64,000 nt of DNA, taken from assembly GCA_977017575.1 (NCBI GenBank), contig CDRNVI010000014.1:372001-436000 (forward strand), read 5' to 3'. The notes under the pieces are model-generated. The model did not search any database and had not been told where the DNA came from. It saw nothing but the letters and a program-made list of their open reading frames with translations. The DNA is from Paramoeba atlantica. Taxonomy: Eukaryota > Protista > Discosea. This document shows positions 1 through 64,000 of this stretch, one piece after another. Numbering within the stretch: the first letter of the stretch is position 1; each line of letters starts with the position of its first letter. The translations under genes and the position numbers were made by a program.

Positions 1-266
1 GGGCTGGAACAAACAAACCAAAAAAGGGTCTCGAAAAGTGGATTCCTATGCGAAAATAGTTATTTTTAGGCTATGCGAAATAATATTGCGATAGTTGAAG
101 TAACAATAATATACATAATGCGAAATGTTTTTTTTGTTTTTACGGAGGTTTTTTTTTCGTGATATCTTAGAGTTCGTCTTGTTTTTCCCTTTCGTAAACG
201 TATTTCTTATAAAATACTGTAATAAATTTATTCTACTGGGTCTTCAACCGTTCAAAACGATTCTAC

Positions 267-416
267 AATCTTAATATTATAATGGCTACACTTTAATATT
301 AAGATTCATTTTTTGGACAATTTAATATTAAGATCTCACTTTAATATTAAGATTCACTGCCCAATCTTAATATTAGCACCTTTCCAATCTTAATATTAAT
401 AATAATAATAATAATA
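267..416. repeat. Cluster of six AT-rich palindromic TTAATATTA(A) motifs ending in (AAT)n
   Basis: Core TTAATATTA at about 271, 293, 322, 341, 367 and 390, extended as AATCTTAATATTA or TTAATATTAAGAT (mutual reverse complements). Confidence 0.7.
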
Positions 417-607
417 TACCACTTAGTTCTTAAAAGTGGTTAGGTATCTTTCTGCCATGACTTTGAATGCTACTTTCTTTCTCTTATTCTTTGGTCTGAC
501 GCAAATGCCTTTTGCAGCATTAGGCCTCGAACGGAGGACAGTGGCGTATCCGTATCAAGAAATCATACGCTGTCGCTGCTAACGCTATCAAAACAGCTTC
601 GAATGCA

Positions 608-2985
608 ATGTCCGATGCTGTGTTCGCCACCGAAAATGCTGTGCAACCCGTTGATATGCTCCCCGCTGAAGCTCACGGAGGAATCGACGTCCCTCTTTCG
701 AAGCAACAAAACGATGATTTTCATGCACATATACTGAGCAGAGGTTACACGTACAACGGGGAGGGTTATGTTCACGATGTTCGTGCCTTCGACATTTTCG
801 CAACTGAAAACTCTGCGCCACAAACTTCTGAACACATGGAGCATTGGACAGAACAAACGCGTCTTCCATCACCGCAGCCGGTTGGCATGCATACAATACT
901 CCCGACCATCCAAAACATAATGCATAGCAATTCATCTGATGCAATCCCGATTGTTACGACAGGTGAGGAAACGATGAGCGGAGGTACTGCTTTCCACGAA
1001 TGTATGTCTCCCCCGATACGCGCGGAAAACTCTCCTCGAGAAGAGCCTCGAGAAACTCCTCCTGCCTCGCCGGCCCGCAATTCAGATATCCGTTCAGACG
1101 CCACAGGAAACATCGTCGAACAGCTTCTAAGCGATATTTCACCAACACGAGATTTTCCAATACCAGCAGAATCCGTATGGTATCAAGCCAAAGCCGCGAA
1201 GAAAGGAGACGAAGTCATTGTGGCATGGACCTTTGATCGTCAATCCAAGTTAAATGTATCGATTGGAACAGTGAAGCAGAAAACATCACGAGGAAAGCAT
1301 GGAAAAGTGCAGGTAGAGTACGTAGGTCTCCAGGGCCACAGTCAAGGCCAAAGTTTCTACGGAGTGTTGCCCCCTCATGAAAATGTCCGGGTATACAAAC
1401 TGCTATGGACCGACAGGGAATTCACGGAGGGCACGGCAGAGATCGAGCAAACAACTGCCGTGAACCACACGGAGAAAGATCTGGACTTAGAGCCGCTGCC
1501 CACAATGCGCACAATATCTCCAGAATTCGTACCAGGAGTGGTAACTATTTTCCGTGATATAATACGCGATTACGCGGACAGCAACTATGAATACAGAAAC
1601 CGAATCTGGCATCGATTGATGTCGGCAACGAAGCATTCACTGGCGACAATCAGAGAGAAGAACGGTAGAAAGCGGCGTAAAAGACCCCAGAATAGCGATG
1701 ATATTAGTGACTCAACAATGTCGGCTGACAACCTTGAACGGTCAGACATCCGTGCAATGAAAAAAGCTATTCGCCTCGTTTTGGATGGATGTACCTCGAA
1801 GGCCTCAAAAGTAATTGATATAGACATGCGAAAAGGAACGCTTTCGGACGCGGAAGTGATGACAAAACTCCGAGATCTACACCCTCAGCTACCCTGTACC
1901 TTTAATCTCCCTTCGGATGCGCCGGCCGTAGCTTGCTTTTCGACTGTGGAGTTGCGCGAAGCTGGCAAGAGGCTCTCAAAAGGAGCAGCGCCAGGTCCCT
2001 CAAGAACGACAGATGGGGTTCTTCGCCTCCTTCTGGACGACGAAATCTGTTGTTCTTGTCTGTGTCACATGATAAAAGATTTAGTAAACGGGAATTTGTC
2101 AAAAGATGTCATGCATAGACTCAAGAGAGCTCGGCTCCTGGCGCTACCGAAACCAGACAATAAAATCCGACCGATAGCTATGGGGGAAATCATTTTAAAA
2201 CTAGCAGGGATTCTCCTCCTACAACGCTACGAAAAGACGCTCCCTCCTTTGTTCGCCCCTTTTCAATACGGAGTTATGATGAAAAACGGTTGCGAAAAGG
2301 TAATCCATGAACTGACCGATCTTTACAATACGGGGCACGCTATCCTCTCTGTAGATCTGACCAACGCCTTTAATTCTCCTTCCCGTGATGAGATAGCGAA
2401 ATGCGTTTTTGGAATGTCCACGCTCCGTCCTTTCCGACGCATTTTCACTGCGGAATACGCAGAACCGTCTGAACTGCTATTTTACGGGGCAGATGGCAAG
2501 TTCGCAGGCACCATTCAAAGCTCGGCGGGGGTGCGGCAAGGATCGCCACTTTCAACCCTTTATTTCTGCGCCATGTTGCAGCCGATTCTAGAAACACTTG
2601 CAGAGGAATTTCCAGGGGTGCAGATATTTGCATTTGTCGACGATATCAACATGGCGTCCAGAGATGGGGACCTCTTAGCCAAAGCCTTCGAACGTTTGCG
2701 GAGTCTTCTACTGACACAAATTTACAAGTGGCATTACATAAGTGTGCGTGGTTTGGGGGACAACGGCAATTACCCATCCCGGCAAGACTTGACGCAGCAG
2801 GCGTGAAAACAGATTCAGAATCAACCAAAGTGCTTGGTGCTTTTATTGGTAGTACGCAGCACGTGGACAAGCAGCTATGTGGGAAATTAAGCAAACATCA
2901 ATCTGTTTTTCGTCGGCTCAAGAAAATGGGCATAAACAATGTTTCTACCTTATTCCTATCGAAGTGCATTAATAATTGGTATTAA
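608..2985 (+). pseudogene. CRE-clade non-LTR retrotransposon ORF (group 1): N-terminal module plus RT; frameshifted near 2725 and 3'-truncated near 2985
   Basis: RT motifs IRPIAMGE, FQYGV, VDLTNAFN, GVRQGSPLS, FVDDI. ORF 2728..2985 continues the homology (KCAWFGG, KVLGAFIG). No RLE domain follows. Confidence 0.85.
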
Positions 2986-3261
2986 GACCATAATATTTAC
3001 TCCATAATACATTAATAGATTATGATTTTTTGGCCAGTCAGGTTTAGCATCATTTATTTCCTAGTGTTCAGAATCCCTATTCAAATATAATCCCTCCTGA
3101 ATTTCAATCCGTATACTTTTATGTTTTTTTACGTGTACGCTTCGATTACCTTCACAAGATCTATTAATGAAAATAATAATTAATGAAAATAATATGAATA
3201 TCCAACAACAACAACAATATGAATATCCATAATAAAAATTTGAGTTGGGCTTCTGGGGTGT

Positions 3262-6200
3262 CTAAAACCGAAGTCCTCCTATCCAGTTTTCTTTCGGAAT
3301 ATATTCACGCAGTTGAGATACTACGGTATATGCCCCCATCTTCTCGATTTCAAGTTGAAGAGCATGACGTACATTTTCGTAATTCGCTTGGGCCCGGTGA
3401 GCGAGTGCTTTCAAAAGGGCTTTTGTATCGCTGTGCAGAAGGCCACAGTCTGTAGTGGCCAAACATCGAAAAGAATCGCTATCAACGCCTTTTTCAGTGA
3501 CATATTTCTTGATCTTTCGGTCAATTGCTTGTTGTAAGAGAGCGTTGCTGGTCTGTTTGACGTAGCTCGTGCAGCAAGTGTGGACGACTGTGAAATCGTA
3601 TAGGACCTCGCCCATGTGAGGCCACATAATGGCAATATCTGGGCCGGAACGTATTCGTCGAGCTTTACACGGGTGTTGTTCTGACACTTCCGCGGAGATG
3701 GTGCATTTGCATTTGGTACAATAGTATGATGAATGAATACGCGGTTCAATGACGGAAGGCAAGCCTGCTTTGGAGCATAATTCTGCAAGATAGCGGACAA
3801 TGTGGGAATGTTTCCGCGTACAATTCATCCCAGAGCAATGGGATCCCAGAGCAACGGGAACAGCCTGCGACGTGAGGAATAATGTTGGAAAGAGATTCTT
3901 GACTGCAGCAACCCGGGCATGTAATCTTTGCAGGTGTTTTTGACAGGCTGATGCCCAAGCGCATCTTGAGTGTGTAGCGAAAGAGGTAGGGATTGACATA
4001 GTTACTCGTGCTTTCCAGATGAAAATTGGATTCCTTCGTGCGCTTCAAGGTGTGTTCAATCTCAGTGTTTTTCTGCAGTTCTGCCAGTTGTTTTTCATGT
4101 TCATTGCTTATTTTCTTTTTGAGTAGCCTTTGCGAGAGTTCTCCGCGGCTCTGAGCTTTTTCTATTGCCTTGACTCCGCCTGTAATATCTACCGGAGCGT
4201 AAATGGGTTTAAATTGCTCTTCGATAGATGTTCGGGCAGATTCAAAACAAAATTTCTGCTTCAGAGTGGAAGAAATCAGACCTAATCCACCAAGTTTTTG
4301 AGGAAGTGCTGCGAGTTTGAGTGCATTTTCGTCGGCACCGCACCATTTTTGTAAAACTCTATGAACCTGTGTTTCAAAAGATTGTGCAAGCCGGAGGGTG
4401 GCATTTGGTCAATGGACTCGCAAATGGTAATCTTGTCGCGGGATTGTGCATCTTCGCAGAATGGCGAGAGATAGGTTACTTGGACCCATGAGCAAAAGGC
4501 AACGAAAGAGGCATTTGTGTTTTTCCATTTTCTGCAGGAGAAGATTCTCTACAACTTCATCTGCGCCGATGTAAGCTCCAAGAATTTTTATTGCATCGGT
4601 ACGGAAGTTGACACCTAGTTGTTCCAGCGGCAAGGGTACATCGGTTCGTGGAGTATCTTTCTGGAACCATTCGCACTTTTGAAACTTAACATGCAGATTG
4701 AGCTCTCCAGTGATTTCGCGTAAATGGAGGAAAGCTGCCTCGAGCGATTGCACATTTTTTGAACTCAGGGTCACGTCATCTTGGTATGCCCGAATTTTGA
4801 CATCAGGGTATAGACTTGCGACTTCTCGAAGTGGGGCTTGTAAAAGTGCGCAAAAATACATGGAAGATAGAGCGGAGCCCTGACGAATACCAGATGTGCT
4901 TTCAATGGTTGCGAAAAGAGAGTTGTGCGCGAAAAAGAGTAACTCTGACGGAAGCCCATATTCCAAATAGAACAATCGCATGAAAGGTTTGAATATGGAG
5001 TTTTCCGTCAGGGCCTGTGCAATGGTATCGCGTCGTGGCGTATTGTAGGCGTTGCTGAAATCGACCGCGAGCAACGCATGTCCATCTTCGTATTCTTGTA
5101 GCAACTCATGAATGATTGATTCGCAGGCATTCTAAACAACACTCCTCGTTGGATTGGCGCAAAGAAAGCTTTTAATGAAGATTCATGTCGCTGAAGTAGT
5201 ATAGACCCACAAATTTTAAGGATGGTGTCTCCCATGGCAACTGGACGTATCCCATTCTGTGGCATCGGAAGGGCAATTATTCGACATCGAGTGAGACGTT
5301 TCCGAACACATAGCGGAATTTCATCGTTGATAACGTCCCGAATCATGTGGCACAATGAGAGGCTTGATTCATCGTCGTCCCCAAGTAAACGCATCATACT
5401 CTCGCTGAGCCCGCTTGGTCCTGGTGAAGCTCCCCGAGCTAACTTGTCGACGGCTAGCCGAAGTTCCGATTTCTCTACTATGCCAATGCGTGGAAAATCG
5501 GTTTCCGGGATTTGAATGGCATGGCCCTCAGGATGTAGCTCCTTCAATTTCTGAACTTTTTCGTCGGCTGTATTTTGATGTTCATGCGCTCGTTGGCGCA
5601 GAGATACAGCCCTGGATGCGACAGCCGATATCATCGGCACAATCCGTATTGACGGATGTCGCACCAAGGGGGTTTAGCTCGGACTCTGTCGGTAGAGGGG
5701 GTCCAGGCAACTCGCCCTCTCTTTACGCAGCCGGAGGGGCGCACTGCAACCGACTCGGTCCCAGTCGGTAGAGGTGGTCCAGGCAACTCACCACCTCTTT
5801 ACGCAGCCGGAGGGGCGCACTGCAACCGACCGCTGCCTCGCGATAATGCGAGGCAGAGCCACGCCCAGTGGTCCTCAAGGGAGGCCACCATGGCGCATGT
5901 CTCCCCGGGAAGAAAAGGGCGCGAAGGGAAGAAAGCCGGGGAGGGAAGAAAACCCACTCAAGGAGTGAGCCGGGGAGGGGTGATGGGGTGGAAGCGCGTC
6001 CCCACAGAGTCCCTATATACGTTGTCAATGATGCGGGTGGCTTTCCCCAGATCCGAAGCTCGGGCGGTCGTCAATGCGTTTCTTATCGAGCGTCTGTCGA
6101 CCTGCAGTTCTTCGCGTTCATCTGCACTGAGATTGCATTCTGTTGATAGTTCCTCTGTCTTGCGTGCGTGTCCTATACTTTGTTTCCGTCGAGACATTTG

Positions 6201-6791
6201 ACGAACTGTAGCCAGCGAATCTCGGGGTGCGTTCAGGAATTTATGCCATATTGCTGCTTTTTCAGAGTCGAGTTTCACGGCGGAATAGCCTCGAATGATT
6301 GCGCGGAAGATAGCCACGACATGGACTGAGAAGGATGAATCGATTTGCGCCATGGGTGGAAGAGGTTCGAGGTCGCTTCGACCATCTTCACTAGAAATGT
6401 TGTCCGCCTGTTCCTCCAAGTTTCTTATTGTCGTCTCAACTTTAAGCAGTTTAGTGGCTCGTAGACTATAGATTTTGATTTTGTTGGACTGAGGAAGATA
6501 AAGGAAACCATTTGGGCCTTCGTTCCCTGGAGCAGGTTCGTAGGATATCTTGATTCTCACATTTCCTTTTCGCGCAGATCGACCGACAACGATACCTTTT
6601 GAAGTGTATGTTGCGGCATTCTGTCGGAATCCCCATTCGATTACACATTCCGTCCCTTTTCCCCACTTAGACACAACGTTGTGTACATGGTCCGCTGACT
6701 TTGAGCTGCTGCTCCGTGTCGCCATCTCTCGCTCTGCTTCGCACTCGCTGTCTAACAACATCCCGTAATATCTCGGAGCCATTTCTCCCAT
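3262..6791 (-). pseudogene. Degenerate CRE-clade element (divergent group-1 subfamily) with N-terminal module, RT, CCHC and RLE in several frames
   Basis: Pieces: 5958..6791 (N-terminus), 5008..5667 (IRPVAMGD), 4409..5104 (VDFSNAYN, GIRQGSALS, YQDDV), 3746..4048 (CPGC..H..GC..C), 3262..3999 (SGPDIAI..YDFTVVH). Confidence 0.85.
5584..6011. other. 428-bp GC-rich structured insertion interrupting the element ORF; contains two 67-nt repeat units (5688-5754, 5764-5830)
   Basis: Removing 5584-6011 restores ...IIDNVYR-EHQNTADEKVQKLKELHP, colinear with the homologous ORFs. The insert has many inverted repeats, e.g. ggactctgt (5681) with acagagtcc (6004). Confidence 0.75.
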
Positions 6792-6952
6792 GAAATCCTA
6801 TAAGCTCTCACAGCAGGAAGTCACGTAGGATAATGAGAAATGAGAAATGTTCACCTTCCCCCCTTCTCTCAATTTTCGAAGAGAAACTATCCCAAAAATG
6901 ATATATATTGTATTCTATTCTTTTGAATACTTTATATCCTTAATGTTATGTT

Positions 6953-7732
6953 ATGTGGCCCATAGCTGAGGGCCAACTGGCAAAAGGAAAGGCTTCTGGA
7001 TCAGACGGAATGCCAATTGAAGCGTATTGTGCTCTGGCTGAAAACGATGAATTCTGCAATTGCCTGCTTGCTCTTATAAATGGAGTTTTTCGCACGGGAC
7101 ATATGCCTATTATTTGGAAAGAAATTGTACATATCCCTATCCCCAAGAAGGGTGATCTTTCGGAGCTAAAGAACTGGAGGGCGATATGTTTGATAAATCA
7201 TGTAGTCAAGCTTATGAATCGGATGATACTGAATCGACTGCAACCAGAGATTGAACCCCGCTTACGCAATACTCAATTCGGGTTCAGACCATTACGATCA
7301 GCTGTAGGAGCACAAGCGATATTTACCGAGATACTACATAAAGCATTGCGCGGACCCCAAAATGTGTACATTGGCTATATAGACTACAAGAGTGCATTCC
7401 CGTCAGTATCGCATCGAGCTATTGAGGCTGCACTGAAAGCCTTTTTAGTCCCTCCTGGGCTAAGTAAGCTCATAATGGCTTCTTACGCGTCACCCACAGG
7501 ATTTGTTAGAACCCCGTTTGGAAATACGGAAAATTTTGAGATAACATCAGGGGTACTTCAAGGTGACGTGTTGGCCCCGTTCCTTTTCATTATGTGTATT
7601 GATCGTGTGCTGGAAAGGGTTACAAGGAATCCAGATTTTGGCCTCACGCTCTTTAAAACAGGAACCAAAAGTAGAGGAGTGAAGAAAACTCGCATTACCG
7701 ATCTAAATTACGCCGACGATATTGCAGAATTG
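6953..7732 (+). mobile_element. RTE/Ingi-like LINE, RT N-terminal half up to YADD; 5'-truncated, no APE domain visible
   Basis: GKASGSDG, IPIPKKGD..NWRAICL, QFGFRP, IDYKSAFPSV, GVLQGDVLAPFLF, LNYADDIAEL. Confidence 0.85.
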
Positions 7733-8136
7733 CGCCTCGCATCATAGGACAAATAAATTCAAACAGAAACAAATCTCCTATAGTATGTTCAACCTCATCA
7801 CTTTACTTTCAACCTATTCATATCATGATGTACATTATCAGATATCTTACTCCTGTGATTCACATTCAGATTCATATTACACATTCATATCTCGTTTTCA
7901 TACCTCAACATATTCACCTTCTTGGTCACTTGCGAACGGGTAGTCCACCCCACGCGGGGACCACCCAATCGCTAGTCCCTCGTACGTTCCATTCACCCTT
8001 TCGCACGTCCAGTTTGCTGCCGTCGTTGATTTAAATGTTCTCTTTTTTTTTTTTTTTTTTTCCTTTTTTCGGGGTTAGGGGGGGTATTTTTTTTTATTTG
8101 TGTGTTGTATTATGTATTGCGTGCATCTATTTACTA

Positions 8137-11100
8137 TCAATAATGTCCTCGGCTTACTGGGTCTGCAGGATTATTTTCGGATGATACATAACGCGGGGAT
8201 ATTGCGAAGCCATGTCGTCGAAGCGTTTTCAATACTGCTTTTAATTCTGTTGTAATACCATCTGATTTTGAGACCTGTCGTTTCATCGCAGCTAAGCAGG
8301 AGGTATTGTCTATATACAAGTCGATACACGTGTCGCGATTAAAGTGATGAACGAAGTGCTCCAAAACAAGACGAACGGCCCTCGCCTCCGCTTTGTTGAC
8401 TTCGTACTCGTATTCCTCCAGCACACAGCATTTGCCCATAATCTAAGTATAGAACGGCGCCCCATCCCTTGGACGAGGCATCTGTAAATAACGTGTGATT
8501 GTGCGGAACGGCATCTGGGTGCGGCAAAGGGGTTACAGGAATATTACTCGTCAACTTTTTATTCCATCTGGTCAATGAGATTCCGACATAAGCAGGCAAC
8601 ATTGCGCGTTTAATTCCCAAATCTGGATTCCGATTTATCGTACTCGTATTTATCTCCAGCACACAGCATTTGCCCATAATCTAAGTATAGAACGGCGCCC
8701 CATCCCTTGGACGAGGCATCTGTAAATAACGTGTGATTGTGCGGAACGGCATCTGGGTGCGGCAAAGGGGTTACAGGAATATTACTCGTCAACTTTTTAT
8801 TCCATCTGGTCAATGAGATTCCGACATAAGCAGGCAACATTGCGCGTTTAATTCCCAAATCTGGATTCCGATTTAATGCATTTATGCGTCGTCGAACAAT
8901 TTTCAATATCATGTGATACTCCGGTAACGGTTCTCCCAAAATTCCGGATGCATATATCATTCTACCTACAGCTGATTCTAAATCGTCGTATGTTATCGTA
9001 CGGAAACTATGTTTTCTCAACCGTGCTACAATTTTCGGCACAAGCGCTACTTTCTTCTCGCGATGTAAATATGACACTCCATTGAAAATATAATTTTGTT
9101 GGGGAGGAGTCCCGTGGTCTTTAAATCTTGCATTTATGAATGATGACCTGCGATCTACGAATTCACCGAACTTACTCGCCGTCTGGAAATCCCCGGCAAA
9201 ACGAATTCCATCAATGTAAACATCGGCGCCTTTTACCGGAAATCTATCTTCTTTTGAACAGTATTGCGGGTCGCCAGCCAAAACTGCGGTAATCGAATGC
9301 ATCAACTCTGGAGCACATCGATGTCCCATGGGCATAACTGTTAGTTCATACAAGTGGCCGTCACCTGATCGAAAACGAAATTTTGCTCTCGAGTCAATTG
9401 GAATTCCTACTTGATAAAAACTGCATGCGAGATCCCTTTTAATTCCGTAATCTTGCTTCACCTGGTGTAAATAGTAGGCAGCATGTCGTAAAGGAATGGA
9501 AGGCACGTACGATTCCCGAATTCGAGCGTTGTCTGCTCTCGTCCATGCGATGAATCTTCTTCTTTCACAGATACCATCGTCACCGTCAGGCTCCACTACA
9601 GTGAATGGAATGACCCATTGATTTGTCGGGCGTTTTGTCTCTTGTTCGTGGGACACTTTCGATACAAAGCCTGCGTCAATTAACAACTGTACATCGCTTA
9701 ATGGGACAGAGAAAAATTGAGGAGATTCTTTTTCTGGTTCTGGTAACAGATCAAACATTTCACGTCGTAGGTACTCGCAGCGCTGACGCGTTTCCTCATT
9801 CATTAAACTCATGACTCGTTTGAAATTAATTTGTGGAATGTCAAATTTCACATGTAGCGGTAAATGAAAATTCTCTTTCGTCGCTAGCTTGGTAGCTCTT
9901 TTAGTTCGCACGATAGTATGCTTGATTTTCTCCTGCGGCATGTCCCGCAGGAACTCGCGAAATAAAGACCCTGATTCTATAGCGTTTTCAGGAGGGAGGT
10001 CGCTTTTGCGGTTCCCAACGCCAAAGCTGTTGTCACTGGGTCGCTGTTGTATCGGAGGAGTGATTCGATCTCTTGATGCTTCGCCAAATTTTTCAAATCT
10101 TCCAATGTTAAGTTTCCCTGTGCTACCTCTCGAAATAGCATTGTAATTGCCCCCCTCTTGGCTGAATGAGTCCCGAACCCCGCACCTAGAATGTCGCGAA
10201 TCTTGCTGTCCATCTTTCGCACTGTTGTTCGACACAGGACGTCGTAAGACTTCAGAATACGTAGGTGATCCGCTATTTCGAGAGTTCCCTGTCCCGATAT
10301 GACTGTATACATTGATTTTTTCCACGGGTTGCATCTTGAGGTCTTTGTGCCTCGACCCCACCATATTATGATCCGGTTGGAGTTTACTTCCACAAAATTT
10401 TCCTTTCGCAGGGCAGCCGTTTCGCTCCATCTCGATGCACTCTTCCAACATATTAGCATTGTGACACTTTCGTTCGCCTCCAGGTTTGATCTTAGACGAC
10501 AAAGAAGGTGTGGTGTCAGCGGCGTCATTTGGTGCATCGGCTCTCCCGCTCCCTCTGCTTGCAGGGCTCGAACAAAGAACTTGAGTGGATTTATGTTAGC
10601 ACCCGCTAGGTTGAATAAGGTCATGAGATTTCTGCCGTACGTTAACCTGGTCTGCACTGATATTGGTAACATCTGCAAGAACGTTACCGCGTGGATTGGA
10701 TTTCGTTCGATTCTTCGCCACGTACAGAATCCCTGAAACCTTTCCCATAGACGCGCACGAGTTGACCAAGTCCCGCTTGCCCACATCGACGCCATGGCGT
10801 CCAGCGCTATCCGTACTTCGTGCGTTACCAAAGTCACTCCCATGAGATGTTGTGTCAATTTCCTTCTCGCTTGGTTTGATTGTTGCAAACTCAAAACTCC
10901 TCCGTATACTTGCGTCGAGTTCACCAACCTTCCGTTCAAGTTTACTGAGCTTGTCACATATTCCCCTGAACAATTCTTGAAACGTTTGGTTACTAGCGAG
11001 GTTTCCGCCCCAAAGCGCCCCCGTTTCCGGGGGGCCGGGACACTGGCAATTTTCGGGTGGTCGTCCTATAACGACTTTCCGTTCTGATGAGCGGTGCCAG

Positions 11101-11183
11101 ACACCCGCGACCGAAAATCCGGCTGCTGGCGTCGATGCGGACACTGGCGTAGGATATGATCGGGGGAACGACAATTGAAACAC
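8137..11183 (-). pseudogene. Pol (DIRS/VIPER-type RT plus RNase H) of YR copy 1; one in-frame TAA at 10596-10598 and a ~220-bp tandem duplication in the RNase H region
   Basis: ORFs 10596..11183 and 8610..10502 share a frame and together match 40774..43557. Motifs RRRFIAW, KRDLACSFYQ, PMGHRCAP, YIDGI, FTDAS..GWG, EARAV, IDNTS. 8420-8637 duplicates 8660-8877. Confidence 0.8.
9977..10957 (-). CDS. Tyrosine recombinase (YR element copy 1)
   Basis: Catalytic residues R (SASRWSE), K (GTKTS), H-x-x-R (HSAKRG), H (AKHQ), Y (LLRY). Confidence 0.85.
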   Translation of the reverse strand: MTSSVNLNGRLVNSTQVYGGVLSLQQSNQARRKLTQHLMGVTLVTHEVRIALDAMASMWASGTWSTRARLWERFQGFCTWRRIERNPIHAVTFLQMLPISVQTRLTYGRNLMTLFNLAGANINPLKFFVRALQAEGAGEPMHQMTPLTPHLLCRLRSNLEANESVTMLICWKSASRWSETAALRKENFVEVNSNRIIIWWGRGTKTSRCNPWKKSMYTVISGQGTLEIADHLRILKSYDVLCRTTVRKMDSKIRDILGAGFGTHSAKRGAITMLFREVAQGNLTLEDLKNLAKHQEIESLLRYNSDPVTTALALGTAKATSLLKTL

Positions 11184-12178
11184 AATAAACGATTACGGTA
11201 AGGTGGTCCACCGGGAAATATGTTGGCTTGCATCGACGGTCCCGGTGGTGGTGGTGGTGGTGGTGGGAAACCTTGGAACGGTGGTGGGTAATAGGGCGCA
11301 GAAAAGTTCGCAGCGTAATACTTCTTCTTGGCTTTATCCCGTTCAGTCAATTGGTCTGCTACGTGCTGGTAAAATTTGTCATTAGAACGTTCATCCTTGC
11401 TAATTTTACGGTGTACATCTTCAACGTCAATTTTTCGGGCGCGCCAGTAAGCGTCTCGCAAGCTTTGTACGATTGCGTTTCCTAACTCAATAAATGTACC
11501 CTTGTTCCAATCTTGCGTTTGACGCGCTAGTAAGATCCATCTGCCCAATAAATTGTCAAAGTTGCGCTCTTGCTGCTTTACAAAATTTTTATCATAAAAA
11601 TACTGGTTTAAGCGCAATCCGAATTCGGGTGCCTCTCGCAATTCCCTCATCAGGTCTCTGATCTTGAATCCATCGTCATTGCGTGCATTTATCCATGCTT
11701 CGTAGGTCACGGGTTCGTAATGTTGAAGCTTGAGCGACGGCGGAACTGTTTCTTGTCCAGAGACTTCTTGGCTACCATACTGTGGCGGAAGGGGCCGTCC
11801 TCCACCAAGAGATGGTGCTTGTTGAACACTCAGCGATGCGTGTTCTTGATCCAAAATTTCGATAACGTAATAATTCAATTCCGCATGCGGAAACGGATAT
11901 TCTGTAGTAAGGTCGTCTTCCCAAACTGCCCAGATCTCAATACCATCTCGTCGGGCCTTTCCATGAGATGTTGTTAGTGGCGCAGAGGGGCTGTCTTTAC
12001 GGCGCCAGGAGGCTTTCAAATGTACTGTGGCCGGCTCCGTCGTACACGTCAAAAGTTTTTCGCATACATTGGACACAACGGCATTTAGGTCTTTGTTTCG
12101 AAGTGGTTCACTCGGTATTCGCTGTCCAGTCGGGGAAGAGCTTCTTGACGATACTTGTTGGGTAGAATCGGAAGTCAT
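11066..12178 (-). CDS. Gag-like protein with CCHC zinc knuckle (YR element copy 1)
   Basis: C-terminal CFNCRSPDHILRQC after a Pro-rich stretch; homologous to 43476..44171. Confidence 0.8.
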   Translation of the reverse strand: MTSDSTQQVSSRSSSPTGQRIPSEPLRNKDLNAVVSNVCEKLLTCTTEPATVHLKASWRRKDSPSAPLTTSHGKARRDGIEIWAVWEDDLTTEYPFPHAELNYYVIEILDQEHASLSVQQAPSLGGGRPLPPQYGSQEVSGQETVPPSLKLQHYEPVTYEAWINARNDDGFKIRDLMRELREAPEFGLRLNQYFYDKNFVKQQERNFDNLLGRWILLARQTQDWNKGTFIELGNAIVQSLRDAYWRARKIDVEDVHRKISKDERSNDKFYQHVADQLTERDKAKKKYYAANFSAPYYPPPFQGFPPPPPPPPGPSMQANIFPGGPPYRNRLLCFNCRSPDHILRQCPHRRQQPDFRSRVSGTAHQNGKSL

Positions 12179-12402
12179 GGCAAACTTTTCGTCGCGGAAA
12201 TATGAAACAATATTCTTATATCAATCTTCATGCTAATACATATTCACATGTACATTAATGTTATCTCACAAGTTGAATTTCAAAAACATGCGTACAATGC
12301 CCGCCGGCTATTCGGCAAAATAGCTCAATCATGTAAATTCAAAATCAATATTAAAATCAAAATGATGCGCTGGACAATTCTTATCGTAAACTCTTATTTT
12401 TT

Positions 12403-13891
12403 GCAGAATCTCGAAATATTCTGAGGGATATGATAGAAGCGCTATGCGCAGAATCGGAAAAGGATGGTCTGCATATAAACATAGGCGTGACCAAAACTGC
12501 TTGGATGGCAGTGGGCAAAGGACTTAAAGGAGGTTGTCAAGAGAGTGCGCTTGTAACTAAATTTGGAGCAATACCAGAAGTAGTAGAATATCGATATCTT
12601 GGACACAAGAAGAACTCACAGCAAATATCTTTGACACTGCAAGAACGAGTTGCTTTATCTTGGAAAGCGTTTCATCGTCTTAAGCCGCTTTGGAATTCTA
12701 GCTTAAGCATTGCGCTTCGCCTGAGGATTTTCAGCGCGCTGGTAAACAGTGTTTTAATATACGGTTCTGCATCTCTCGTCGCCACGAAGAAGGAATTGAA
12801 GGAGGTGGACATCGAAGTAAACAAGATGCGACGTATGGCGACGGGAATGCCACTCTGGGATGGAAGGAAACGAACGCCTACAGCTGCATTGTATCGCGGA
12901 GAATCACTGTTTTCAACACAACTGCGAGTAAACAGAGCCAAACTTGACGGTCATTTGTTGAGACACGATTCCTCGTTTGCCGACGTCATGCTCTGGAACG
13001 AAAATGACAAAGCGCGCATAAAGTCTCTGTCCGAGGCTACAGCAGAAGATTTGGGGATAGATGTTGCAGAAATGTTTGATTTAGCGAAGAACCGTGAGGA
13101 ATGGAAATTAAAAGTTGAGCGTTTACGGACTCGATTAGAACCTACAGCGACCTACAAGTCACACTCGAGTCAATCATGTCGTTCAGAAGTTGAAGACATT
13201 TTCCGTTCTGAGCGATCAGCTTCAGAAAAATGGTCTGCACTACAATTCTATGAGGAGGGTCCTGTGAGCTGGCCAGAGAAAGATCTGCGTCATTTATACT
13301 GTGACGGTTCTGTTAGGGGAAGTAAAGAAGCGCTTTGTGCAGGAATATCGGTTGTGCTATTTGAGAATGAAAGATGTATTTATAGAGCAACAAGAACTCT
13401 CAAAACAAGATCGAACCCCCATACGAGCAGAACTACGTGCTTTTCTGCAAGCCTTGACAATCGGACATCAACGAGAAGGAGACTTTGTGGTGCATGTAGA
13501 CTCCGAGCACGTATGGCAGTTTTGGCATCGACATCGCATCAGTTTTCAACTAGATGGTTATACAACACTCGAGAATGCGGATCTATTAAAGAAAATTGGT
13601 GATAAGGCGAAATGTATACTTGAGACGGCAAATGTACATGTCGTCAAGGTATGGGCGCACTGCGAAAATGCACGAAACGATTTGGCGGACAGAGTAGCCT
13701 ACAAAGCAGCAGAGGGTATCGTATCCTTTCTATTAATACAAGAGATTGCCACTCCACCTGCCTGTGAAAATGCACAGAACAGTAACGAGGCAGTTAGGCA
13801 TGAATCGAAGGAGTGTGCTCATCGGTGTAAAGACAAGGAAGCATGCGGACATAAATGCTGCAAAAGGCATTTGCGTCAGACCAAAGAATAA
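12403..13891 (+). mobile_element. Continuation of the RTE/Ingi-like LINE: RT thumb, RNase H (frameshift near 13385) and a C-terminal Cys/His finger
   Basis: Joining to the 6953 fragment gives YADDIAEL-AESRNILRDMIEAL..GLHIN..KT..YRYLG. RNase H motifs LYCDGS, RAELRAF, HVDSEHV, KVWAH..NDLAD. C-terminal CAHRCKDKEACGHKCCK. Confidence 0.8.
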
Positions 13892-13957
13892 GAGAAAGAA
13901 AGTAGCATTCAAAGTCATGGCAGAAAGATTCCTAACCACTTTTAAGAACTAAGTGGT

Positions 13958-14012
13958 ATATTATTATTATTATTATTATTATTATGTTATGTTATGTTAT
14001 GTTATGTTATGT
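13958..14012 (+). repeat. (TTA)n(TGTTA)n microsatellite, probably the 3' tail of the RTE-like LINE
   Basis: Starts about 65 nt after the stop codon. RTE-clade elements typically end in short tandem repeats. A (TGTTA)2 remnant also lies just before the 6953 fragment. Confidence 0.6.
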
Positions 14013-14085
14013 GTTCAGGTTAATACAAAAAAAAACGTTTATAATAATACCAAAGATTTCTAATAGACCGAAACTAAAAACCTGT

Positions 14086-17000
14086 TCAGAGGCCCAGTTC
14101 CTGAGATGTCTCCTGCGTTAGATAATTTTTCAGCTGGGAAAATACCACTGATCCGTTCAACTCTTGAAGGTGCAACGAAAATTCGTTCAAAGTTTTCCCT
14201 CTTTCAAGCCCACAGCAGTCCGCTAGCGTATGCAGAAGGGTCTTGAGCCCTTGATGCATGGCGCCGCCGGAGAGGACTGGGATGCATTTAAAACGTTCCT
14301 GCGGAATCATCCCCGATGCGACGTACGTATTATGTTTCCGTGCGATCGCATCCCTCATTAGGGCCCCACTCCCTCGCCGCAAGTTCGACGGCGCCAATTC
14401 ATGGATTACAGTGAGGTCGTAGAAGACTTCACCGGACGCCCAATATATGACTATATCAGGTCCGGACCGGTGAAGACTAGCATTTCGGCAGATCTGTTGG
14501 TGCTCACGTTTGCGCCAATGCGGGAACGACTCCCCGCAAGTGGAGCATTTGTAGGTCGTAAATTGTCGTGGCTCCCGCTCGCATGGTACCCCAGCCTTCA
14601 TGCACAGATCGTAAATTCTACGCACCAGCGCATCATGTTTCGTCGTGGCATTGTTTCCAGAGCACTGAACACATCCCGCTATGTGCGAGAGGGCTGACGA
14701 AGACTCAAGAATGACTCGACACCCCGGGCATTGTAAGTTTCCTGGAAGCCGCGGGTGACTGAGACCAAGACGAGATATAAGTGCCAAGGTGTAAAATTTG
14801 GAAGATACTAGTTTTGCGTTCGACTGTATCCACGATGAATTCCCTTTCTCGCTTGCGGCGCGCAGTAACGACGCGACATTCGGGTCTTTCGACAGCGATT
14901 CCTTAATTCATTTGTTAAGCTGTGCTTCGGTGACGAATTGGTCGTTAGGGGGGCGGATTGAATCTTCATTTCCTACCGGCGATAGGGATGTAAGGCCTGT
15001 CGCTCGAACTGAAAGTGAATTTAGTCGTTCAAAAGCGTTGTGCCTCGACGCCTCATACGCCGATTTTCGTAGAAGATCCGTGGGCGTCAGCCCTAAACCT
15101 CCACTCTTTACCGGAAGTCGTGCCCACGCGATCTGTTTCGGATTCATTTCTCCGAACCAGGTGGTCAGAACTTCTTGCACCTCTTTGTCGAAGGATTTCG
15201 CCATCTCAAAGGTTTCCTCTGGCCGATGGACTCGTATGTGGTACCTGTGTCTCACATTAACGCATCGCGACAAGAGGAGCATCGAAATGTTATTCGCACC
15301 CATGGTTTTCAGCCGCCGGAAAATTGCCCGGTGTTTTTCAAGCTTGTTGAGAAGTAATTCGCTGACTCTGGTTGATCCCCCTACATAGGCTCCTAGAACT
15401 TTGACGGCTTTTTCGGCTATCTGAACACCTTCGTTGACTAGTTTCTCGGATAGTTTGACGTTGTTTAATCCATCAAACCAAACACATTTTTGCGGCGCAA
15501 GTCGGATCGATTTACTTTCCAGGAGCTCCTTGAGACGGACGTATGCAGAGGCGATGAGATCCACATCGTGTGAGGAGATGTTGATGTCATCGACATAAGC
15601 GTATATGTTAAGCGATGGGAATTCCTGCGCGATCGTCTCAAGAATAGGTTGAAGAAATGTACAGAAATACAACGTTGATAACGGCGACCCCTGACGCACT
15701 CCAGCCGAACTCTCGACTTTGGAGAATAATTCCCCGTTTTTGCCATAGAAGAGGAGCTCTGATGGTTCCCCATATTCAGCAACAAAAAGTCGCTGAAAGG
15801 GTCGAAGTGCGCTAAACGCGAAAATCGCTTTCGCAATGTCATCGCGTGAAGGGCTGTTAAAGGCGTTTTTCATGTCCAGAGAGAGAATGGCGTGTCCTTC
15901 CATGTACCGACGATTGAGCTCGTGCACGATAGTTTCACAGCCCGCTTGGCTCATAACCCCGTGTTGCATCGGAAGAAACAGCTTCGCGAATTTGTGTTCA
16001 TGTCGAAGTATTAGGACCAGCCCCGCCAACTTCAACAGAACCTCCCCCATCGCCACAGGCCTAACGGATTTTGATGTCTTGGGAAGTGCTACGAGACGCG
16101 CTCTCCCCAATCTACGCATGACTTCTTTGGACAGCATCCCGTTGACAAGATCACAGATCATATGACACAGACTGGAACAACAGATCTCATCATCCAATAA
16201 CAACCGAACAATGGCTTCCGTTGTACCCGAAGGTCCGGGAGCCGATCCCATTGCTAGTCTTTTCCCTGCATTACGTAGCTCTTGCGGTGGGAGGCATGCA
16301 ATCTTCGGGGCGTCTGTCGGAAGCGCGAATGAAATAGGCAACGAGGGATGCAATTTTCGCAATTGGTCCAATTTTCCTTCATCCGTCATCGTTGTAGTTG
16401 CAGTTTCCTGATCTAATACTCGCGTTCCCTTCTTCGTTGCTCCTTCCAAGAGCAGTCTCGTTGCTTTCTTTATAGCCCGCAAATCACTCGCCTTTTGCTC
16501 CGCTTCACTGTTCAGAGTTGTCGTCTCCTGAATTTCAACTGGACGGCGACGACGCTTCTTTCCAATGATGTGGCGCACTGTGGCTAAAGAGTGTTCCATT
16601 GCCGACAGAGTTCTGTTCCAAATTTGATTCCGTTGCTCGTACGAGGAACTCGCGTAGTCCCTCATGATATCCCGATAGATCGCGACAACACAAGGTACAA
16701 ACTCGGAACTAACGGACCGTAAGGTGGGCATTGGGTCGAGGTCCAAATCAGCTTCGGTGTGATCAAGATCATGTCTGTCTTTGTCTTCTGTGGAATTCGT
16801 TTCCCCCGCGTTTCTCCTTGGCTCATCAAGCCAGCGTATCGAATGAATTCGCACGTTGGGATTCGGCGGAATAAACCCCTCAAATTTGGTTCCAGATTTG
16901 TGCCCTTCCACGCCTTCATATGATATGGCTATTCTACCGGCTCCCGCCCGTTTCTTGACTGATTTCACCACACCCCTCGATATATTTAATTGTGTGGAAT

Positions 17001-17610
17001 CGCTAAAACACCACGCCACCAGGCAACCATCACCGCGCTTCGACATTTTTGATTGATCCCAAACGAGGTCTGGTGCCATAGGGAAATGTCGAGCCGAATC
17101 TATCGTTCCTTTCCACGTCTCTATTATTCTCGCTTCTTCAGCCAATCCGGCCGGGGGTGCTTCAACTGCGGTTTCAATGGTCGTGTTTGTTTGTTCACTA
17201 TCTTCGACCTCCGATTCCCCAGCAGCATTGAAAACCGGAATCACATTATGGCTGATGCTCCCTCCAGCGCGTGTCGGGATTTCGTCGGGCGTAATACAGT
17301 CGGCAAAGGTCTGATCGTGCGTATCTGACTCCTTCGTCTCCCCTCTCATGCTCGGCGCTGGAGTCTCAATGCTTTTGACAACGGAGGATGTAGCCAAGTC
17401 CGACGAAGTGGGCGATGGGGCGCTGAATCGTTTTTCTTGAGCTTCGATCTCCGAGAGCCTTCGTTCGCGCTCCAATCTTTCTTCCGCAGTTGGGAAACCG
17501 TGCAGTGTCAGAAGACCTTTCCACACGGTTTTTCCGACGACGCCAGCAACTTTCCCGAGTGTTTCCAGACGAGAGGGTTCCAGAGTTGTTTGTTCTTTAT
17601 CTCGGTGCAA
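14086..17610 (-). pseudogene. Near full-length CRE-clade group-1 element ORF with a single in-frame TGA at 14908-14910
   Basis: VRPVAMGE, LDMKNAFN, GVRQGSPLS, YVDDI. The frame continues through the TGA (LNK*IKESL) into CPGC..HIAGC..C and RSGPDIVIYW..FYDLTV. Confidence 0.88.
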
Positions 17611-17849
17611 CCTGTGATCCTCAGGTCTTACAAAAAACGAGGGTCATTTTTTTTTTTACAATAAGGAAAGGTCTTACAATATTTTTTTTTTATTTCAACG
17701 GGCGAAATCGGATATTGATGCTGCGGGGAACCACAGACGAAGAAACTGACAGATGTTTTCAGATAATGAATAATATGATTTTCTCTCATGTGTTGAGCCG
17801 GAACCAAAATTACTTTCTCAAGTTTTCATAATTAATAAAGAATGGTTGA

Positions 17850-18755
17850 TTAAATCGCCGTATCTTCTCGGCTCTGCGGCACTAGAAATTTGCCAAGTTG
17901 CGAGAGAACAACCGATCCGTTGAATTCTTGTAATCGAAGTGTAAAATCTTGGATCACGTAATCCCGCGCTAATCCACACGCGTCGGCTAAAGCGAGAAGT
18001 AGGTTCTTTGTGTTAGCGTGCATAGCTCCTCCTGCAAGCATCGGTATGCACTGAAATTGGATTTGGGGGAGCAGTTTTGAGGCTACGTACGTCTTGTTCT
18101 TCCGTTTAATGGCGTCCCTCATAAGGATTGTGCCGCCTCGCGTTAAATTCGAAGGACATAGTTCATGCACAATGGTGAAGTCGTAGAATACGTCTCCGTC
18201 GGCCCAGTGAATAACTAGATCCGGCCCTGAGTGGTGAAAAGATCCTGATCCGCAGATCCTTTGGTGTGATGGTTTAGAATCCCCATCCAGATGAGCTCCA
18301 CATTTGCCACACGTGTACGTAGAGAACTGCCGGGGTTCTCGTTCACAAGGAATGCCTGCTTTGATGCATAATTCATACAGTCTGTGGACCATTTTGTTGT
18401 GCTTCGTTGTCGCGTTGTTACCAGTGCAAGTCGAGCATCCAGCCACGCGGGAAATAGCGTTCTCGGAAGTCAGCAAGGTGTGACACCCGGGGCACTGTAG
18501 GTGTGCAGGGAGTCTGGGATGTGCCAGTCCAAAACGGGGCATTACCGCAAGGGTGAATAGTCTGCTGGGCACTAATCTGGTGGAGGAGGCCAGCCACGTG
18601 TAACTTCCTTTAGCACTTGTAGCTCGTAATATGTCGGCTTGGCGTGGTTCTTCCATCAATTTGTCGCGTATGTGTTTGTGGTGCAGGTCTTCTGTTGTTG
18701 GCTCATCGGCGGAAGGGTTATTATGATTTGGCTGAGTAGTTAGCTGTGTGGCCAA
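17850..18755 (-). mobile_element. 5'-truncated group-1 element (CCHC plus RLE only)
   Basis: CPGC..VAGCSTC..KH, HSGPDLVIHW..FYDFTIVH. Confidence 0.85.
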
Positions 18756-18774
18756 ACCCGGTATAAAACCCTGT

Positions 18775-18802
18775 ATAAAGATACAGTTTCTGTACCTTGT
18801 TG
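18775..18802 (+). other. Partial spliced-leader-like motif upstream of the HERO/NeSL-like element
   Basis: ATAAAGATACAGTTTCTGTACCTTGTTG is identical to the 3' 28 nt of the 36-mer at 39106, 48764, 55358 and 59979. Confidence 0.8.
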
Positions 18803-18848
18803 AATTATTTTCAATTTCGTACTAACTGTTACTTTCCCCCATTGGGGC

Positions 18849-21800
18849 ATGACACTTCACCCTCCTACCCCGCCCCCCCTAGCGCCAGGCGACCTCCCTC
18901 GAGGATCTGCCAGCGCGCCCCCACCTCGAGAGAAAAGCTTCCGCCTCACCCAGAATCGGGCAGTATCCCTACGTCTCAGAAACTCGGAGTCTCCACACTG
19001 GCTTTACTTCCCCGACACGCACGCGGCAGCCTTATTCCTAACTGAGAAGGACCATTTCCAAGCGGAAATCACAGCGGAGCTTTCCCTCGCACGAACTCTC
19101 TCATCAGGAGCGAAGCGCTCCGACGGAATCGTGGTCCAAAGATGCACTTTGAACGACGTTATGGACCACAAAGCATGCGATTTCTTCCTCTTCCGCGAAA
19201 CTTCGGCGCCATATTCGATCTACCGGCACACAAGCTGGGCCTCAGCGTATAATGACAAAGACATGAAGCTCGACCAGGATTATTCCTCAGCGGGATCCCT
19301 AGGACGGGCCATACAAAAACGACTCAACGGACGTGTAATACCCTCACTGGCCCGCTTCGCAATATCACATGTCTCCCCTGAGCCGCAACAAGACGCAGAT
19401 ATCGGGTGGACCAAGCCGAAAATCCAATTTGACGAACCCTACCGAATCCTCCCCACACGGAACACCCCCGCAGAACCGGCCCCTACATCAGCACGCACCG
19501 AACCTTGCGCACACCGTTGCTTCAATAAAAGGAGATGCAAACATCCCTGCTGCAAAATCACCGACCCGGAAAGCGGAAATCCTCATTTACCTGAACCCGT
19601 AAGCGCAGCTATGCAGGTACCAACCACAACTGACTCCCCTAGCGAGCTGCATGCAGAAAATCTCACTCCAGCACCACTTCCCTCCACGCCAAGCAGCCCT
19701 CCCACCTCGGTGACGCATCGGCCCTGCAAGCACATATGCCGAGATAAAGCGAATTGCAAACATCGATGCTGCAAGGTGGGAGTCCCCATCTCCCCTCGTC
19801 CTCACCCAGAACGGGCAACGGCAACGCCTCTCACACCCTCCCTTGACGAGCGGAGCACCCGGACCGTCCAATCAGCACTACATGAACCCCGTGCGTACCA
19901 GAGCCGTGAAACCAGGCGTGCGCACGACTACGACAGCGATAGAGCCTCGGAAACGCGCCCCTCTGCAGCCCGTTGGTCCCTGAGGAGTCTCATACCGTGG
20001 ACCTCACAAAATGAGCGAGCGCAGCTCTCTGACAACGTGACAACCGAGGCCCATGCAGCAAATGCCCCACTAGAAGACACTAACCCTCATGTCACAGCAC
20101 TTCCCGATCCACTGCCGATTCCCAACAACTCCACACCTGCCCTTAGCAATGAGGTACAAGTCAATAGACGACCGTGCCTGCATAAATGCCAGGACAAAGC
20201 CCGATGCCTACACAAGTGCTGCAAAGAAGGAGTACTAGTTTCCGCGCGGCCCTCATCCGCTGAATCGTCATGCTGGAGTCTTCGAAGTCTATTCCTAGGG
20301 TCACGACCCCCAGCAGAGAGACAGATCAACCCCGACGGACCCATGCAAAACATCAGTATTTCCAGAAGTCAAAACTCTCGCCTCAACCAATCCACGGAAG
20401 AGACACCAACCACCACGCCGACAACCACATCGACGACCTCAAGCAGCCAGACGCGATCCACCGGTCAGAGAAACTCGATCTCGTCGGGGGATGAGAACGA
20501 TCAACCAACTCCCAACTCACCCCAATTGATAAGGAACCCTGAGAACCAGCCTGAACCGCCACTGCTTCGATCTTCCCGCTCTCTGATGGCTAATGCGAAC
20601 CGATCGAGGGCCGCAACGTCCCGATTGGAGAACGTGCAGGATACACCCGGAACTCTTCTATCGACACTACGCACCATAGAAGGAGGCCGCATCATGATAC
20701 ATCTTTCCTCTGCACAGTGGCAGCGCACGGAGGAAAAGGCACTGGAAAGATGTACCAAATTTCTGAGTCCCGCAGAGAGTGCCGACGAGGCTACCGCACA
20801 AGCAGAACTACTCACGGCATGTCTCGCGGTGTCGGCATACGAGGTGGCCAGCGAGGCAGACCCAACCGGGGGATTCCGTATTAGAACAAACGCGCGTCAC
20901 AACCGTCGCAGAACACGCCCCCTGGCAGCGGAGCGCTCGGCCAAGCAGCTTGAAACTCACGTTCGACAACTGAAAGCAACACTGCGATATACCCACGGAC
21001 GGGCCGAGCGGAACCACGTCAAGGGTCAACTGAAAGAGGCTGTAAAACTTCAGAAGGTCTACATGGCAGAAGGAGAAGCGCAGCGACTGGAGATGGCTCA
21101 GCGCTGGGCCCACACAAGATTTCAAAGGAATCCCTGGACGGCAGGTAGTGAATGTATTGATAACCACGAAAAAGAAGCACAGCAACGTAATGGGAAGCAT
21201 CCAGACATCGCCCCCGCCGAAGTAGAGTCCTATTTCAGGGGCTCTATGGAAACAACTCAAGAATGTGGACTTCCTCCAATAGAGCTTCTGGGCCCCCAGG
21301 CGGATAGAGACATGACATGGGAAGCAATAGATAGCGCCACGATCGCAGCCGCTGTATCATCGAAGCGCCATACAGCGGCACCAGGCTCTGACACCGTTAG
21401 CAATGCGCTGCTAAAGCGCTGCCCCGCGCTACACCCTTTCTTAGCCCAATCGTTTAACGACCTCTTCAAATTTGGGGTCTGTCCCGACAACTGGAAGAAA
21501 GCGGTTACCCTTCTTGTGCATAAAAGTGGCCCTACGCAGAACCTTTCCAACTGGCGGCCCATAAGCCTTACGAGCTGTCTCGGGAAACTCTTCCACAGCA
21601 TTGTCAGCCACCGGATTCAGGAACATGTCACAGGATCGGGAGTAATAGATACTACAATCCAGAAGGGATTCCTGCCTGGTGTGAATGGCTGTATCGAACA
21701 TACCCAAGCGCTTTGTGAACTTCTTGACCACCAACGGCAACACAAACGCCAATACTGCCTTGGACAGTACGACCTCAAAAATGCCTTTGGTTCACTCCCA

Positions 21801-23585
21801 CACTATGTGCTCTTCTCTGCCCTGGAATGGGCTCGCCTTCCCACCAACGTTATCACGTACATTCGAGCCCTGTACACGGGAGCTTCCATGCAAGTGAAGT
21901 GTGCAGAGGGATTGACCGGAGATATCCCTATAACACGTGGCGTTCTCCAAGGCGATACCTTATCGCCTGTTCTCTTTCTCATCGCAATGGAAGTGGTCCT
22001 TCGGTACCTCCGATCTAGCCTGCCAAAATATGGTATTGTATGGGACACGCGAGAAACCTTCATAAAAGCGTTTGCTGATGACCTAACCCTTGTCACGAGC
22101 ACCCCTGACGAATTACAGCGGGCGACCAACGTCCTGCACCGGGTTCTCACCACTATGGGGCTCCGGCTGAACGTCGGGAAGTGCCGGGTGCAACACATGG
22201 CAGTCCTCAACGGAGGTTACAAGACACATCGCCCTCGCATAGTCGCGGATGGGCAGGTAATTCCACATATCTGTGACAAGGGAAGTCTCTTTCTCGGAAT
22301 GACGCTAGCTCCTGGGGCACAACAAGGAAAAGTTCTATTCAAAACCCTGCAATGTAAGTTGCGGAAGTGGCTCGGAAACATTACGGAAAGCGCATTTGAT
22401 CAAGCAGCGAAAATGTGGATCTACAATAACGCAATAATTTCCCGTCTCCGGTACGTCCTGACTGTGAACACAGGGATCACTTTCAACTATATCCTCCGTC
22501 TCCAAAAGTTGGCCACAAACCAAATCAGGAAATGGCTTAACGTTGCGAAAACGGCCACAAGTGAACTCTTCTACTCTGAGCGCGGCTGGCGGATGATGAG
22601 CATCTCTAAGCTTTGGCTGCAGTGTACGGCCACAGCCATCTCGCAAATGTCCAAATCTCGTGACCCAGCGGTACAGTACGCATTACGACACAGGATAGCC
22701 AACGAGCAACGTAGACGCTCATCAGGACATGTGAGGCCCGCAGCGAGGTTCTATGATATGCGGGATGACCCCGATAACCTCCGAAGAACAATTAACGACG
22801 AGTATGAAAGGCACTTGATCGAGTCAGTACAACGCCGCACCACCATAGCCTGCGAATGGTTTCAAATGGCTTCAGAAAGCGACCTAGCGAAAGACTTCGC
22901 TTCTGCCCTATGTAACATCAAAAGCTCCTCCCTCTCTCGCTTCGCGGCATCCGTGCTCACTCAAACTCCACTTCCTACGCGTTCCTCTCTCCGCCGGTGG
23001 GGCATATCGTCACACACGAACGTCACATGTCCAATTTGTGGCGAAGCGACCCAGACTCCGCGCCACATCTTAACAGGCTGCAAAGTGTCCCTTGAGCAAG
23101 GACGGTATACATACCGCCATGATCTTATACTACTCGCCCTTGCAGACGCTGTTGCCAACTCTCCCACCACATCCTCGTACCACTTTGACTTGGACCTGTA
23201 CCGCAACTCTCCTCCCTGGCTCTCGCACGGAACTGAACTGAGACCAGATGGATGGGTGCGGCTGCACAACGGGTCCGAGTACATAATTGAACTTACATCC
23301 CCATGGGAAGAGAACTTGGAATACGCCCACGAACGGAAGGTTCGTAAGTACACACATCTTTACACGCAGCGCAAGCTAGCGAATCCGTCGACCTTTCTCC
23401 TGGTTTTTGAAGTTGGTGCGAGAGGAAAGCTGAACTCCTCCGCACGTGCGATAAACTCCCTCTTTGGAACTAAGGCTGAAGCCTCCAAGTGTAGGGAAAA
23501 ACTAGTGCAGCGAGCACTACTAGGAAGTTTCCACATATACCAACAACGAGAGAACCCCAACTGGTATATGCCAAGCTTCCAATGA
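18849..23585 (+). CDS. Intact HERO/NeSL/R2-like RLE retrotransposon polyprotein (3 Cys/His repeats, RT, CCHC, PD-(D/E)xK endonuclease), 1578 aa
   Basis: APGSD, NWRPISLTSCLGKLF, QKGFLPGVNGCIEH, YDLKNAFGSLPH, GVLQGDTLSP, AFADDL, CPICG..TPRHILTGC, GRYTYRHD, RPDGW..IIELTSPWE..KY. Confidence 0.9.
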   Translation: MTLHPPTPPPLAPGDLPRGSASAPPPREKSFRLTQNRAVSLRLRNSESPHWLYFPDTHAAALFLTEKDHFQAEITAELSLARTLSSGAKRSDGIVVQRCTLNDVMDHKACDFFLFRETSAPYSIYRHTSWASAYNDKDMKLDQDYSSAGSLGRAIQKRLNGRVIPSLARFAISHVSPEPQQDADIGWTKPKIQFDEPYRILPTRNTPAEPAPTSARTEPCAHRCFNKRRCKHPCCKITDPESGNPHLPEPVSAAMQVPTTTDSPSELHAENLTPAPLPSTPSSPPTSVTHRPCKHICRDKANCKHRCCKVGVPISPRPHPERATATPLTPSLDERSTRTVQSALHEPRAYQSRETRRAHDYDSDRASETRPSAARWSLRSLIPWTSQNERAQLSDNVTTEAHAANAPLEDTNPHVTALPDPLPIPNNSTPALSNEVQVNRRPCLHKCQDKARCLHKCCKEGVLVSARPSSAESSCWSLRSLFLGSRPPAERQINPDGPMQNISISRSQNSRLNQSTEETPTTTPTTTSTTSSSQTRSTGQRNSISSGDENDQPTPNSPQLIRNPENQPEPPLLRSSRSLMANANRSRAATSRLENVQDTPGTLLSTLRTIEGGRIMIHLSSAQWQRTEEKALERCTKFLSPAESADEATAQAELLTACLAVSAYEVASEADPTGGFRIRTNARHNRRRTRPLAAERSAKQLETHVRQLKATLRYTHGRAERNHVKGQLKEAVKLQKVYMAEGEAQRLEMAQRWAHTRFQRNPWTAGSECIDNHEKEAQQRNGKHPDIAPAEVESYFRGSMETTQECGLPPIELLGPQADRDMTWEAIDSATIAAAVSSKRHTAAPGSDTVSNALLKRCPALHPFLAQSFNDLFKFGVCPDNWKKAVTLLVHKSGPTQNLSNWRPISLTSCLGKLFHSIVSHRIQEHVTGSGVIDTTIQKGFLPGVNGCIEHTQALCELLDHQRQHKRQYCLGQYDLKNAFGSLPHYVLFSALEWARLPTNVITYIRALYTGASMQVKCAEGLTGDIPITRGVLQGDTLSPVLFLIAMEVVLRYLRSSLPKYGIVWDTRETFIKAFADDLTLVTSTPDELQRATNVLHRVLTTMGLRLNVGKCRVQHMAVLNGGYKTHRPRIVADGQVIPHICDKGSLFLGMTLAPGAQQGKVLFKTLQCKLRKWLGNITESAFDQAAKMWIYNNAIISRLRYVLTVNTGITFNYILRLQKLATNQIRKWLNVAKTATSELFYSERGWRMMSISKLWLQCTATAISQMSKSRDPAVQYALRHRIANEQRRRSSGHVRPAARFYDMRDDPDNLRRTINDEYERHLIESVQRRTTIACEWFQMASESDLAKDFASALCNIKSSSLSRFAASVLTQTPLPTRSSLRRWGISSHTNVTCPICGEATQTPRHILTGCKVSLEQGRYTYRHDLILLALADAVANSPTTSSYHFDLDLYRNSPPWLSHGTELRPDGWVRLHNGSEYIIELTSPWEENLEYAHERKVRKYTHLYTQRKLANPSTFLLVFEVGARGKLNSSARAINSLFGTKAEASKCREKLVQRALLGSFHIYQQRENPNWYMPSFQ

Positions 23586-23653
23586 GGTGGGCATGTCAGA
23601 AGAAGAAGTGCGTTTTGGGCGCACTAAAGGGATACACCCGATCTTCTTCTGTT

Positions 23654-26299
23654 TTAATCTCTGCAGTTTACTGCATGATAATCAAAAGGGGCGGGAGCTG
23701 AAAGATATATTGGTCGCTCCGTTGCCATTTGCTTGGATTTAGTATACGCTGCTTCCCTAATTGGTTCGGAAGGAGTGATACCTAACCCGCCTTTCTTAAG
23801 AGGAAGCCGTGTCCATGAGATTTGTTTTTCTGTTAGTCCGCCAAACCATGAGGAAAGAGTGTTGGAAACTTCTCCGTCAAATTGTCTCGTGAGCTCCGAT
23901 GTATTTTCCGGATGATGTACGCGGATATGATATCGGTGGCGTACATTAATGCACTTGGAAAGCAAAAGAACAGAAACATTGTTTGCCCCCATTTGCTGAA
24001 GACGTCGGAATGCTGTACGGTGTTTTTGAAGCATCTGAACGAGTTTTTCGCTGACCAGATGACTGTCGCCCACGAATGCTCCTAGAACCTTTGTGGCGCC
24101 TGGCTCCCAGTTTACACCTTCCTGCATTAACTGATGCGGCAAATGGATATGATTGATTCCCCCGAACCAAATACATTTACTGGAGGAAGTCTCTACGCGT
24201 TTCGACGTCAACAGTTCCTTAAGCCGTAAGAATGCATTGGATACCATTTCTGCGTCAGTCGATGCAAAATTGATGTCATCAACGAATGCATAAATACGTA
24301 GCGTGGGAAATTCGGACGCGATTGTTTCCAAGATTGGTTGAAGAAAAGCGCAGAACAAGATAGTGGATAAGGGGGACCCTTGGCGCACGCCAGCAGCGCT
24401 CATTACAGTGTTGCAAAGTCGGCCATCTTTTCCATAGTAAAGCAGCTCGGATGGAGACCCGTACTCCGCATTGAAGAGGCGTAAGAATGGACGTAGGCTG
24501 TGGAATCCAAAGACTGCTCTGGCAATCTCGTCCCGTGATGGGGAGTTGAAGGCGTTCTTAAGGTCAATCGATAAGATGGCGCATCCTTCCGCGTAGCGTT
24601 CATCAAGTTCATGCACAACTTTTTCGCAGCCAGATTTAATCATCACTCCGAACTGATGTGGCGAAAACAGAGGGGGTAATGTTTTCTCGTGGCGCTGTAG
24701 TAATACAATTTCGGCGATTTTGAGCCACACCTCACCGACGGCAATCGGTCGAATTCCTTGCGCTGTTTTCGGAATTGCGACGAGTCGCGCTCTTTTAAGA
24801 CGCTTCATTACTTCTTCAGGCAGTACCCCGTTGATCAGGTCTGTGAACATATGAGTTAAGCTCAAACAGCAAACCTCATCGTCCAGGAGAATACGTAGTA
24901 TCGAGTCCGTCGTACCCGTAGGCCCCGGTGAAGCACCTTTCGCGAGTCGTCTGCCAGCCTCTCTCAGCTCGCTGGGGGTAATGCATGCGGTGATAGGGGC
25001 GTCTTGTGGCAATCGGAAACTCGTTGGGAGATTCGGGTGGAGTGCTATGAGTTTTTCCACGATTTCTTCGTCGCTTAGTGATTTCGCCGTAATTTCTCGG
25101 TCCATAATTTGCGAAGCTTTCGAGACACACCCGTCGAGGACCAGGCTTGTCGCCTTTTTAATAGCGCGTTTATCGTTCGCGTCAGCGTTCGGTACAGTTC
25201 CTTCTGATCTTTGTAATTCATGATTCTCTTGCGATGATTCTTGATCGTCATGTGAGTCCAATGGACGGCGACGGCGGCGCTTCACCGTAACTTTTCGAAT
25301 AGTTGCCAGAGAGTATTTCATGGCAGAGAGAACTCTATGCCAGATGCGGTAGCGGTGTGGATAAGAACTATCGGCATATTCCCGCATTATGTCGCGATAA
25401 ATCGCAACGACGCAAGGAATATATTCTGGAGACACTGTGCGTAATGTCGGCATCGGTTCGCGATCGAGATCGTCCTCAGTATGTTGTCGGCGCGAGTACG
25501 TTTTACTCGGTTCGCTATTCTGTTGTACGCGCGGTTCCCACAACAGTCGAAAGATGCGAACGTTGGAATGAGGGGGAATATGCCCATCAAACACCTCACC
25601 AATATTGTGTCCAATGATGCCTTCGTAACTTAAAGCTAGTTTTCGAACGTTTCGCACTTTCCGAGATGTTTTAACAGTGCCACTCGATACGTTTAGGATG
25701 GGCGTGCAGTCAAAGCTCCATGCTACCAGGCACCGATCCCCTGGCTTCGCGTTGTCAGACAATCTGGATACTTCGTCCGGGGGAATGGGAAAGTGAACAG
25801 CAGGATCAATTTCTTGACACATGGAGTTGGCAAGAATTGTCAACGACTCACTCGAAGATAGTGCCAGCGTCTTTGCTGAAGCAGTGTCGTCAGCGTTTCC
25901 TTCGCAGTCGAAAAATTGTTCTGGTTCTTCACTGTCGTTATGGTTATTGTTTTCCGACGGCGGGTTCTCGTGGTGTCCTTCCTCTTCTGCATCTTGTGGC
26001 ATTCTATCTGCTAAAACTGGTGCGTTTACCGTCGCTTTCTTGCCGCGTCGACAAAAAAGGTTCGAAAACAGGTCCTTCGAAAACAATTTCGCGGGTATTT
26101 TAACCGTTGCTTTGTTCGCTGGAGTTGGCGGGGGGAGCGGTGGAGGGAGAAGTGGGGTACGCGGCTGGGGGGTATGAGACTCAGTTGTGATACGCGACTC
26201 GATGACTTCCTCCGGAAGAGGCGACGTGTTACACGGCTCAGAAATTCTATGCGACTCGATGTCTTGTGCAGCGGGGAGTTTCGCTAGCCTTTCTTGGCG
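23654..26299 (-). pseudogene. CRE-clade group-1 ORF (N-terminal module plus RT), 3'-truncated against the HERO/NeSL-like 3' UTR
   Basis: IRPIAVGE, IDLKNAFN, GVRQGSPLS, FVDDI; no RLE. The ORF-track N-terminus (to 26413) is an artefact of the adjoining T-runs and inserted fragment. Confidence 0.85.
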
Positions 26300-26317
26300 T
26301 TTTTTTTTTTTTTTTTT

Positions 26318-26392
26318 GCCGAATAACGGGGTAAGACCGATAGCGATGGGTGACACAATGCTCAAAATAAGTGGCTCAATCCTGCTGCAACG
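26318..26392 (+). other. 75-bp inverted RT fragment between two T-runs
   Basis: Encodes PNNGVRPIAMGDTMLKISGSILLQR, close to the 5008..5667 ORF; T18 on the left and T11 on the right. Confidence 0.75.
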
Positions 26393-27173
26393 TTTTTTTT
26401 TTTCTTCTCTCAATTTTCGAAGAGAAACTATCTCCGTATAAAATAGAAAATATATAATATTTAGATGTCAACGGATATTATCTCTCAGCTATTTCACCAT
26501 TATAGAATATTTCTAAAATCTATTACTTGTCTTCGAGGTGCTCCCGAAGTTGGGAGTATACCACGAGGCCGTTGAAGTTTTGCAACAGTAGCTTGAACGA
26601 GAGTTCCGTCTCGCGGGCGTTCAGAAGACAAGCGTCTGCCAAGGCTCTGATCAGATTGCGTGTGTTCGCGTGTAGTGATCCGGAGGACAGAATCGGAATG
26701 CATTGGAACGATTCTTGGGCGATCATTCCCGTTGCGACGTAAGTTTCCATTTTGCGATGAATGACGTCACGGATCAATTGAGAGCTTTTCTTATTTATGT
26801 GGGAAGGTGTCATCTCGTGCACGACGGTAAGATCATAAAATATAGCTCCTGTGTCCCAGTATATCACAAGGTCTGGCCCAGATCGATGAAGGTGCCGTCC
26901 TGTACATATTTTGCTGTGCGTAGGTTGGCTTTCTCGGCTTACCACATTTCTACACGTAGTGCACGTCCAGTTACTGAATGCTCGAGGTTCACTCTCACAT
27001 GGTATCCCTGCGCGCATGCAAAGGTCGTGCAAGAATTTCACCAGCATGTTGTGCTTCACGGAGGCATTGATACCAGAGCATTGCGCACAGGGAACTACCC
27101 CGGCATCCTTCGCCGGAATAACAATCCTTCTAGGAAAAACGAGCAAACAAGCAAGCAAAGTAAGATGAATCAT
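26393..27173 (-). mobile_element. 5'-truncated group-1 element: RLE fragment, 3' UTR and poly(A)
   Basis: ORF 26523..27173 has RSGPDLVIYW..FYDLTVVH. The terminal motif TTCTCTCAATTTTCGAAGAGAAACTATC (26405) recurs at about 6864. Confidence 0.75.
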
Positions 27174-27515
27174 TGATGTTTTCAGGTTTCGAATAGACCA
27201 GCAAACTTTTCTAGGGTAAGCAGCATAAGTTTCTAAGATATAGCGATGCTCAACAGCAACAGCCTCCCATGAAACATCAACATCATACCAAGAATGATTG
27301 AGAAATTTATTTTTGGAGTTCTTTTACTGCTTCATACCACCTACAATAAGGTATATATATATATGTATATATGTTATGAAAATGCGCCAATTACTATCTC
27401 AAGTTCTGAAAAATCTATCCTGACTGCAGGCTTTAGAAGCTCTGCCCCTCTTTAGAAACTCTTTATATAGCGAACTGGAGCGCCCCCTTGTCCTTCTCAA
27501 GGTAATTCCGAAGTT

Positions 27516-28690
27516 GTGAATATAGTATGGCACCATTTCTCTTACTGTTATCTAAAAGCATCAATGTACGACATAAATTCCATCTTCGTGTGCACACGCC
27601 AGACGCGACAGAAGCGCTATGTAAGCAATTTGACGAGAAAGTTGAAGCAGTGCTGCAAACTTGGCTTGGAAAGCTATCCGAAAAACATTTATCATGGTGT
27701 CGCCTTCCGGTGAAACAGGGGGGTCTAGGGCTTGTTTCGTCCAACGAAATACGGACATCATTCTACAACGCTTCAAAACGCGTCTCTCTAGAGCATCTGA
27801 AAACCAATTCAGCTCGGGTGACGGGTGTGGAAGTGTGCAAGGTTGGTGAGGCAAGCGCATCTATAGAAGTGACGGAGGCCGTGGCTAACCAGCGCGCGCA
27901 CAAAGAGTTGTTGAAAGACAAGGACCTCTCACCACTAGTTCAAGTCTGCAGCGAAAAGGGCAATAATGACTGGCTCCAAGCAAAGTCAAGATACATCCCA
28001 TCCCCACAGTTCACGTTGATGATCATGGCTCGTCTAGGGTTGGCTCACAGCGAGATGCCCAATACAATACTGTGCCCCGGATGCAAAATGATACTCGAAG
28101 CGAAAAATGCGTTACCACACTTCCTGGGATGTGTGAAATGTTTTGGCTCAAATGCTACTACACGGCACAATGCCTTAGTTCGACACATATACGATCTGTG
28201 CCTGAAAGCTGGTCTCCCGTGCGAGCGAGAGCCTCGGCAGTTCTCGACATTTCGTTGTGTGAAGTGTGCAGAAACGGTGGCTGATGGCCAAAAACTACAT
28301 CATCAGAGGAAATGTGGCACACATTCGTTTCACCGCAGTGGACCTGACTTAGTTGTGTTCTGGGCGACAGGCGAAGTTTATTACGATCTCACAGTAGTCA
28401 ACGAACTTGCGAAATCACACTTGGGAAAAAAAGCGAGTCACCTATTACAAGAGGCTCAAAAAAAGAAAGTCGCAACATATGTGGACTCCAATTTAATTCC
28501 GCGCGAGCAATTCGTATGCCTACCGCTTTTGACAGGTGGTGCCATGAACAAGAGCACTATAAATTTCCTCCATAGCCTCGCGGATGCAAACGGATTCGAA
28601 CGCCGTCATATTCTTGAGGACTTCAAGTTGCTTCTTCAAGAATTGAATGGAGCTCTCCTGGCTTCGCAACTGCGAAAGATAATGCAATAA
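27516..28690 (+). mobile_element. Group-1 element 3' half (RT thumb, CCHC, RLE) in plus orientation, with an ATTACAAG-type repeat tail near 28705-28745
   Basis: RLPVKQGGLGL, CPGC..HFLGCVKC..RH, RSGPDLVVFW..YYDLTV. Confidence 0.8.
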
Positions 28691-28774
28691 AACAGGTCAT
28701 CTCATATTACAAGATGTTATTATTACAAGATTTTATTATTACAATCAGGTGTACGGCAAGGGTCCGCAAAAAAA

Positions 28775-30250
28775 AACAACAACAAGTGATCGATAAAGCC
28801 TAGCCATGACTTGTTTGGATAATTCACCATTTTGCTTCTGTAGCAAAAGTTGTAGCTCAAGCTGAAGCTGCTGTCGAGGTACGCTGCCCGCATCTGCGAG
28901 GGCCATTAACAGCGACTTCGTATTGAAATGGAGGGATCCACCAGAGAGGATGGGAATACATCTGAATTTTTCTTTCGCGATTTTATTTGTTGCGACATAA
29001 GTATCGTGTTTTCGTTTGATGGCGTCCCGGAATAGCTTATTGCATTTCGTTCCCAAATTTGAAGGCGCATATCAACAAAATAAAGTCTCCTAAATTTCTT
29101 ATCGTAAACTTATAGTATACTCCATGCGTTCCTAGATTCTAATATTCATTTATATGATGATGAGGCACCGAGAAATTTAGCGGCTTTAGCTTCTGTTGAA
29201 GTGTTTCCTCTTAGGAATACCCCATCTTGAGTAGCCACGACAATCTCAAGATGCTTCTTTTTTTGACTATTAAAAATATCTTTTTTTTTAAAGGTCTTAC
29301 AATAAGGTATATATATATGTATATATGTTATGAAAATGCGCCAATTACTATCTCAAGTTCTGAAAAATCTATCCTGACTGCAGGCTTTAGAAACTCTGCC
29401 CCTCTTTAGAAACTCTTTATATAGCGAACTGGAGCGCCCCCTTGTCCTTCTCAAGGTAATTCCGAAGTTGTGAATATAGTATGGCACCATTTTGCTCCTG
29501 TAGCAAAAGTTGTAGCTCAAGCTGAAGCTGCTGTCGAGGTACGCTTCCCGCATCTGCGAGGGCCATTAACAGCGACTTCGTATTGAAATGGAGGGATCCA
29601 CCAGAGAGGATGGGAATACATCTGAATTTTTCTTTCGCGATTTTATTTGTTGCGACATAAGTATCGTGTTTTCGTTTGATGGCGTCCCGGAATAGCTTAT
29701 TGCATTTCGTTCCCAAATTTGAAGGCGCTAATTCATGTACCACGGTGAAATCGTAATATATTTCTCCATCATTCCAGTAAATTACGAGATCTGGTCCAGA
29801 GCGGCGAAAAGATTTCCCTCCGCACACTTTACTATGTGTCTGCCTGTATTCCGGCCCGACTACTTCATTGCATTGCGTGCACCGATACGTTGAATATAGG
29901 CGCGGTTCCTTCTCACAAGGAATACCAGCTTTCAAGCTTAACTCATAGAGGAAATTCACTAGCGTGCTATGTTTCACGGTTGCGTTGAGCCCTGAGCCTT
30001 TTGTGCAGCCTGCTATGTGCGTCAGAATGGAACCGGATGTTAGTAGAACTTTGCATCCTGGGCATAACATTCGGGGTGGAAGTTCCGGATGAGTTAGACC
30101 TAGCCTAGGTAAAAGTGCCAGAGTGAATAGATGAGATGGCACAAACCGTGCGCTTGACATGATCCATGCGTAGTTTCCTTTATGCGTCGTTGCTTGCAAT
30201 ATAGAAGGCGCTAATTCATGTACCACGGTGAAATCGTAATATATTACCAC
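28775..30250 (-). mobile_element. Rearranged group-1 3' fragments (RLE) with internal duplications
   Basis: ORF 29417..30250 carries CCHC and RLE. 28775-29068 repeats part of it, 27330-27515 repeats its 3' end, and a ~40-bp direct repeat lies at about 29720 and 30203. Confidence 0.75.
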
Positions 30251-31061
30251 CTACCCAATTCGCATCCGGAATGTAGTCTCGAAGCTGGGACACCACCGTA
30301 TATGCTGAAAACTTCTCAATCTCAAGCTGAAAGGCATCACGTACGGTTTCGTATTTTTGGCCGGATCTTTGTGCTAGTGATTTCAGAAGGAACTTTGTAT
30401 CGTTGTGGAGGAGTCCGCAGTCTGACGCTGCTAGAGTCCTCAGGCTTCTTTTTCTGCATTATCACTTTGATTCGAGGCTTGCGGGGTGTCGGCAGCGGCA
30501 AGGGTAGTGGTGTCGGAGACGGCAATGGTGGTGGTAACACCGGGTCCGATCGCGGTGTATTCGTTTGGGGGGACGACGGCTCCCGCAATGTGAGGGGCGG
30601 AGGTGGCGACGGCGAAAGCGCTTCAGTCGGCGGAAGGGTCGTCGGCCCTCGAAATGCGAGCGGTGTAGGAGGCAACGAAGATCGCGGAGATGGCGGAGGC
30701 GTCGGCGCAGACGGCGGAGGTGAGGGTGCCCGAGGTTTTTTTTTTTTTTTTTATTGTGATTTCGCAGCTGCGACACGATCGATCTATCACTCGATCTATC
30801 AATCTATAACTTTTCTCTCTCCGTATCCCCCTAACGGGGACTCTGACTTTCTTCACTCACTTTTCAAATCGCGAGGAATTGGCTGGCCCGAATGTCGCTG
30901 CTTGTTGTCATCCGTTGAAGTCGTGGCGCAGAAAACCTCACGAGCGAATTCACAAATGGTCCGAGCAGAAAGAGATTTTAGAGGCTCAAGAACTATCTGC
31001 AAATCCACTGCCGAGAGATGCGGTCCGGTCCATCGAGAATACACCGATTTTCGTTTCCTGA

Positions 31062-32943
31062 GCCCATACAGCATGGGGTAATGCTGAAAGGTGGTTGCGA
31101 GCAAGTCGTCCACAAGCTGCACGCACTTTACAAGGAGGAGTACGCTATTCTATCAATCGACCTAAAAAACGCGTTCAACTCGCCTTCTCGTGACGACATT
31201 GCAAGATCCGTGTTTGCATTTCATACGCTAAAGCCTTTTCACAAGTTCTTCCACGCTGAATACGCAGAGCCCTCAGAAATGCTGTTCTATGGTTCTGATG
31301 GACAGCTTTTTGGGACCGTAAGCAGTACAGCTGGGGTACGACAGGGATCTTCTCTTTCAACGTTATACTTCTGTTCTTTTCTCCAACCACTGCTAGAAAC
31401 TCTGGCGCATGAGTTCCCTGAGCTACGCATTTACGCCTACATAGATGACGTCAATTTCGCATCGAAAGACGCTCAGCTCCTTTCGGATGCGTACCTTCGT
31501 CTAAATCAGCTTGTGTCCGAGAAGCATCTACAAATGGCGTACAACAAGTGTGTGTGGTTCACAGGCACAGCAAATATTGCTCTTCCGGAACAGCTTGCAT
31601 TGGATGGTGTCCAATCTGAAACCGAAGCGTGTAAGGTCCTGGGTGCGTATATAGGGCGGGACGAACGAGTCAGTGAGCGTCTTCTTCATAAATTGGAAAA
31701 ACATGGCACAATATTTCGACGACTAAAAAACATGGGTGCAAACAACATTTCGCTCCACTTGTTATCTAGATGCGTTAATGTACGACACGGCTATCACACT
31801 CGAGTGCACGGACCTGATGCGACTGAACAACTTACCGAGAAATTTGATGAAGCAGTCAATGATGTCCTGCAGTCATGGTTCGGGAAATTGTTAGCTAATC
31901 AGATTGCATGGGTTCGTCTTCCTGTCAAGTTGGGGGGGCTAGGGCTAACTCCAACCGTGCCAATCCGCGAGGCGGCGTATCGGAACTCCAAACGCGTTGC
32001 TCTTGAGCATTTTAACTTTGTTTCAGCTCGGGCAACCGTTGTGGTGTCACCTGCGCCTCTTGGGGAGGAGCACACTCCAGATGACGAAAGCACAACTGCA
32101 GCTATTCACCACAACCAAGTAAGAGAACGAATTCTACAAGATCCTGCACAAGCCAGGATAGTATCTGCCACTTGTGAAAAAGGAAACTACGACTGGCTCG
32201 TCTCCTCGTCTCGTCTGGTCCCATCTCATTTATTCACCCTTTCTGTTCTTCCCCGACTTGGTCTCCCACACCCCGACATACCGTGCAATCTCCAGTGCCC
32301 TGGCTGCAACATTCTCCTTGACTCTTCTTCAGCTCTGCGACACATCCCCGCGTGCACTAAATATACAGGAAACAATGCAACCACGAAACATAATGCCCTG
32401 GTTCGTCACGTACACGAGCTCGCGTTGAAGGCCGGCTTGCCATGTGAAAGAGAACCCCGCCAATTCACCTCATATCGATGTACGGCGTGCTCTGAAAGTT
32501 TTGCACCGCACCAAAAGCGCAATCATGAGCGAAAATGCGGAACAGGAAGGATACAACGCTCCGGACCCGACTTAGTAATATACTGGGCATCTGGCGAGAA
32601 ATATTACGATCTGACAATTGCTCATGAGTTAAGCCCCTCCAATCAAGGCAAGCGCGGCCATCGCTTGATGCAAGATGCGATCAAACGAAAGCAAGTAACG
32701 TACGTCAATTCGGGTTTAATACCGGGAAACAAATTTGAATGCCTTCCCTTGCTTTCCGGTGGAGCGCTGCATCGCAATACAGAAAATCTTCTCAAGACGC
32801 TGGCGGATAGGGGCCAACTTCCGCGTATGTCCGTGATTTCAGAATTCAAATTGTATCTACAGGAGTTAAACGGGGCAGCTGCCCACTCGCAGCTTCGGCA
32901 ATACCTTCCTCACAAGAACAGTGGGGAGGACTACGGGTTTTAA
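31062..32943 (+). mobile_element. 5'-truncated group-1 element (RT, CCHC, RLE in one open frame); 3' UTR ends in C8 plus A-run near 33011-33028
   Basis: IQHGV, IDLKNAFN, GVRQGSSLS, YIDDV, CPGC..HIPAC, RSGPDLVIYW..YYDLT. Confidence 0.88.
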
Positions 32944-33034
32944 AGGTTTTTCAAAAGTTCAAGGTCATAGTGGCTGGCAGATTTGGATGGAGAGGTAGGA
33001 TTTAGAGTTAACCCCCCCCAAAAAAAAAGATACT

Positions 33035-33859
33035 TTATGTGATTTGACGCACCGGTGTAGACGTTGGATCTATTGCTTTCCTGAGCAGAAAAGGATTTTT
33101 GGCGCTCGAAAGAAACGCAAACATGATGTTAACCCAACGTCCAATACTCAAACTCTGCGCAGCAGTTTTACGAATTGTACCTGTCGTCACGCACGTCGAC
33201 TTGTCCCTCGGCACTTCGACATCCGTTGAAATCATAGCGCAAAGAACCCCGCAAAGAATGATTTGGCACATGGTCCGAGCAGAAAGAGATTTTAAAGGCT
33301 CAAGAACTATTTGCGACACATCCGTTGCCGAGATATGCGAACCTTCCCCCCGAGAATACACCAACGCATTCTGTTTCCTGAGCAGAAAAGGACTTTTGGC
33401 GCTCGAAAGAAACATAAACTTGATGTCATTCCAATGACCGATCCACACAAATTGTGTAACAACTCCATGGATTTCGTCGAACAATTCCCACGTTGACGTG
33501 TCCGAAGGCACTCTACTTCCTCGAAATCCTCCGCGCACTCCGATCGTCGCTTGCGGCGCCCCAGCGCCCAGGTACATAAAAGTGAAGGTTGTCAGAATAA
33601 GAAAAGTCAGCACCCGAGGTGGCGATGGCGTCGATGGTGCGGGGGGTGGAGACTTCTTTGAGGGCGAAGCGGTCGGATGCGTCCCCACGACAGCGATGGT
33701 TGGAGGAGACTTTGGGGCAACAGGCGCTGTCTTTTTCCTGCGGCGAACGGGGGCGAGAGGCAAAATCACAGGAGCTACTCCTGTTTCCTTTGCCTTGGAG
33801 CGGGTGACCACTCCCATGAAGAAGTAAGAATAAGTAAAAAAAAAGCAACAAGTCAACAA
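33035..33859 (-). other. Unassigned Pro-rich ORF or relic segment, partly homologous to 30850-31060
   Basis: Both segments share QIVLEPLKSLSART on the minus strand (DNA motif ccgagcagaaagagatttt..ggctcaag). No recognisable domain. Confidence 0.3.
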
Positions 33860-34133
33860 GACGATACGATTTTAATTTTTCTGGGTACTGGCAATGGCAG
33901 TGGCAACTGATTATCTTTTTTTTTTACTCTTAGAGTTTAGGAAAGAATTGCTTGAAGAAAATATTTATTCTTTGACCGTGGCCCTACGGGGCACATATAC
34001 ATATATGTACCTGATTTTGCCCCCTCCGGGGGGAACCATGTAATTATACTTTTAGCATACTATACTATACATTATTTTACTCTAGTGACTTATAACCTTT
34101 TTCCACTCGCAAAAGGAAAGTTGCGATGACACA

Positions 34134-34803
34134 TTTTTTTTTTTTTTTTTTGCAATTAATAAGGGGGGAGAAGTATGAAACGCGGCATTGCCTCTATATT
34201 ACCCAATACATGAACCATGAAGGTCCATTGGGGGGGGTATATGATTTGTAAACAAGCAATCAAATTAGCAATTTCACATGTTGTAGCCCAAAACTAGTAA
34301 TTCAACCTGCCTTAAGTTATTTATGATTCTGATAACAATAATAATAAAAAAGGAAGCAATCCACGCCCAATCCATCCGCGCGTTCCGGACCGGGTCTTTC
34401 GACCTCTCCACGGCCTGACTTGTGAACCCTTCCCTTGCTATACGGGAGGGCGCAGGCGCGGGCCTGTGTCGACAGCGACACGGTCGCGAAACAGGATGCT
34501 GGCCGACGGGGAGGAGATTCACTGCCCGTGTACTACCTCACTTGGGGTACCTAGCCCTCGCGGGCTAGGCGTGAGTATAGACTCTGTCGACACAACCAAC
34601 ATCCGGACCAGAGGATGCAAGAGAGGATAGAAGCGGGTCCGTAGGTATATGTATAGGTCTATGTCGCTACCATTGGATCCGTTGGATCTGGCACGCAGAT
34701 ACGCGAAACCATCATTCTGGCTTGTGATCTCATTAACGCAACGTTCAGCTCCGTAAGGAGTTCATTTCGTGCTTGGCTGCGAGACATGAGTTCTTTCGAC
34801 GCC
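34134..34803 (-). mobile_element. Short 5'-truncated group-2 copy (last ~50 codons, 3' UTR, poly(A)); mosaic of subfamilies
   Basis: The ORF end translates as ASKELMSRSQARNELLTELNVALMRSQARMMVSRICVPDPTDPMVAT*. The structured core is A2/A3-like and the distal tail is B-like. Confidence 0.85.
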
Positions 34804-35331
34804 TTTTTTTTTTTTTTTTTTTGCAGATAATAGGGGGGGAAGAGTACGAGTTCAGACTTTATATATGTATGTACGGTATGACTTTCTCACTTACTTTCCT
34901 ACTTGCTCAACTTCTTTCCCTAACTTTCCCCCATTTTTAAAACGAGCAAAAAATATAACTAGCAAATACATGCTTTCCCATCTTACCCACTTCCCCTTAC
35001 CAATCTTACCAGCTTTCCAGGGAGGGTAAGGTCTCCCTCTGCTAGGAGGGACAGACTTTCCCCTAACCATTCGCGCGTTCCGGACCGGGTCTTTCGACCT
35101 CTCCCAGCTTGCCTTGTTAACCCTTCTCTTGTTGTACGAGAGGGCGCAAGCAATGGGCCTGTGCCGACAGCGGCACGGTCGCGGAGCATGATGCTGGCCG
35201 ACGGGGAGGGAACAAAGCTCCCAGCCCTTGTCTTACCTCACTTGGAGTACCTAGACCTGGCGGACTAGGCGTGAGCGTAGACCCTGTCGGCATCGACCGG
35301 CATCCGGACCGGCAGTTTGTGTCCCCACGGC

Positions 35332-38300
35332 CTATGTCACTACCATAGGATCCGTGGGATCCGGCACGCAGATGCGTGAAACCATCATTCTGGCTTGGGA
35401 ACGCATCAGGGCAATGTTGAGCTCCGTTAGGAGGTCATTTCGCGCTTGGCTCCGTGAGAGAAGCTCTTTTGACGCATTAGCCCGTTGTGCTCCGATATTA
35501 CGGAGAACCGAGAGCGCACTTTCGCTCCAAGAGCCAAAGGATTCGACGACCATAGCTTCGAAAAGGTGTCCCGCATCTTCCGCTTCTTGTCGCTGCCTCG
35601 CCTTCGTCTCGGCGTACTGACCGGCAAAAGATCCTGGTGTCACCAAGCTAGCAGTACGGACTAGGTCCAAATACTTCATTTGCTGTGCATGTGTGACTGC
35701 AAAATCTAATACCATTCCTTGCGCCAGAACTCACTTTTCCAGAGAGCCAGTAGGAAGAAAAACGTCCGCGGGTCTAGTGAGAGCGCCACCTGGGCCTCGG
35801 TTTCCCAGACTCTTTTCTCTTTGTGGTTGAAGAAAGGCCTTGCTGCAGAAAGAAGTGAACTGATGTGCCAGGGCGTTGTGGCGGGATATCAAACCGTGTC
35901 CGTTTTTACATAGTATGGCGTGCTCTCCATTCTTTAGCAATGGGAGGGTGCAGCCTTCTGCTGGGCATGTTCGATCTTCCGGGAAGACGTCCATTCCAAG
36001 CCACCAACGCGAAAGAGTCCTGAACTCAGTTTTAGTAAAAGCGTAACCTCTGCTCTTTGAGGGTACTACGAAGGCCCAGTTTCCTGCTCCTCTTCCCGAT
36101 TGTGAAACCCACCGGGCCCTGGTTCTTGCCTCTGCTTTTCGGTATGCTGCCGTGAACTCCTGCTCTGATATTGCTTCACTCAGATGTTTTTGACGAGGGA
36201 CAATTGTTTCCGGTTCAGAAACATCTGCGGGGAGTGGTGGTACCAGCGATGAGCCGAGTTTGCGCTTTGTGGGCCGGGAACTGGGGCTTCGCTTGTTGTT
36301 TTGGCGTTCCGGTATGAGAGAGGGCGGTTTAAGGATACGTCCCGTCTTTTCATCGACCAGCTCGACTCCTGCCTTATTATTCACGTCGCGAACAGCAGCG
36401 GCAAATCCTTGGGCTTCCGTGGGGTCCCATTTGTCTATTTCTGCGGCGAATGCGACAGAGGAAACGTAGGCGGCCGACTGATGTAGGGCTGAAGATCGGA
36501 GGCCGAATCCCCCGTGACGTTTGGGTCTTTGTATTTGGTCCTTGGCATTAGCATCGAGGGGAAAGAGTGCAATTTCGACAGCCTCTGTTAAGTGTTTGTC
36601 GAGCTCTTGAGGCAGTTCTCCGAGAGCTTGCGGGGGGGTAGTCCTTAGAGCGTGAACCATCTGGCAAAAGCCGGCACATTGTCGTATTAAGGAGAGGGCG
36701 ACTTGGGGATCTTCTATCAGCGTTGTGGCCCCTAGGGTTTCGCTGGCTGGATCGATGGCATGGGTCCTAAGGAAGTCCGTACAGTGTTCTGCCGAGCCAA
36801 CTGGGGTACCTAGGATCTCAAAATTGCCGTCGTACCGTATCTTTTCGCTTGGTATGTCCGGAAATAAAGTCGACGTATGTGCTGATGCTGGGGGTGTGAT
36901 AATCTCGCACTTGGAGAGGTTTAGAAAAAGTCCCCACTTTGGACCGACCTCTGCTAGAATGTCCAAAGCTTTTCTGACTTCCTGGGGTTCCCCTATTAGC
37001 ACCCCGTTGTCGAGGTACCAAAGCTGATTTAGAAGATGAGACCTGGATGCTATGTCCTCCGTTACCTCTGCCAATACCAACGAAAATAATAGGGGGCCCA
37101 GGGGATCTCCTTGCTGTACTCCCTCCGCTGAGGGGATAAAGGAATTATCAAAGGTAAGGCAGCTGGGGTTTGCGTAACACCACTCCACCCATGGTGACAG
37201 CTCGGGAAAATGCTTACGTGTAAGGAAAATAAAAGCTGGTCTGCTCACGTTATTGAATGCGTTTCGGAGGTCTACTTTGCAGAAAGTTATATTGTCGTTT
37301 TCCAGATTGTTGAACATTAGTCGGCGGCAGAGATGAATGACTCGCTCTGATCCGGCAGCCGCTGCAACCCCGTACTGCCTGCGACCGAAGAAGGATCCCG
37401 CCTTTTCTTTTGCGGAGACGCAGGCAGCTTTGCTCACCATCCGTCGAAGGGTTTCTCCTGCTGCAATAGGTCTCACGTCGTCCTCTCCCTTTTCTAGTGC
37501 ACAAAGTCTGGCTCCTGCGAAGAAAGGGTGTGCTTCGTCAGGAGCTTTACCCGCCAGGAGATGATTCGCGAAGGAAGTGAGTGCTGAGAGGGAGTTTAAA
37601 TTATGGTCCACATGTTCTAGGATCGCTGCTTGCAGATGTTCTGGTCGTAGCCCCATGGTTCCAGCTGAAGATCCGCGGCGAAAACCGTTAACAACTTTCT
37701 TTACCTCCGATTCGTCAAGTTGCAAAATGCTTTCTTCCAATGGTGGAAACGGGCAGGTGATGGGATTCCCGTGAGGACTAGGGTGTTTTTCCTCTAGCTT
37801 TTGAAATGTTTCGGCGTTGTAAGGGGCTAGTGGCGCGGCGGTAAGTGCAGCCATTCCCCGGGAGTATTCACCTTGACGGGTTAGAATTTCTGCTCGTATG
37901 GCAGCCTTCTCCGCTTCGTTCTCATTGCTGAGAGTGTTCCCTTTGGAAGGCTTTCTTTCGTGATCAGAGACAGCCTCGTCCCATAGGGTGGCGTGTTGTC
38001 CTGCAATCCAGAGTTCCATTCGCTTCAGGACGTAAGAGGAATATGAAATGTGGGCTTTGCGTCCTCCTCGGTGTGGAGCTGGAAGTACACACTTCGGGAG
38101 CATGGCAAGGAGCGTCCACGCCCTGGCCGAATTTTCATCTACCGCGGAGGAAAGGGCTGCTGTCAGTATCTTAGACCATAAGTGTCGACATCGATGCGGA
38201 ACGTCCTTGCACGTGATTATTGGGGTTGTACACACTGTCTCCAGCGGTGGTAGGTTGTCTGTGCCCTGAACATCGTAAATAGCCTCGCCTAGGCACTCTG

Positions 38301-39057
38301 ATGTTTGTGAGGGTGAAGTTGTTTGCACAGCTCGTCCTTTGCAGTGCTTCGGGTGTGATGTTAACTTGTTGACGTCGTAATGTCGGCCGCATGCGTTGCA
38401 GAGGAATCGTCCCTCTTTCTCCCACCATTCGTTGGACACGCTGTTCCCGTGTCGGTAAGCTACATGGTTGTAGTAAGACTGCCATTGTCCGCCGTGGGCT
38501 TGGGTTGTCCAGGAGCAGTTTTCTGCAGGGCATTCTCGTTGTCCAGGGTGATCTTGGGAGGGCGGTGCTTCGCTGTGGTGTGATCGATGTGGGGTTGTAG
38601 GTGCTATCGTTTCCTCTTTTCTTGGCGTAGCCTTTTCTCGCACTTTTTGATGAGATTTCGCGATTCCTCGAGTGTGCCCCTTAGCGTTTGAAGGTGTCAT
38701 GCATGATTTGCGTCGGGCAAACTTTTTTGTAACGGAGTCTCCGTCGGACTGCGTCTCTTGGCCTGATTCGAGGACTCGTGAATGGATTGTTTCCTCGTCG
38801 CCGATATTTTCTTGTCCTGTGTCGGGTGTTTGTTTTTCGGCTGAAATCAGGGCCGCATTTTTATGCCATCCGTCCGGAATGTTGGTAGGGATCGGTGTTG
38901 CATAGAGCAAATCATTGTACGTACTCGGCTGCTTGATCAGGTGAGCATTTCCAGCGAATTGATCCCAGGATCCTGTTTCGTGTGATACTTCCTCACGTAA
39001 AAACGACTCATCATCCATCGAGGGGGGTGTTTCATGTAAGGGATCGCCTCCCGACAT
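35332..39057 (-). pseudogene. A1 polyprotein: LsmAD-like domain, 2 zinc fingers, RT, CCHC, RLE; interrupted by one TGA
   Basis: WDQFAGNAHLIKQPSTYNDLLYATPI, CPAENC..HVAYRH, CNACG..HC, VRPIAAGE, VDLRNAFN, GVQQGDPLGP, YLDNG (YLDDG in siblings), RPADVF..LDFAV. Confidence 0.88.
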
Positions 39058-39105
39058 TAAAAGGAACCGCGTACCTGGAAAAGAGATGAAATAAGGAAAA
39101 TAATT

Positions 39106-39141
39106 CAACAAGGTACAGAAACTGTATCTTTATCGTTAAAG
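39106..39141 (-). other. Spliced-leader-exon-like 36-mer at the 5' end of A1
   Basis: CTTTAACGATAAAGATACAGTTTCTGTACCTTGTTG shares TAACG, GATACAGTTTCTGTAC and terminal TTG with kinetoplastid SL exons. Confidence 0.8.
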
Positions 39142-39212
39142 TTTTTTTTTTTTTTTGTTCGGGTCGAAGACCCATGGTTCCGGCGGAGGAGCCGCGGTGA
39201 AAACTATTCACG
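39142..39212 (-). other. Poly(A) plus a 57-bp internal fragment of the A2 ORF
   Basis: 39157-39213 matches about 47222-47278 (encodes NSFHRGSSAGTMGLRPE). Confidence 0.85.
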
Positions 39213-39894
39213 GAATTTTACATCATAATATATTTAGAAAAGGAAAACAAATTTCATATTGTTCGCAAAGACATTCGATTAACTCATATACAAACCTATA
39301 CATGATTCCAAGTTATCTCCTATGTCAAAAAAGATGAAACAATGTCACAGCTGCGCAAAAGACAAAACATAAATATCCCATGACAATAACATACACTTAC
39401 CTCTCCCTTTCAACGAGCTTGCGAACGGGTCCAACGCGGGGAGTGGTTTGGGGGCTGGTGGGAGGGGAAACTTTTGTCGAGAACAGTAAACCTGAGTAAT
39501 TGAATTATCAATATTCGAATATCGTACTACGGGATATTTGTATATCAGTATTAACACAATTTTATTGTTTAAAACAAAAACAGGTACAATGCCCCCCGGC
39601 GGGGCATCCTATCCATATCACTTCGAAAATATATTTCTCGTCAAATTCTATCCGTAAACTTCAAGAATTTTACATCATAATATATTTAGAAAAGGAAAAC
39701 AAATTTCATATTGTTCGCAAAGACATTCGATTAACTCATATACAAACCTATACATGATTCCAAGTTATCTCCTATGTCAAAAAAGATGAAACAATGTCAC
39801 AGCTGCGCAAAAGACAAAACATAAATATCCCATGACAATAACATACACTTACCTCTCCCTTTCAACGAGCTTGCGAACGGGTCCAACGCGGGGA
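39213..39894 (-). repeat. Split direct repeat terminus: B2 (39213-39442), A2 (39443-39664), B1 (39665-39894)
   Basis: The two B copies appear identical at offset 452. A2 resembles the 5' end of YR copy 1 (12180-12400): aaactttt(c)gtcg, aaaaaca..gtacaatgccc.ccggc, aattct..cgtaaact. Confidence 0.85.
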
Positions 39895-40773
39895 CCACCC
39901 ATTCGCCAGTCCAACACATACCCACTCGCAGGTACTGCTACTTGCCCCAAGCGAGAAGTTGGGAGGGTGAGGTTCATGTCTTCTCTGCACCTGTTGCATG
40001 AATTGTCGAAACGCGCTTCGCTTAAAGGAACAAGGGGTCCAGGAACACTGAAGCAAAAGCGGTGGAACTCTCGAGCGCCAAAAATCTTTTGCAGCTCGGG
40101 TTTTGCTGGTATTCTTCGAAAGTGCCGGGCAAGCTTGTTCACACAGGAATCGAAGGGTTCAGTTGTACGGATGAGGAATCAGTGGGTCTCTAGAGCGCCA
40201 AAAATCTTTTTCAGCTCGGGCCCTGCTGAGATTCATCAAATGTCTCTGCATCCCTCCCTCACGCAACCGAAGCTCTTGAAGCCCCCTGCTACGATAAACG
40301 TCTATTGCGTGCGTGTGAAAAATGTTCCCAGATGGAGCGATAACTCTAGAGCGCCCAAAACTCCCTTTCAGCTCGGGCTGTCGATCCACCAGGTTCAATT
40401 TCTCCTTACGCTTTTTAAGACTGAGAGGATAAAAATGGAGGCTCTCCAAGAAGACGTGCAGAATGGCAGTATTAGGGAAGTTGGAAAGAAGTGTGAAGGT
40501 GAGTAGTCAAAGGCTGCGAGTTGCAGCAAACAGATCGTGCGTCCTTCTAATGTTGAAGGCTTGAAAGTAGTAGTGCTTGATCTGCTACTCGTATGTGGCG
40601 CCTACTCCAGATACAAGAAAACGGTCTGCCTTATCCCACACACTTAATAACCTGTTTTTTTTTTTTTGATGATTCTATATACCAAATAAGTTATAAATAA
40701 GTTATAAATAAGTTATACTATATTTTTGGAACTACCTATATTTTGAATTAGATGAACTTTCAATTCATTTTGA

Positions 40774-43557
40774 CTACATGCGGCTGTACGGATCGGCAGG
40801 ATTTTCCTTCGAGCAAATATACTGGGCTTTAACGACCAACCCTTTACGCTTTAAATAATCCAACAAACGGCGAAGCTCCGACGTAATACCATCCGAATTA
40901 GACATCTTACGATTTAATGCCGCGACGCAGGAAGTGTTATCAACGAAGACATCTACACACGTATCCCTACCAAAGTGATGGCCAAATTTTTCAAAGGCGA
41001 GGCGAACGGCGCGTGCCTCTGCGCGATTGACTTCATACTCAAAATCAGGTGGCCACCGCGACCCAGCACAAACGACTTGCCCGTAATCCAAATACAGGAC
41101 CGCACCCCATCCCGTAGAGGATGCGTCTGTACACAAAATATGGTTATGCGGCACCGTGTCTGGGTGTGGAGGTGGATCGACGGGAGTTTTATACAACAGC
41201 TTATCTCGCCACTCCGAAAGTGCGATTCGCACCGGTGTCGGTAAGGAAACGGGCTTATCCAGCAAAGTAGGGTCGCGATTTAGATTATTAATCCGACGAC
41301 GAACAATTTTCATTTCCAAGTGATAGTGAGGAAGGTGAACACCCATTACAGCGGAGGCGAAAATAAGGCGGCCTACCCCCGATTCCAAAGATGCATAAGT
41401 GGCTGCAGCAAAGTCATCCTGTCGCAATCGCCGCGAAATTTTGTCTCCTAAAGCCACTTTCCCTTGTCTATGAAAATACTTGATTCCATTGAATGTGTAA
41501 ATCTGTGCGGGCGGCTCTCCACGATCTTTAAACAAGGCATTTAATCTGTCTGCTCTATCATCCACAAAACGAGCGTACTTATTTGCTATCTCATCCCGCG
41601 CGGCAAAACGGATACCATCAATATAAACGTCCAGTCCGGAATAAAAGAACGCGTGCTTTTCGGTACAGTAATTTCTGTCACCTGCTAGAGTTGCTGTCAA
41701 GGTGTGCATTAACTCGGGAGCGCACCGATGCCCCATGGGCATTACAGTCAATTCGTATAGATCCCCTTTTGCGTCTTTAAAGCGAAACTTTTGACGACTT
41801 TCCTCTGGTATTGCGACCTGCCAAAACCCACACGCCAAATCCCGTTTGACGGCACTTTCTTCTTTGGCGCGGTGCAGATAATACGCTGCATGTCTAACGG
41901 GGACATACGGTTCATATATTTCCTTAATGCGATCATTATCTGCCTGCGTCCACGCTATAAAACGACGACGTTCGGAATGTTCATGTTCACCAGGTTCCAC
42001 AACTGTGAAAGGTATCACCCAATCCAAAGACGGCCGCACCTTAGCTTCTTCGTCTGATACTCTGGAAATGAAACCCGCCGCTGCTAATTCCTTTATGTCA
42101 TTGTGCGGCAAAAACGACTTATATAGCGGAATGGTGGATGCCTGTTCCGGTAAACGTAATAAAGTCTCCAATGTCTCATCGAATCGATCACCAGTCGCCT
42201 CATTCATCATTTCTCTCAACTTCTTAACCGACATCCGGGGAATACCCTGCTTGATATGCAATGGAATAGAATAATCCTTCGGTAACGCGACCTTTGACGT
42301 CCTTCGCGTTCTGGTAATAGTGTGACGCACCTTTTCCTGTGGTATGTCATCCAAGAACTTACGAAAAATTTCACTTGCCTCTACATGATCCGTAACTTGC
42401 TGGTTGCTTTCTGCGTGCCCAACACCAACGCGGTGGTAACCGGGTCGGCGTTGTATCGAAGAAGCGAATCGAGGGACTGATGCTTTGCTAATCGTTGTAC
42501 TTCCTCGAGGCGCGTATTGCCCTTCACTACTTCCGCAAACAGCTGTGTTATTGCTCCTCGTTTCGCTGAGTGTGAGCCGAAACCTGTCCCCAGAATTCGG
42601 CGTATCTTCGCATCCACTTCGGATACCGATGTTCTTGACATCGGCCGCAACTGCCCCAGCTTTGTTATGTAATCCGCTAGACGATCCGTGCCCGGCCCTT
42701 CCACAACCGTATACATTGACGCTCGATACGGGTTGTACCGCGATGCTTTGGTCCGTCTGCCCCACCATATCACGATTCTTGTCGAAGACACTTCGTGGAA
42801 TCTGTCGCGTGTGAGCATCGCTGTCTCGGACCACCGGCTTGCCGCCTTCCAACAAAGCAGCAACGTATGTCTTTCGCTGTGAGGAAGGTGGTTCCACAAT
42901 TGTTTCAGTAACTCCGGCGTTAGTGGCGCCATTTGACGGTGCGGCTCCGTCGCACCCTCCGCCATGAGTGACTTGATGTAAAAACGTAGCGGGTTCGTTC
43001 CCTTGCCGGCTAAGTTGAGTAGGGACGCCAAACTTCCGGCGTATGACAACTTTCCTTGGATTTTGATTGGTAAACTTGCGATGAAAGTTACTGCATGAAT
43101 TGGGGTGATTTCGATTTGTTTCCAATGACAAAAGGCCGTCAACCTTTCCCACAACCTTGCCCTCGCCTGCCAAGTCGATGCGCTCCACATATTTCCCATC
43201 GCATCCAATGCCTGCCTGATTTCCGGGGTCATTGCTGTGACCCCCATTAGTAATTTCACTAGATTTCCGCGCGCCGTATCCGCTACTTGCAAACTCAAAG
43301 TTCCGCCGTAAAAATTCTCGCATCTCACGTATCTCCCTGATAAATTCTGCACATTGCGAACATCCACTGGTACAATGTTCTCTTCCACTCTTCTCCTTTT
43401 GGGAACTTGCATTAAAAGTGTCGTTCTGTTTCGTTTGAATGTTACTATAGAACTGGCCGTTAGGGTGTGGTTTTGTCAGAAACTCTTGCTGCTGTGGGCA
43501 GGGCCAGCCACCCGTCCTCGAAAATCCTGCTGGAATCGCTTCGGGCAGTTGCGCCAA
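40774..43557 (-). CDS. Pol (RT plus RNase H) of YR copy 2, intact 927 aa
   Basis: RRRFIAW, KRDLACGFWQ, PMGHRCAP, YIDGI, CTDASSTGWG, EARAV, VDNTS, NPADPYSR. Confidence 0.88.
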   Translation of the reverse strand: MAQLPEAIPAGFSRTGGWPCPQQQEFLTKPHPNGQFYSNIQTKQNDTFNASSQKEKSGREHCTSGCSQCAEFIREIREMREFLRRNFEFASSGYGARKSSEITNGGHSNDPGNQAGIGCDGKYVERIDLAGEGKVVGKVDGLLSLETNRNHPNSCSNFHRKFTNQNPRKVVIRRKFGVPTQLSRQGNEPATFLHQVTHGGGCDGAAPSNGATNAGVTETIVEPPSSQRKTYVAALLEGGKPVVRDSDAHTRQIPRSVFDKNRDMVGQTDQSIAVQPVSSVNVYGCGRAGHGSSSGLHNKAGAVAADVKNIGIRSGCEDTPNSGDRFRLTLSETRSNNTAVCGSSEGQYAPRGSTTISKASVPRFASSIQRRPGYHRVGVGHAESNQQVTDHVEASEIFRKFLDDIPQEKVRHTITRTRRTSKVALPKDYSIPLHIKQGIPRMSVKKLREMMNEATGDRFDETLETLLRLPEQASTIPLYKSFLPHNDIKELAAAGFISRVSDEEAKVRPSLDWVIPFTVVEPGEHEHSERRRFIAWTQADNDRIKEIYEPYVPVRHAAYYLHRAKEESAVKRDLACGFWQVAIPEESRQKFRFKDAKGDLYELTVMPMGHRCAPELMHTLTATLAGDRNYCTEKHAFFYSGLDVYIDGIRFAARDEIANKYARFVDDRADRLNALFKDRGEPPAQIYTFNGIKYFHRQGKVALGDKISRRLRQDDFAAATYASLESGVGRLIFASAVMGVHLPHYHLEMKIVRRRINNLNRDPTLLDKPVSLPTPVRIALSEWRDKLLYKTPVDPPPHPDTVPHNHILCTDASSTGWGAVLYLDYGQVVCAGSRWPPDFEYEVNRAEARAVRLAFEKFGHHFGRDTCVDVFVDNTSCVAALNRKMSNSDGITSELRRLLDYLKRKGLVVKAQYICSKENPADPYSRM
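42381..43412 (-). CDS. Tyrosine recombinase of YR copy 2, fully nested in another frame of pol
   Basis: AASRWSE, RTKAS, HSAKRG, AKHQ, LLRY; clearly homologous to 9977..10957. Confidence 0.88.
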   Translation of the reverse strand: MQVPKRRRVEENIVPVDVRNVQNLSGRYVRCENFYGGTLSLQVADTARGNLVKLLMGVTAMTPEIRQALDAMGNMWSASTWQARARLWERLTAFCHWKQIEITPIHAVTFIASLPIKIQGKLSYAGSLASLLNLAGKGTNPLRFYIKSLMAEGATEPHRQMAPLTPELLKQLWNHLPHSERHTLLLCWKAASRWSETAMLTRDRFHEVSSTRIVIWWGRRTKASRYNPYRASMYTVVEGPGTDRLADYITKLGQLRPMSRTSVSEVDAKIRRILGTGFGSHSAKRGAITQLFAEVVKGNTRLEEVQRLAKHQSLDSLLRYNADPVTTALVLGTQKATSKLRIM

Positions 43558-44171
43558 ATGTGATCAGGCGACCGACATCCAAAGCATAATAAATTTCGTC
43601 GTGGAGGATATGCATTATGTCGCGGTGGGAACTGATTGGGACGCGAAACTTGCATAGATGGTGGAGCAGAGAAAGACCGAACACGTGCATATTGCTTCTG
43701 TCGCTCAACCAATTGATCATTCACGTGATGATAAAACTTGTCGTCCGGACGGATATCCTTCTCCATTTTTTGATGGACCAAGTCCACATCTACGCGGCGT
43801 GCTCGCCAGTACGCGTCAAGTGTCTGCACAATCCCACGTCCCATTTCGAGGTACACACCTTTATTCCAGTTGGGTATCAAACGCGCAAAAATAATCCACT
43901 TGCAAAATACAGAATTAAACAAACGCTCTTGCTGCTTAATAAACGTGCGATCATGATAAAACTGATTAACGCGTAAACCAAACTCAGGCGCATCCCGAAG
44001 CTCGCGAATCAGGTCCCTAGTGCGAAAACCATCGTCATCCGCCGCATTAATCCAAGGCTCGTAAGTCAAAGGTTCGTAGGCGTTCAATGCATTCGGGTCG
44101 AGTAATCTGCCTTCCCGTAAAGCCTCTGAAATTGGTGCGGCACCAGTTCTCCCCCCAATTACCTCTTGCAT
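43476..44171 (-). CDS. Gag-like protein of YR copy 2 (N-terminally incomplete)
   Basis: YEPLTYEPWINA..LREAPEFGLR shared with copy 1; CFGCRSPDHIWRNC knuckle. Confidence 0.8.
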   Translation of the reverse strand: MQEVIGGRTGAAPISEALREGRLLDPNALNAYEPLTYEPWINAADDDGFRTRDLIRELRDAPEFGLRVNQFYHDRTFIKQQERLFNSVFCKWIIFARLIPNWNKGVYLEMGRGIVQTLDAYWRARRVDVDLVHQKMEKDIRPDDKFYHHVNDQLVERQKQYARVRSFSAPPSMQVSRPNQFPPRHNAYPPRRNLLCFGCRSPDHIWRNCPKRFQQDFRGRVAGPAHSSKSF

Positions 44172-44614
44172 GCCGGCAGCCTCATTACGTGAGCCCAGCT
44201 GATGCGTTTCATCGGTGAGTAATTGCGAAGAGTTCTTTTTTTTAGCCTTGCAACTAGCGGTACTTCCTCAGAAACTAGGCGGCCTAGGATTGATCTCCTC
44301 GACTTTGAAGCAGAAATACTACTTTGAAACTGCCCGGAAATCTATTGTTGATTTTTTTTTTTTTTTTTGCAATTAATAAGGGGGGAGAAGTATGAATCGC
44401 GGCATTGCCTCTATATTTTGACCCAGTAGACGAACCAAGTAGGTCCATTGGGGGGGGGTATACGAGTTGAAAACAAGCAATCAAATTAGCAATTCTTTTT
44501 CTGTCCACAGATGTACCTTTTTTCTCAGCCCAAAACTAGCAATTTAGTCTCCCCTAAGTATATACTACAAACAAGAAAAACAGTAAAAATTAAAACAAGC
44601 AATCCATGCCCAAT

Positions 44615-44848
44615 CCATTCGCGCGTTCCGGACCGGGTCTTTCGACCTCTCCACGGCCTGACTTGTGAACCCTTCCCTTGTTATATGGGAGGGCGCAGGC
44701 GCGGGCCTGTGTCGACAGCGACACGGTCACGAAACAGGATGCTGGCCGACGGGGAGGAGATTCACTACCCGTGTACTACCTCACTTGGGGTACCTAGCCC
44801 TCGCGGGCTAGGCGTGAGTATAGACTCTGTCGACCCGACCAGCATCCG
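44615..44848 (-). ncRNA. Conserved structured RNA module in the group-2 3' UTR (other copies near 34370, 35070, 49077, 51105, 55530 partial, 55850, 60275, 62135)
   Basis: Stems with GNRA loops on the element sense strand (GGTC-GAAA-GACC; CCTAGCCC-GCGA-GGGCTAGG) and compensatory changes between subfamilies. Confidence 0.7.
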
Positions 44849-44921
44849 GGCTCACATTAGAGAACCTCACTCATCAGAGCAAGGCTTGAGAATAGGTGGG
44901 TAAGACACAGTGGGTAGGGGC

Positions 44922-47900
44922 TTATGCCCCTACCAAAGACCCCGCTGGATCCGCCACGGGGATGCGTGACACCATCATCCGGGCCTGCGAACGCATGAGC
45001 GTAACATTCAGCTCCGTCAAGAGTTCATTTCGCGCTTGGCTCCGTGACAGGAACCCCTTGGACGCATTCGCCCGTTGCGTTCCGATATCCCGGAGTAACG
45101 CTAGGGCACTTTCACTCCAGGACCCAAAGGACTCTACAACCATTGCTGTGAAGAGATGCCCGGCTTCGTCTGCTTCTTGTCGCTGTCGCGCCTTGGTCTC
45201 GGCATAGTGCGCGGCAAAAGACCCTGGGGTCACCCAGCTAGCATTACGGACTGAGTCCAAATACTTTAATTGCTGGGCGTGGGTGACCGCAAAGTCCAAT
45301 ACCATGCCTTGCGCCAGAGTCCCTTTTGCCAAGGATGCAGTGGGCAGGAAGACATCCGCAGGCCTCGTGAGAGCTCCTCCGGGGCCTCGGTTTCCGAGAC
45401 TCATCTCGCGCCGTGGTCCCAATTGGGCCTTGGAACAGAAAGATGTGAATTGTTGTGCCAGGGAGTTGTGGCGGGCGATGATGCCATGCCCATTTTTACA
45501 GAGCAAGGCGTGTTCACCGTTCTTGAGGAGAGGGAGGGCACAGCCTTCGGCGGGACAAGGCCTATCCTCTGGGAAAACATCCACCCCCAACCACCAACGT
45601 GATAGCGTCCGGAACTCCGTGGGGGTGAAAGCCAACCCTCTTTGCTTTGAGGGTGTCACAAAAACCCAGTTTCCGGCCCCTTTACCTGACTGAGAAACCC
45701 AGCGTGCCCTTGTTCGGGCGTCTGCCCTTGCGTAAGCAGCATAGAACTCCTGTTCAGCGATTGCGTGGCTCAGGTGTTTTTGTCGTGGTACGATGGTTTC
45801 TGGTTCTGTGGTGTCGGGTAAAAGGGGGTGGCGGAGGGAATGGGAAAGTTTTCTTTTCGCTGGGCGTGACTGGGCGTCCCGTGCCTCGTTGTGGTAGTCT
45901 GGTGAGCTTGGCTTGAGGATACGTCCAGTATACAGATCGACCAGGACAGTCCCAACTTTTTGATTTATTTCGCGTGCCGAATCAAGAAACCCTTCAGCTT
46001 CGGCTGCATCCCACTTATCCTTGTCGGAGGCAAAAGCCACAGAAGAAACGTATGCGGCCGAGTGGTGAAGCAACGATGAGCGAAGGCCGAATCCCCCGTA
46101 ACGTTTGGGCCGTTGTAGTTGGTCACGGGGGGGAAGATCAAGAGGAAAAAGTGCGTGTTCCACAGCGCGCATGAGGTGAAAATCCAGCTGACGACAGAGT
46201 TCTCCGAGGCCTTGGGGAGGGGTGGTACGCAGTGCGTATACCATTTGGCAGAATCCGGCGCACTGCCTTATAAGGGCGAGGGCCACTTGCGGGTCTTCTA
46301 TCAGGGAAATGGCTTCCAACGTATCGCGGGCTGGCTCGATCGCGTGTGTCCTTAGGAAATTCGCACAGTGTTCTGGAGAGCCCACCGGACTCCCAAGGAT
46401 ATCAAAGTTTCCGTCATACCTTATTTTGTCGCTAGGAATGTCGGGGAAAAAAGCAGAGGTGTGGGCAGACGCAGGGGGGGTGATGATTTCACATTTTGAG
46501 AGGTTCAGAAAGAGTCCCCACTGAGTTCCCACTTCCGCGAGAACGTCTAGTGCCTTCCGGACTTCCTGTGGTTCGCCAATGATCACACCGTCATCGAGAT
46601 ACCATAACTGTGTTTGGAGCTTTGTACGCGATGCGATTTCCTCCGTTGCCCCCGACAAAACCAAAGAGAACAGGAGGGGACCTAGGGGATCACCTTGCTG
46701 CACGCCCTCGGCCGAAGGAATTAAATTGTCACCAAATGTTAGACAGCTGTGGTTGGCGTAACACCACTCAACCCATGGGGACAACTCGGGGAAATGCTTT
46801 CGCGTGAGGAAGATAAACACCGGCCTACTGACATTGTTAAAGGCGTTGCGGAGATCCACTTTACAGAAGATTATATTTTCGTTTTCCATGTTGTTGAGCA
46901 TCAACCTACGACAATTGTGAATGACTCGCTCTGCTCCGGCGGGCGCCGCAACGCCGTACTGTTTGCGGCCGAAGAAGGAACTTGCCTTTTCCTTTAAAGA
47001 AAGACACGCTGCCTTGCTGACCAAACGTCGTAGCGTTTCCCCCGCAGCAATAGGCCTCACGTCTTCTTCGTCCTTTTCGAGCGCGCAGAGTCGTGCACCT
47101 GCAAAGAAGGGGTGTACTTCATCCGGGCCTCTGCCTGCTAAAAGGTGGTTCACAAAGGACGTGAGCGCCAGGAGTGGATCCATGTTCTGGTCAACATGCT
47201 CTTGCAGTGCTGCTTGTAGGTGTTCGGGTCGAAGACCCATGGTTCCGGCGGAGGAGCCGCGGTGAAAACTATTCACGGCCTTTTTTACTTCCGATTCGTC
47301 CAGCTGTAAAAAGTCTTCTTTCAATGGTGGCAAAGGGCAGGAGATAGGATTCCCGTGGGAGCTAGGATGTTTCCTTTGCAACTTTCGCAATGTTTCTTCG
47401 TTGTGCGGCGCGAGGGGAGCTGCCGTCAGGGCTGCCATTCCTCTGGAAAATTCCCCGTCACGGACCAGAAGTTCTGCTCGTACTATAGCCTTTTCCACGT
47501 CGTTCTCGTTGCTCGTGTTCTTCGGGCGTTTTCTCTCGTGATCGGACACAGCTTGAGACCAAAGGGTCGAGTATTGTCCTTCCATCCAAAGCTCCATTCT
47601 TTTGAGAATGTACGACGAGTAAGTGATATGGGCTTTGCGGCCTCCTCGGAACGGGGCTGGAAGGACGCACTTTGGAAGTAAGGCAAGGAGCGTCCACGCC
47701 CTCACTGAATTTTCGCGCACCGCTGTGGATAGGGCGTAAGTCAATATCTGGGCCCACATGCGTCGGCATCGGTGTGGGACGTCTTTGCAGGTGTTTATCG
47801 GTGTCGTGCATATTTGCTCCAGAGAGGGTAGCTCGGCCGTGCCCTGAACATCGTAGATGGCTTCTCCTAGGCATTCCGAGGGTTGCGAGGGTGGAGGTGA

Positions 47901-48716
47901 TTGCACGGCGTGCCCTTTGCATTGGTTCACGTGCGCCGTCTTTTTGTTGAGAGCGTAATGTCGACCGCATGCGGCGCACAGAAAGCGGCCCTCTTTCTCC
48001 CACCAAACACTGGAAATTGCTTCCCCATGCCTGTAGGCCACGTGGTGGTAATAGTACTGCCACTGCCCTCCGTGGGCTTGCGTCTTCCAGGTACACCCAT
48101 CTGCAGGACACTCTCGTTGCGGCGGATCTTCCTCAGAAATGGGCGGGGTCGCAGGAACCTGGTCACTTGCCAGGGTCGGGGCCTGAGGAGTGGTCACTCG
48201 TGATACGTTTTCCGTAGGTTCGAGAACGTGGGGGCCCCGCGTCGTCTTGTAGTCCGCGGTTTCCGCTTTTCTTGTATTGGCTTTCTCTCGGGCCTTCTGA
48301 GGTTTCGTAGCGCCCCGAAGCTGACCCTTAGAACTCGGAGGTGTGGCGGAAGCTCTTCGACGAGGGAATTTCTTAGCCATGGAATTATTATCAAGCTGTG
48401 TGGTATCAACTTCGAGATTCGATCTGATGAGAACACGTGAGTGGTTCGTTTCTTCGTCGCCTCCATTTTCGCATCCTGTATCAGGCGTTTGTTGTTGAGT
48501 TAAGATGGAGGCGGCATTCGCGCACCAGTCATTAGGGACATTCGCAGGAATCGGAGTTGTATATAGCAGATCATTATACGTGCTTGGATGCTTGATGAGG
48601 TGTGCGTTTCCAGCAAATTGGTCCCAAGATCCAGGTAGATGTATGGATTCCTCTTGTAGGAATGTATCGTCGTCCATGAGGGGAAGTGTCTCTTCGTGTG
48701 GGCTGATACCAGACAT
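44922..48716 (-). CDS. A2 polyprotein (LsmAD-like, 2 zinc fingers, RT, CCHC, RLE), 1264 aa
   Basis: Same motif set as A1, with YLDDG and no stop codons. Confidence 0.92.
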   Translation of the reverse strand: MSGISPHEETLPLMDDDTFLQEESIHLPGSWDQFAGNAHLIKHPSTYNDLLYTTPIPANVPNDWCANAASILTQQQTPDTGCENGGDEETNHSRVLIRSNLEVDTTQLDNNSMAKKFPRRRASATPPSSKGQLRGATKPQKAREKANTRKAETADYKTTRGPHVLEPTENVSRVTTPQAPTLASDQVPATPPISEEDPPQRECPADGCTWKTQAHGGQWQYYYHHVAYRHGEAISSVWWEKEGRFLCAACGRHYALNKKTAHVNQCKGHAVQSPPPSQPSECLGEAIYDVQGTAELPSLEQICTTPINTCKDVPHRCRRMWAQILTYALSTAVRENSVRAWTLLALLPKCVLPAPFRGGRKAHITYSSYILKRMELWMEGQYSTLWSQAVSDHERKRPKNTSNENDVEKAIVRAELLVRDGEFSRGMAALTAAPLAPHNEETLRKLQRKHPSSHGNPISCPLPPLKEDFLQLDESEVKKAVNSFHRGSSAGTMGLRPEHLQAALQEHVDQNMDPLLALTSFVNHLLAGRGPDEVHPFFAGARLCALEKDEEDVRPIAAGETLRRLVSKAACLSLKEKASSFFGRKQYGVAAPAGAERVIHNCRRLMLNNMENENIIFCKVDLRNAFNNVSRPVFIFLTRKHFPELSPWVEWCYANHSCLTFGDNLIPSAEGVQQGDPLGPLLFSLVLSGATEEIASRTKLQTQLWYLDDGVIIGEPQEVRKALDVLAEVGTQWGLFLNLSKCEIITPPASAHTSAFFPDIPSDKIRYDGNFDILGSPVGSPEHCANFLRTHAIEPARDTLEAISLIEDPQVALALIRQCAGFCQMVYALRTTPPQGLGELCRQLDFHLMRAVEHALFPLDLPPRDQLQRPKRYGGFGLRSSLLHHSAAYVSSVAFASDKDKWDAAEAEGFLDSAREINQKVGTVLVDLYTGRILKPSSPDYHNEARDAQSRPAKRKLSHSLRHPLLPDTTEPETIVPRQKHLSHAIAEQEFYAAYARADARTRARWVSQSGKGAGNWVFVTPSKQRGLAFTPTEFRTLSRWWLGVDVFPEDRPCPAEGCALPLLKNGEHALLCKNGHGIIARHNSLAQQFTSFCSKAQLGPRREMSLGNRGPGGALTRPADVFLPTASLAKGTLAQGMVLDFAVTHAQQLKYLDSVRNASWVTPGSFAAHYAETKARQRQEADEAGHLFTAMVVESFGSWSESALALLRDIGTQRANASKGFLSRSQARNELLTELNVTLMRSQARMMVSRIPVADPAGSLVGA

Positions 48717-48763
48717 TGAGAGTAACCCGTACCTCGGAAAGAGATGAAATAGAAAATAGAAAT

Positions 48764-48799
48764 CAACAAGGTACAGAAACTGTATCTTTATCGTTAAAG
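48764..48799 (-). other. SL-like 36-mer at the 5' end of A2
   Basis: Identical to 39106-39141; preceded on the minus strand by poly(A). Confidence 0.8.
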
Positions 48800-50785
48800 T
48801 TTTTTTTTTTTTGTTTTTTTTTTTTTTTTTTTTTTTAATAAGGGGGGAGAAGTATGAATCGCGGCATTGCCTCTATATTTTGACCCAGTAGACGAACCAA
48901 GTAGGTCCATTGGGGGGGGGTATACGAGTTGAAAACAAGCAATCAAATTAGCAATTCTTTTTCTGTCCACAGATGTACCTTTTTTCTCAGCCCAAAACTA
49001 GCAATTTAGTCTCCCCTAAGTATATACTACAAACAAGAAAAACAGTAAAAATTAAAACAAGCAATCCATGCCCAATCCATTCGCGCGTTCCGGACCGGGT
49101 CTTTCGACCTCTCCACGGCCTGACTTGTGAACCCTTCCCTTGTTATATGGGAGGGCGCAGGCGCGGGCCTGTGTCGACAGCGACACGGTCACGAAACAGG
49201 ATGCTGGCCGACGGGGAGGAGATTCACTACCCGTGTACTACCTCACTTGGGGTACCTAGCCCTCGCGGGCTAGGCGTGAGTATAGACTCTGTCGACCCGA
49301 CCAGCATCCGGGCTCACATTAGAGAACCTCACTCATCAGAGCAAGGCTTGAGAATAGGTGGGTAAGACACAGTGGGTAGGGGCTTATGCCCCTACCAAAG
49401 ACCCCGCTGGATCCGCCACGGGGATGCGTGACACCATCATCCGGGCCTGCGAACGCATGAGCGTAACATTCAGCTCCGTCAAGAGTTCATTTCGCGCTTG
49501 GCTCCGTGACAGGAACCCCTTGGACGCATTCGCCCGTTGCGTTCCGATATCCCGGAGTAACGCTAGGGCACTTTCACTCCAGGACCCAAAGGACTCTACA
49601 ACCATTGCTGTGAAGAGATGCCCGGCTTCGTCTGCTTCTTGTCGCTGTCGCGCCTTGGTCTCGGCATAGTGCGCGGCAAAAGACCCTGGGGTCACCCAGC
49701 TAGCATTACGGACTGAGTCCAAATACTTTAATTGCTGGGCGTGGGTGACCGCAAAGTCCAATACCATGCCTTGCGCCAGAGTCCCTTTTGCCAAGGATGC
49801 AGTGGGCAGGAAGACATCCGCAGGCCTCGTGAGAGCTCCTCCGGGGCCTCGGTTTCCGAGACTCATCTCGCGCCGTGGTCCCAATTGGGCCTTGGAACAG
49901 AAAGATGTGAATTGTTGTGCCAGGGAGTTGTGGCGGGCGATGATGCCATGCCCATTTTTACAGAGCAAGGCGTGTTCACCGTTCTTGAGGAGAGGGAGGG
50001 CACAGCCTTCGGCGGGACAAGGCCTATCCTCTGGGAAAACATCCACCCCCAACCACCAACGTGATAGCGTCCGGAACTCCGTGGGGGTGAAAGCCAACCC
50101 TCTTTGCTTTGAGGGTGTCACAAAAACCCAGTTTCCGGCCCCTTTACCTGACTGAGAAACCCAGCGTGCCCTTGTTCGGGCGTCTGCCCTTGCGTAAGCA
50201 GCATAGAACTCCTGTTCAGCGATTGCGTGGCTCAGGTGTTTTTGTCGTGGTACGATGGTTTCTGGTTCTGTGGTGTCGGGTAAAAGGGGGTGGCGGAGGG
50301 AATGGGAAAGTTTTCTTTTCGCTGGGCGTGACTGGGCGTCCCGTGCCTCGTTGTGGTAGTCTGGTGAGCTTGGCTTGAGGATACGTCCAGTATACAGATC
50401 GACCAGGACAGTCCCAACTTTTTGATTTATTTCGCGTGCCGAATCAAGAAACCCTTCAGCTTCGGCTGCATCCCACTTATCCTTGTCGGAGGCAAAAGCC
50501 ACAGAAGAAACGTATGCGGCCGAGTGGTGAAGCAACGATGAGCGAAGGCCGAATCCCCCGTAACGTTTGGGCCGTTGTAGTTGGTCACGGGGGGGAAGAT
50601 CAAGAGGAAAAAGTGCGTGTTCCACAGCGCGCATGAGGTGAAAATCCAGCTGACGACAGAGTTCTCCGAGGCCTTGGGGAGGGGTGGTACGCAGTGCGTA
50701 TACCATTTGGCAGAATCCGGCGCACTGCCTTATAAGGGCGAGGGCCACTTGCGGGTCTTCTATCAGGGAAATGGCTTCCAACGTA
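48800..50785 (-). mobile_element. 5'-truncated copy of A2
   Basis: Appears identical to the 3' 2 kb of A2 (offset 4462); ORF 49384..50781. Confidence 0.92.
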
Positions 50786-51433
50786 AAGTTTTTTTTTTTT
50801 TTTTTTTTTTTTTTTTAGTGACCTTATAGAAGAAAGTAAGAGGTAATAAAACAACAAGCAACAACTCTCCTTTTTTTTTTGCGATTAATAAGGGGGGAGA
50901 AGTATGAAACGCGGCATTGCCCCTATATTACCCAATACATGAACCATGAAGGTCCATTGGGGGGGGGTATATGATTTGTAAACAAGCAATCAAATTAGCA
51001 ATTTCACATGTTGTAGCCCAAAACTAGTAATTCAACCTGCCTTAAGTTATTTATGATTCTGATAACAATAATAATAAAAAAGGAAGCAATCCACGCCCAA
51101 TCCATCCGCGCGTTCCGGACCGGGTCTTTCGACCTCACCACGGCCTGACTTGTGGACCCTTCCCTTGTTATATGGGAGGGCGCAGGCGCGGGCCTGTGTC
51201 GACAGCGACACGGTCGCGAAACAGGAAGCTGGTCGACGGGGAGGAGATTCACTACCCGTGTACTACCTCACTTGGGGTACCTAGCCCTCGGCGAGCTAGG
51301 CGTGAGCATAGACTCTGTCGACTCGACCAGCTTCCAGATCAGTTGTTTCCGAGGGCGCTAACGTGGGCCTGTGCCGACAACGGTGTGGTTAGGAAACGAT
51401 TATCCCACGAGGGCTACTTACTCCGTTACCAAG

Positions 51434-54400
51434 CTATTGCTCGATCAGCGGAGTGGGAAGGTCGTCTACCGGCATTCTTGATATCATCATACGTGCCTGG
51501 CGACGCATCAGCGTTATGTTCAAGTCTGTGACGAGCTGTAGCGTAGCTGCTCCGTCACTGAGAATGCCGTTGGACGCTTTGGCCCGACGTTCTCCTACTT
51601 TCCGAAGTACTGCTAAGGCACTAGAGCTCCAAGAGCCGTAGCTCTCTACGACCATTGCTGTGAAGTCGCTTCCCGCCGACTCAGATTCACGGCGCTGTCG
51701 AGCTTTCTGGTCGGAGGCGTAGTGCTCAGCGAAAGACCCCGCGGCCACCCAGCTAGCATTTCGGACTGTGTCCGTGTATTTTGATTGCTGGGCGTGAGTG
51801 ACCGCGAAGTCAAGCACTATAGGTTTTCCGAGGAAGAGGCTCGGCATGAAGACGTCCCCCGGTCTGGTCAAGGCGCCCCCTGGGCCCCTATTCCCGAGGC
51901 TTTTCTCGCGCTGGGGTGCTAGGTGGGCCTGGCTGCAGGTGGCAGCAAACTGATCGACTAACGAGTGGTGTCGCCGGATGATACCTTCCCCATGCTTACA
52001 CGTGAGAGCATGGTCTCCGTGTATGTCAAGGGGGAGCGTGCAGTTCTCCCTGGGGCATTTTGATTCTTCCCCGTAGACTGGTACCCCCAACCACCAGCGG
52101 GACGAGGTACGGAATTCTGTTGGGGTGAAGGCGTGACCAGTGTCTTTGGATGGCGTTACGAAAGCCCAGCTATTGGCCCCTTTCCCGCTCTGGGAGACCC
52201 AACGTGCGCGAGTCCTGGCGTCAGCCTTTTCATAAGCTCGCGAAAATTCCGTAGCTGAAATCGCGTGGCTTATGTCCCTTTGGCGGGGGATACCCTTTTT
52301 CGCCCAGTCCGGCAGCTTCGCGTCAAAGCAATCCTCCGTTGCATACAATGGGCATGACGTAGGGGGGAGATCATCGGGTGACAAGGGGGGGCGATCGTGT
52401 GGAAGGGAAGGGGGATTCGCAGATGAAGTAGGATCATGGGTATCCGGCTGGCGTGGGCGCTTTGCGGGGCGATGCCTCGGAGGAAATTCTTCGCATTTGT
52501 GGTGCGGGATAGTGCACACACGGCCACTTGAGTTGAGAAGCTTGGTGCCAACCTTCGCGTTTATGTCGTCAATAGATGATAGAAAGCCTTCTACTTCGGA
52601 TGGATCCCAAGAGTCCATGTCTGCTGCAAAAGCAACCGAGGAAACGTAGGCTGAGGTTGCGTGAAAGGATGCTGACCGTAACCCGAATCCTCCGTGTTTT
52701 TTCAGGCGCTGAATTTGGGACCGTGCAGAGGGAGGCAAGGGGCATAAACATGACTCTACCGCGTGCATGAGAAAATCATCCAGACGCTCGCATAAAAGTG
52801 TAAGTGATTGTGGTGGGGTCGTGCGGAGAGCGTGGACCATTTTGCAGAACCCGGCGCATTGCCGAATAAGCGCCATTGAAACCTGTGGGTCTTTGATTCT
52901 AGTTATAGCTTCTAACGCCGTTTCTGCTGGTTCAATGGCGTGCGTTGTCAGGTATTCGGAGCAATACTCTGGGGATCCAATCGGACTTCCTAGAACGCTA
53001 AAGTCGCCACGTACGTTGATTTTGGTGTCCGGTATGTCGGGAAACAAATTTGTCACGTTAGCCGAGGCAGGGGAGGTAATGATTTCACACTTCGACATGT
53101 TCAAGTGCAAGCCCCAGCGAGGGCCTACCCTGGCGATCGTGTCCAGTGCATTTCTGGTGTCTTGGGCCTTGCCTATGAGAACCCCGTCGTCAAGGTACCA
53201 TAATTGTAGGTCCAAGTCGGCTTGGTGATTGATTTCGTTTGCTAATTCCAGGGCGACCAGGGAGAAGAAAAGAGGTCCGAGGGGGTCCCCTTGTTGGACA
53301 CCTTCGTCCGATAGGAGCGTGTGGGTTCGGTAAGTCAATGCACTAGTGGTGGTATAGCACCAGCTTGCCCATGGGAATAATTCTGGGAAGTGCTCGCTTA
53401 CAAGCTTCAGGAAGGCGGTTCTGCTAACGTTGTTAAAGGCGTTTCTGAGGTCTACTTTGCAAAGAACAAAGTCAGGGTTATCAGTGTGGATGGCCATGGC
53501 TTGTCGACAAGTGTGGATTATGCGTTCAGCTCCGACTGGTGTCGCCACTCCGAACTGTAGCCCTGCGAATATGCCGCTTGCCTTGGCTTTAACTACGTTG
53601 CACGCAGTTTTGCTGACCAATCGACGAATAGTTTCCCCCGCAGCTATGGGTCGGACGTCGTTTTCGCCCTTTTCTAAGGCGCAAAGTCTGGCTCCGGCGA
53701 AATACGGTTGAACCTCTAGAGGGGCTTTACCGGCTAGAAGGTGATTTACGAGGTTTGTAATAGCTTTGAGAGGTTTCGTAGTGTTGTCTACCTGCGCTAG
53801 GAGTGCCACTTGTAGGTGTTCTGGGCGTAGGCCCATGGTTCCGGCGGAGGAGCCTCGGTGAAAGCTTTTGATGGTTTTCGCGACTGTCGCTTCATCTACC
53901 TGTAAGGGCGCTGTTGGTGGGGGGGTGTAATCGATGGCGTCGCTGTCTGAAAGGCGGCACGGGTGTTTGTTCTGAAGCTTGATATACGTTTCTTCGTCGT
54001 CAGGAGCCATTGGGTCAGCCGTGAGTGCTGCCATTCCTCTTGAGTACTCGCCTTGTCGAACCAGCAATTCTGACCGGATGGCAGCTTTTTCCTCCTCATC
54101 GTGAACTATGTTAGGGGTTGCGGATTGCTTTTTGAGGGCGTTGTTTACTGTATCATTCCACAAGGGTACGTAATCTTGCGCCAGCCATCGGTTCATGCAC
54201 TTTTCGACGAATGATGCGTATGTTGTGTGATTCTTGCGTCCTCCTCGGTGCGGAGCTGGTAGGAGACACTTCGGGAGCATAGCGAATAACGTCCACGCGG
54301 CGGGGGAGTTTTCCTTGACTGCGTTTTCGGCCGTTTTTGTTAAGATTTCTCCCCAAAGATGACGGCATCGGGCGGGGACGTCTTTGCAAGTGCTCAATTG

Positions 54401-55306
54401 TGTCTGAGAAATAGAGGCCAACGAGGGAAGCTCGGGTTGATGCATCTGAGTTGTGGGGGGGTGGCTTTCGTCGCTTGGGTGTGACATGTGTGATGGGCTT
54501 TGAGGGGTTGTCATCTTTCCCTTGCAGGACTGTGGGTGTGTTTCCCTTTTATTGACATCGTAAGAGCGCCCGCATGCAGCACACAGGAATCTACCTTCTG
54601 TAGCCCACCAGGCGGCAGGGATGCTGCTACCGTGGCGACAGGCGACGTGGTTATAAAACGCTTGCCACGATACCCCGTGCGCCGGGCTCCGCCAAGTGCA
54701 TCCCATCGCCGGGCATTCTCGGAATTCTTCTCTGTTTTGTGTAACTTCGGTGGCTGAGTCCTTGGCCTCAGCTAGGAGAGGTGAGGGAGGGTTTTTCTCT
54801 GTCGCCGGTATTCGTTTAGAATGCCTCGTGTCTGTCTTCGTGGGTCCTTTCGAGGGAGAAACGTTGTGTAGCAGACGGGGAGAGACGTCCTGTACTACGG
54901 CATTAAGCTTCAGTGTTTTGTCGGGGGTCCGAGATGCAGGTGCGTTCTCATGAGTTGTGCTCTGCCGTCTTACCCCACAGTGTTGCATTTCCTCGTTTTC
55001 TGCCTCAGTATGGCCCGTGTCTGGAGTTTCCCTCTCCTGTGCAATTTGGCGTGCGTGATCCATCCATTCCGCGGGAATATCCATGGGGATCGGCGTGGTA
55101 TAAAGTTGCTCGTTGTATGTACTTGCAGTGGAGATCAAGTGTTTGTTCCCCTCAAACTGGTCCCAACTGCCGAGTCGGTGGGAACGCTCTTCATCGGTGA
55201 AAGTGCCTTCGCTGAGCTTACCTTCGTTTGTGTTAGTCAATATGTGGGGTGAAGGTGGATTTTTGTCTAGGCTTGCGCGAGATCGAAGACTTTGATCGCT
55301 TTTCAT
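51434..55306 (-). CDS. B polyprotein (LsmAD-like, 2 zinc fingers, RT, CCHC, RLE); probable ATG at 55306
   Basis: WDQFEGNKHLISTASTYNEQLYTTPIP..ARQIAQERE, VRPIAAGE, VDLRNAFN, GVQQGDPLGP, YLDDG, CPRENC..HALTC, RPGDVF..LDFAV. Confidence 0.92.
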   Translation of the reverse strand: MKSDQSLRSRASLDKNPPSPHILTNTNEGKLSEGTFTDEERSHRLGSWDQFEGNKHLISTASTYNEQLYTTPIPMDIPAEWMDHARQIAQERETPDTGHTEAENEEMQHCGVRRQSTTHENAPASRTPDKTLKLNAVVQDVSPRLLHNVSPSKGPTKTDTRHSKRIPATEKNPPSPLLAEAKDSATEVTQNREEFRECPAMGCTWRSPAHGVSWQAFYNHVACRHGSSIPAAWWATEGRFLCAACGRSYDVNKRETHPQSCKGKMTTPQSPSHMSHPSDESHPPTTQMHQPELPSLASISQTQLSTCKDVPARCRHLWGEILTKTAENAVKENSPAAWTLFAMLPKCLLPAPHRGGRKNHTTYASFVEKCMNRWLAQDYVPLWNDTVNNALKKQSATPNIVHDEEEKAAIRSELLVRQGEYSRGMAALTADPMAPDDEETYIKLQNKHPCRLSDSDAIDYTPPPTAPLQVDEATVAKTIKSFHRGSSAGTMGLRPEHLQVALLAQVDNTTKPLKAITNLVNHLLAGKAPLEVQPYFAGARLCALEKGENDVRPIAAGETIRRLVSKTACNVVKAKASGIFAGLQFGVATPVGAERIIHTCRQAMAIHTDNPDFVLCKVDLRNAFNNVSRTAFLKLVSEHFPELFPWASWCYTTTSALTYRTHTLLSDEGVQQGDPLGPLFFSLVALELANEINHQADLDLQLWYLDDGVLIGKAQDTRNALDTIARVGPRWGLHLNMSKCEIITSPASANVTNLFPDIPDTKINVRGDFSVLGSPIGSPEYCSEYLTTHAIEPAETALEAITRIKDPQVSMALIRQCAGFCKMVHALRTTPPQSLTLLCERLDDFLMHAVESCLCPLPPSARSQIQRLKKHGGFGLRSASFHATSAYVSSVAFAADMDSWDPSEVEGFLSSIDDINAKVGTKLLNSSGRVCTIPHHKCEEFPPRHRPAKRPRQPDTHDPTSSANPPSLPHDRPPLSPDDLPPTSCPLYATEDCFDAKLPDWAKKGIPRQRDISHAISATEFSRAYEKADARTRARWVSQSGKGANSWAFVTPSKDTGHAFTPTEFRTSSRWWLGVPVYGEESKCPRENCTLPLDIHGDHALTCKHGEGIIRRHHSLVDQFAATCSQAHLAPQREKSLGNRGPGGALTRPGDVFMPSLFLGKPIVLDFAVTHAQQSKYTDTVRNASWVAAGSFAEHYASDQKARQRRESESAGSDFTAMVVESYGSWSSSALAVLRKVGERRAKASNGILSDGAATLQLVTDLNITLMRRQARMMISRMPVDDLPTPLIEQ

Positions 55307-55357
55307 GGGGAAGGACGCTAATCCCCGGGGAGTAACTAAAGAAAGGAAAAAAAGGTT

Positions 55358-55393
55358 CAACAAGGTACAGAAACTGTATCTTTATCGTTAAAG
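55358..55393 (-). other. SL-like 36-mer at the 5' end of B
   Basis: Identical 36-mer; preceded on the minus strand by poly(A) then GA. Confidence 0.8.
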
Positions 55394-55395
55394 TC

Positions 55396-55676
55396 TTTTT
55401 TTTTTTTTTTTTTTTTTACATTTTATATAGCAATTTCATATTTTGGAGCCCAAAACTAGCAATTCGACCTCCCGTAAGTATAAGAACAATAAAAACAATA
55501 ACAATAAAAACAAGCAATCTATGCCCAATCCATTCGCGCGTTCCGGACCGGGTCTTTCGACCTCTCCACGGCCTGACTTGTGAACCCTTCCCTTGTTATA
55601 CAGGAGGGCGCAGGCGCGGGCCTGTGTCGACAGCGACACGGTCGCGAAACAGGATGCTAGCCGACGGGGAGGAGAT
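55396..55676 (-). mobile_element. Isolated 3' UTR fragment of A3 type with poly(A)
   Basis: Near-duplicate of about 55750-55993, bounded by T-runs. Confidence 0.8.
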
Positions 55677-56131
55677 TTTTTTTTTTTTTTTTTTTTTTTG
55701 TTATGTGTGTGTAGAATTTTTTTTTTTTTTTACAAGCAATCAAATTAGCAATTTCATATTTTGGAGCCCAAAACTAGTAATTCGATCTCCCGTAAGTATA
55801 AGAACAATAAAAACAATAACAATAAAAACAAGCAATCTATGCCCAATCCATTCGCGCGTTCCGGACCGGGTCTTTCGACCTCTCCACGGCCTGACTTGTG
55901 AACCCTTCCCTTGTTATATGGGAGGGCGCAGGCGCGGGCCTGTGTCGACAGCGACACGGTCGCGAAACAGGATGCTAGCCGACGGGGAGGAGATTCACTG
56001 CCCGTGTACTACCTCACTTGGGGTACCTAGCCCTCGCGGGCTAGGCGTGAGTATAGACTCTGTCGACCCGGCCAGCACCCGTCTTGGATATTATGGCGTC
56101 TTCGTGCTGAAACTGGACTGTCAGTAGAGGC

Positions 56132-59100
56132 TTAAGCCTCTACCAAAGGATCCGCTGGGTCCTCTACGCGGATGCGCGAAACCATCATCCTGGCTTGAGA
56201 ACGCATTAGCGTCACGTTCAGATCCGTTAGGAGATCGTTTCGCGCTTGGTCTCGTGAAAGGAGCCCTTTGGATGCATTCGCCCGTTGAGTTCCGATGTCC
56301 CGGAGTAACGCTAGCGCACTCTCGCTCCAGGAACCAAAGGATTCCACCACCATCGCTGTGAAGAGGTGTCCTGCTTTTTCTGCTTCTTGTCGCTGTCGCG
56401 CCTTGGTCTCCGCGAAGTGCTCGGCAAAAGACCCCGGGGTCACCCAGCTAGCATTGTGGACTGAGTCCAAATACTTTGTTTGCTGTGCGTGAGTGACCGC
56501 AAAATCTAGGACCATGCCTTGCGCTAAAGATCCTTTGGCGATGGAGGCAGTTGGCAGAAATACGTCCGCTGGTCTCGTGAGAGCCCCCCCAGGACCCCGA
56601 TTTCCCAAACTCTTCTCTCTCTGTGGCGCCAGGAAGGCTCTGCTGCAGAACGATGTAAATTGTTGGGCCAGAGCGTTGTGCCGTGAGATGATACCATGGC
56701 CGTTCTTGCAGAGCAAAGCGTGCTCTCCATTCTTGAGCAAGGGAAGGGTGCACCCGTCAGCTGGGCAAGGCCGATCTTCGGGGAAGACGTCCATGCCTAG
56801 CCACCAGCGTGTTAGGGTACGAAACTCCGTGTGGGTGAAAGCGTAGCCTCTGGTCTTGGAGGGAGTTGCGAAAGCCCAGTTTCCGGCCCCTTTTCCGGAC
56901 TGCGAGATCCATCGCGCCCGCGTTCTTGCGTCTGCCTTTGAATATGCCGTTTGAAATTCCCTATCCGAGATAGCTTGGCTGAGATGTTTTTGCCTCGGGA
57001 TGATCTTTTCCTGATCCGTCGAGACCGGGAGAAGGGAGTGATTGAGGGATAGTGCGAGTTTTCTTTTCGCTGGGCGGGAAAGGATGCTCCGATTTGCATG
57101 ATATTCACCAGGCACGCTAGGTTTGGTAATGCGTCCAGTGTATGGATCAACCAGATCAGTCCCAACTTTGTCATTTATGTCATGTGCTGAGCTGGAAAAT
57201 CCCTCAGCTTCTGTGGGGTCCCAGTTGTCCAAGCTAGCGGCGTGCGCGACGGAAGAAACGTAGGCTGCTGACTGGTGGAGAATTGATGAGCGAAGTCCGA
57301 ACCCGCCGTGGCGTTTTGGTCGTTGTATTTGGTCGCGAGCGGCGACGCCTAAGGGAGAAATTGCGTGCTCCACGGCCTGGACTAGATGAGAGTCAAGTTT
57401 TTGGCATAATTCTCCAAGGGCTTGGGGAGGAGTGGTACGCAGTGCGTACACCATCTGACAAAACCCCGAACATTGCCGTATTAGTGCGAGAGCTATTTGG
57501 GGATCTTCTAACACAGCAGTAGCTTCTAATGTTTCGCGGGCTGGTTCAATCGCGTGTGTCATGAGAAACTCCGCACAGTGTTCCGCAGAGCCTATTGGGC
57601 TTCCAAGAATGTCGAAGTTCCCGTCGTACCGTATTTTATCACTGGGGATGTCAGGAAAGAAAACGGATGTATGAGCTGATGCTGGGGGGGTAATGATCTC
57701 GCACTTGGAGAGATTCAGGAAGAGTCCCCACTTCGGTCCTATCTCGTCGAGGACGTCTAGGGCTTTACGGACTTCTTTGGGATCACCTACAAGCACACCG
57801 TCATCTAAATACCATAATTGTGTTCGTAGGTTAGAATTTGATGCAATTTCTTCTGTTACCTCTGCTAACACCAAAGAGAAGAGGAGTGGGCCCAGAGGGT
57901 CTCCTTGTTGCACTCCTTCTGCCGAGGGGATAAAATCATCGCCGAATGTGAGACAGCTATGATTGGCATAACACCATTCTACCCATGGGGATAGTTCAGG
58001 GAAATGCTTTCGTGTGAGGAAGATGAAGACGGGTCGGCTCACGTTATTAAAGGCGTTCCGAAGATCCACCTTACAGAACGTTATGTTCTCATTTTCTTCA
58101 TTATTTCTCATTAGACGGCGACAAAGGTGTATCACCCTTTCCGCCCCAGCAGACGCTGCGACTCCGTATTGACGACGTCCAAAGAAGGATCCTGCTTTTT
58201 CTTTTATCGAAAGGCATACTGCCTTGCTCACCAGGCGTCTAAGGGTTTCCCCGGCAGCGATAGGCCGCACGTCATCTTCCCCTTTTTCGAGTGCGCATAG
58301 CCGTGCCCCTGCAAAAAAAGGTTGCACTTCGTCTGGGGCTTTGCCAGCTAGAAGATGGTTTACGAAGGAAGTGAGCGTCGTAAGAGGATTCATATTCTGG
58401 TCGACGTGCTCTTGAAGCGCTGTTTGGAGGTGTTCAGGCCGGAGCCCCATAGTCCCAGCAGAGGATCCGCGATGGAAGGTATCTACTGCTTTTCTTACCT
58501 CGGATTCGTCCAGTTTTAAAGCTTCTTCTTCCAGGGGAGGTAGGGGGCACGAGATGGGATTACCATGGGGGCTGGGGTGTTTTTCCTGCAGCTTTAGCAG
58601 GGTTTCCTCGCTGTATGGTGCGAGTGGAGCTGCAGTAAGGGCAGCCATGCCTCGGGAAAATTCTCCTTGGCGAACCAGAATTTCAGCCCGTATTGCAGCC
58701 TTGTCTTCTTCACCCTCAATCTCATTATTCGGCACTTTTGAGCGCTTCCTGTCATGCTCCGAATTTGCTTGGGCCCATAGGGTGGTATATTGGCCTTGTA
58801 TCCAAAGTTCCATTCGCTTTGAGATGTAGGAGGTATAGGACTTGTGAGCTTTACGGCCTCCTCGGTACGGGGCTGGTAGGACGCATTTCGGAAGCAAGGC
58901 AAGAAGGGTCCAGGCTCTCAGTGAGTTTTCGTTTACCGCGGTGGAGAGGGCTGCGGTAAAAATTCTGGTCCACAGATATCGACATCGGTGTGGGACATCC
59001 TTGCACGTGCTTATTTGAGTCGTGCAAACTTCCTCTAGGGACGGTAGACTATGCGTACCTTGCATATCGTACATGGCTTCTCCGGACTCTGACAGCTGTG

Positions 59101-59932
59101 AAGGCTGCTGTGGTTGTGAGGGCGGCTGCGAGGAGGGTGGTGTAGATTGCATTTTACAATGATTCAAATGAGAAGTTTTCTTGCTAATATCGTAATGACG
59201 ACCGCATGCGTCGCAGAGAAATCGTCCTTCCTTTGTCCACCAGTCATTGGGTATGTTATTTCCGTGTCGGTAAGCAACGTGGTTGTAGTACGACTGCCAT
59301 TGACCTCCATGGGCACGAGTTTTCCAAATACAGTTTTCTGCGGGGCACTCCCTTTGTGTCGGACGGTTTTGGGAAGATGGAAACGTGAGAACTGGTTCGC
59401 TCGTCGAAGGTGGGATTTCAAGGGAAGTTCCTTGTACTATTTGGCGTGGAGAGTTGTTTTCGGGGTTATGTTCCGTCGCTTCCCCTTTTCGAGGTGTAGC
59501 TGGTTCGCGCGCTTTTCGATGAGACTTTACGATTCCCCGATTCCCTTTGACGCTTGGGGGTGTGGAAGATGGTTGGCATCGAGTAAACTTTTTAGTGATA
59601 GTGTTGCTATCAGATTGCATTTTTTGGTGTCCATGATGTAATCTGATGACTCGTGAGTGGGTTGTTTCCTCATCGCTACTATCTACCTGTCCCGTATCAC
59701 GTGTCTGGTTCTCAGTTGAGATCAAGGCGGCGTTCATGTGCCATTCTTCCGGAATGTTCGCAGGAATAGGGGTCGTGTAGAGCAATTCGTTGTACGTACT
59801 CCGTTGCTTAATGAGATGTGCGTTTCCAGCAAACTGGTCCCAGGATCCTCTATTGTGTACTGCTTCCTCTTGTAAAAATGAATCGTCGTCCATCGGCGGA
59901 GGTGAGGCTTTGAGAAGATCGTCTTCAGTCAT
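56132..59932 (-). CDS. A3 polyprotein (LsmAD-like, 2 zinc fingers, RT, CCHC, RLE), 1266 aa
   Basis: Same motif set as A2, no stop codons. Confidence 0.92.
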   Translation of the reverse strand: MTEDDLLKASPPPMDDDSFLQEEAVHNRGSWDQFAGNAHLIKQRSTYNELLYTTPIPANIPEEWHMNAALISTENQTRDTGQVDSSDEETTHSRVIRLHHGHQKMQSDSNTITKKFTRCQPSSTPPSVKGNRGIVKSHRKAREPATPRKGEATEHNPENNSPRQIVQGTSLEIPPSTSEPVLTFPSSQNRPTQRECPAENCIWKTRAHGGQWQSYYNHVAYRHGNNIPNDWWTKEGRFLCDACGRHYDISKKTSHLNHCKMQSTPPSSQPPSQPQQPSQLSESGEAMYDMQGTHSLPSLEEVCTTQISTCKDVPHRCRYLWTRIFTAALSTAVNENSLRAWTLLALLPKCVLPAPYRGGRKAHKSYTSYISKRMELWIQGQYTTLWAQANSEHDRKRSKVPNNEIEGEEDKAAIRAEILVRQGEFSRGMAALTAAPLAPYSEETLLKLQEKHPSPHGNPISCPLPPLEEEALKLDESEVRKAVDTFHRGSSAGTMGLRPEHLQTALQEHVDQNMNPLTTLTSFVNHLLAGKAPDEVQPFFAGARLCALEKGEDDVRPIAAGETLRRLVSKAVCLSIKEKAGSFFGRRQYGVAASAGAERVIHLCRRLMRNNEENENITFCKVDLRNAFNNVSRPVFIFLTRKHFPELSPWVEWCYANHSCLTFGDDFIPSAEGVQQGDPLGPLLFSLVLAEVTEEIASNSNLRTQLWYLDDGVLVGDPKEVRKALDVLDEIGPKWGLFLNLSKCEIITPPASAHTSVFFPDIPSDKIRYDGNFDILGSPIGSAEHCAEFLMTHAIEPARETLEATAVLEDPQIALALIRQCSGFCQMVYALRTTPPQALGELCQKLDSHLVQAVEHAISPLGVAARDQIQRPKRHGGFGLRSSILHQSAAYVSSVAHAASLDNWDPTEAEGFSSSAHDINDKVGTDLVDPYTGRITKPSVPGEYHANRSILSRPAKRKLALSLNHSLLPVSTDQEKIIPRQKHLSQAISDREFQTAYSKADARTRARWISQSGKGAGNWAFATPSKTRGYAFTHTEFRTLTRWWLGMDVFPEDRPCPADGCTLPLLKNGEHALLCKNGHGIISRHNALAQQFTSFCSRAFLAPQREKSLGNRGPGGALTRPADVFLPTASIAKGSLAQGMVLDFAVTHAQQTKYLDSVHNASWVTPGSFAEHFAETKARQRQEAEKAGHLFTAMVVESFGSWSESALALLRDIGTQRANASKGLLSRDQARNDLLTDLNVTLMRSQARMMVSRIRVEDPADPLVEA

Positions 59933-59978
59933 GAGAAAGAACCGCGTACCTGGAAAAGATGAAATAAAGAAAATAATT

Positions 59979-60014
59979 CAACAAGGTACAGAAACTGTAT
60001 CTTTATCGTTAAAG
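59979..60014 (-). other. SL-like 36-mer at the 5' end of A3
   Basis: Identical 36-mer directly after the poly(A) of the upstream copy. Confidence 0.8.
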
Positions 60015-61550
60015 TTTTTTTTTTTTTTTTTTATAATAGGGGGGGAAGAGTACGAGTTCAGACTTTATATATGTATGTACGGTATGACTTTCTCACTTAC
60101 TTTACTACTTGCTCAACTTCTTTCCCTAACTTCCCCCCATTTTGAAAACGAGCAAAAAATATAACTAGCAAATACATGCTTTCCCATCTTACCCACTTCC
60201 CCTTACCAATCTTACCAGCTTTCCAGGGAGGGTAAGGTCTCCCTCTGCTAGGAGGGACAGACTTTCCCCTAACCATTCGCGCGTTCCGGACCGGGTCTTT
60301 CGACCTCTCCCAGCTTGCCTTGTTAACCCTTCTCTTGTTGTACGAGAGGGCGCAAGCAATGGGCCTGTGCCGACAGCGGCACGGTCGCGGAGCATGATGC
60401 TGGCCGACGGGGAGGGAACAAAGCTCCCAGCCCTTGTCTTACCTCACTTGGAGTACCTAGACCTGGCGGACTAGGCGTGAGCGTAGACCCTGTCGGCATC
60501 GACCGGCATCCGGACCGGCAGTTTGTGTCCCCACGGCCTATGTCACTACCATAGGATCCGTGGGATCCGGCACGCAGATGCGTGAAACCATCATTCTGGT
60601 TTGGGAACGCATCAGGGCAATGTTGAGCTCCGTTAGGAGGTCATTTCGCGCTTGGCTCCGTGAGAGAAGCTCTTTTGACGCATTAGCCCGTTGTGCTCCG
60701 ATATTACGGAGAACCGAGAGCGCACTTTCGCTCCAAGAGCCAAAGGATTCGACGACCATAGCTTCGAAAAGGTGTCCCGCATCTTCCGCTTCTTGTCGCT
60801 GCCTCGCCTTCGTCTCGGCGTACTGACCGGCAAAAGATCCTGGTGTCACCAAGCTAGCAGTACGGACTAGGTCCAAATACTTCATTTGCTGTGCATGTGT
60901 GACTGCAAAATCTAATACCATTCCTTGCGCCAGAACTCCCTTTTCCAGAGAGCCAGTAGGAAGAAAAACGTCCGCGGGTCTAGTGAGAGCGCCACCTGGG
61001 CCTCGGTTTCCCAGACTCTTTTCTCTTTGTGGTTGAAGAAAGGCCTTGCTGCAGAAAGAAGTGAACTGATGTGCCAGGGCGTTGTGGCGGGATATCAAAC
61101 CGTGTCCGTTTTTACATAGTATGGCGTGCTCTCCATTCTTTAGCAATGGGAGGGTGCAGCCTTCTGCTGGGCATGTTCGATCTTCCGGGAAGACGTCCAT
61201 TCCAAGCCACCAACGCGAAAGAGTCCTGAACTCAGTTTTAGTAAAAGCGTAACCTCTGCTCTTTGAGGGTACTACGAAGGCCCAGTTTCCTGCTCCTCTT
61301 CCCGATTGTGAAACCCACCGGGCCCTGGTTCTTGCCTCTGCTTTTCGGTATGCTGCCGTGAACTCCTGCTCTGATATTGCTTCACTCAGATGTTTTTGAC
61401 GAGGGACAATTGTTTCCGGTTCAGAAACATCTGCGGGGAGTGGTGGTACCAGCGATGAGCCGAGTTTGCGCTTTGTGGGCCGGGAACTGGGGCTTCGCTT
61501 GTTGTTTTGGCGTTCCGGTACTTAGTACAGAAAAACGAAGAATGGATGCG
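60015..61550 (-). mobile_element. 5'-truncated copy of A1 (lacks the A1 nonsense codon)
   Basis: Nearly identical to 34820-36315; GGA where A1 has TGA. Confidence 0.9.
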
Positions 61551-61790
61551 CGGTTCGATAATACAAGGGAGACCAGCTTTGGAGCACAAATCTGCGAGGT
61601 ACCTCACTATGTGTGAGTGCTTTCTGGTGCAATTCATGCCCGAGCACCGGGAGCATCCTGCGACGTGTGGTATAATGCTGGTAGGAGATTCATGGCCACA
61701 GCATCCAGGGCATATAACATCGGCCGGTGCGTTATGTAATCCGATACACCATTTTTTCGCTGAGCTCCCCCCACGATGAGGTTTAAGTAC
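61551..61790 (-). mobile_element. Fragment of the 3262-type CCHC/RLE region fused to the truncated A1 copy
   Basis: Encodes CSGMNCTRKHSHIVRYLADLCSKAGLPCIIEPRIHSSFFCTK, matching ORF 3262..3999. Confidence 0.8.
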
Positions 61791-61837
61791 TGATTTTGTT
61801 CCTCACAGGATAGTCGCTTTTCCCATATGTACTAATT

Positions 61838-64000
61838 ATTTTTTTGGTGACCTTATAGAAGAAAGTAAGAGGTAATAAAACAACAAGCAACAACTCTCCT
61901 TTTTTTTTTGCGATTAATAAGGGGGGAGAAGTATGAAACGCGGCATTGCCCCTATATTACCCAATACATGAACCATGAAGGTCCATTGGGGGGGGGTATA
62001 TGATTTGTAAACAAGCAATCAAATTAGCAATTTCACATGTTGTAGCCCAAAACTAGTAATTCAACCTGCCTTAAGTTATTTATGATTCTGATAACAATAA
62101 TAATAAAAAAGGAAGCAATCCACGCCCAATCCATCCGCGCGTTCCGGACCGGGTCTTTCGACCTCACCACGGCCTGACTTGTGGACCCTTCCCTTGTTAT
62201 ATGGGAGGGCGCAGGCGCGGGCCTGTGTCGACAGCGACACGGTCGCGAAACAGGAAGCTGGTCGACGGGGAGGAGATTCACTACCCGTGTACTACCTCAC
62301 TTGGGGTACCTAGCCCTCGGCGAGCTAGGCGTGAGCATAGACTCTGTCGACTCGACCAGCTTCCAGATCAGTTGTTTCCGAGGGCGCTAACGTGGGCCTG
62401 TGCCGACAACGGTGTGGTTAGGAAACGATTATCCCACGAGGGCTACTTACTCCGTTACCAAGCTATTGCTCGATCAGCGGAGTGGGAAGGTCGTCTACCG
62501 GCATTCTTGATATCATCATACGTGCCTGGCGACGCATCAGCGTTATGTTCAAGTCTGTGACGAGCTGTAGCGTAGCTGCTCCGTCACTGAGAATGCCGTT
62601 GGACGCTTTGGCCCGACGTTCTCCTACTTTCCGAAGTACTGCTAAGGCACTAGAGCTCCAAGAGCCGTAGCTCTCTACGACCATTGCTGTGAAGTCGCTT
62701 CCCGCCGACTCAGATTCACGGCGCTGTCGAGCTTTCTGGTCGGAGGCGTAGTGCTCAGCGAAAGACCCCGCGGCCACCCAGCTAGCATTTCGGACTGTGT
62801 CCGTGTATTTTGATTGCTGGGCGTGAGTGACCGCGAAGTCAAGCACTATAGGTTTTCCGAGGAAGAGGCTCGGCATGAAGACGTCCCCCGGTCTGGTCAA
62901 GGCGCCCCCTGGGCCCCTATTCCCGAGGCTTTTCTCGCGCTGGGGTGCTAGGTGGGCCTGGCTGCAGGTGGCATCAAACTGATCGACTAACGAGTGGTGT
63001 CGCCGGATGATACCTTCCCCATGCTTACACGTGAGAGCATGGTCTCCGTGTATGTCAAGGGGGAGCGTGCAGTTCTCCCTGGGGCATTTTGATTCTTCCC
63101 CGTAGACTGGTACCCCCAACCACCAGCGGGACAAGGTACGGAATTCTGTTGGGGTGAAGGCGTGACCAGTGTCTTTGGATGGCGTTACGAAAGCCCAGCT
63201 ATTGGCCCCTTTCCCGCTCTGGGAGACCCAACGTGCGCGAGTCCTGGCGTCAGCCTTTTCATAAGCTCGCGAAAATTCCGTAGCTGAAATCGCGTGGCTT
63301 ATGTCCCTTTGGAGGGGGATACCCTTTTTCGCCCAGTCCGGCAGCTTCGCGTCAAAGCAATCCTCCGTTGCATACAATGGGCATGACGTAGGGGGGAGAT
63401 CATCGGGTGACAAGGGGGGGCGATCGTGTGGAAGGGAAGGGGGATTCGCAGATGAAGTAGGATCATGGGTATCCGGCTGGCGTGGGCGCTTTGCGGGGCG
63501 ATGCCTCGGAGGAAATTCTTCGCATTTGTGGTGCGGGATAGTGCACACACGGCCACTTGAGTTGAGAAGCTTGGTGCCAACCTTCGCGTTTATGTCGTCA
63601 ATAGATGATAGAAAGCCTTCTACTTCGGATGGATCCCAAGAGTCCATGTCTGCTGCAAAAGCAACCGAGGAAACGTAGGCTGAGGTTGCGTGAAAGGATG
63701 CTGACCGTAACCCGAATCCTCCGTGTTTTTTCAGGCGCTGAATTTGGGACCGTGCAGAGGGAGGCAAGGGGCATAAACATGACTCTACCGCGTGCATGAG
63801 AAAATCATCCAGACGCTCGCATAAAAGTGTAAGTGATTGTGGTGGGGTCGTGCGGAGAGCGTGGACCATTTTGCAGAACCCGGCGCATTGCCGAATAAGC
63901 GCCATTGAAACCTGTGGGTCTTTGATTCTAGTTATAGCTTCTAACGCCGTTTCTGCTGGTTCAATGGCGTGCGTTGTCAGGTATTCGGAGCAATACTCTG
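61838..64000 (-). mobile_element. Second copy of element B (3' part; continues beyond the window)
   Basis: Near-identical to 50815-52970 with a few substitutions; ORF 62463..63905; same 3' extension. Confidence 0.92.

What the first reader, a model, noticed from the sequence alone, without database searches (positions are those of the whole stretch)
34134..64000. 30-kb head-to-tail chain of CRE-like retrotransposons punctuated by poly(A)|SL-exon junctions, with no SL RNA gene in between
Seen: about 11 units all lie on the minus strand with tails pointing the same way. All four full-length copies (three A subfamilies and B) begin with the identical 36-mer CTTTAACGATAAAGATACAGTTTCTGTACCTTGTTG, placed directly after the poly(A) of the previous unit; the other copies are 5'-truncated. 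Known: SLACS, CZAR and CRE1/2 insert into SL RNA genes, but there the flanks are SL gene repeats with intron and spacer. Here the exon-like motif runs straight into the next element's 5' UTR. Inference: each insertion regenerates or carries its own target, so elements stack on each other in a self-propagating array. The polarised, 5'-truncated, multi-family layout also recalls Drosophila HeT-A/TART/TAHRE and Giardia GilT/GilM telomeric arrays, so a chromosome-end role is worth testing.
Basis: partly seen in the sequence, partly recalled or inferred. Interest (0 to 1): 0.85.

Follow-up and report, generated by a model that had tools for sequence, protein, structure and literature searches.

The report
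Tail-to-head stack of leader-capped retrotransposons
In a kinetoplastid-type protist genome, R2-like jumping genes that each begin with a DNA copy of the cell's own mRNA leader lie stacked head-to-tail, most likely because new copies land beside the poly(A) tails of older copies, not because they target leader genes or chromosome ends.

Summary
The 36-mer occurs four times, exactly, on the minus strand, each time 0-2 bases after a poly(A) run. About 13 same-strand units fill 33.9-64 kb, and the chain runs on past the window.

The 36-mer is bases 3-38 of the spliced-leader (SL) exon. The 38 SL RNA genes with an intron lie on other contigs, linked to 5S rRNA where I could read a repeat.

The elements carry a reverse transcriptase and an R2-type restriction-like endonuclease. 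CRE-clade membership is untested, and its defining habit, insertion inside SL genes, is not met: at least 34 of 38 SL genes are intact.

The SL belongs to the element's RNA. It is not a target remnant.

A tail lies upstream according to the family of the downstream element: 18 of 21 R2-like heads have one, against 0 of 22 heads of other families. Truncated copies without an SL also abut tails, and several chains end without an SL head. I therefore favour tail-directed, same-orientation insertion (about 0.55) over SL-directed self-targeting or template jumping.

A telomere role is unsupported for this locus, which lies 83.5 kb from a non-telomeric contig end.

This scan has already reported SL-headed retroelements in this genome several times. 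The new part here is how the units stack. How the leader is renewed each round remains open.

The parts
61847..64000 (-). 3' 2.15 kb of full-length copy B'. The copy starts at 66421, outside the window, with an SL head after A28. It ends with an A10 tract at 61900-61909 and a 54-nt 3' extension that copy B shares.
   Evidence: 99.9% identical to B over 4575 nt
61521..61846 (-). Downstream flank of B'. It includes a 225-nt fragment 100% identical to a segment of the 2.14-kb tandem 'G' units further along the contig.
60015..61520 (-). 5'-truncated A1-type copy (positions 2828-4315 of A1, 99.7% identical) with its A18 tail at 60015-60032. Its 5' end abuts the G fragment, not a tail.
55717..60014 (-). 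Full-length element A3: SL copy 59979-60014, ORF 59932-56132 (1266 aa), A15 tail 55717-55731.
55396..55716 (-). Two small units: a 17-nt micro-unit with an A24 tail (55676-55716), then a 250-nt A3-like 3' UTR fragment (55675-55418) with an A22 tail (55396-55417).
50789..55395 (-). Full-length element B: GA linker, SL copy 55358-55393, ORF from the ATG at 55306 to 51434, A10 tract 50871-50880, 54-nt read-through extension 50817-50870, A28 tail 50789-50816.
48800..50788 (-). 5'-truncated A2-type copy (positions 2477-4427, 100% identical to the neighbouring A2). Three extra bases, CTT, precede it. Its tail is A23-C-A13 at 48800-48836.
44352..48799 (-). Full-length element A2: SL copy 48764-48799, ORF 48716-44922 (1264 aa: LsmAD-like motif, two zinc-finger-like motifs, RT, CCHC and R2-type endonuclease), A17 tail 44352-44368.
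39220..44351 (-). Unrelated retroelement X. Its ORF (43323-40777) gives only weak RT and RNase H matches, below Pfam's cut-offs. It has 230-bp internal direct repeats and no poly(A) tail. It is probably a later insertion into the chain.
39142..39219 (-). 63-nt fragment of an A-type ORF (97% identical to A2 at 47284-47222), followed by an A15 tail at 39142-39156.
34804..39141 (-). Full-length element A1: SL copy 39106-39141, ORF from the ATG at 39057 to 35731. The ORF stops about 140 codons early, inside the endonuclease domain. A19 tail at 34804-34822.
34134..34803 (-). 5'-truncated copy T1 (about 650 nt; its 3' 470 nt are 96% identical to B) with an A18 tail at 34134-34151.
33916..34133 (-). 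5'-truncated copy of another poly(A) family (at least 30 genomic copies at 97-100% identity) with an A10 tail at 33916-33925.

Best explanation
The stretch is a nest of non-LTR retrotransposons of the R2 superfamily. Each encodes one ORF with zinc-finger-like motifs, a reverse transcriptase, a CCHC motif and a restriction-like endonuclease.

The RNA templates begin with the host spliced leader and end in a poly(A) tail added after transcription. A complete copy therefore carries SL bases 3-38 at its 5' end, and bases 1-2 (AA) merge with the A run upstream.

Inferred mechanism: these families integrate by target-primed reverse transcription next to, or inside, a poly(dA:dT) tract left by an older retroelement. 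The T-strand is nicked and primes on the RNA's own tail.

This places the new unit in the same orientation, with its 5' end, complete or truncated, against the remainder of the old tail. Each insertion adds a new tail, so nests grow by accretion and stay polar.

Shown here: the anatomy, the identity of the SL, the R2-type endonuclease fold, the dependence of the upstream tail on the family of the downstream element, and the intact SL genes.

Inferred only: that the tail rather than the head is what is recognised, and how the SL-headed RNA is made each round.
For: - SL identity. 38 places hold the exon followed by the GT intron. One repeat that I read lies in tandem with 5S rRNA, and its transcript folds well below shuffled controls.
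- The SL is borne by elements. The 5' 26-mer of the SL occurs 364 times, so about 326 copies lie outside SL genes, at the heads of several unrelated families.
- R2-type protein. RVT_1 is present. PDB sequence hits are weak, best to R2 (E 1.8e-5). C, C, H, C, RH, E, RPxD and D are invariant or nearly so in 45 homologues. The model has pLDDT 91, and its top seven PDB matches are all R2 proteins.
- Family dependence. 18 of 21 SL heads followed by an R2-like ORF abut a tail, against 0 of 22 heads of other families (Fisher p = 2e-9).
- Young copies. 16 of 18 copies of A1, A2, A3 and B in 147 kb, complete or truncated, abut a tail at their 5' end.
- Tails vary in their start site by a few bases. B and B' share a 54-nt read-through extension, so tails were added to RNA.
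- SL genes are not hit. 34 of 38 have the native upstream sequence and a whole exon.
- Tails of this family cluster in zones of 30-180 kb on the contigs.
- An independent long-read ENA assembly shows the same tail|SL junctions.
- About 80 such junctions occur genome-wide.
Against: - No read spans a junction. The public runs are short unitigs that break at the repeats.
- Tail-directed and head-directed insertion give the same local junction. The choice rests on chain ends and on family statistics from about 280 kb of this genome plus about 100 kb of a related assembly. Thirty of the loci were chosen because they hold an SL.
- Flanks at chain ends are themselves repeats, so unique pre-insertion sites were not recovered.
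- Two R2-like heads (ext 116541 and 136376) and one truncated copy (61520) do not abut tails.
- Partial SL duplications upstream of some heads (L007, L010) and the CTT before 50785 would also fit cuts made inside an SL.
Confidence: 0.55

Rival explanations
1. The endonuclease recognises the 5' boundary of an SL copy, or of an R2-like element's own head. It inserts just upstream, and the new element brings a fresh SL, so the target is regenerated and arrays extend upstream.
For: - The tail is always followed by SL base 3 at the four junctions.
- Partial SL copies sit between a tail and a full SL in L007 and L010-L014.
- Three bases, CTT, identical to the SL start, precede the truncated copy at 50785.
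- Four of the five runs of truncated units in this chain end in an SL head.
Against: - At least 34 of 38 intron-bearing SL genes keep the native upstream sequence.
- None of 22 full or partial SL heads of other families has a tail upstream.
- Only 9 of 49 cross-matched tails are followed by an SL.
- Chains end without an SL head at 34134, ext 80199, 107569, 109895 and 113461.
Confidence: 0.17
2. Template jumping. After reaching the capped 5' end of one RNA, the reverse transcriptase jumps to the 3' end of another polyadenylated RNA, so two or more units enter the genome as one concatenated cDNA.
For: - R2 reverse transcriptase is known to jump between template ends in vitro (my own knowledge: Bibillo and Eickbush 2002, not read here).
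- About half of the junctions carry 1-6 extra bases between tail and SL (T, C, GA, CGT, GGGGAG).
- The truncated A2 copy is 100% identical to the full A2 copy next to it.
- Short tail-filler-tail motifs occur.
Against: - Only about 2 of 18 young units abut DNA other than a tail. That would need about nine units per event and cDNAs of tens of kilobases.
- Truncated internal units need jumps from inside a template.
- Neighbouring units belong to families that differ by 25-35% in sequence.
- It may well add to sequential insertion rather than replace it.
Confidence: 0.15
3. The array is a telomere-type or centromere-type structure with a chromosome function, as with HeT-A/TART, GilM/GilT or Zepp clusters.
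For: - The layout is a polar, 5'-truncated, multi-family array.
- Tails of this family fall in one or a few zones of 30-180 kb per large contig.
Against: - The window lies 83.5 kb from the nearer contig end. That end is a 10-bp satellite, and neither the window nor the extension holds TTAGGG.
- Nests sit at internal positions on many contigs.
- The assembly holds only one run of four TTAGGG units, so a genome-wide test was not possible.
Confidence: 0.05
4. Assembly or library artefact: concatenated cDNA or chimeric reads.
For: No public read set that I could lay spans a junction.
Against: - The locus sits inside a 519.5-kb contig.
- About 80 junctions occur with different tail lengths, linkers and neighbours.
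- Independent unitigs join the SL to the B-type 5' UTR.
- An independent long-read ENA assembly has the same kind of junction.
Confidence: 0.03

Closest known systems
SLACS / CZAR / CRE1 / CRE2 (CRE clade, trypanosomatids)
   Same: A single ORF with zinc-finger-like motifs, RT and a C-terminal restriction-like endonuclease, a poly(A) tail, a kinetoplastid-type host and an association with the SL sequence (family features from PMC12278014).
   Different: CRE elements sit at one fixed position inside SL RNA gene exons, flanked by SL gene repeats. Here the SL genes are intact, the whole SL is part of the element's 5' end, and copies lie dispersed in nests. Clade membership by RT phylogeny was not tested.
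R2 elements (insects, birds, turtles; solved structures 8gh6, 9nl3, 9dou)
   Same: The RT plus CCHC plus PD-(D/E)XK endonuclease architecture. The predicted C-terminal domain matches R2 structures first.
   Different: R2 targets one site in 28S rDNA, has no SL head and usually no long poly(A) tail. Sequence identity in the matched domain is only 15-17%.
HeT-A / TART / TAHRE arrays of Drosophila telomeres
   Same: Head-to-tail, same-direction, multi-family arrays with variable 5' truncation. The 3' end of one unit lies directly upstream of the next unit's 5' UTR (PMC5537684).
   Different: Those elements add to chromosome ends and belong to the Jockey clade. This array is internal and R2-like, and no promoter in the upstream 3' UTR has been shown.
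GilM / GilT of Giardia and MoTeR / FoTeR of fungi
   Same: Endonuclease-bearing LINEs placed with the CRE clade that form same-direction arrays (PMC10088271, PMC12857005, PMC5537684).
   Different: They lie at or in telomere repeats. No telomere repeats are near this locus.
Zepp LINE clusters of Chlorella and Coccomyxa
   Same: Clusters of nested, 5'-truncated LINE copies, mostly internal to chromosomes (PMC3446292).
   Different: Zepp belongs to another LINE clade, has no SL head, and forms one cluster per chromosome.
SL-relic retrogenes of dinoflagellates
   Same: A DNA-encoded spliced leader at the 5' end marks copying from processed RNA (PMC12014239).
   Different: Those are host genes, not autonomous elements. 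Here the SL|UTR junction is fixed within each family and lacks an AG acceptor.

Membership tests
R2-superfamily (restriction-like endonuclease) non-LTR retrotransposon | Reverse transcriptase domain of the non-LTR / group II type | tested here: met
   RVT_1 at E 1e-15 to 1e-18 in all four ORFs. The best PDB sequence hits are weak, best to R2 proteins (E 1.8e-5).
R2-superfamily (restriction-like endonuclease) non-LTR retrotransposon | C-terminal CCHC motif followed by a PD-(D/E)XK endonuclease (RHD/N ... E ... R/KPD ... D/E) | tested here: met
   C49, C54, H64, C68, R77, H78, E99, R113, P114, D116 and D136 are invariant or nearly so in 45 homologues. The model has pLDDT 91. Its top seven Foldseek hits are R2 proteins, E 4e-6 to 3e-3. 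Sequence-only search of this domain against the PDB found nothing.
CRE clade (SLACS, CZAR, CRE1/2) | Insertion at a fixed position inside the exon of SL RNA genes, flanked by SL gene sequence | tested here: not met
   None of the four SL copies is followed by the intron. Of 38 SL genes, 34 have the native 11 upstream bases and a whole exon. The upstream sequence of the other four was not read.
CRE clade (SLACS, CZAR, CRE1/2) | RT phylogeny groups it with SLACS, CZAR and CRE | not tested
The homologue search returned no named CRE-clade protein; the named hits were sponge, dinoflagellate, diplonemid, moth, tardigrade and cuttlefish proteins.
CRE clade (SLACS, CZAR, CRE1/2) | Zinc-finger-like motifs in the N-terminal part, and a poly(A) tail | tested here: met
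   Conserved Cys and His positions in two motifs in the alignment of four ORFs. Tails of 13-29 A.
Telomeric retrotransposon arrays (HeT-A/TART, GilM/GilT, MoTeR) | Same-direction head-to-tail arrays with 5' truncation | tested here: met
Telomeric retrotransposon arrays (HeT-A/TART, GilM/GilT, MoTeR) | Location at the chromosome end, next to or within telomere repeats | tested here: not met
   The window is C14:372001-436000 of a 519,506-bp contig. There is no TTAGGG in the window or in the 83.5 kb up to the contig end, which is a 10-bp satellite. Genome-wide the test is inconclusive, because only one telomeric tract is assembled.
Retrocopy of a trans-spliced, polyadenylated RNA (SL-relic type) | A DNA-encoded SL at the 5' end and a tail at variable 3' sites | tested here: met
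Retrocopy of a trans-spliced, polyadenylated RNA (SL-relic type) | The SL is joined where the source copy has an AG acceptor | tested here: inconclusive
   Genomic copies have TTG, not AG, before the 5' UTR. The good acceptor inside the family A 5' UTR (pyrimidine tract plus AG before GTACG) is never seen joined to an SL (0 matches). No SL-less source copy was found.

The most novel reading that the evidence does not exclude
The DNA-encoded leader is itself the transcription start. Either the SL copy works as an internal initiator (as Pr77 does in L1Tc/ingi elements), or the conserved 3' UTR plus tail of the upstream neighbour drives it (as in HeT-A, 'promoting in tandem').

The element would then make RNAs that begin with a host-like leader without being trans-spliced. 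Stacking would be part of how the elements are expressed, not just a by-product of where they land.

This would explain three things:
- the SL|UTR junction is fixed and lacks an AG;
- no copy is joined at the good internal acceptor;
- the 36-mer is identical in families whose UTRs differ by 25-35%.
Probability: 0.15. Interest if true: 0.8.

Novelty: new variant of a known kind. Interest (0 to 1): 0.55.

Why it matters
Kinetoplastids transcribe genes in long units and give each mRNA its 5' end by trans-splicing. A mobile element there needs some way to obtain a defined, translatable 5' end.

These R2-like elements carry the host leader in their DNA and pile up tail-to-head. If tails are the landing pads, this is a simple self-reinforcing rule. 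It would explain why the nests are polar and reach 100 kb, and why the elements stay away from single-copy genes.

It would also give R2-type endonucleases a target habit that I did not find described in the papers I could search.

The locus gives a concrete place to test how the leader is regained each generation. That question is still open across this genome.

Tried and rejected
- Reads. The only runs that hold this DNA are kept as short unitigs. They break at 50779-50824, 55366-55430 and 55665-55743, so junction continuity could be neither shown nor refuted. No RNA run held the stretch, so the SL was not checked on mRNAs directly.
- Telomeres. A search for four TTAGGG units found one place in the whole assembly, so no genome-wide test of telomere association was possible.
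- Chain-end flanks. The 274 nt after the tail at 34134 and the flank after ext 80199 both turned out to be repeats.
- Genome DNA. Later genome-wide statements rest on pattern counts and on cross-matching coordinate lists.
- Automated unit boundaries from BLAST pieces were unreliable for diverged families. I used hand-checked boundaries of copies at least 90% identical to the four references.
- A sequence-only PDB search with the C-terminal domain found nothing. The fold search did.
- The protein atlas gave only unnamed RT clusters.
- The homologue search returned no named CRE-clade protein.
The prokinetoplastid SL quoted in PMC7859406 has a different core.
- The papers by Arkhipova and Morrison (2001) and Higashiyama et al. 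(1997) are not held. Statements about them come from papers that cite them or from my own knowledge.
Full report
**Coordinates.** 'ext' means the window plus the rest of contig C14 up to its end (147,506 bases). Positions 1-64000 are window coordinates.

**What is there.** The 36-mer occurs exactly four times, all on the minus strand, at 39141, 48799, 55393 and 60014 (5' ends); chance expects none. Each copy follows a poly(A) run with 0-2 bases between. Each runs into a pyrimidine-rich 5' UTR and an ORF of 1126-1309 aa.

Self-comparison and a list of all A runs give this order on the minus strand:
- B' (full, starts at 66421 outside the window);
- a flank that holds a fragment of another repeat;
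- a truncated A1 copy;
- A3 (full);
- a 17-nt micro-unit;
- a 250-nt 3' UTR fragment;
- B (full);
- a truncated A2 copy;
- A2 (full);
- X, an unrelated 5.1-kb element with weak RT and RNase H matches;
- a 63-nt fragment of an A-type ORF;
- A1 (full);
- a truncated B-like copy;
- a truncated copy of a further poly(A) family (34133-33926).

Every unit except X ends in a tail, and all point the same way. The first 34 kb of the window hold four more RT genes on both strands, so the whole window is a retroelement nest. Same-strand units run on to about 137 kb of the extended sequence.

**The 36-mer is the spliced leader.** The genome holds 38 places where the 36-mer, preceded by AA, is followed by a GT intron. 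They form arrays on contigs C97, C107, C11, C74, C3 and others. One repeat that I read also carries a 5S rRNA gene. Its 158-nt transcript folds with a z-score of -5.8, with the splice donor inside the first stem. The exon is therefore 38 nt, and the 36-mer is its bases 3-38. Bases 1-2 (AA) cannot be told apart from the preceding tail. None of these genes lies in the window or in the 83.5 kb beyond it.

**What the elements are.**
- All four ORFs have an RVT_1 domain.
- Their best PDB sequence matches are weak, best to R2 proteins (E 1.8e-5).
- The C-terminal 259 residues carry CCHC, RHN, E, RPAD and D, in the order described for restriction-like endonucleases of SLACS, CRE and MoTeR (PMC12857005). 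These residues are invariant or nearly so in 45 homologues.
- A model of this domain (pLDDT 91) matches seven R2 structures first, and other PD-(D/E)XK nucleases after them.

So the elements are R2-superfamily LINEs. Whether they belong to the CRE clade could not be tested, because I had no reference sequences and the homologue search gave no named CRE protein. In copy A1 the ORF stops about 140 codons early, inside the endonuclease domain.

**Is the SL a target remnant or part of the element?** CRE elements sit at a fixed position inside SL gene exons (PMC12278014). Here at least 34 of the 38 SL genes keep the native upstream bases and a whole exon. The four SL copies in the window have no intron after them and no SL gene promoter region before them.

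The SL 5' 26-mer occurs 364 times, and the 3' 23-mer at least 700 times. These copies head several unrelated retroelement families, often with a 5'-truncated SL.

Tails begin at slightly different bases in different copies. B and B' share a 54-nt read-through extension beyond an encoded A10. Tails were therefore added to RNA.

The simplest reading is that the copies were reverse-transcribed from RNAs that started with the SL and ended in poly(A). Earlier reports of this scan reached the same reading on other pieces of this genome.

**Why the units are stacked.** I compared three models.

(b) Insertion next to an existing tail.
- In all the sequence I held, 18 of 21 SL heads followed by an R2-like ORF abut a tail. 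None of 22 heads of other families does, although many of those have a full SL (p = 2e-9).
- Among young copies of A1, A2, A3 and B, 16 of 18 5' ends abut a tail. That includes nine truncated ones that have no SL at all.
- The upstream tails belong to several families.

- It predicts that every tail is followed by an SL head or by a later insertion, and that every chain ends in an SL head.
- Only 9 of 49 cross-matched tails are followed by an SL.
- Chains end without one at 34134 and at ext 80199, 107569, 109895 and 113461.
- SL genes and the SL heads of other families are spared.
- Points in its favour: partial SL copies lie between a tail and a full SL at L007 and L010, and CTT precedes the truncated copy at 50785.

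(d) Template jumping from the 5' end of one RNA to the tail of another.
- It explains the extra bases at about half of the junctions and the identical A2 pair.
- With only about 2 of 18 units abutting DNA other than a tail, it would need about nine units per event.

I therefore favour (b), with (d) as a likely contributor. The order of insertion was not observed directly.

**Distribution.** Tails of the A2/B type number 215. They fall in zones of 30-180 kb on the larger contigs, for example C2 556-589 kb, C12 732-763 kb and C14 406-485 kb. A rule in which each insertion creates new landing pads would produce such zones. About 80 tail|SL junctions occur genome-wide.

**Telomere idea.** The window is C14:372001-436000 of a 519,506-bp contig. 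The nearer end is a 10-bp satellite, and the far end reads as ordinary sequence. There is no TTAGGG in the window, and only one telomeric tract in the whole assembly. Nothing supports a chromosome-end role for this locus. The genome-wide question is open because the telomeres are not assembled.

**Is it real DNA?** The public runs are short unitigs that stop at the repeats, so no read crosses a tail. Two runs do join the SL to the B-type 5' UTR. A separate long-read ENA assembly, 97% identical in the A2-type copy, shows the same junction of tail, short linker and SL head at three places. An artefact is unlikely, but the junctions in this window are not directly verified.

**Open point.**
- Genomic copies have TTG, not AG, before the 5' UTR. 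A new SL could not be spliced on at the same place by the usual rule.
- The good acceptor inside the family A 5' UTR is never found joined to an SL.
- Yet the 36-mer is identical in families whose UTRs are only 65-75% alike.
- The bases just before CTTT vary (A, T, C, GA), as expected if each cDNA ended at a capped RNA end at SL base 1.

How the SL-headed RNA is produced is not explained. One option is initiation at the encoded SL, perhaps helped by the neighbour's conserved 3' UTR. HeT-A (PMC5537684) and the Pr77 promoter of L1Tc (PMC1874656, PMC8190864) are precedents. This is untested.

**Verdict.** The scan has already reported SL-headed retroelements in this genome several times. What this locus adds is the stacking rule.

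Noticed in passing
L001-L004 (G000:C1:8252-26552): A bare SL copy (TGA plus the 36-mer) lies between two direct copies of a 34-nt sequence, inside a unit repeated four times with a period of about 5,093 bp. It looks like an insertion of the SL alone with a long target duplication.
   Followed up: no
L036:3786-10000 and L033:1-216 (ext 97786-104216): Four tandem 2.14-kb 'G' units. Each ends in the same 3' sequence, a tail of 18-25 A, and then TAGAAT in three of the four; the fourth tail is followed by an A2 head. A 225-nt piece of G also lies at window 61521-61745.
   Followed up: partly
window 48490-48640, 55000-55130, 59660-59800 (N-terminal parts of the A2, B and A3 ORFs): Weak but recurrent Pfam LsmAD matches (E 5.5e-5 to 0.07) over a conserved motif (GSWDQF ... 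STYN ... LYTTPIP). Two distant homologues, P0020 and P0021, carry a PABP C-terminal domain (PF00658). This hints at a link between these ORFs and poly(A)-bound RNPs.
   Followed up: partly
window 18757-23585 (+): A 1578-aa RT ORF of another family sits on the plus strand. It is headed by a 5'-truncated SL copy with no tail upstream. RT ORFs also lie at 14908-17610 (-), 23654-26413 (-) and 31018-32943 (+).
   Followed up: partly
L054:7380-7620: In the related ENA assembly, a tail is followed by the last three SL exon bases and then SL intron sequence that lacks its first G. This looks like a 5'-truncated retrocopy of the SL RNA precursor placed against a tail.
   Followed up: no
window 33616-33853 (-) and L037:2305-2541 (+): The same 238-nt sequence ends at the same base in two places and is followed by different elements: an R2-like SL head in L037 and a 5'-truncated element of another family in the window. 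This may be a second, sequence-specific landing site.
   Followed up: partly
L028:1470-1540: Two SL copies lie in inverted orientation, back to back, forming a palindrome.
   Followed up: no
window 44369-44850, 50881-51340, 55732-56080 (3' UTRs): The last 250-480 nt of families A and B are 85-98% identical, while their ORFs are 64-66% identical at the DNA level. Unitig depth over these 3' modules is 20-50 times that of the element body, so short 3' modules are very abundant.
   Followed up: partly
G000:C74:104148-121530 and C97:20860-28649: SL RNA gene repeats are spaced about 2.6-2.7 kb apart, but three gaps measure 7.3-7.7 kb. Something of about 4.6-5.2 kb may be inserted elsewhere in the repeat unit, not at the exon.
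   Followed up: no
L037:2155-2290 (ext 116155-116290): An 18-nt unit is repeated about seven times directly after a B-type tail.
   Followed up: no
L039:3200-3506 (right end of contig C14): The contig ends in a 10-bp satellite (AGAAAGAGGA)n.
   Followed up: no
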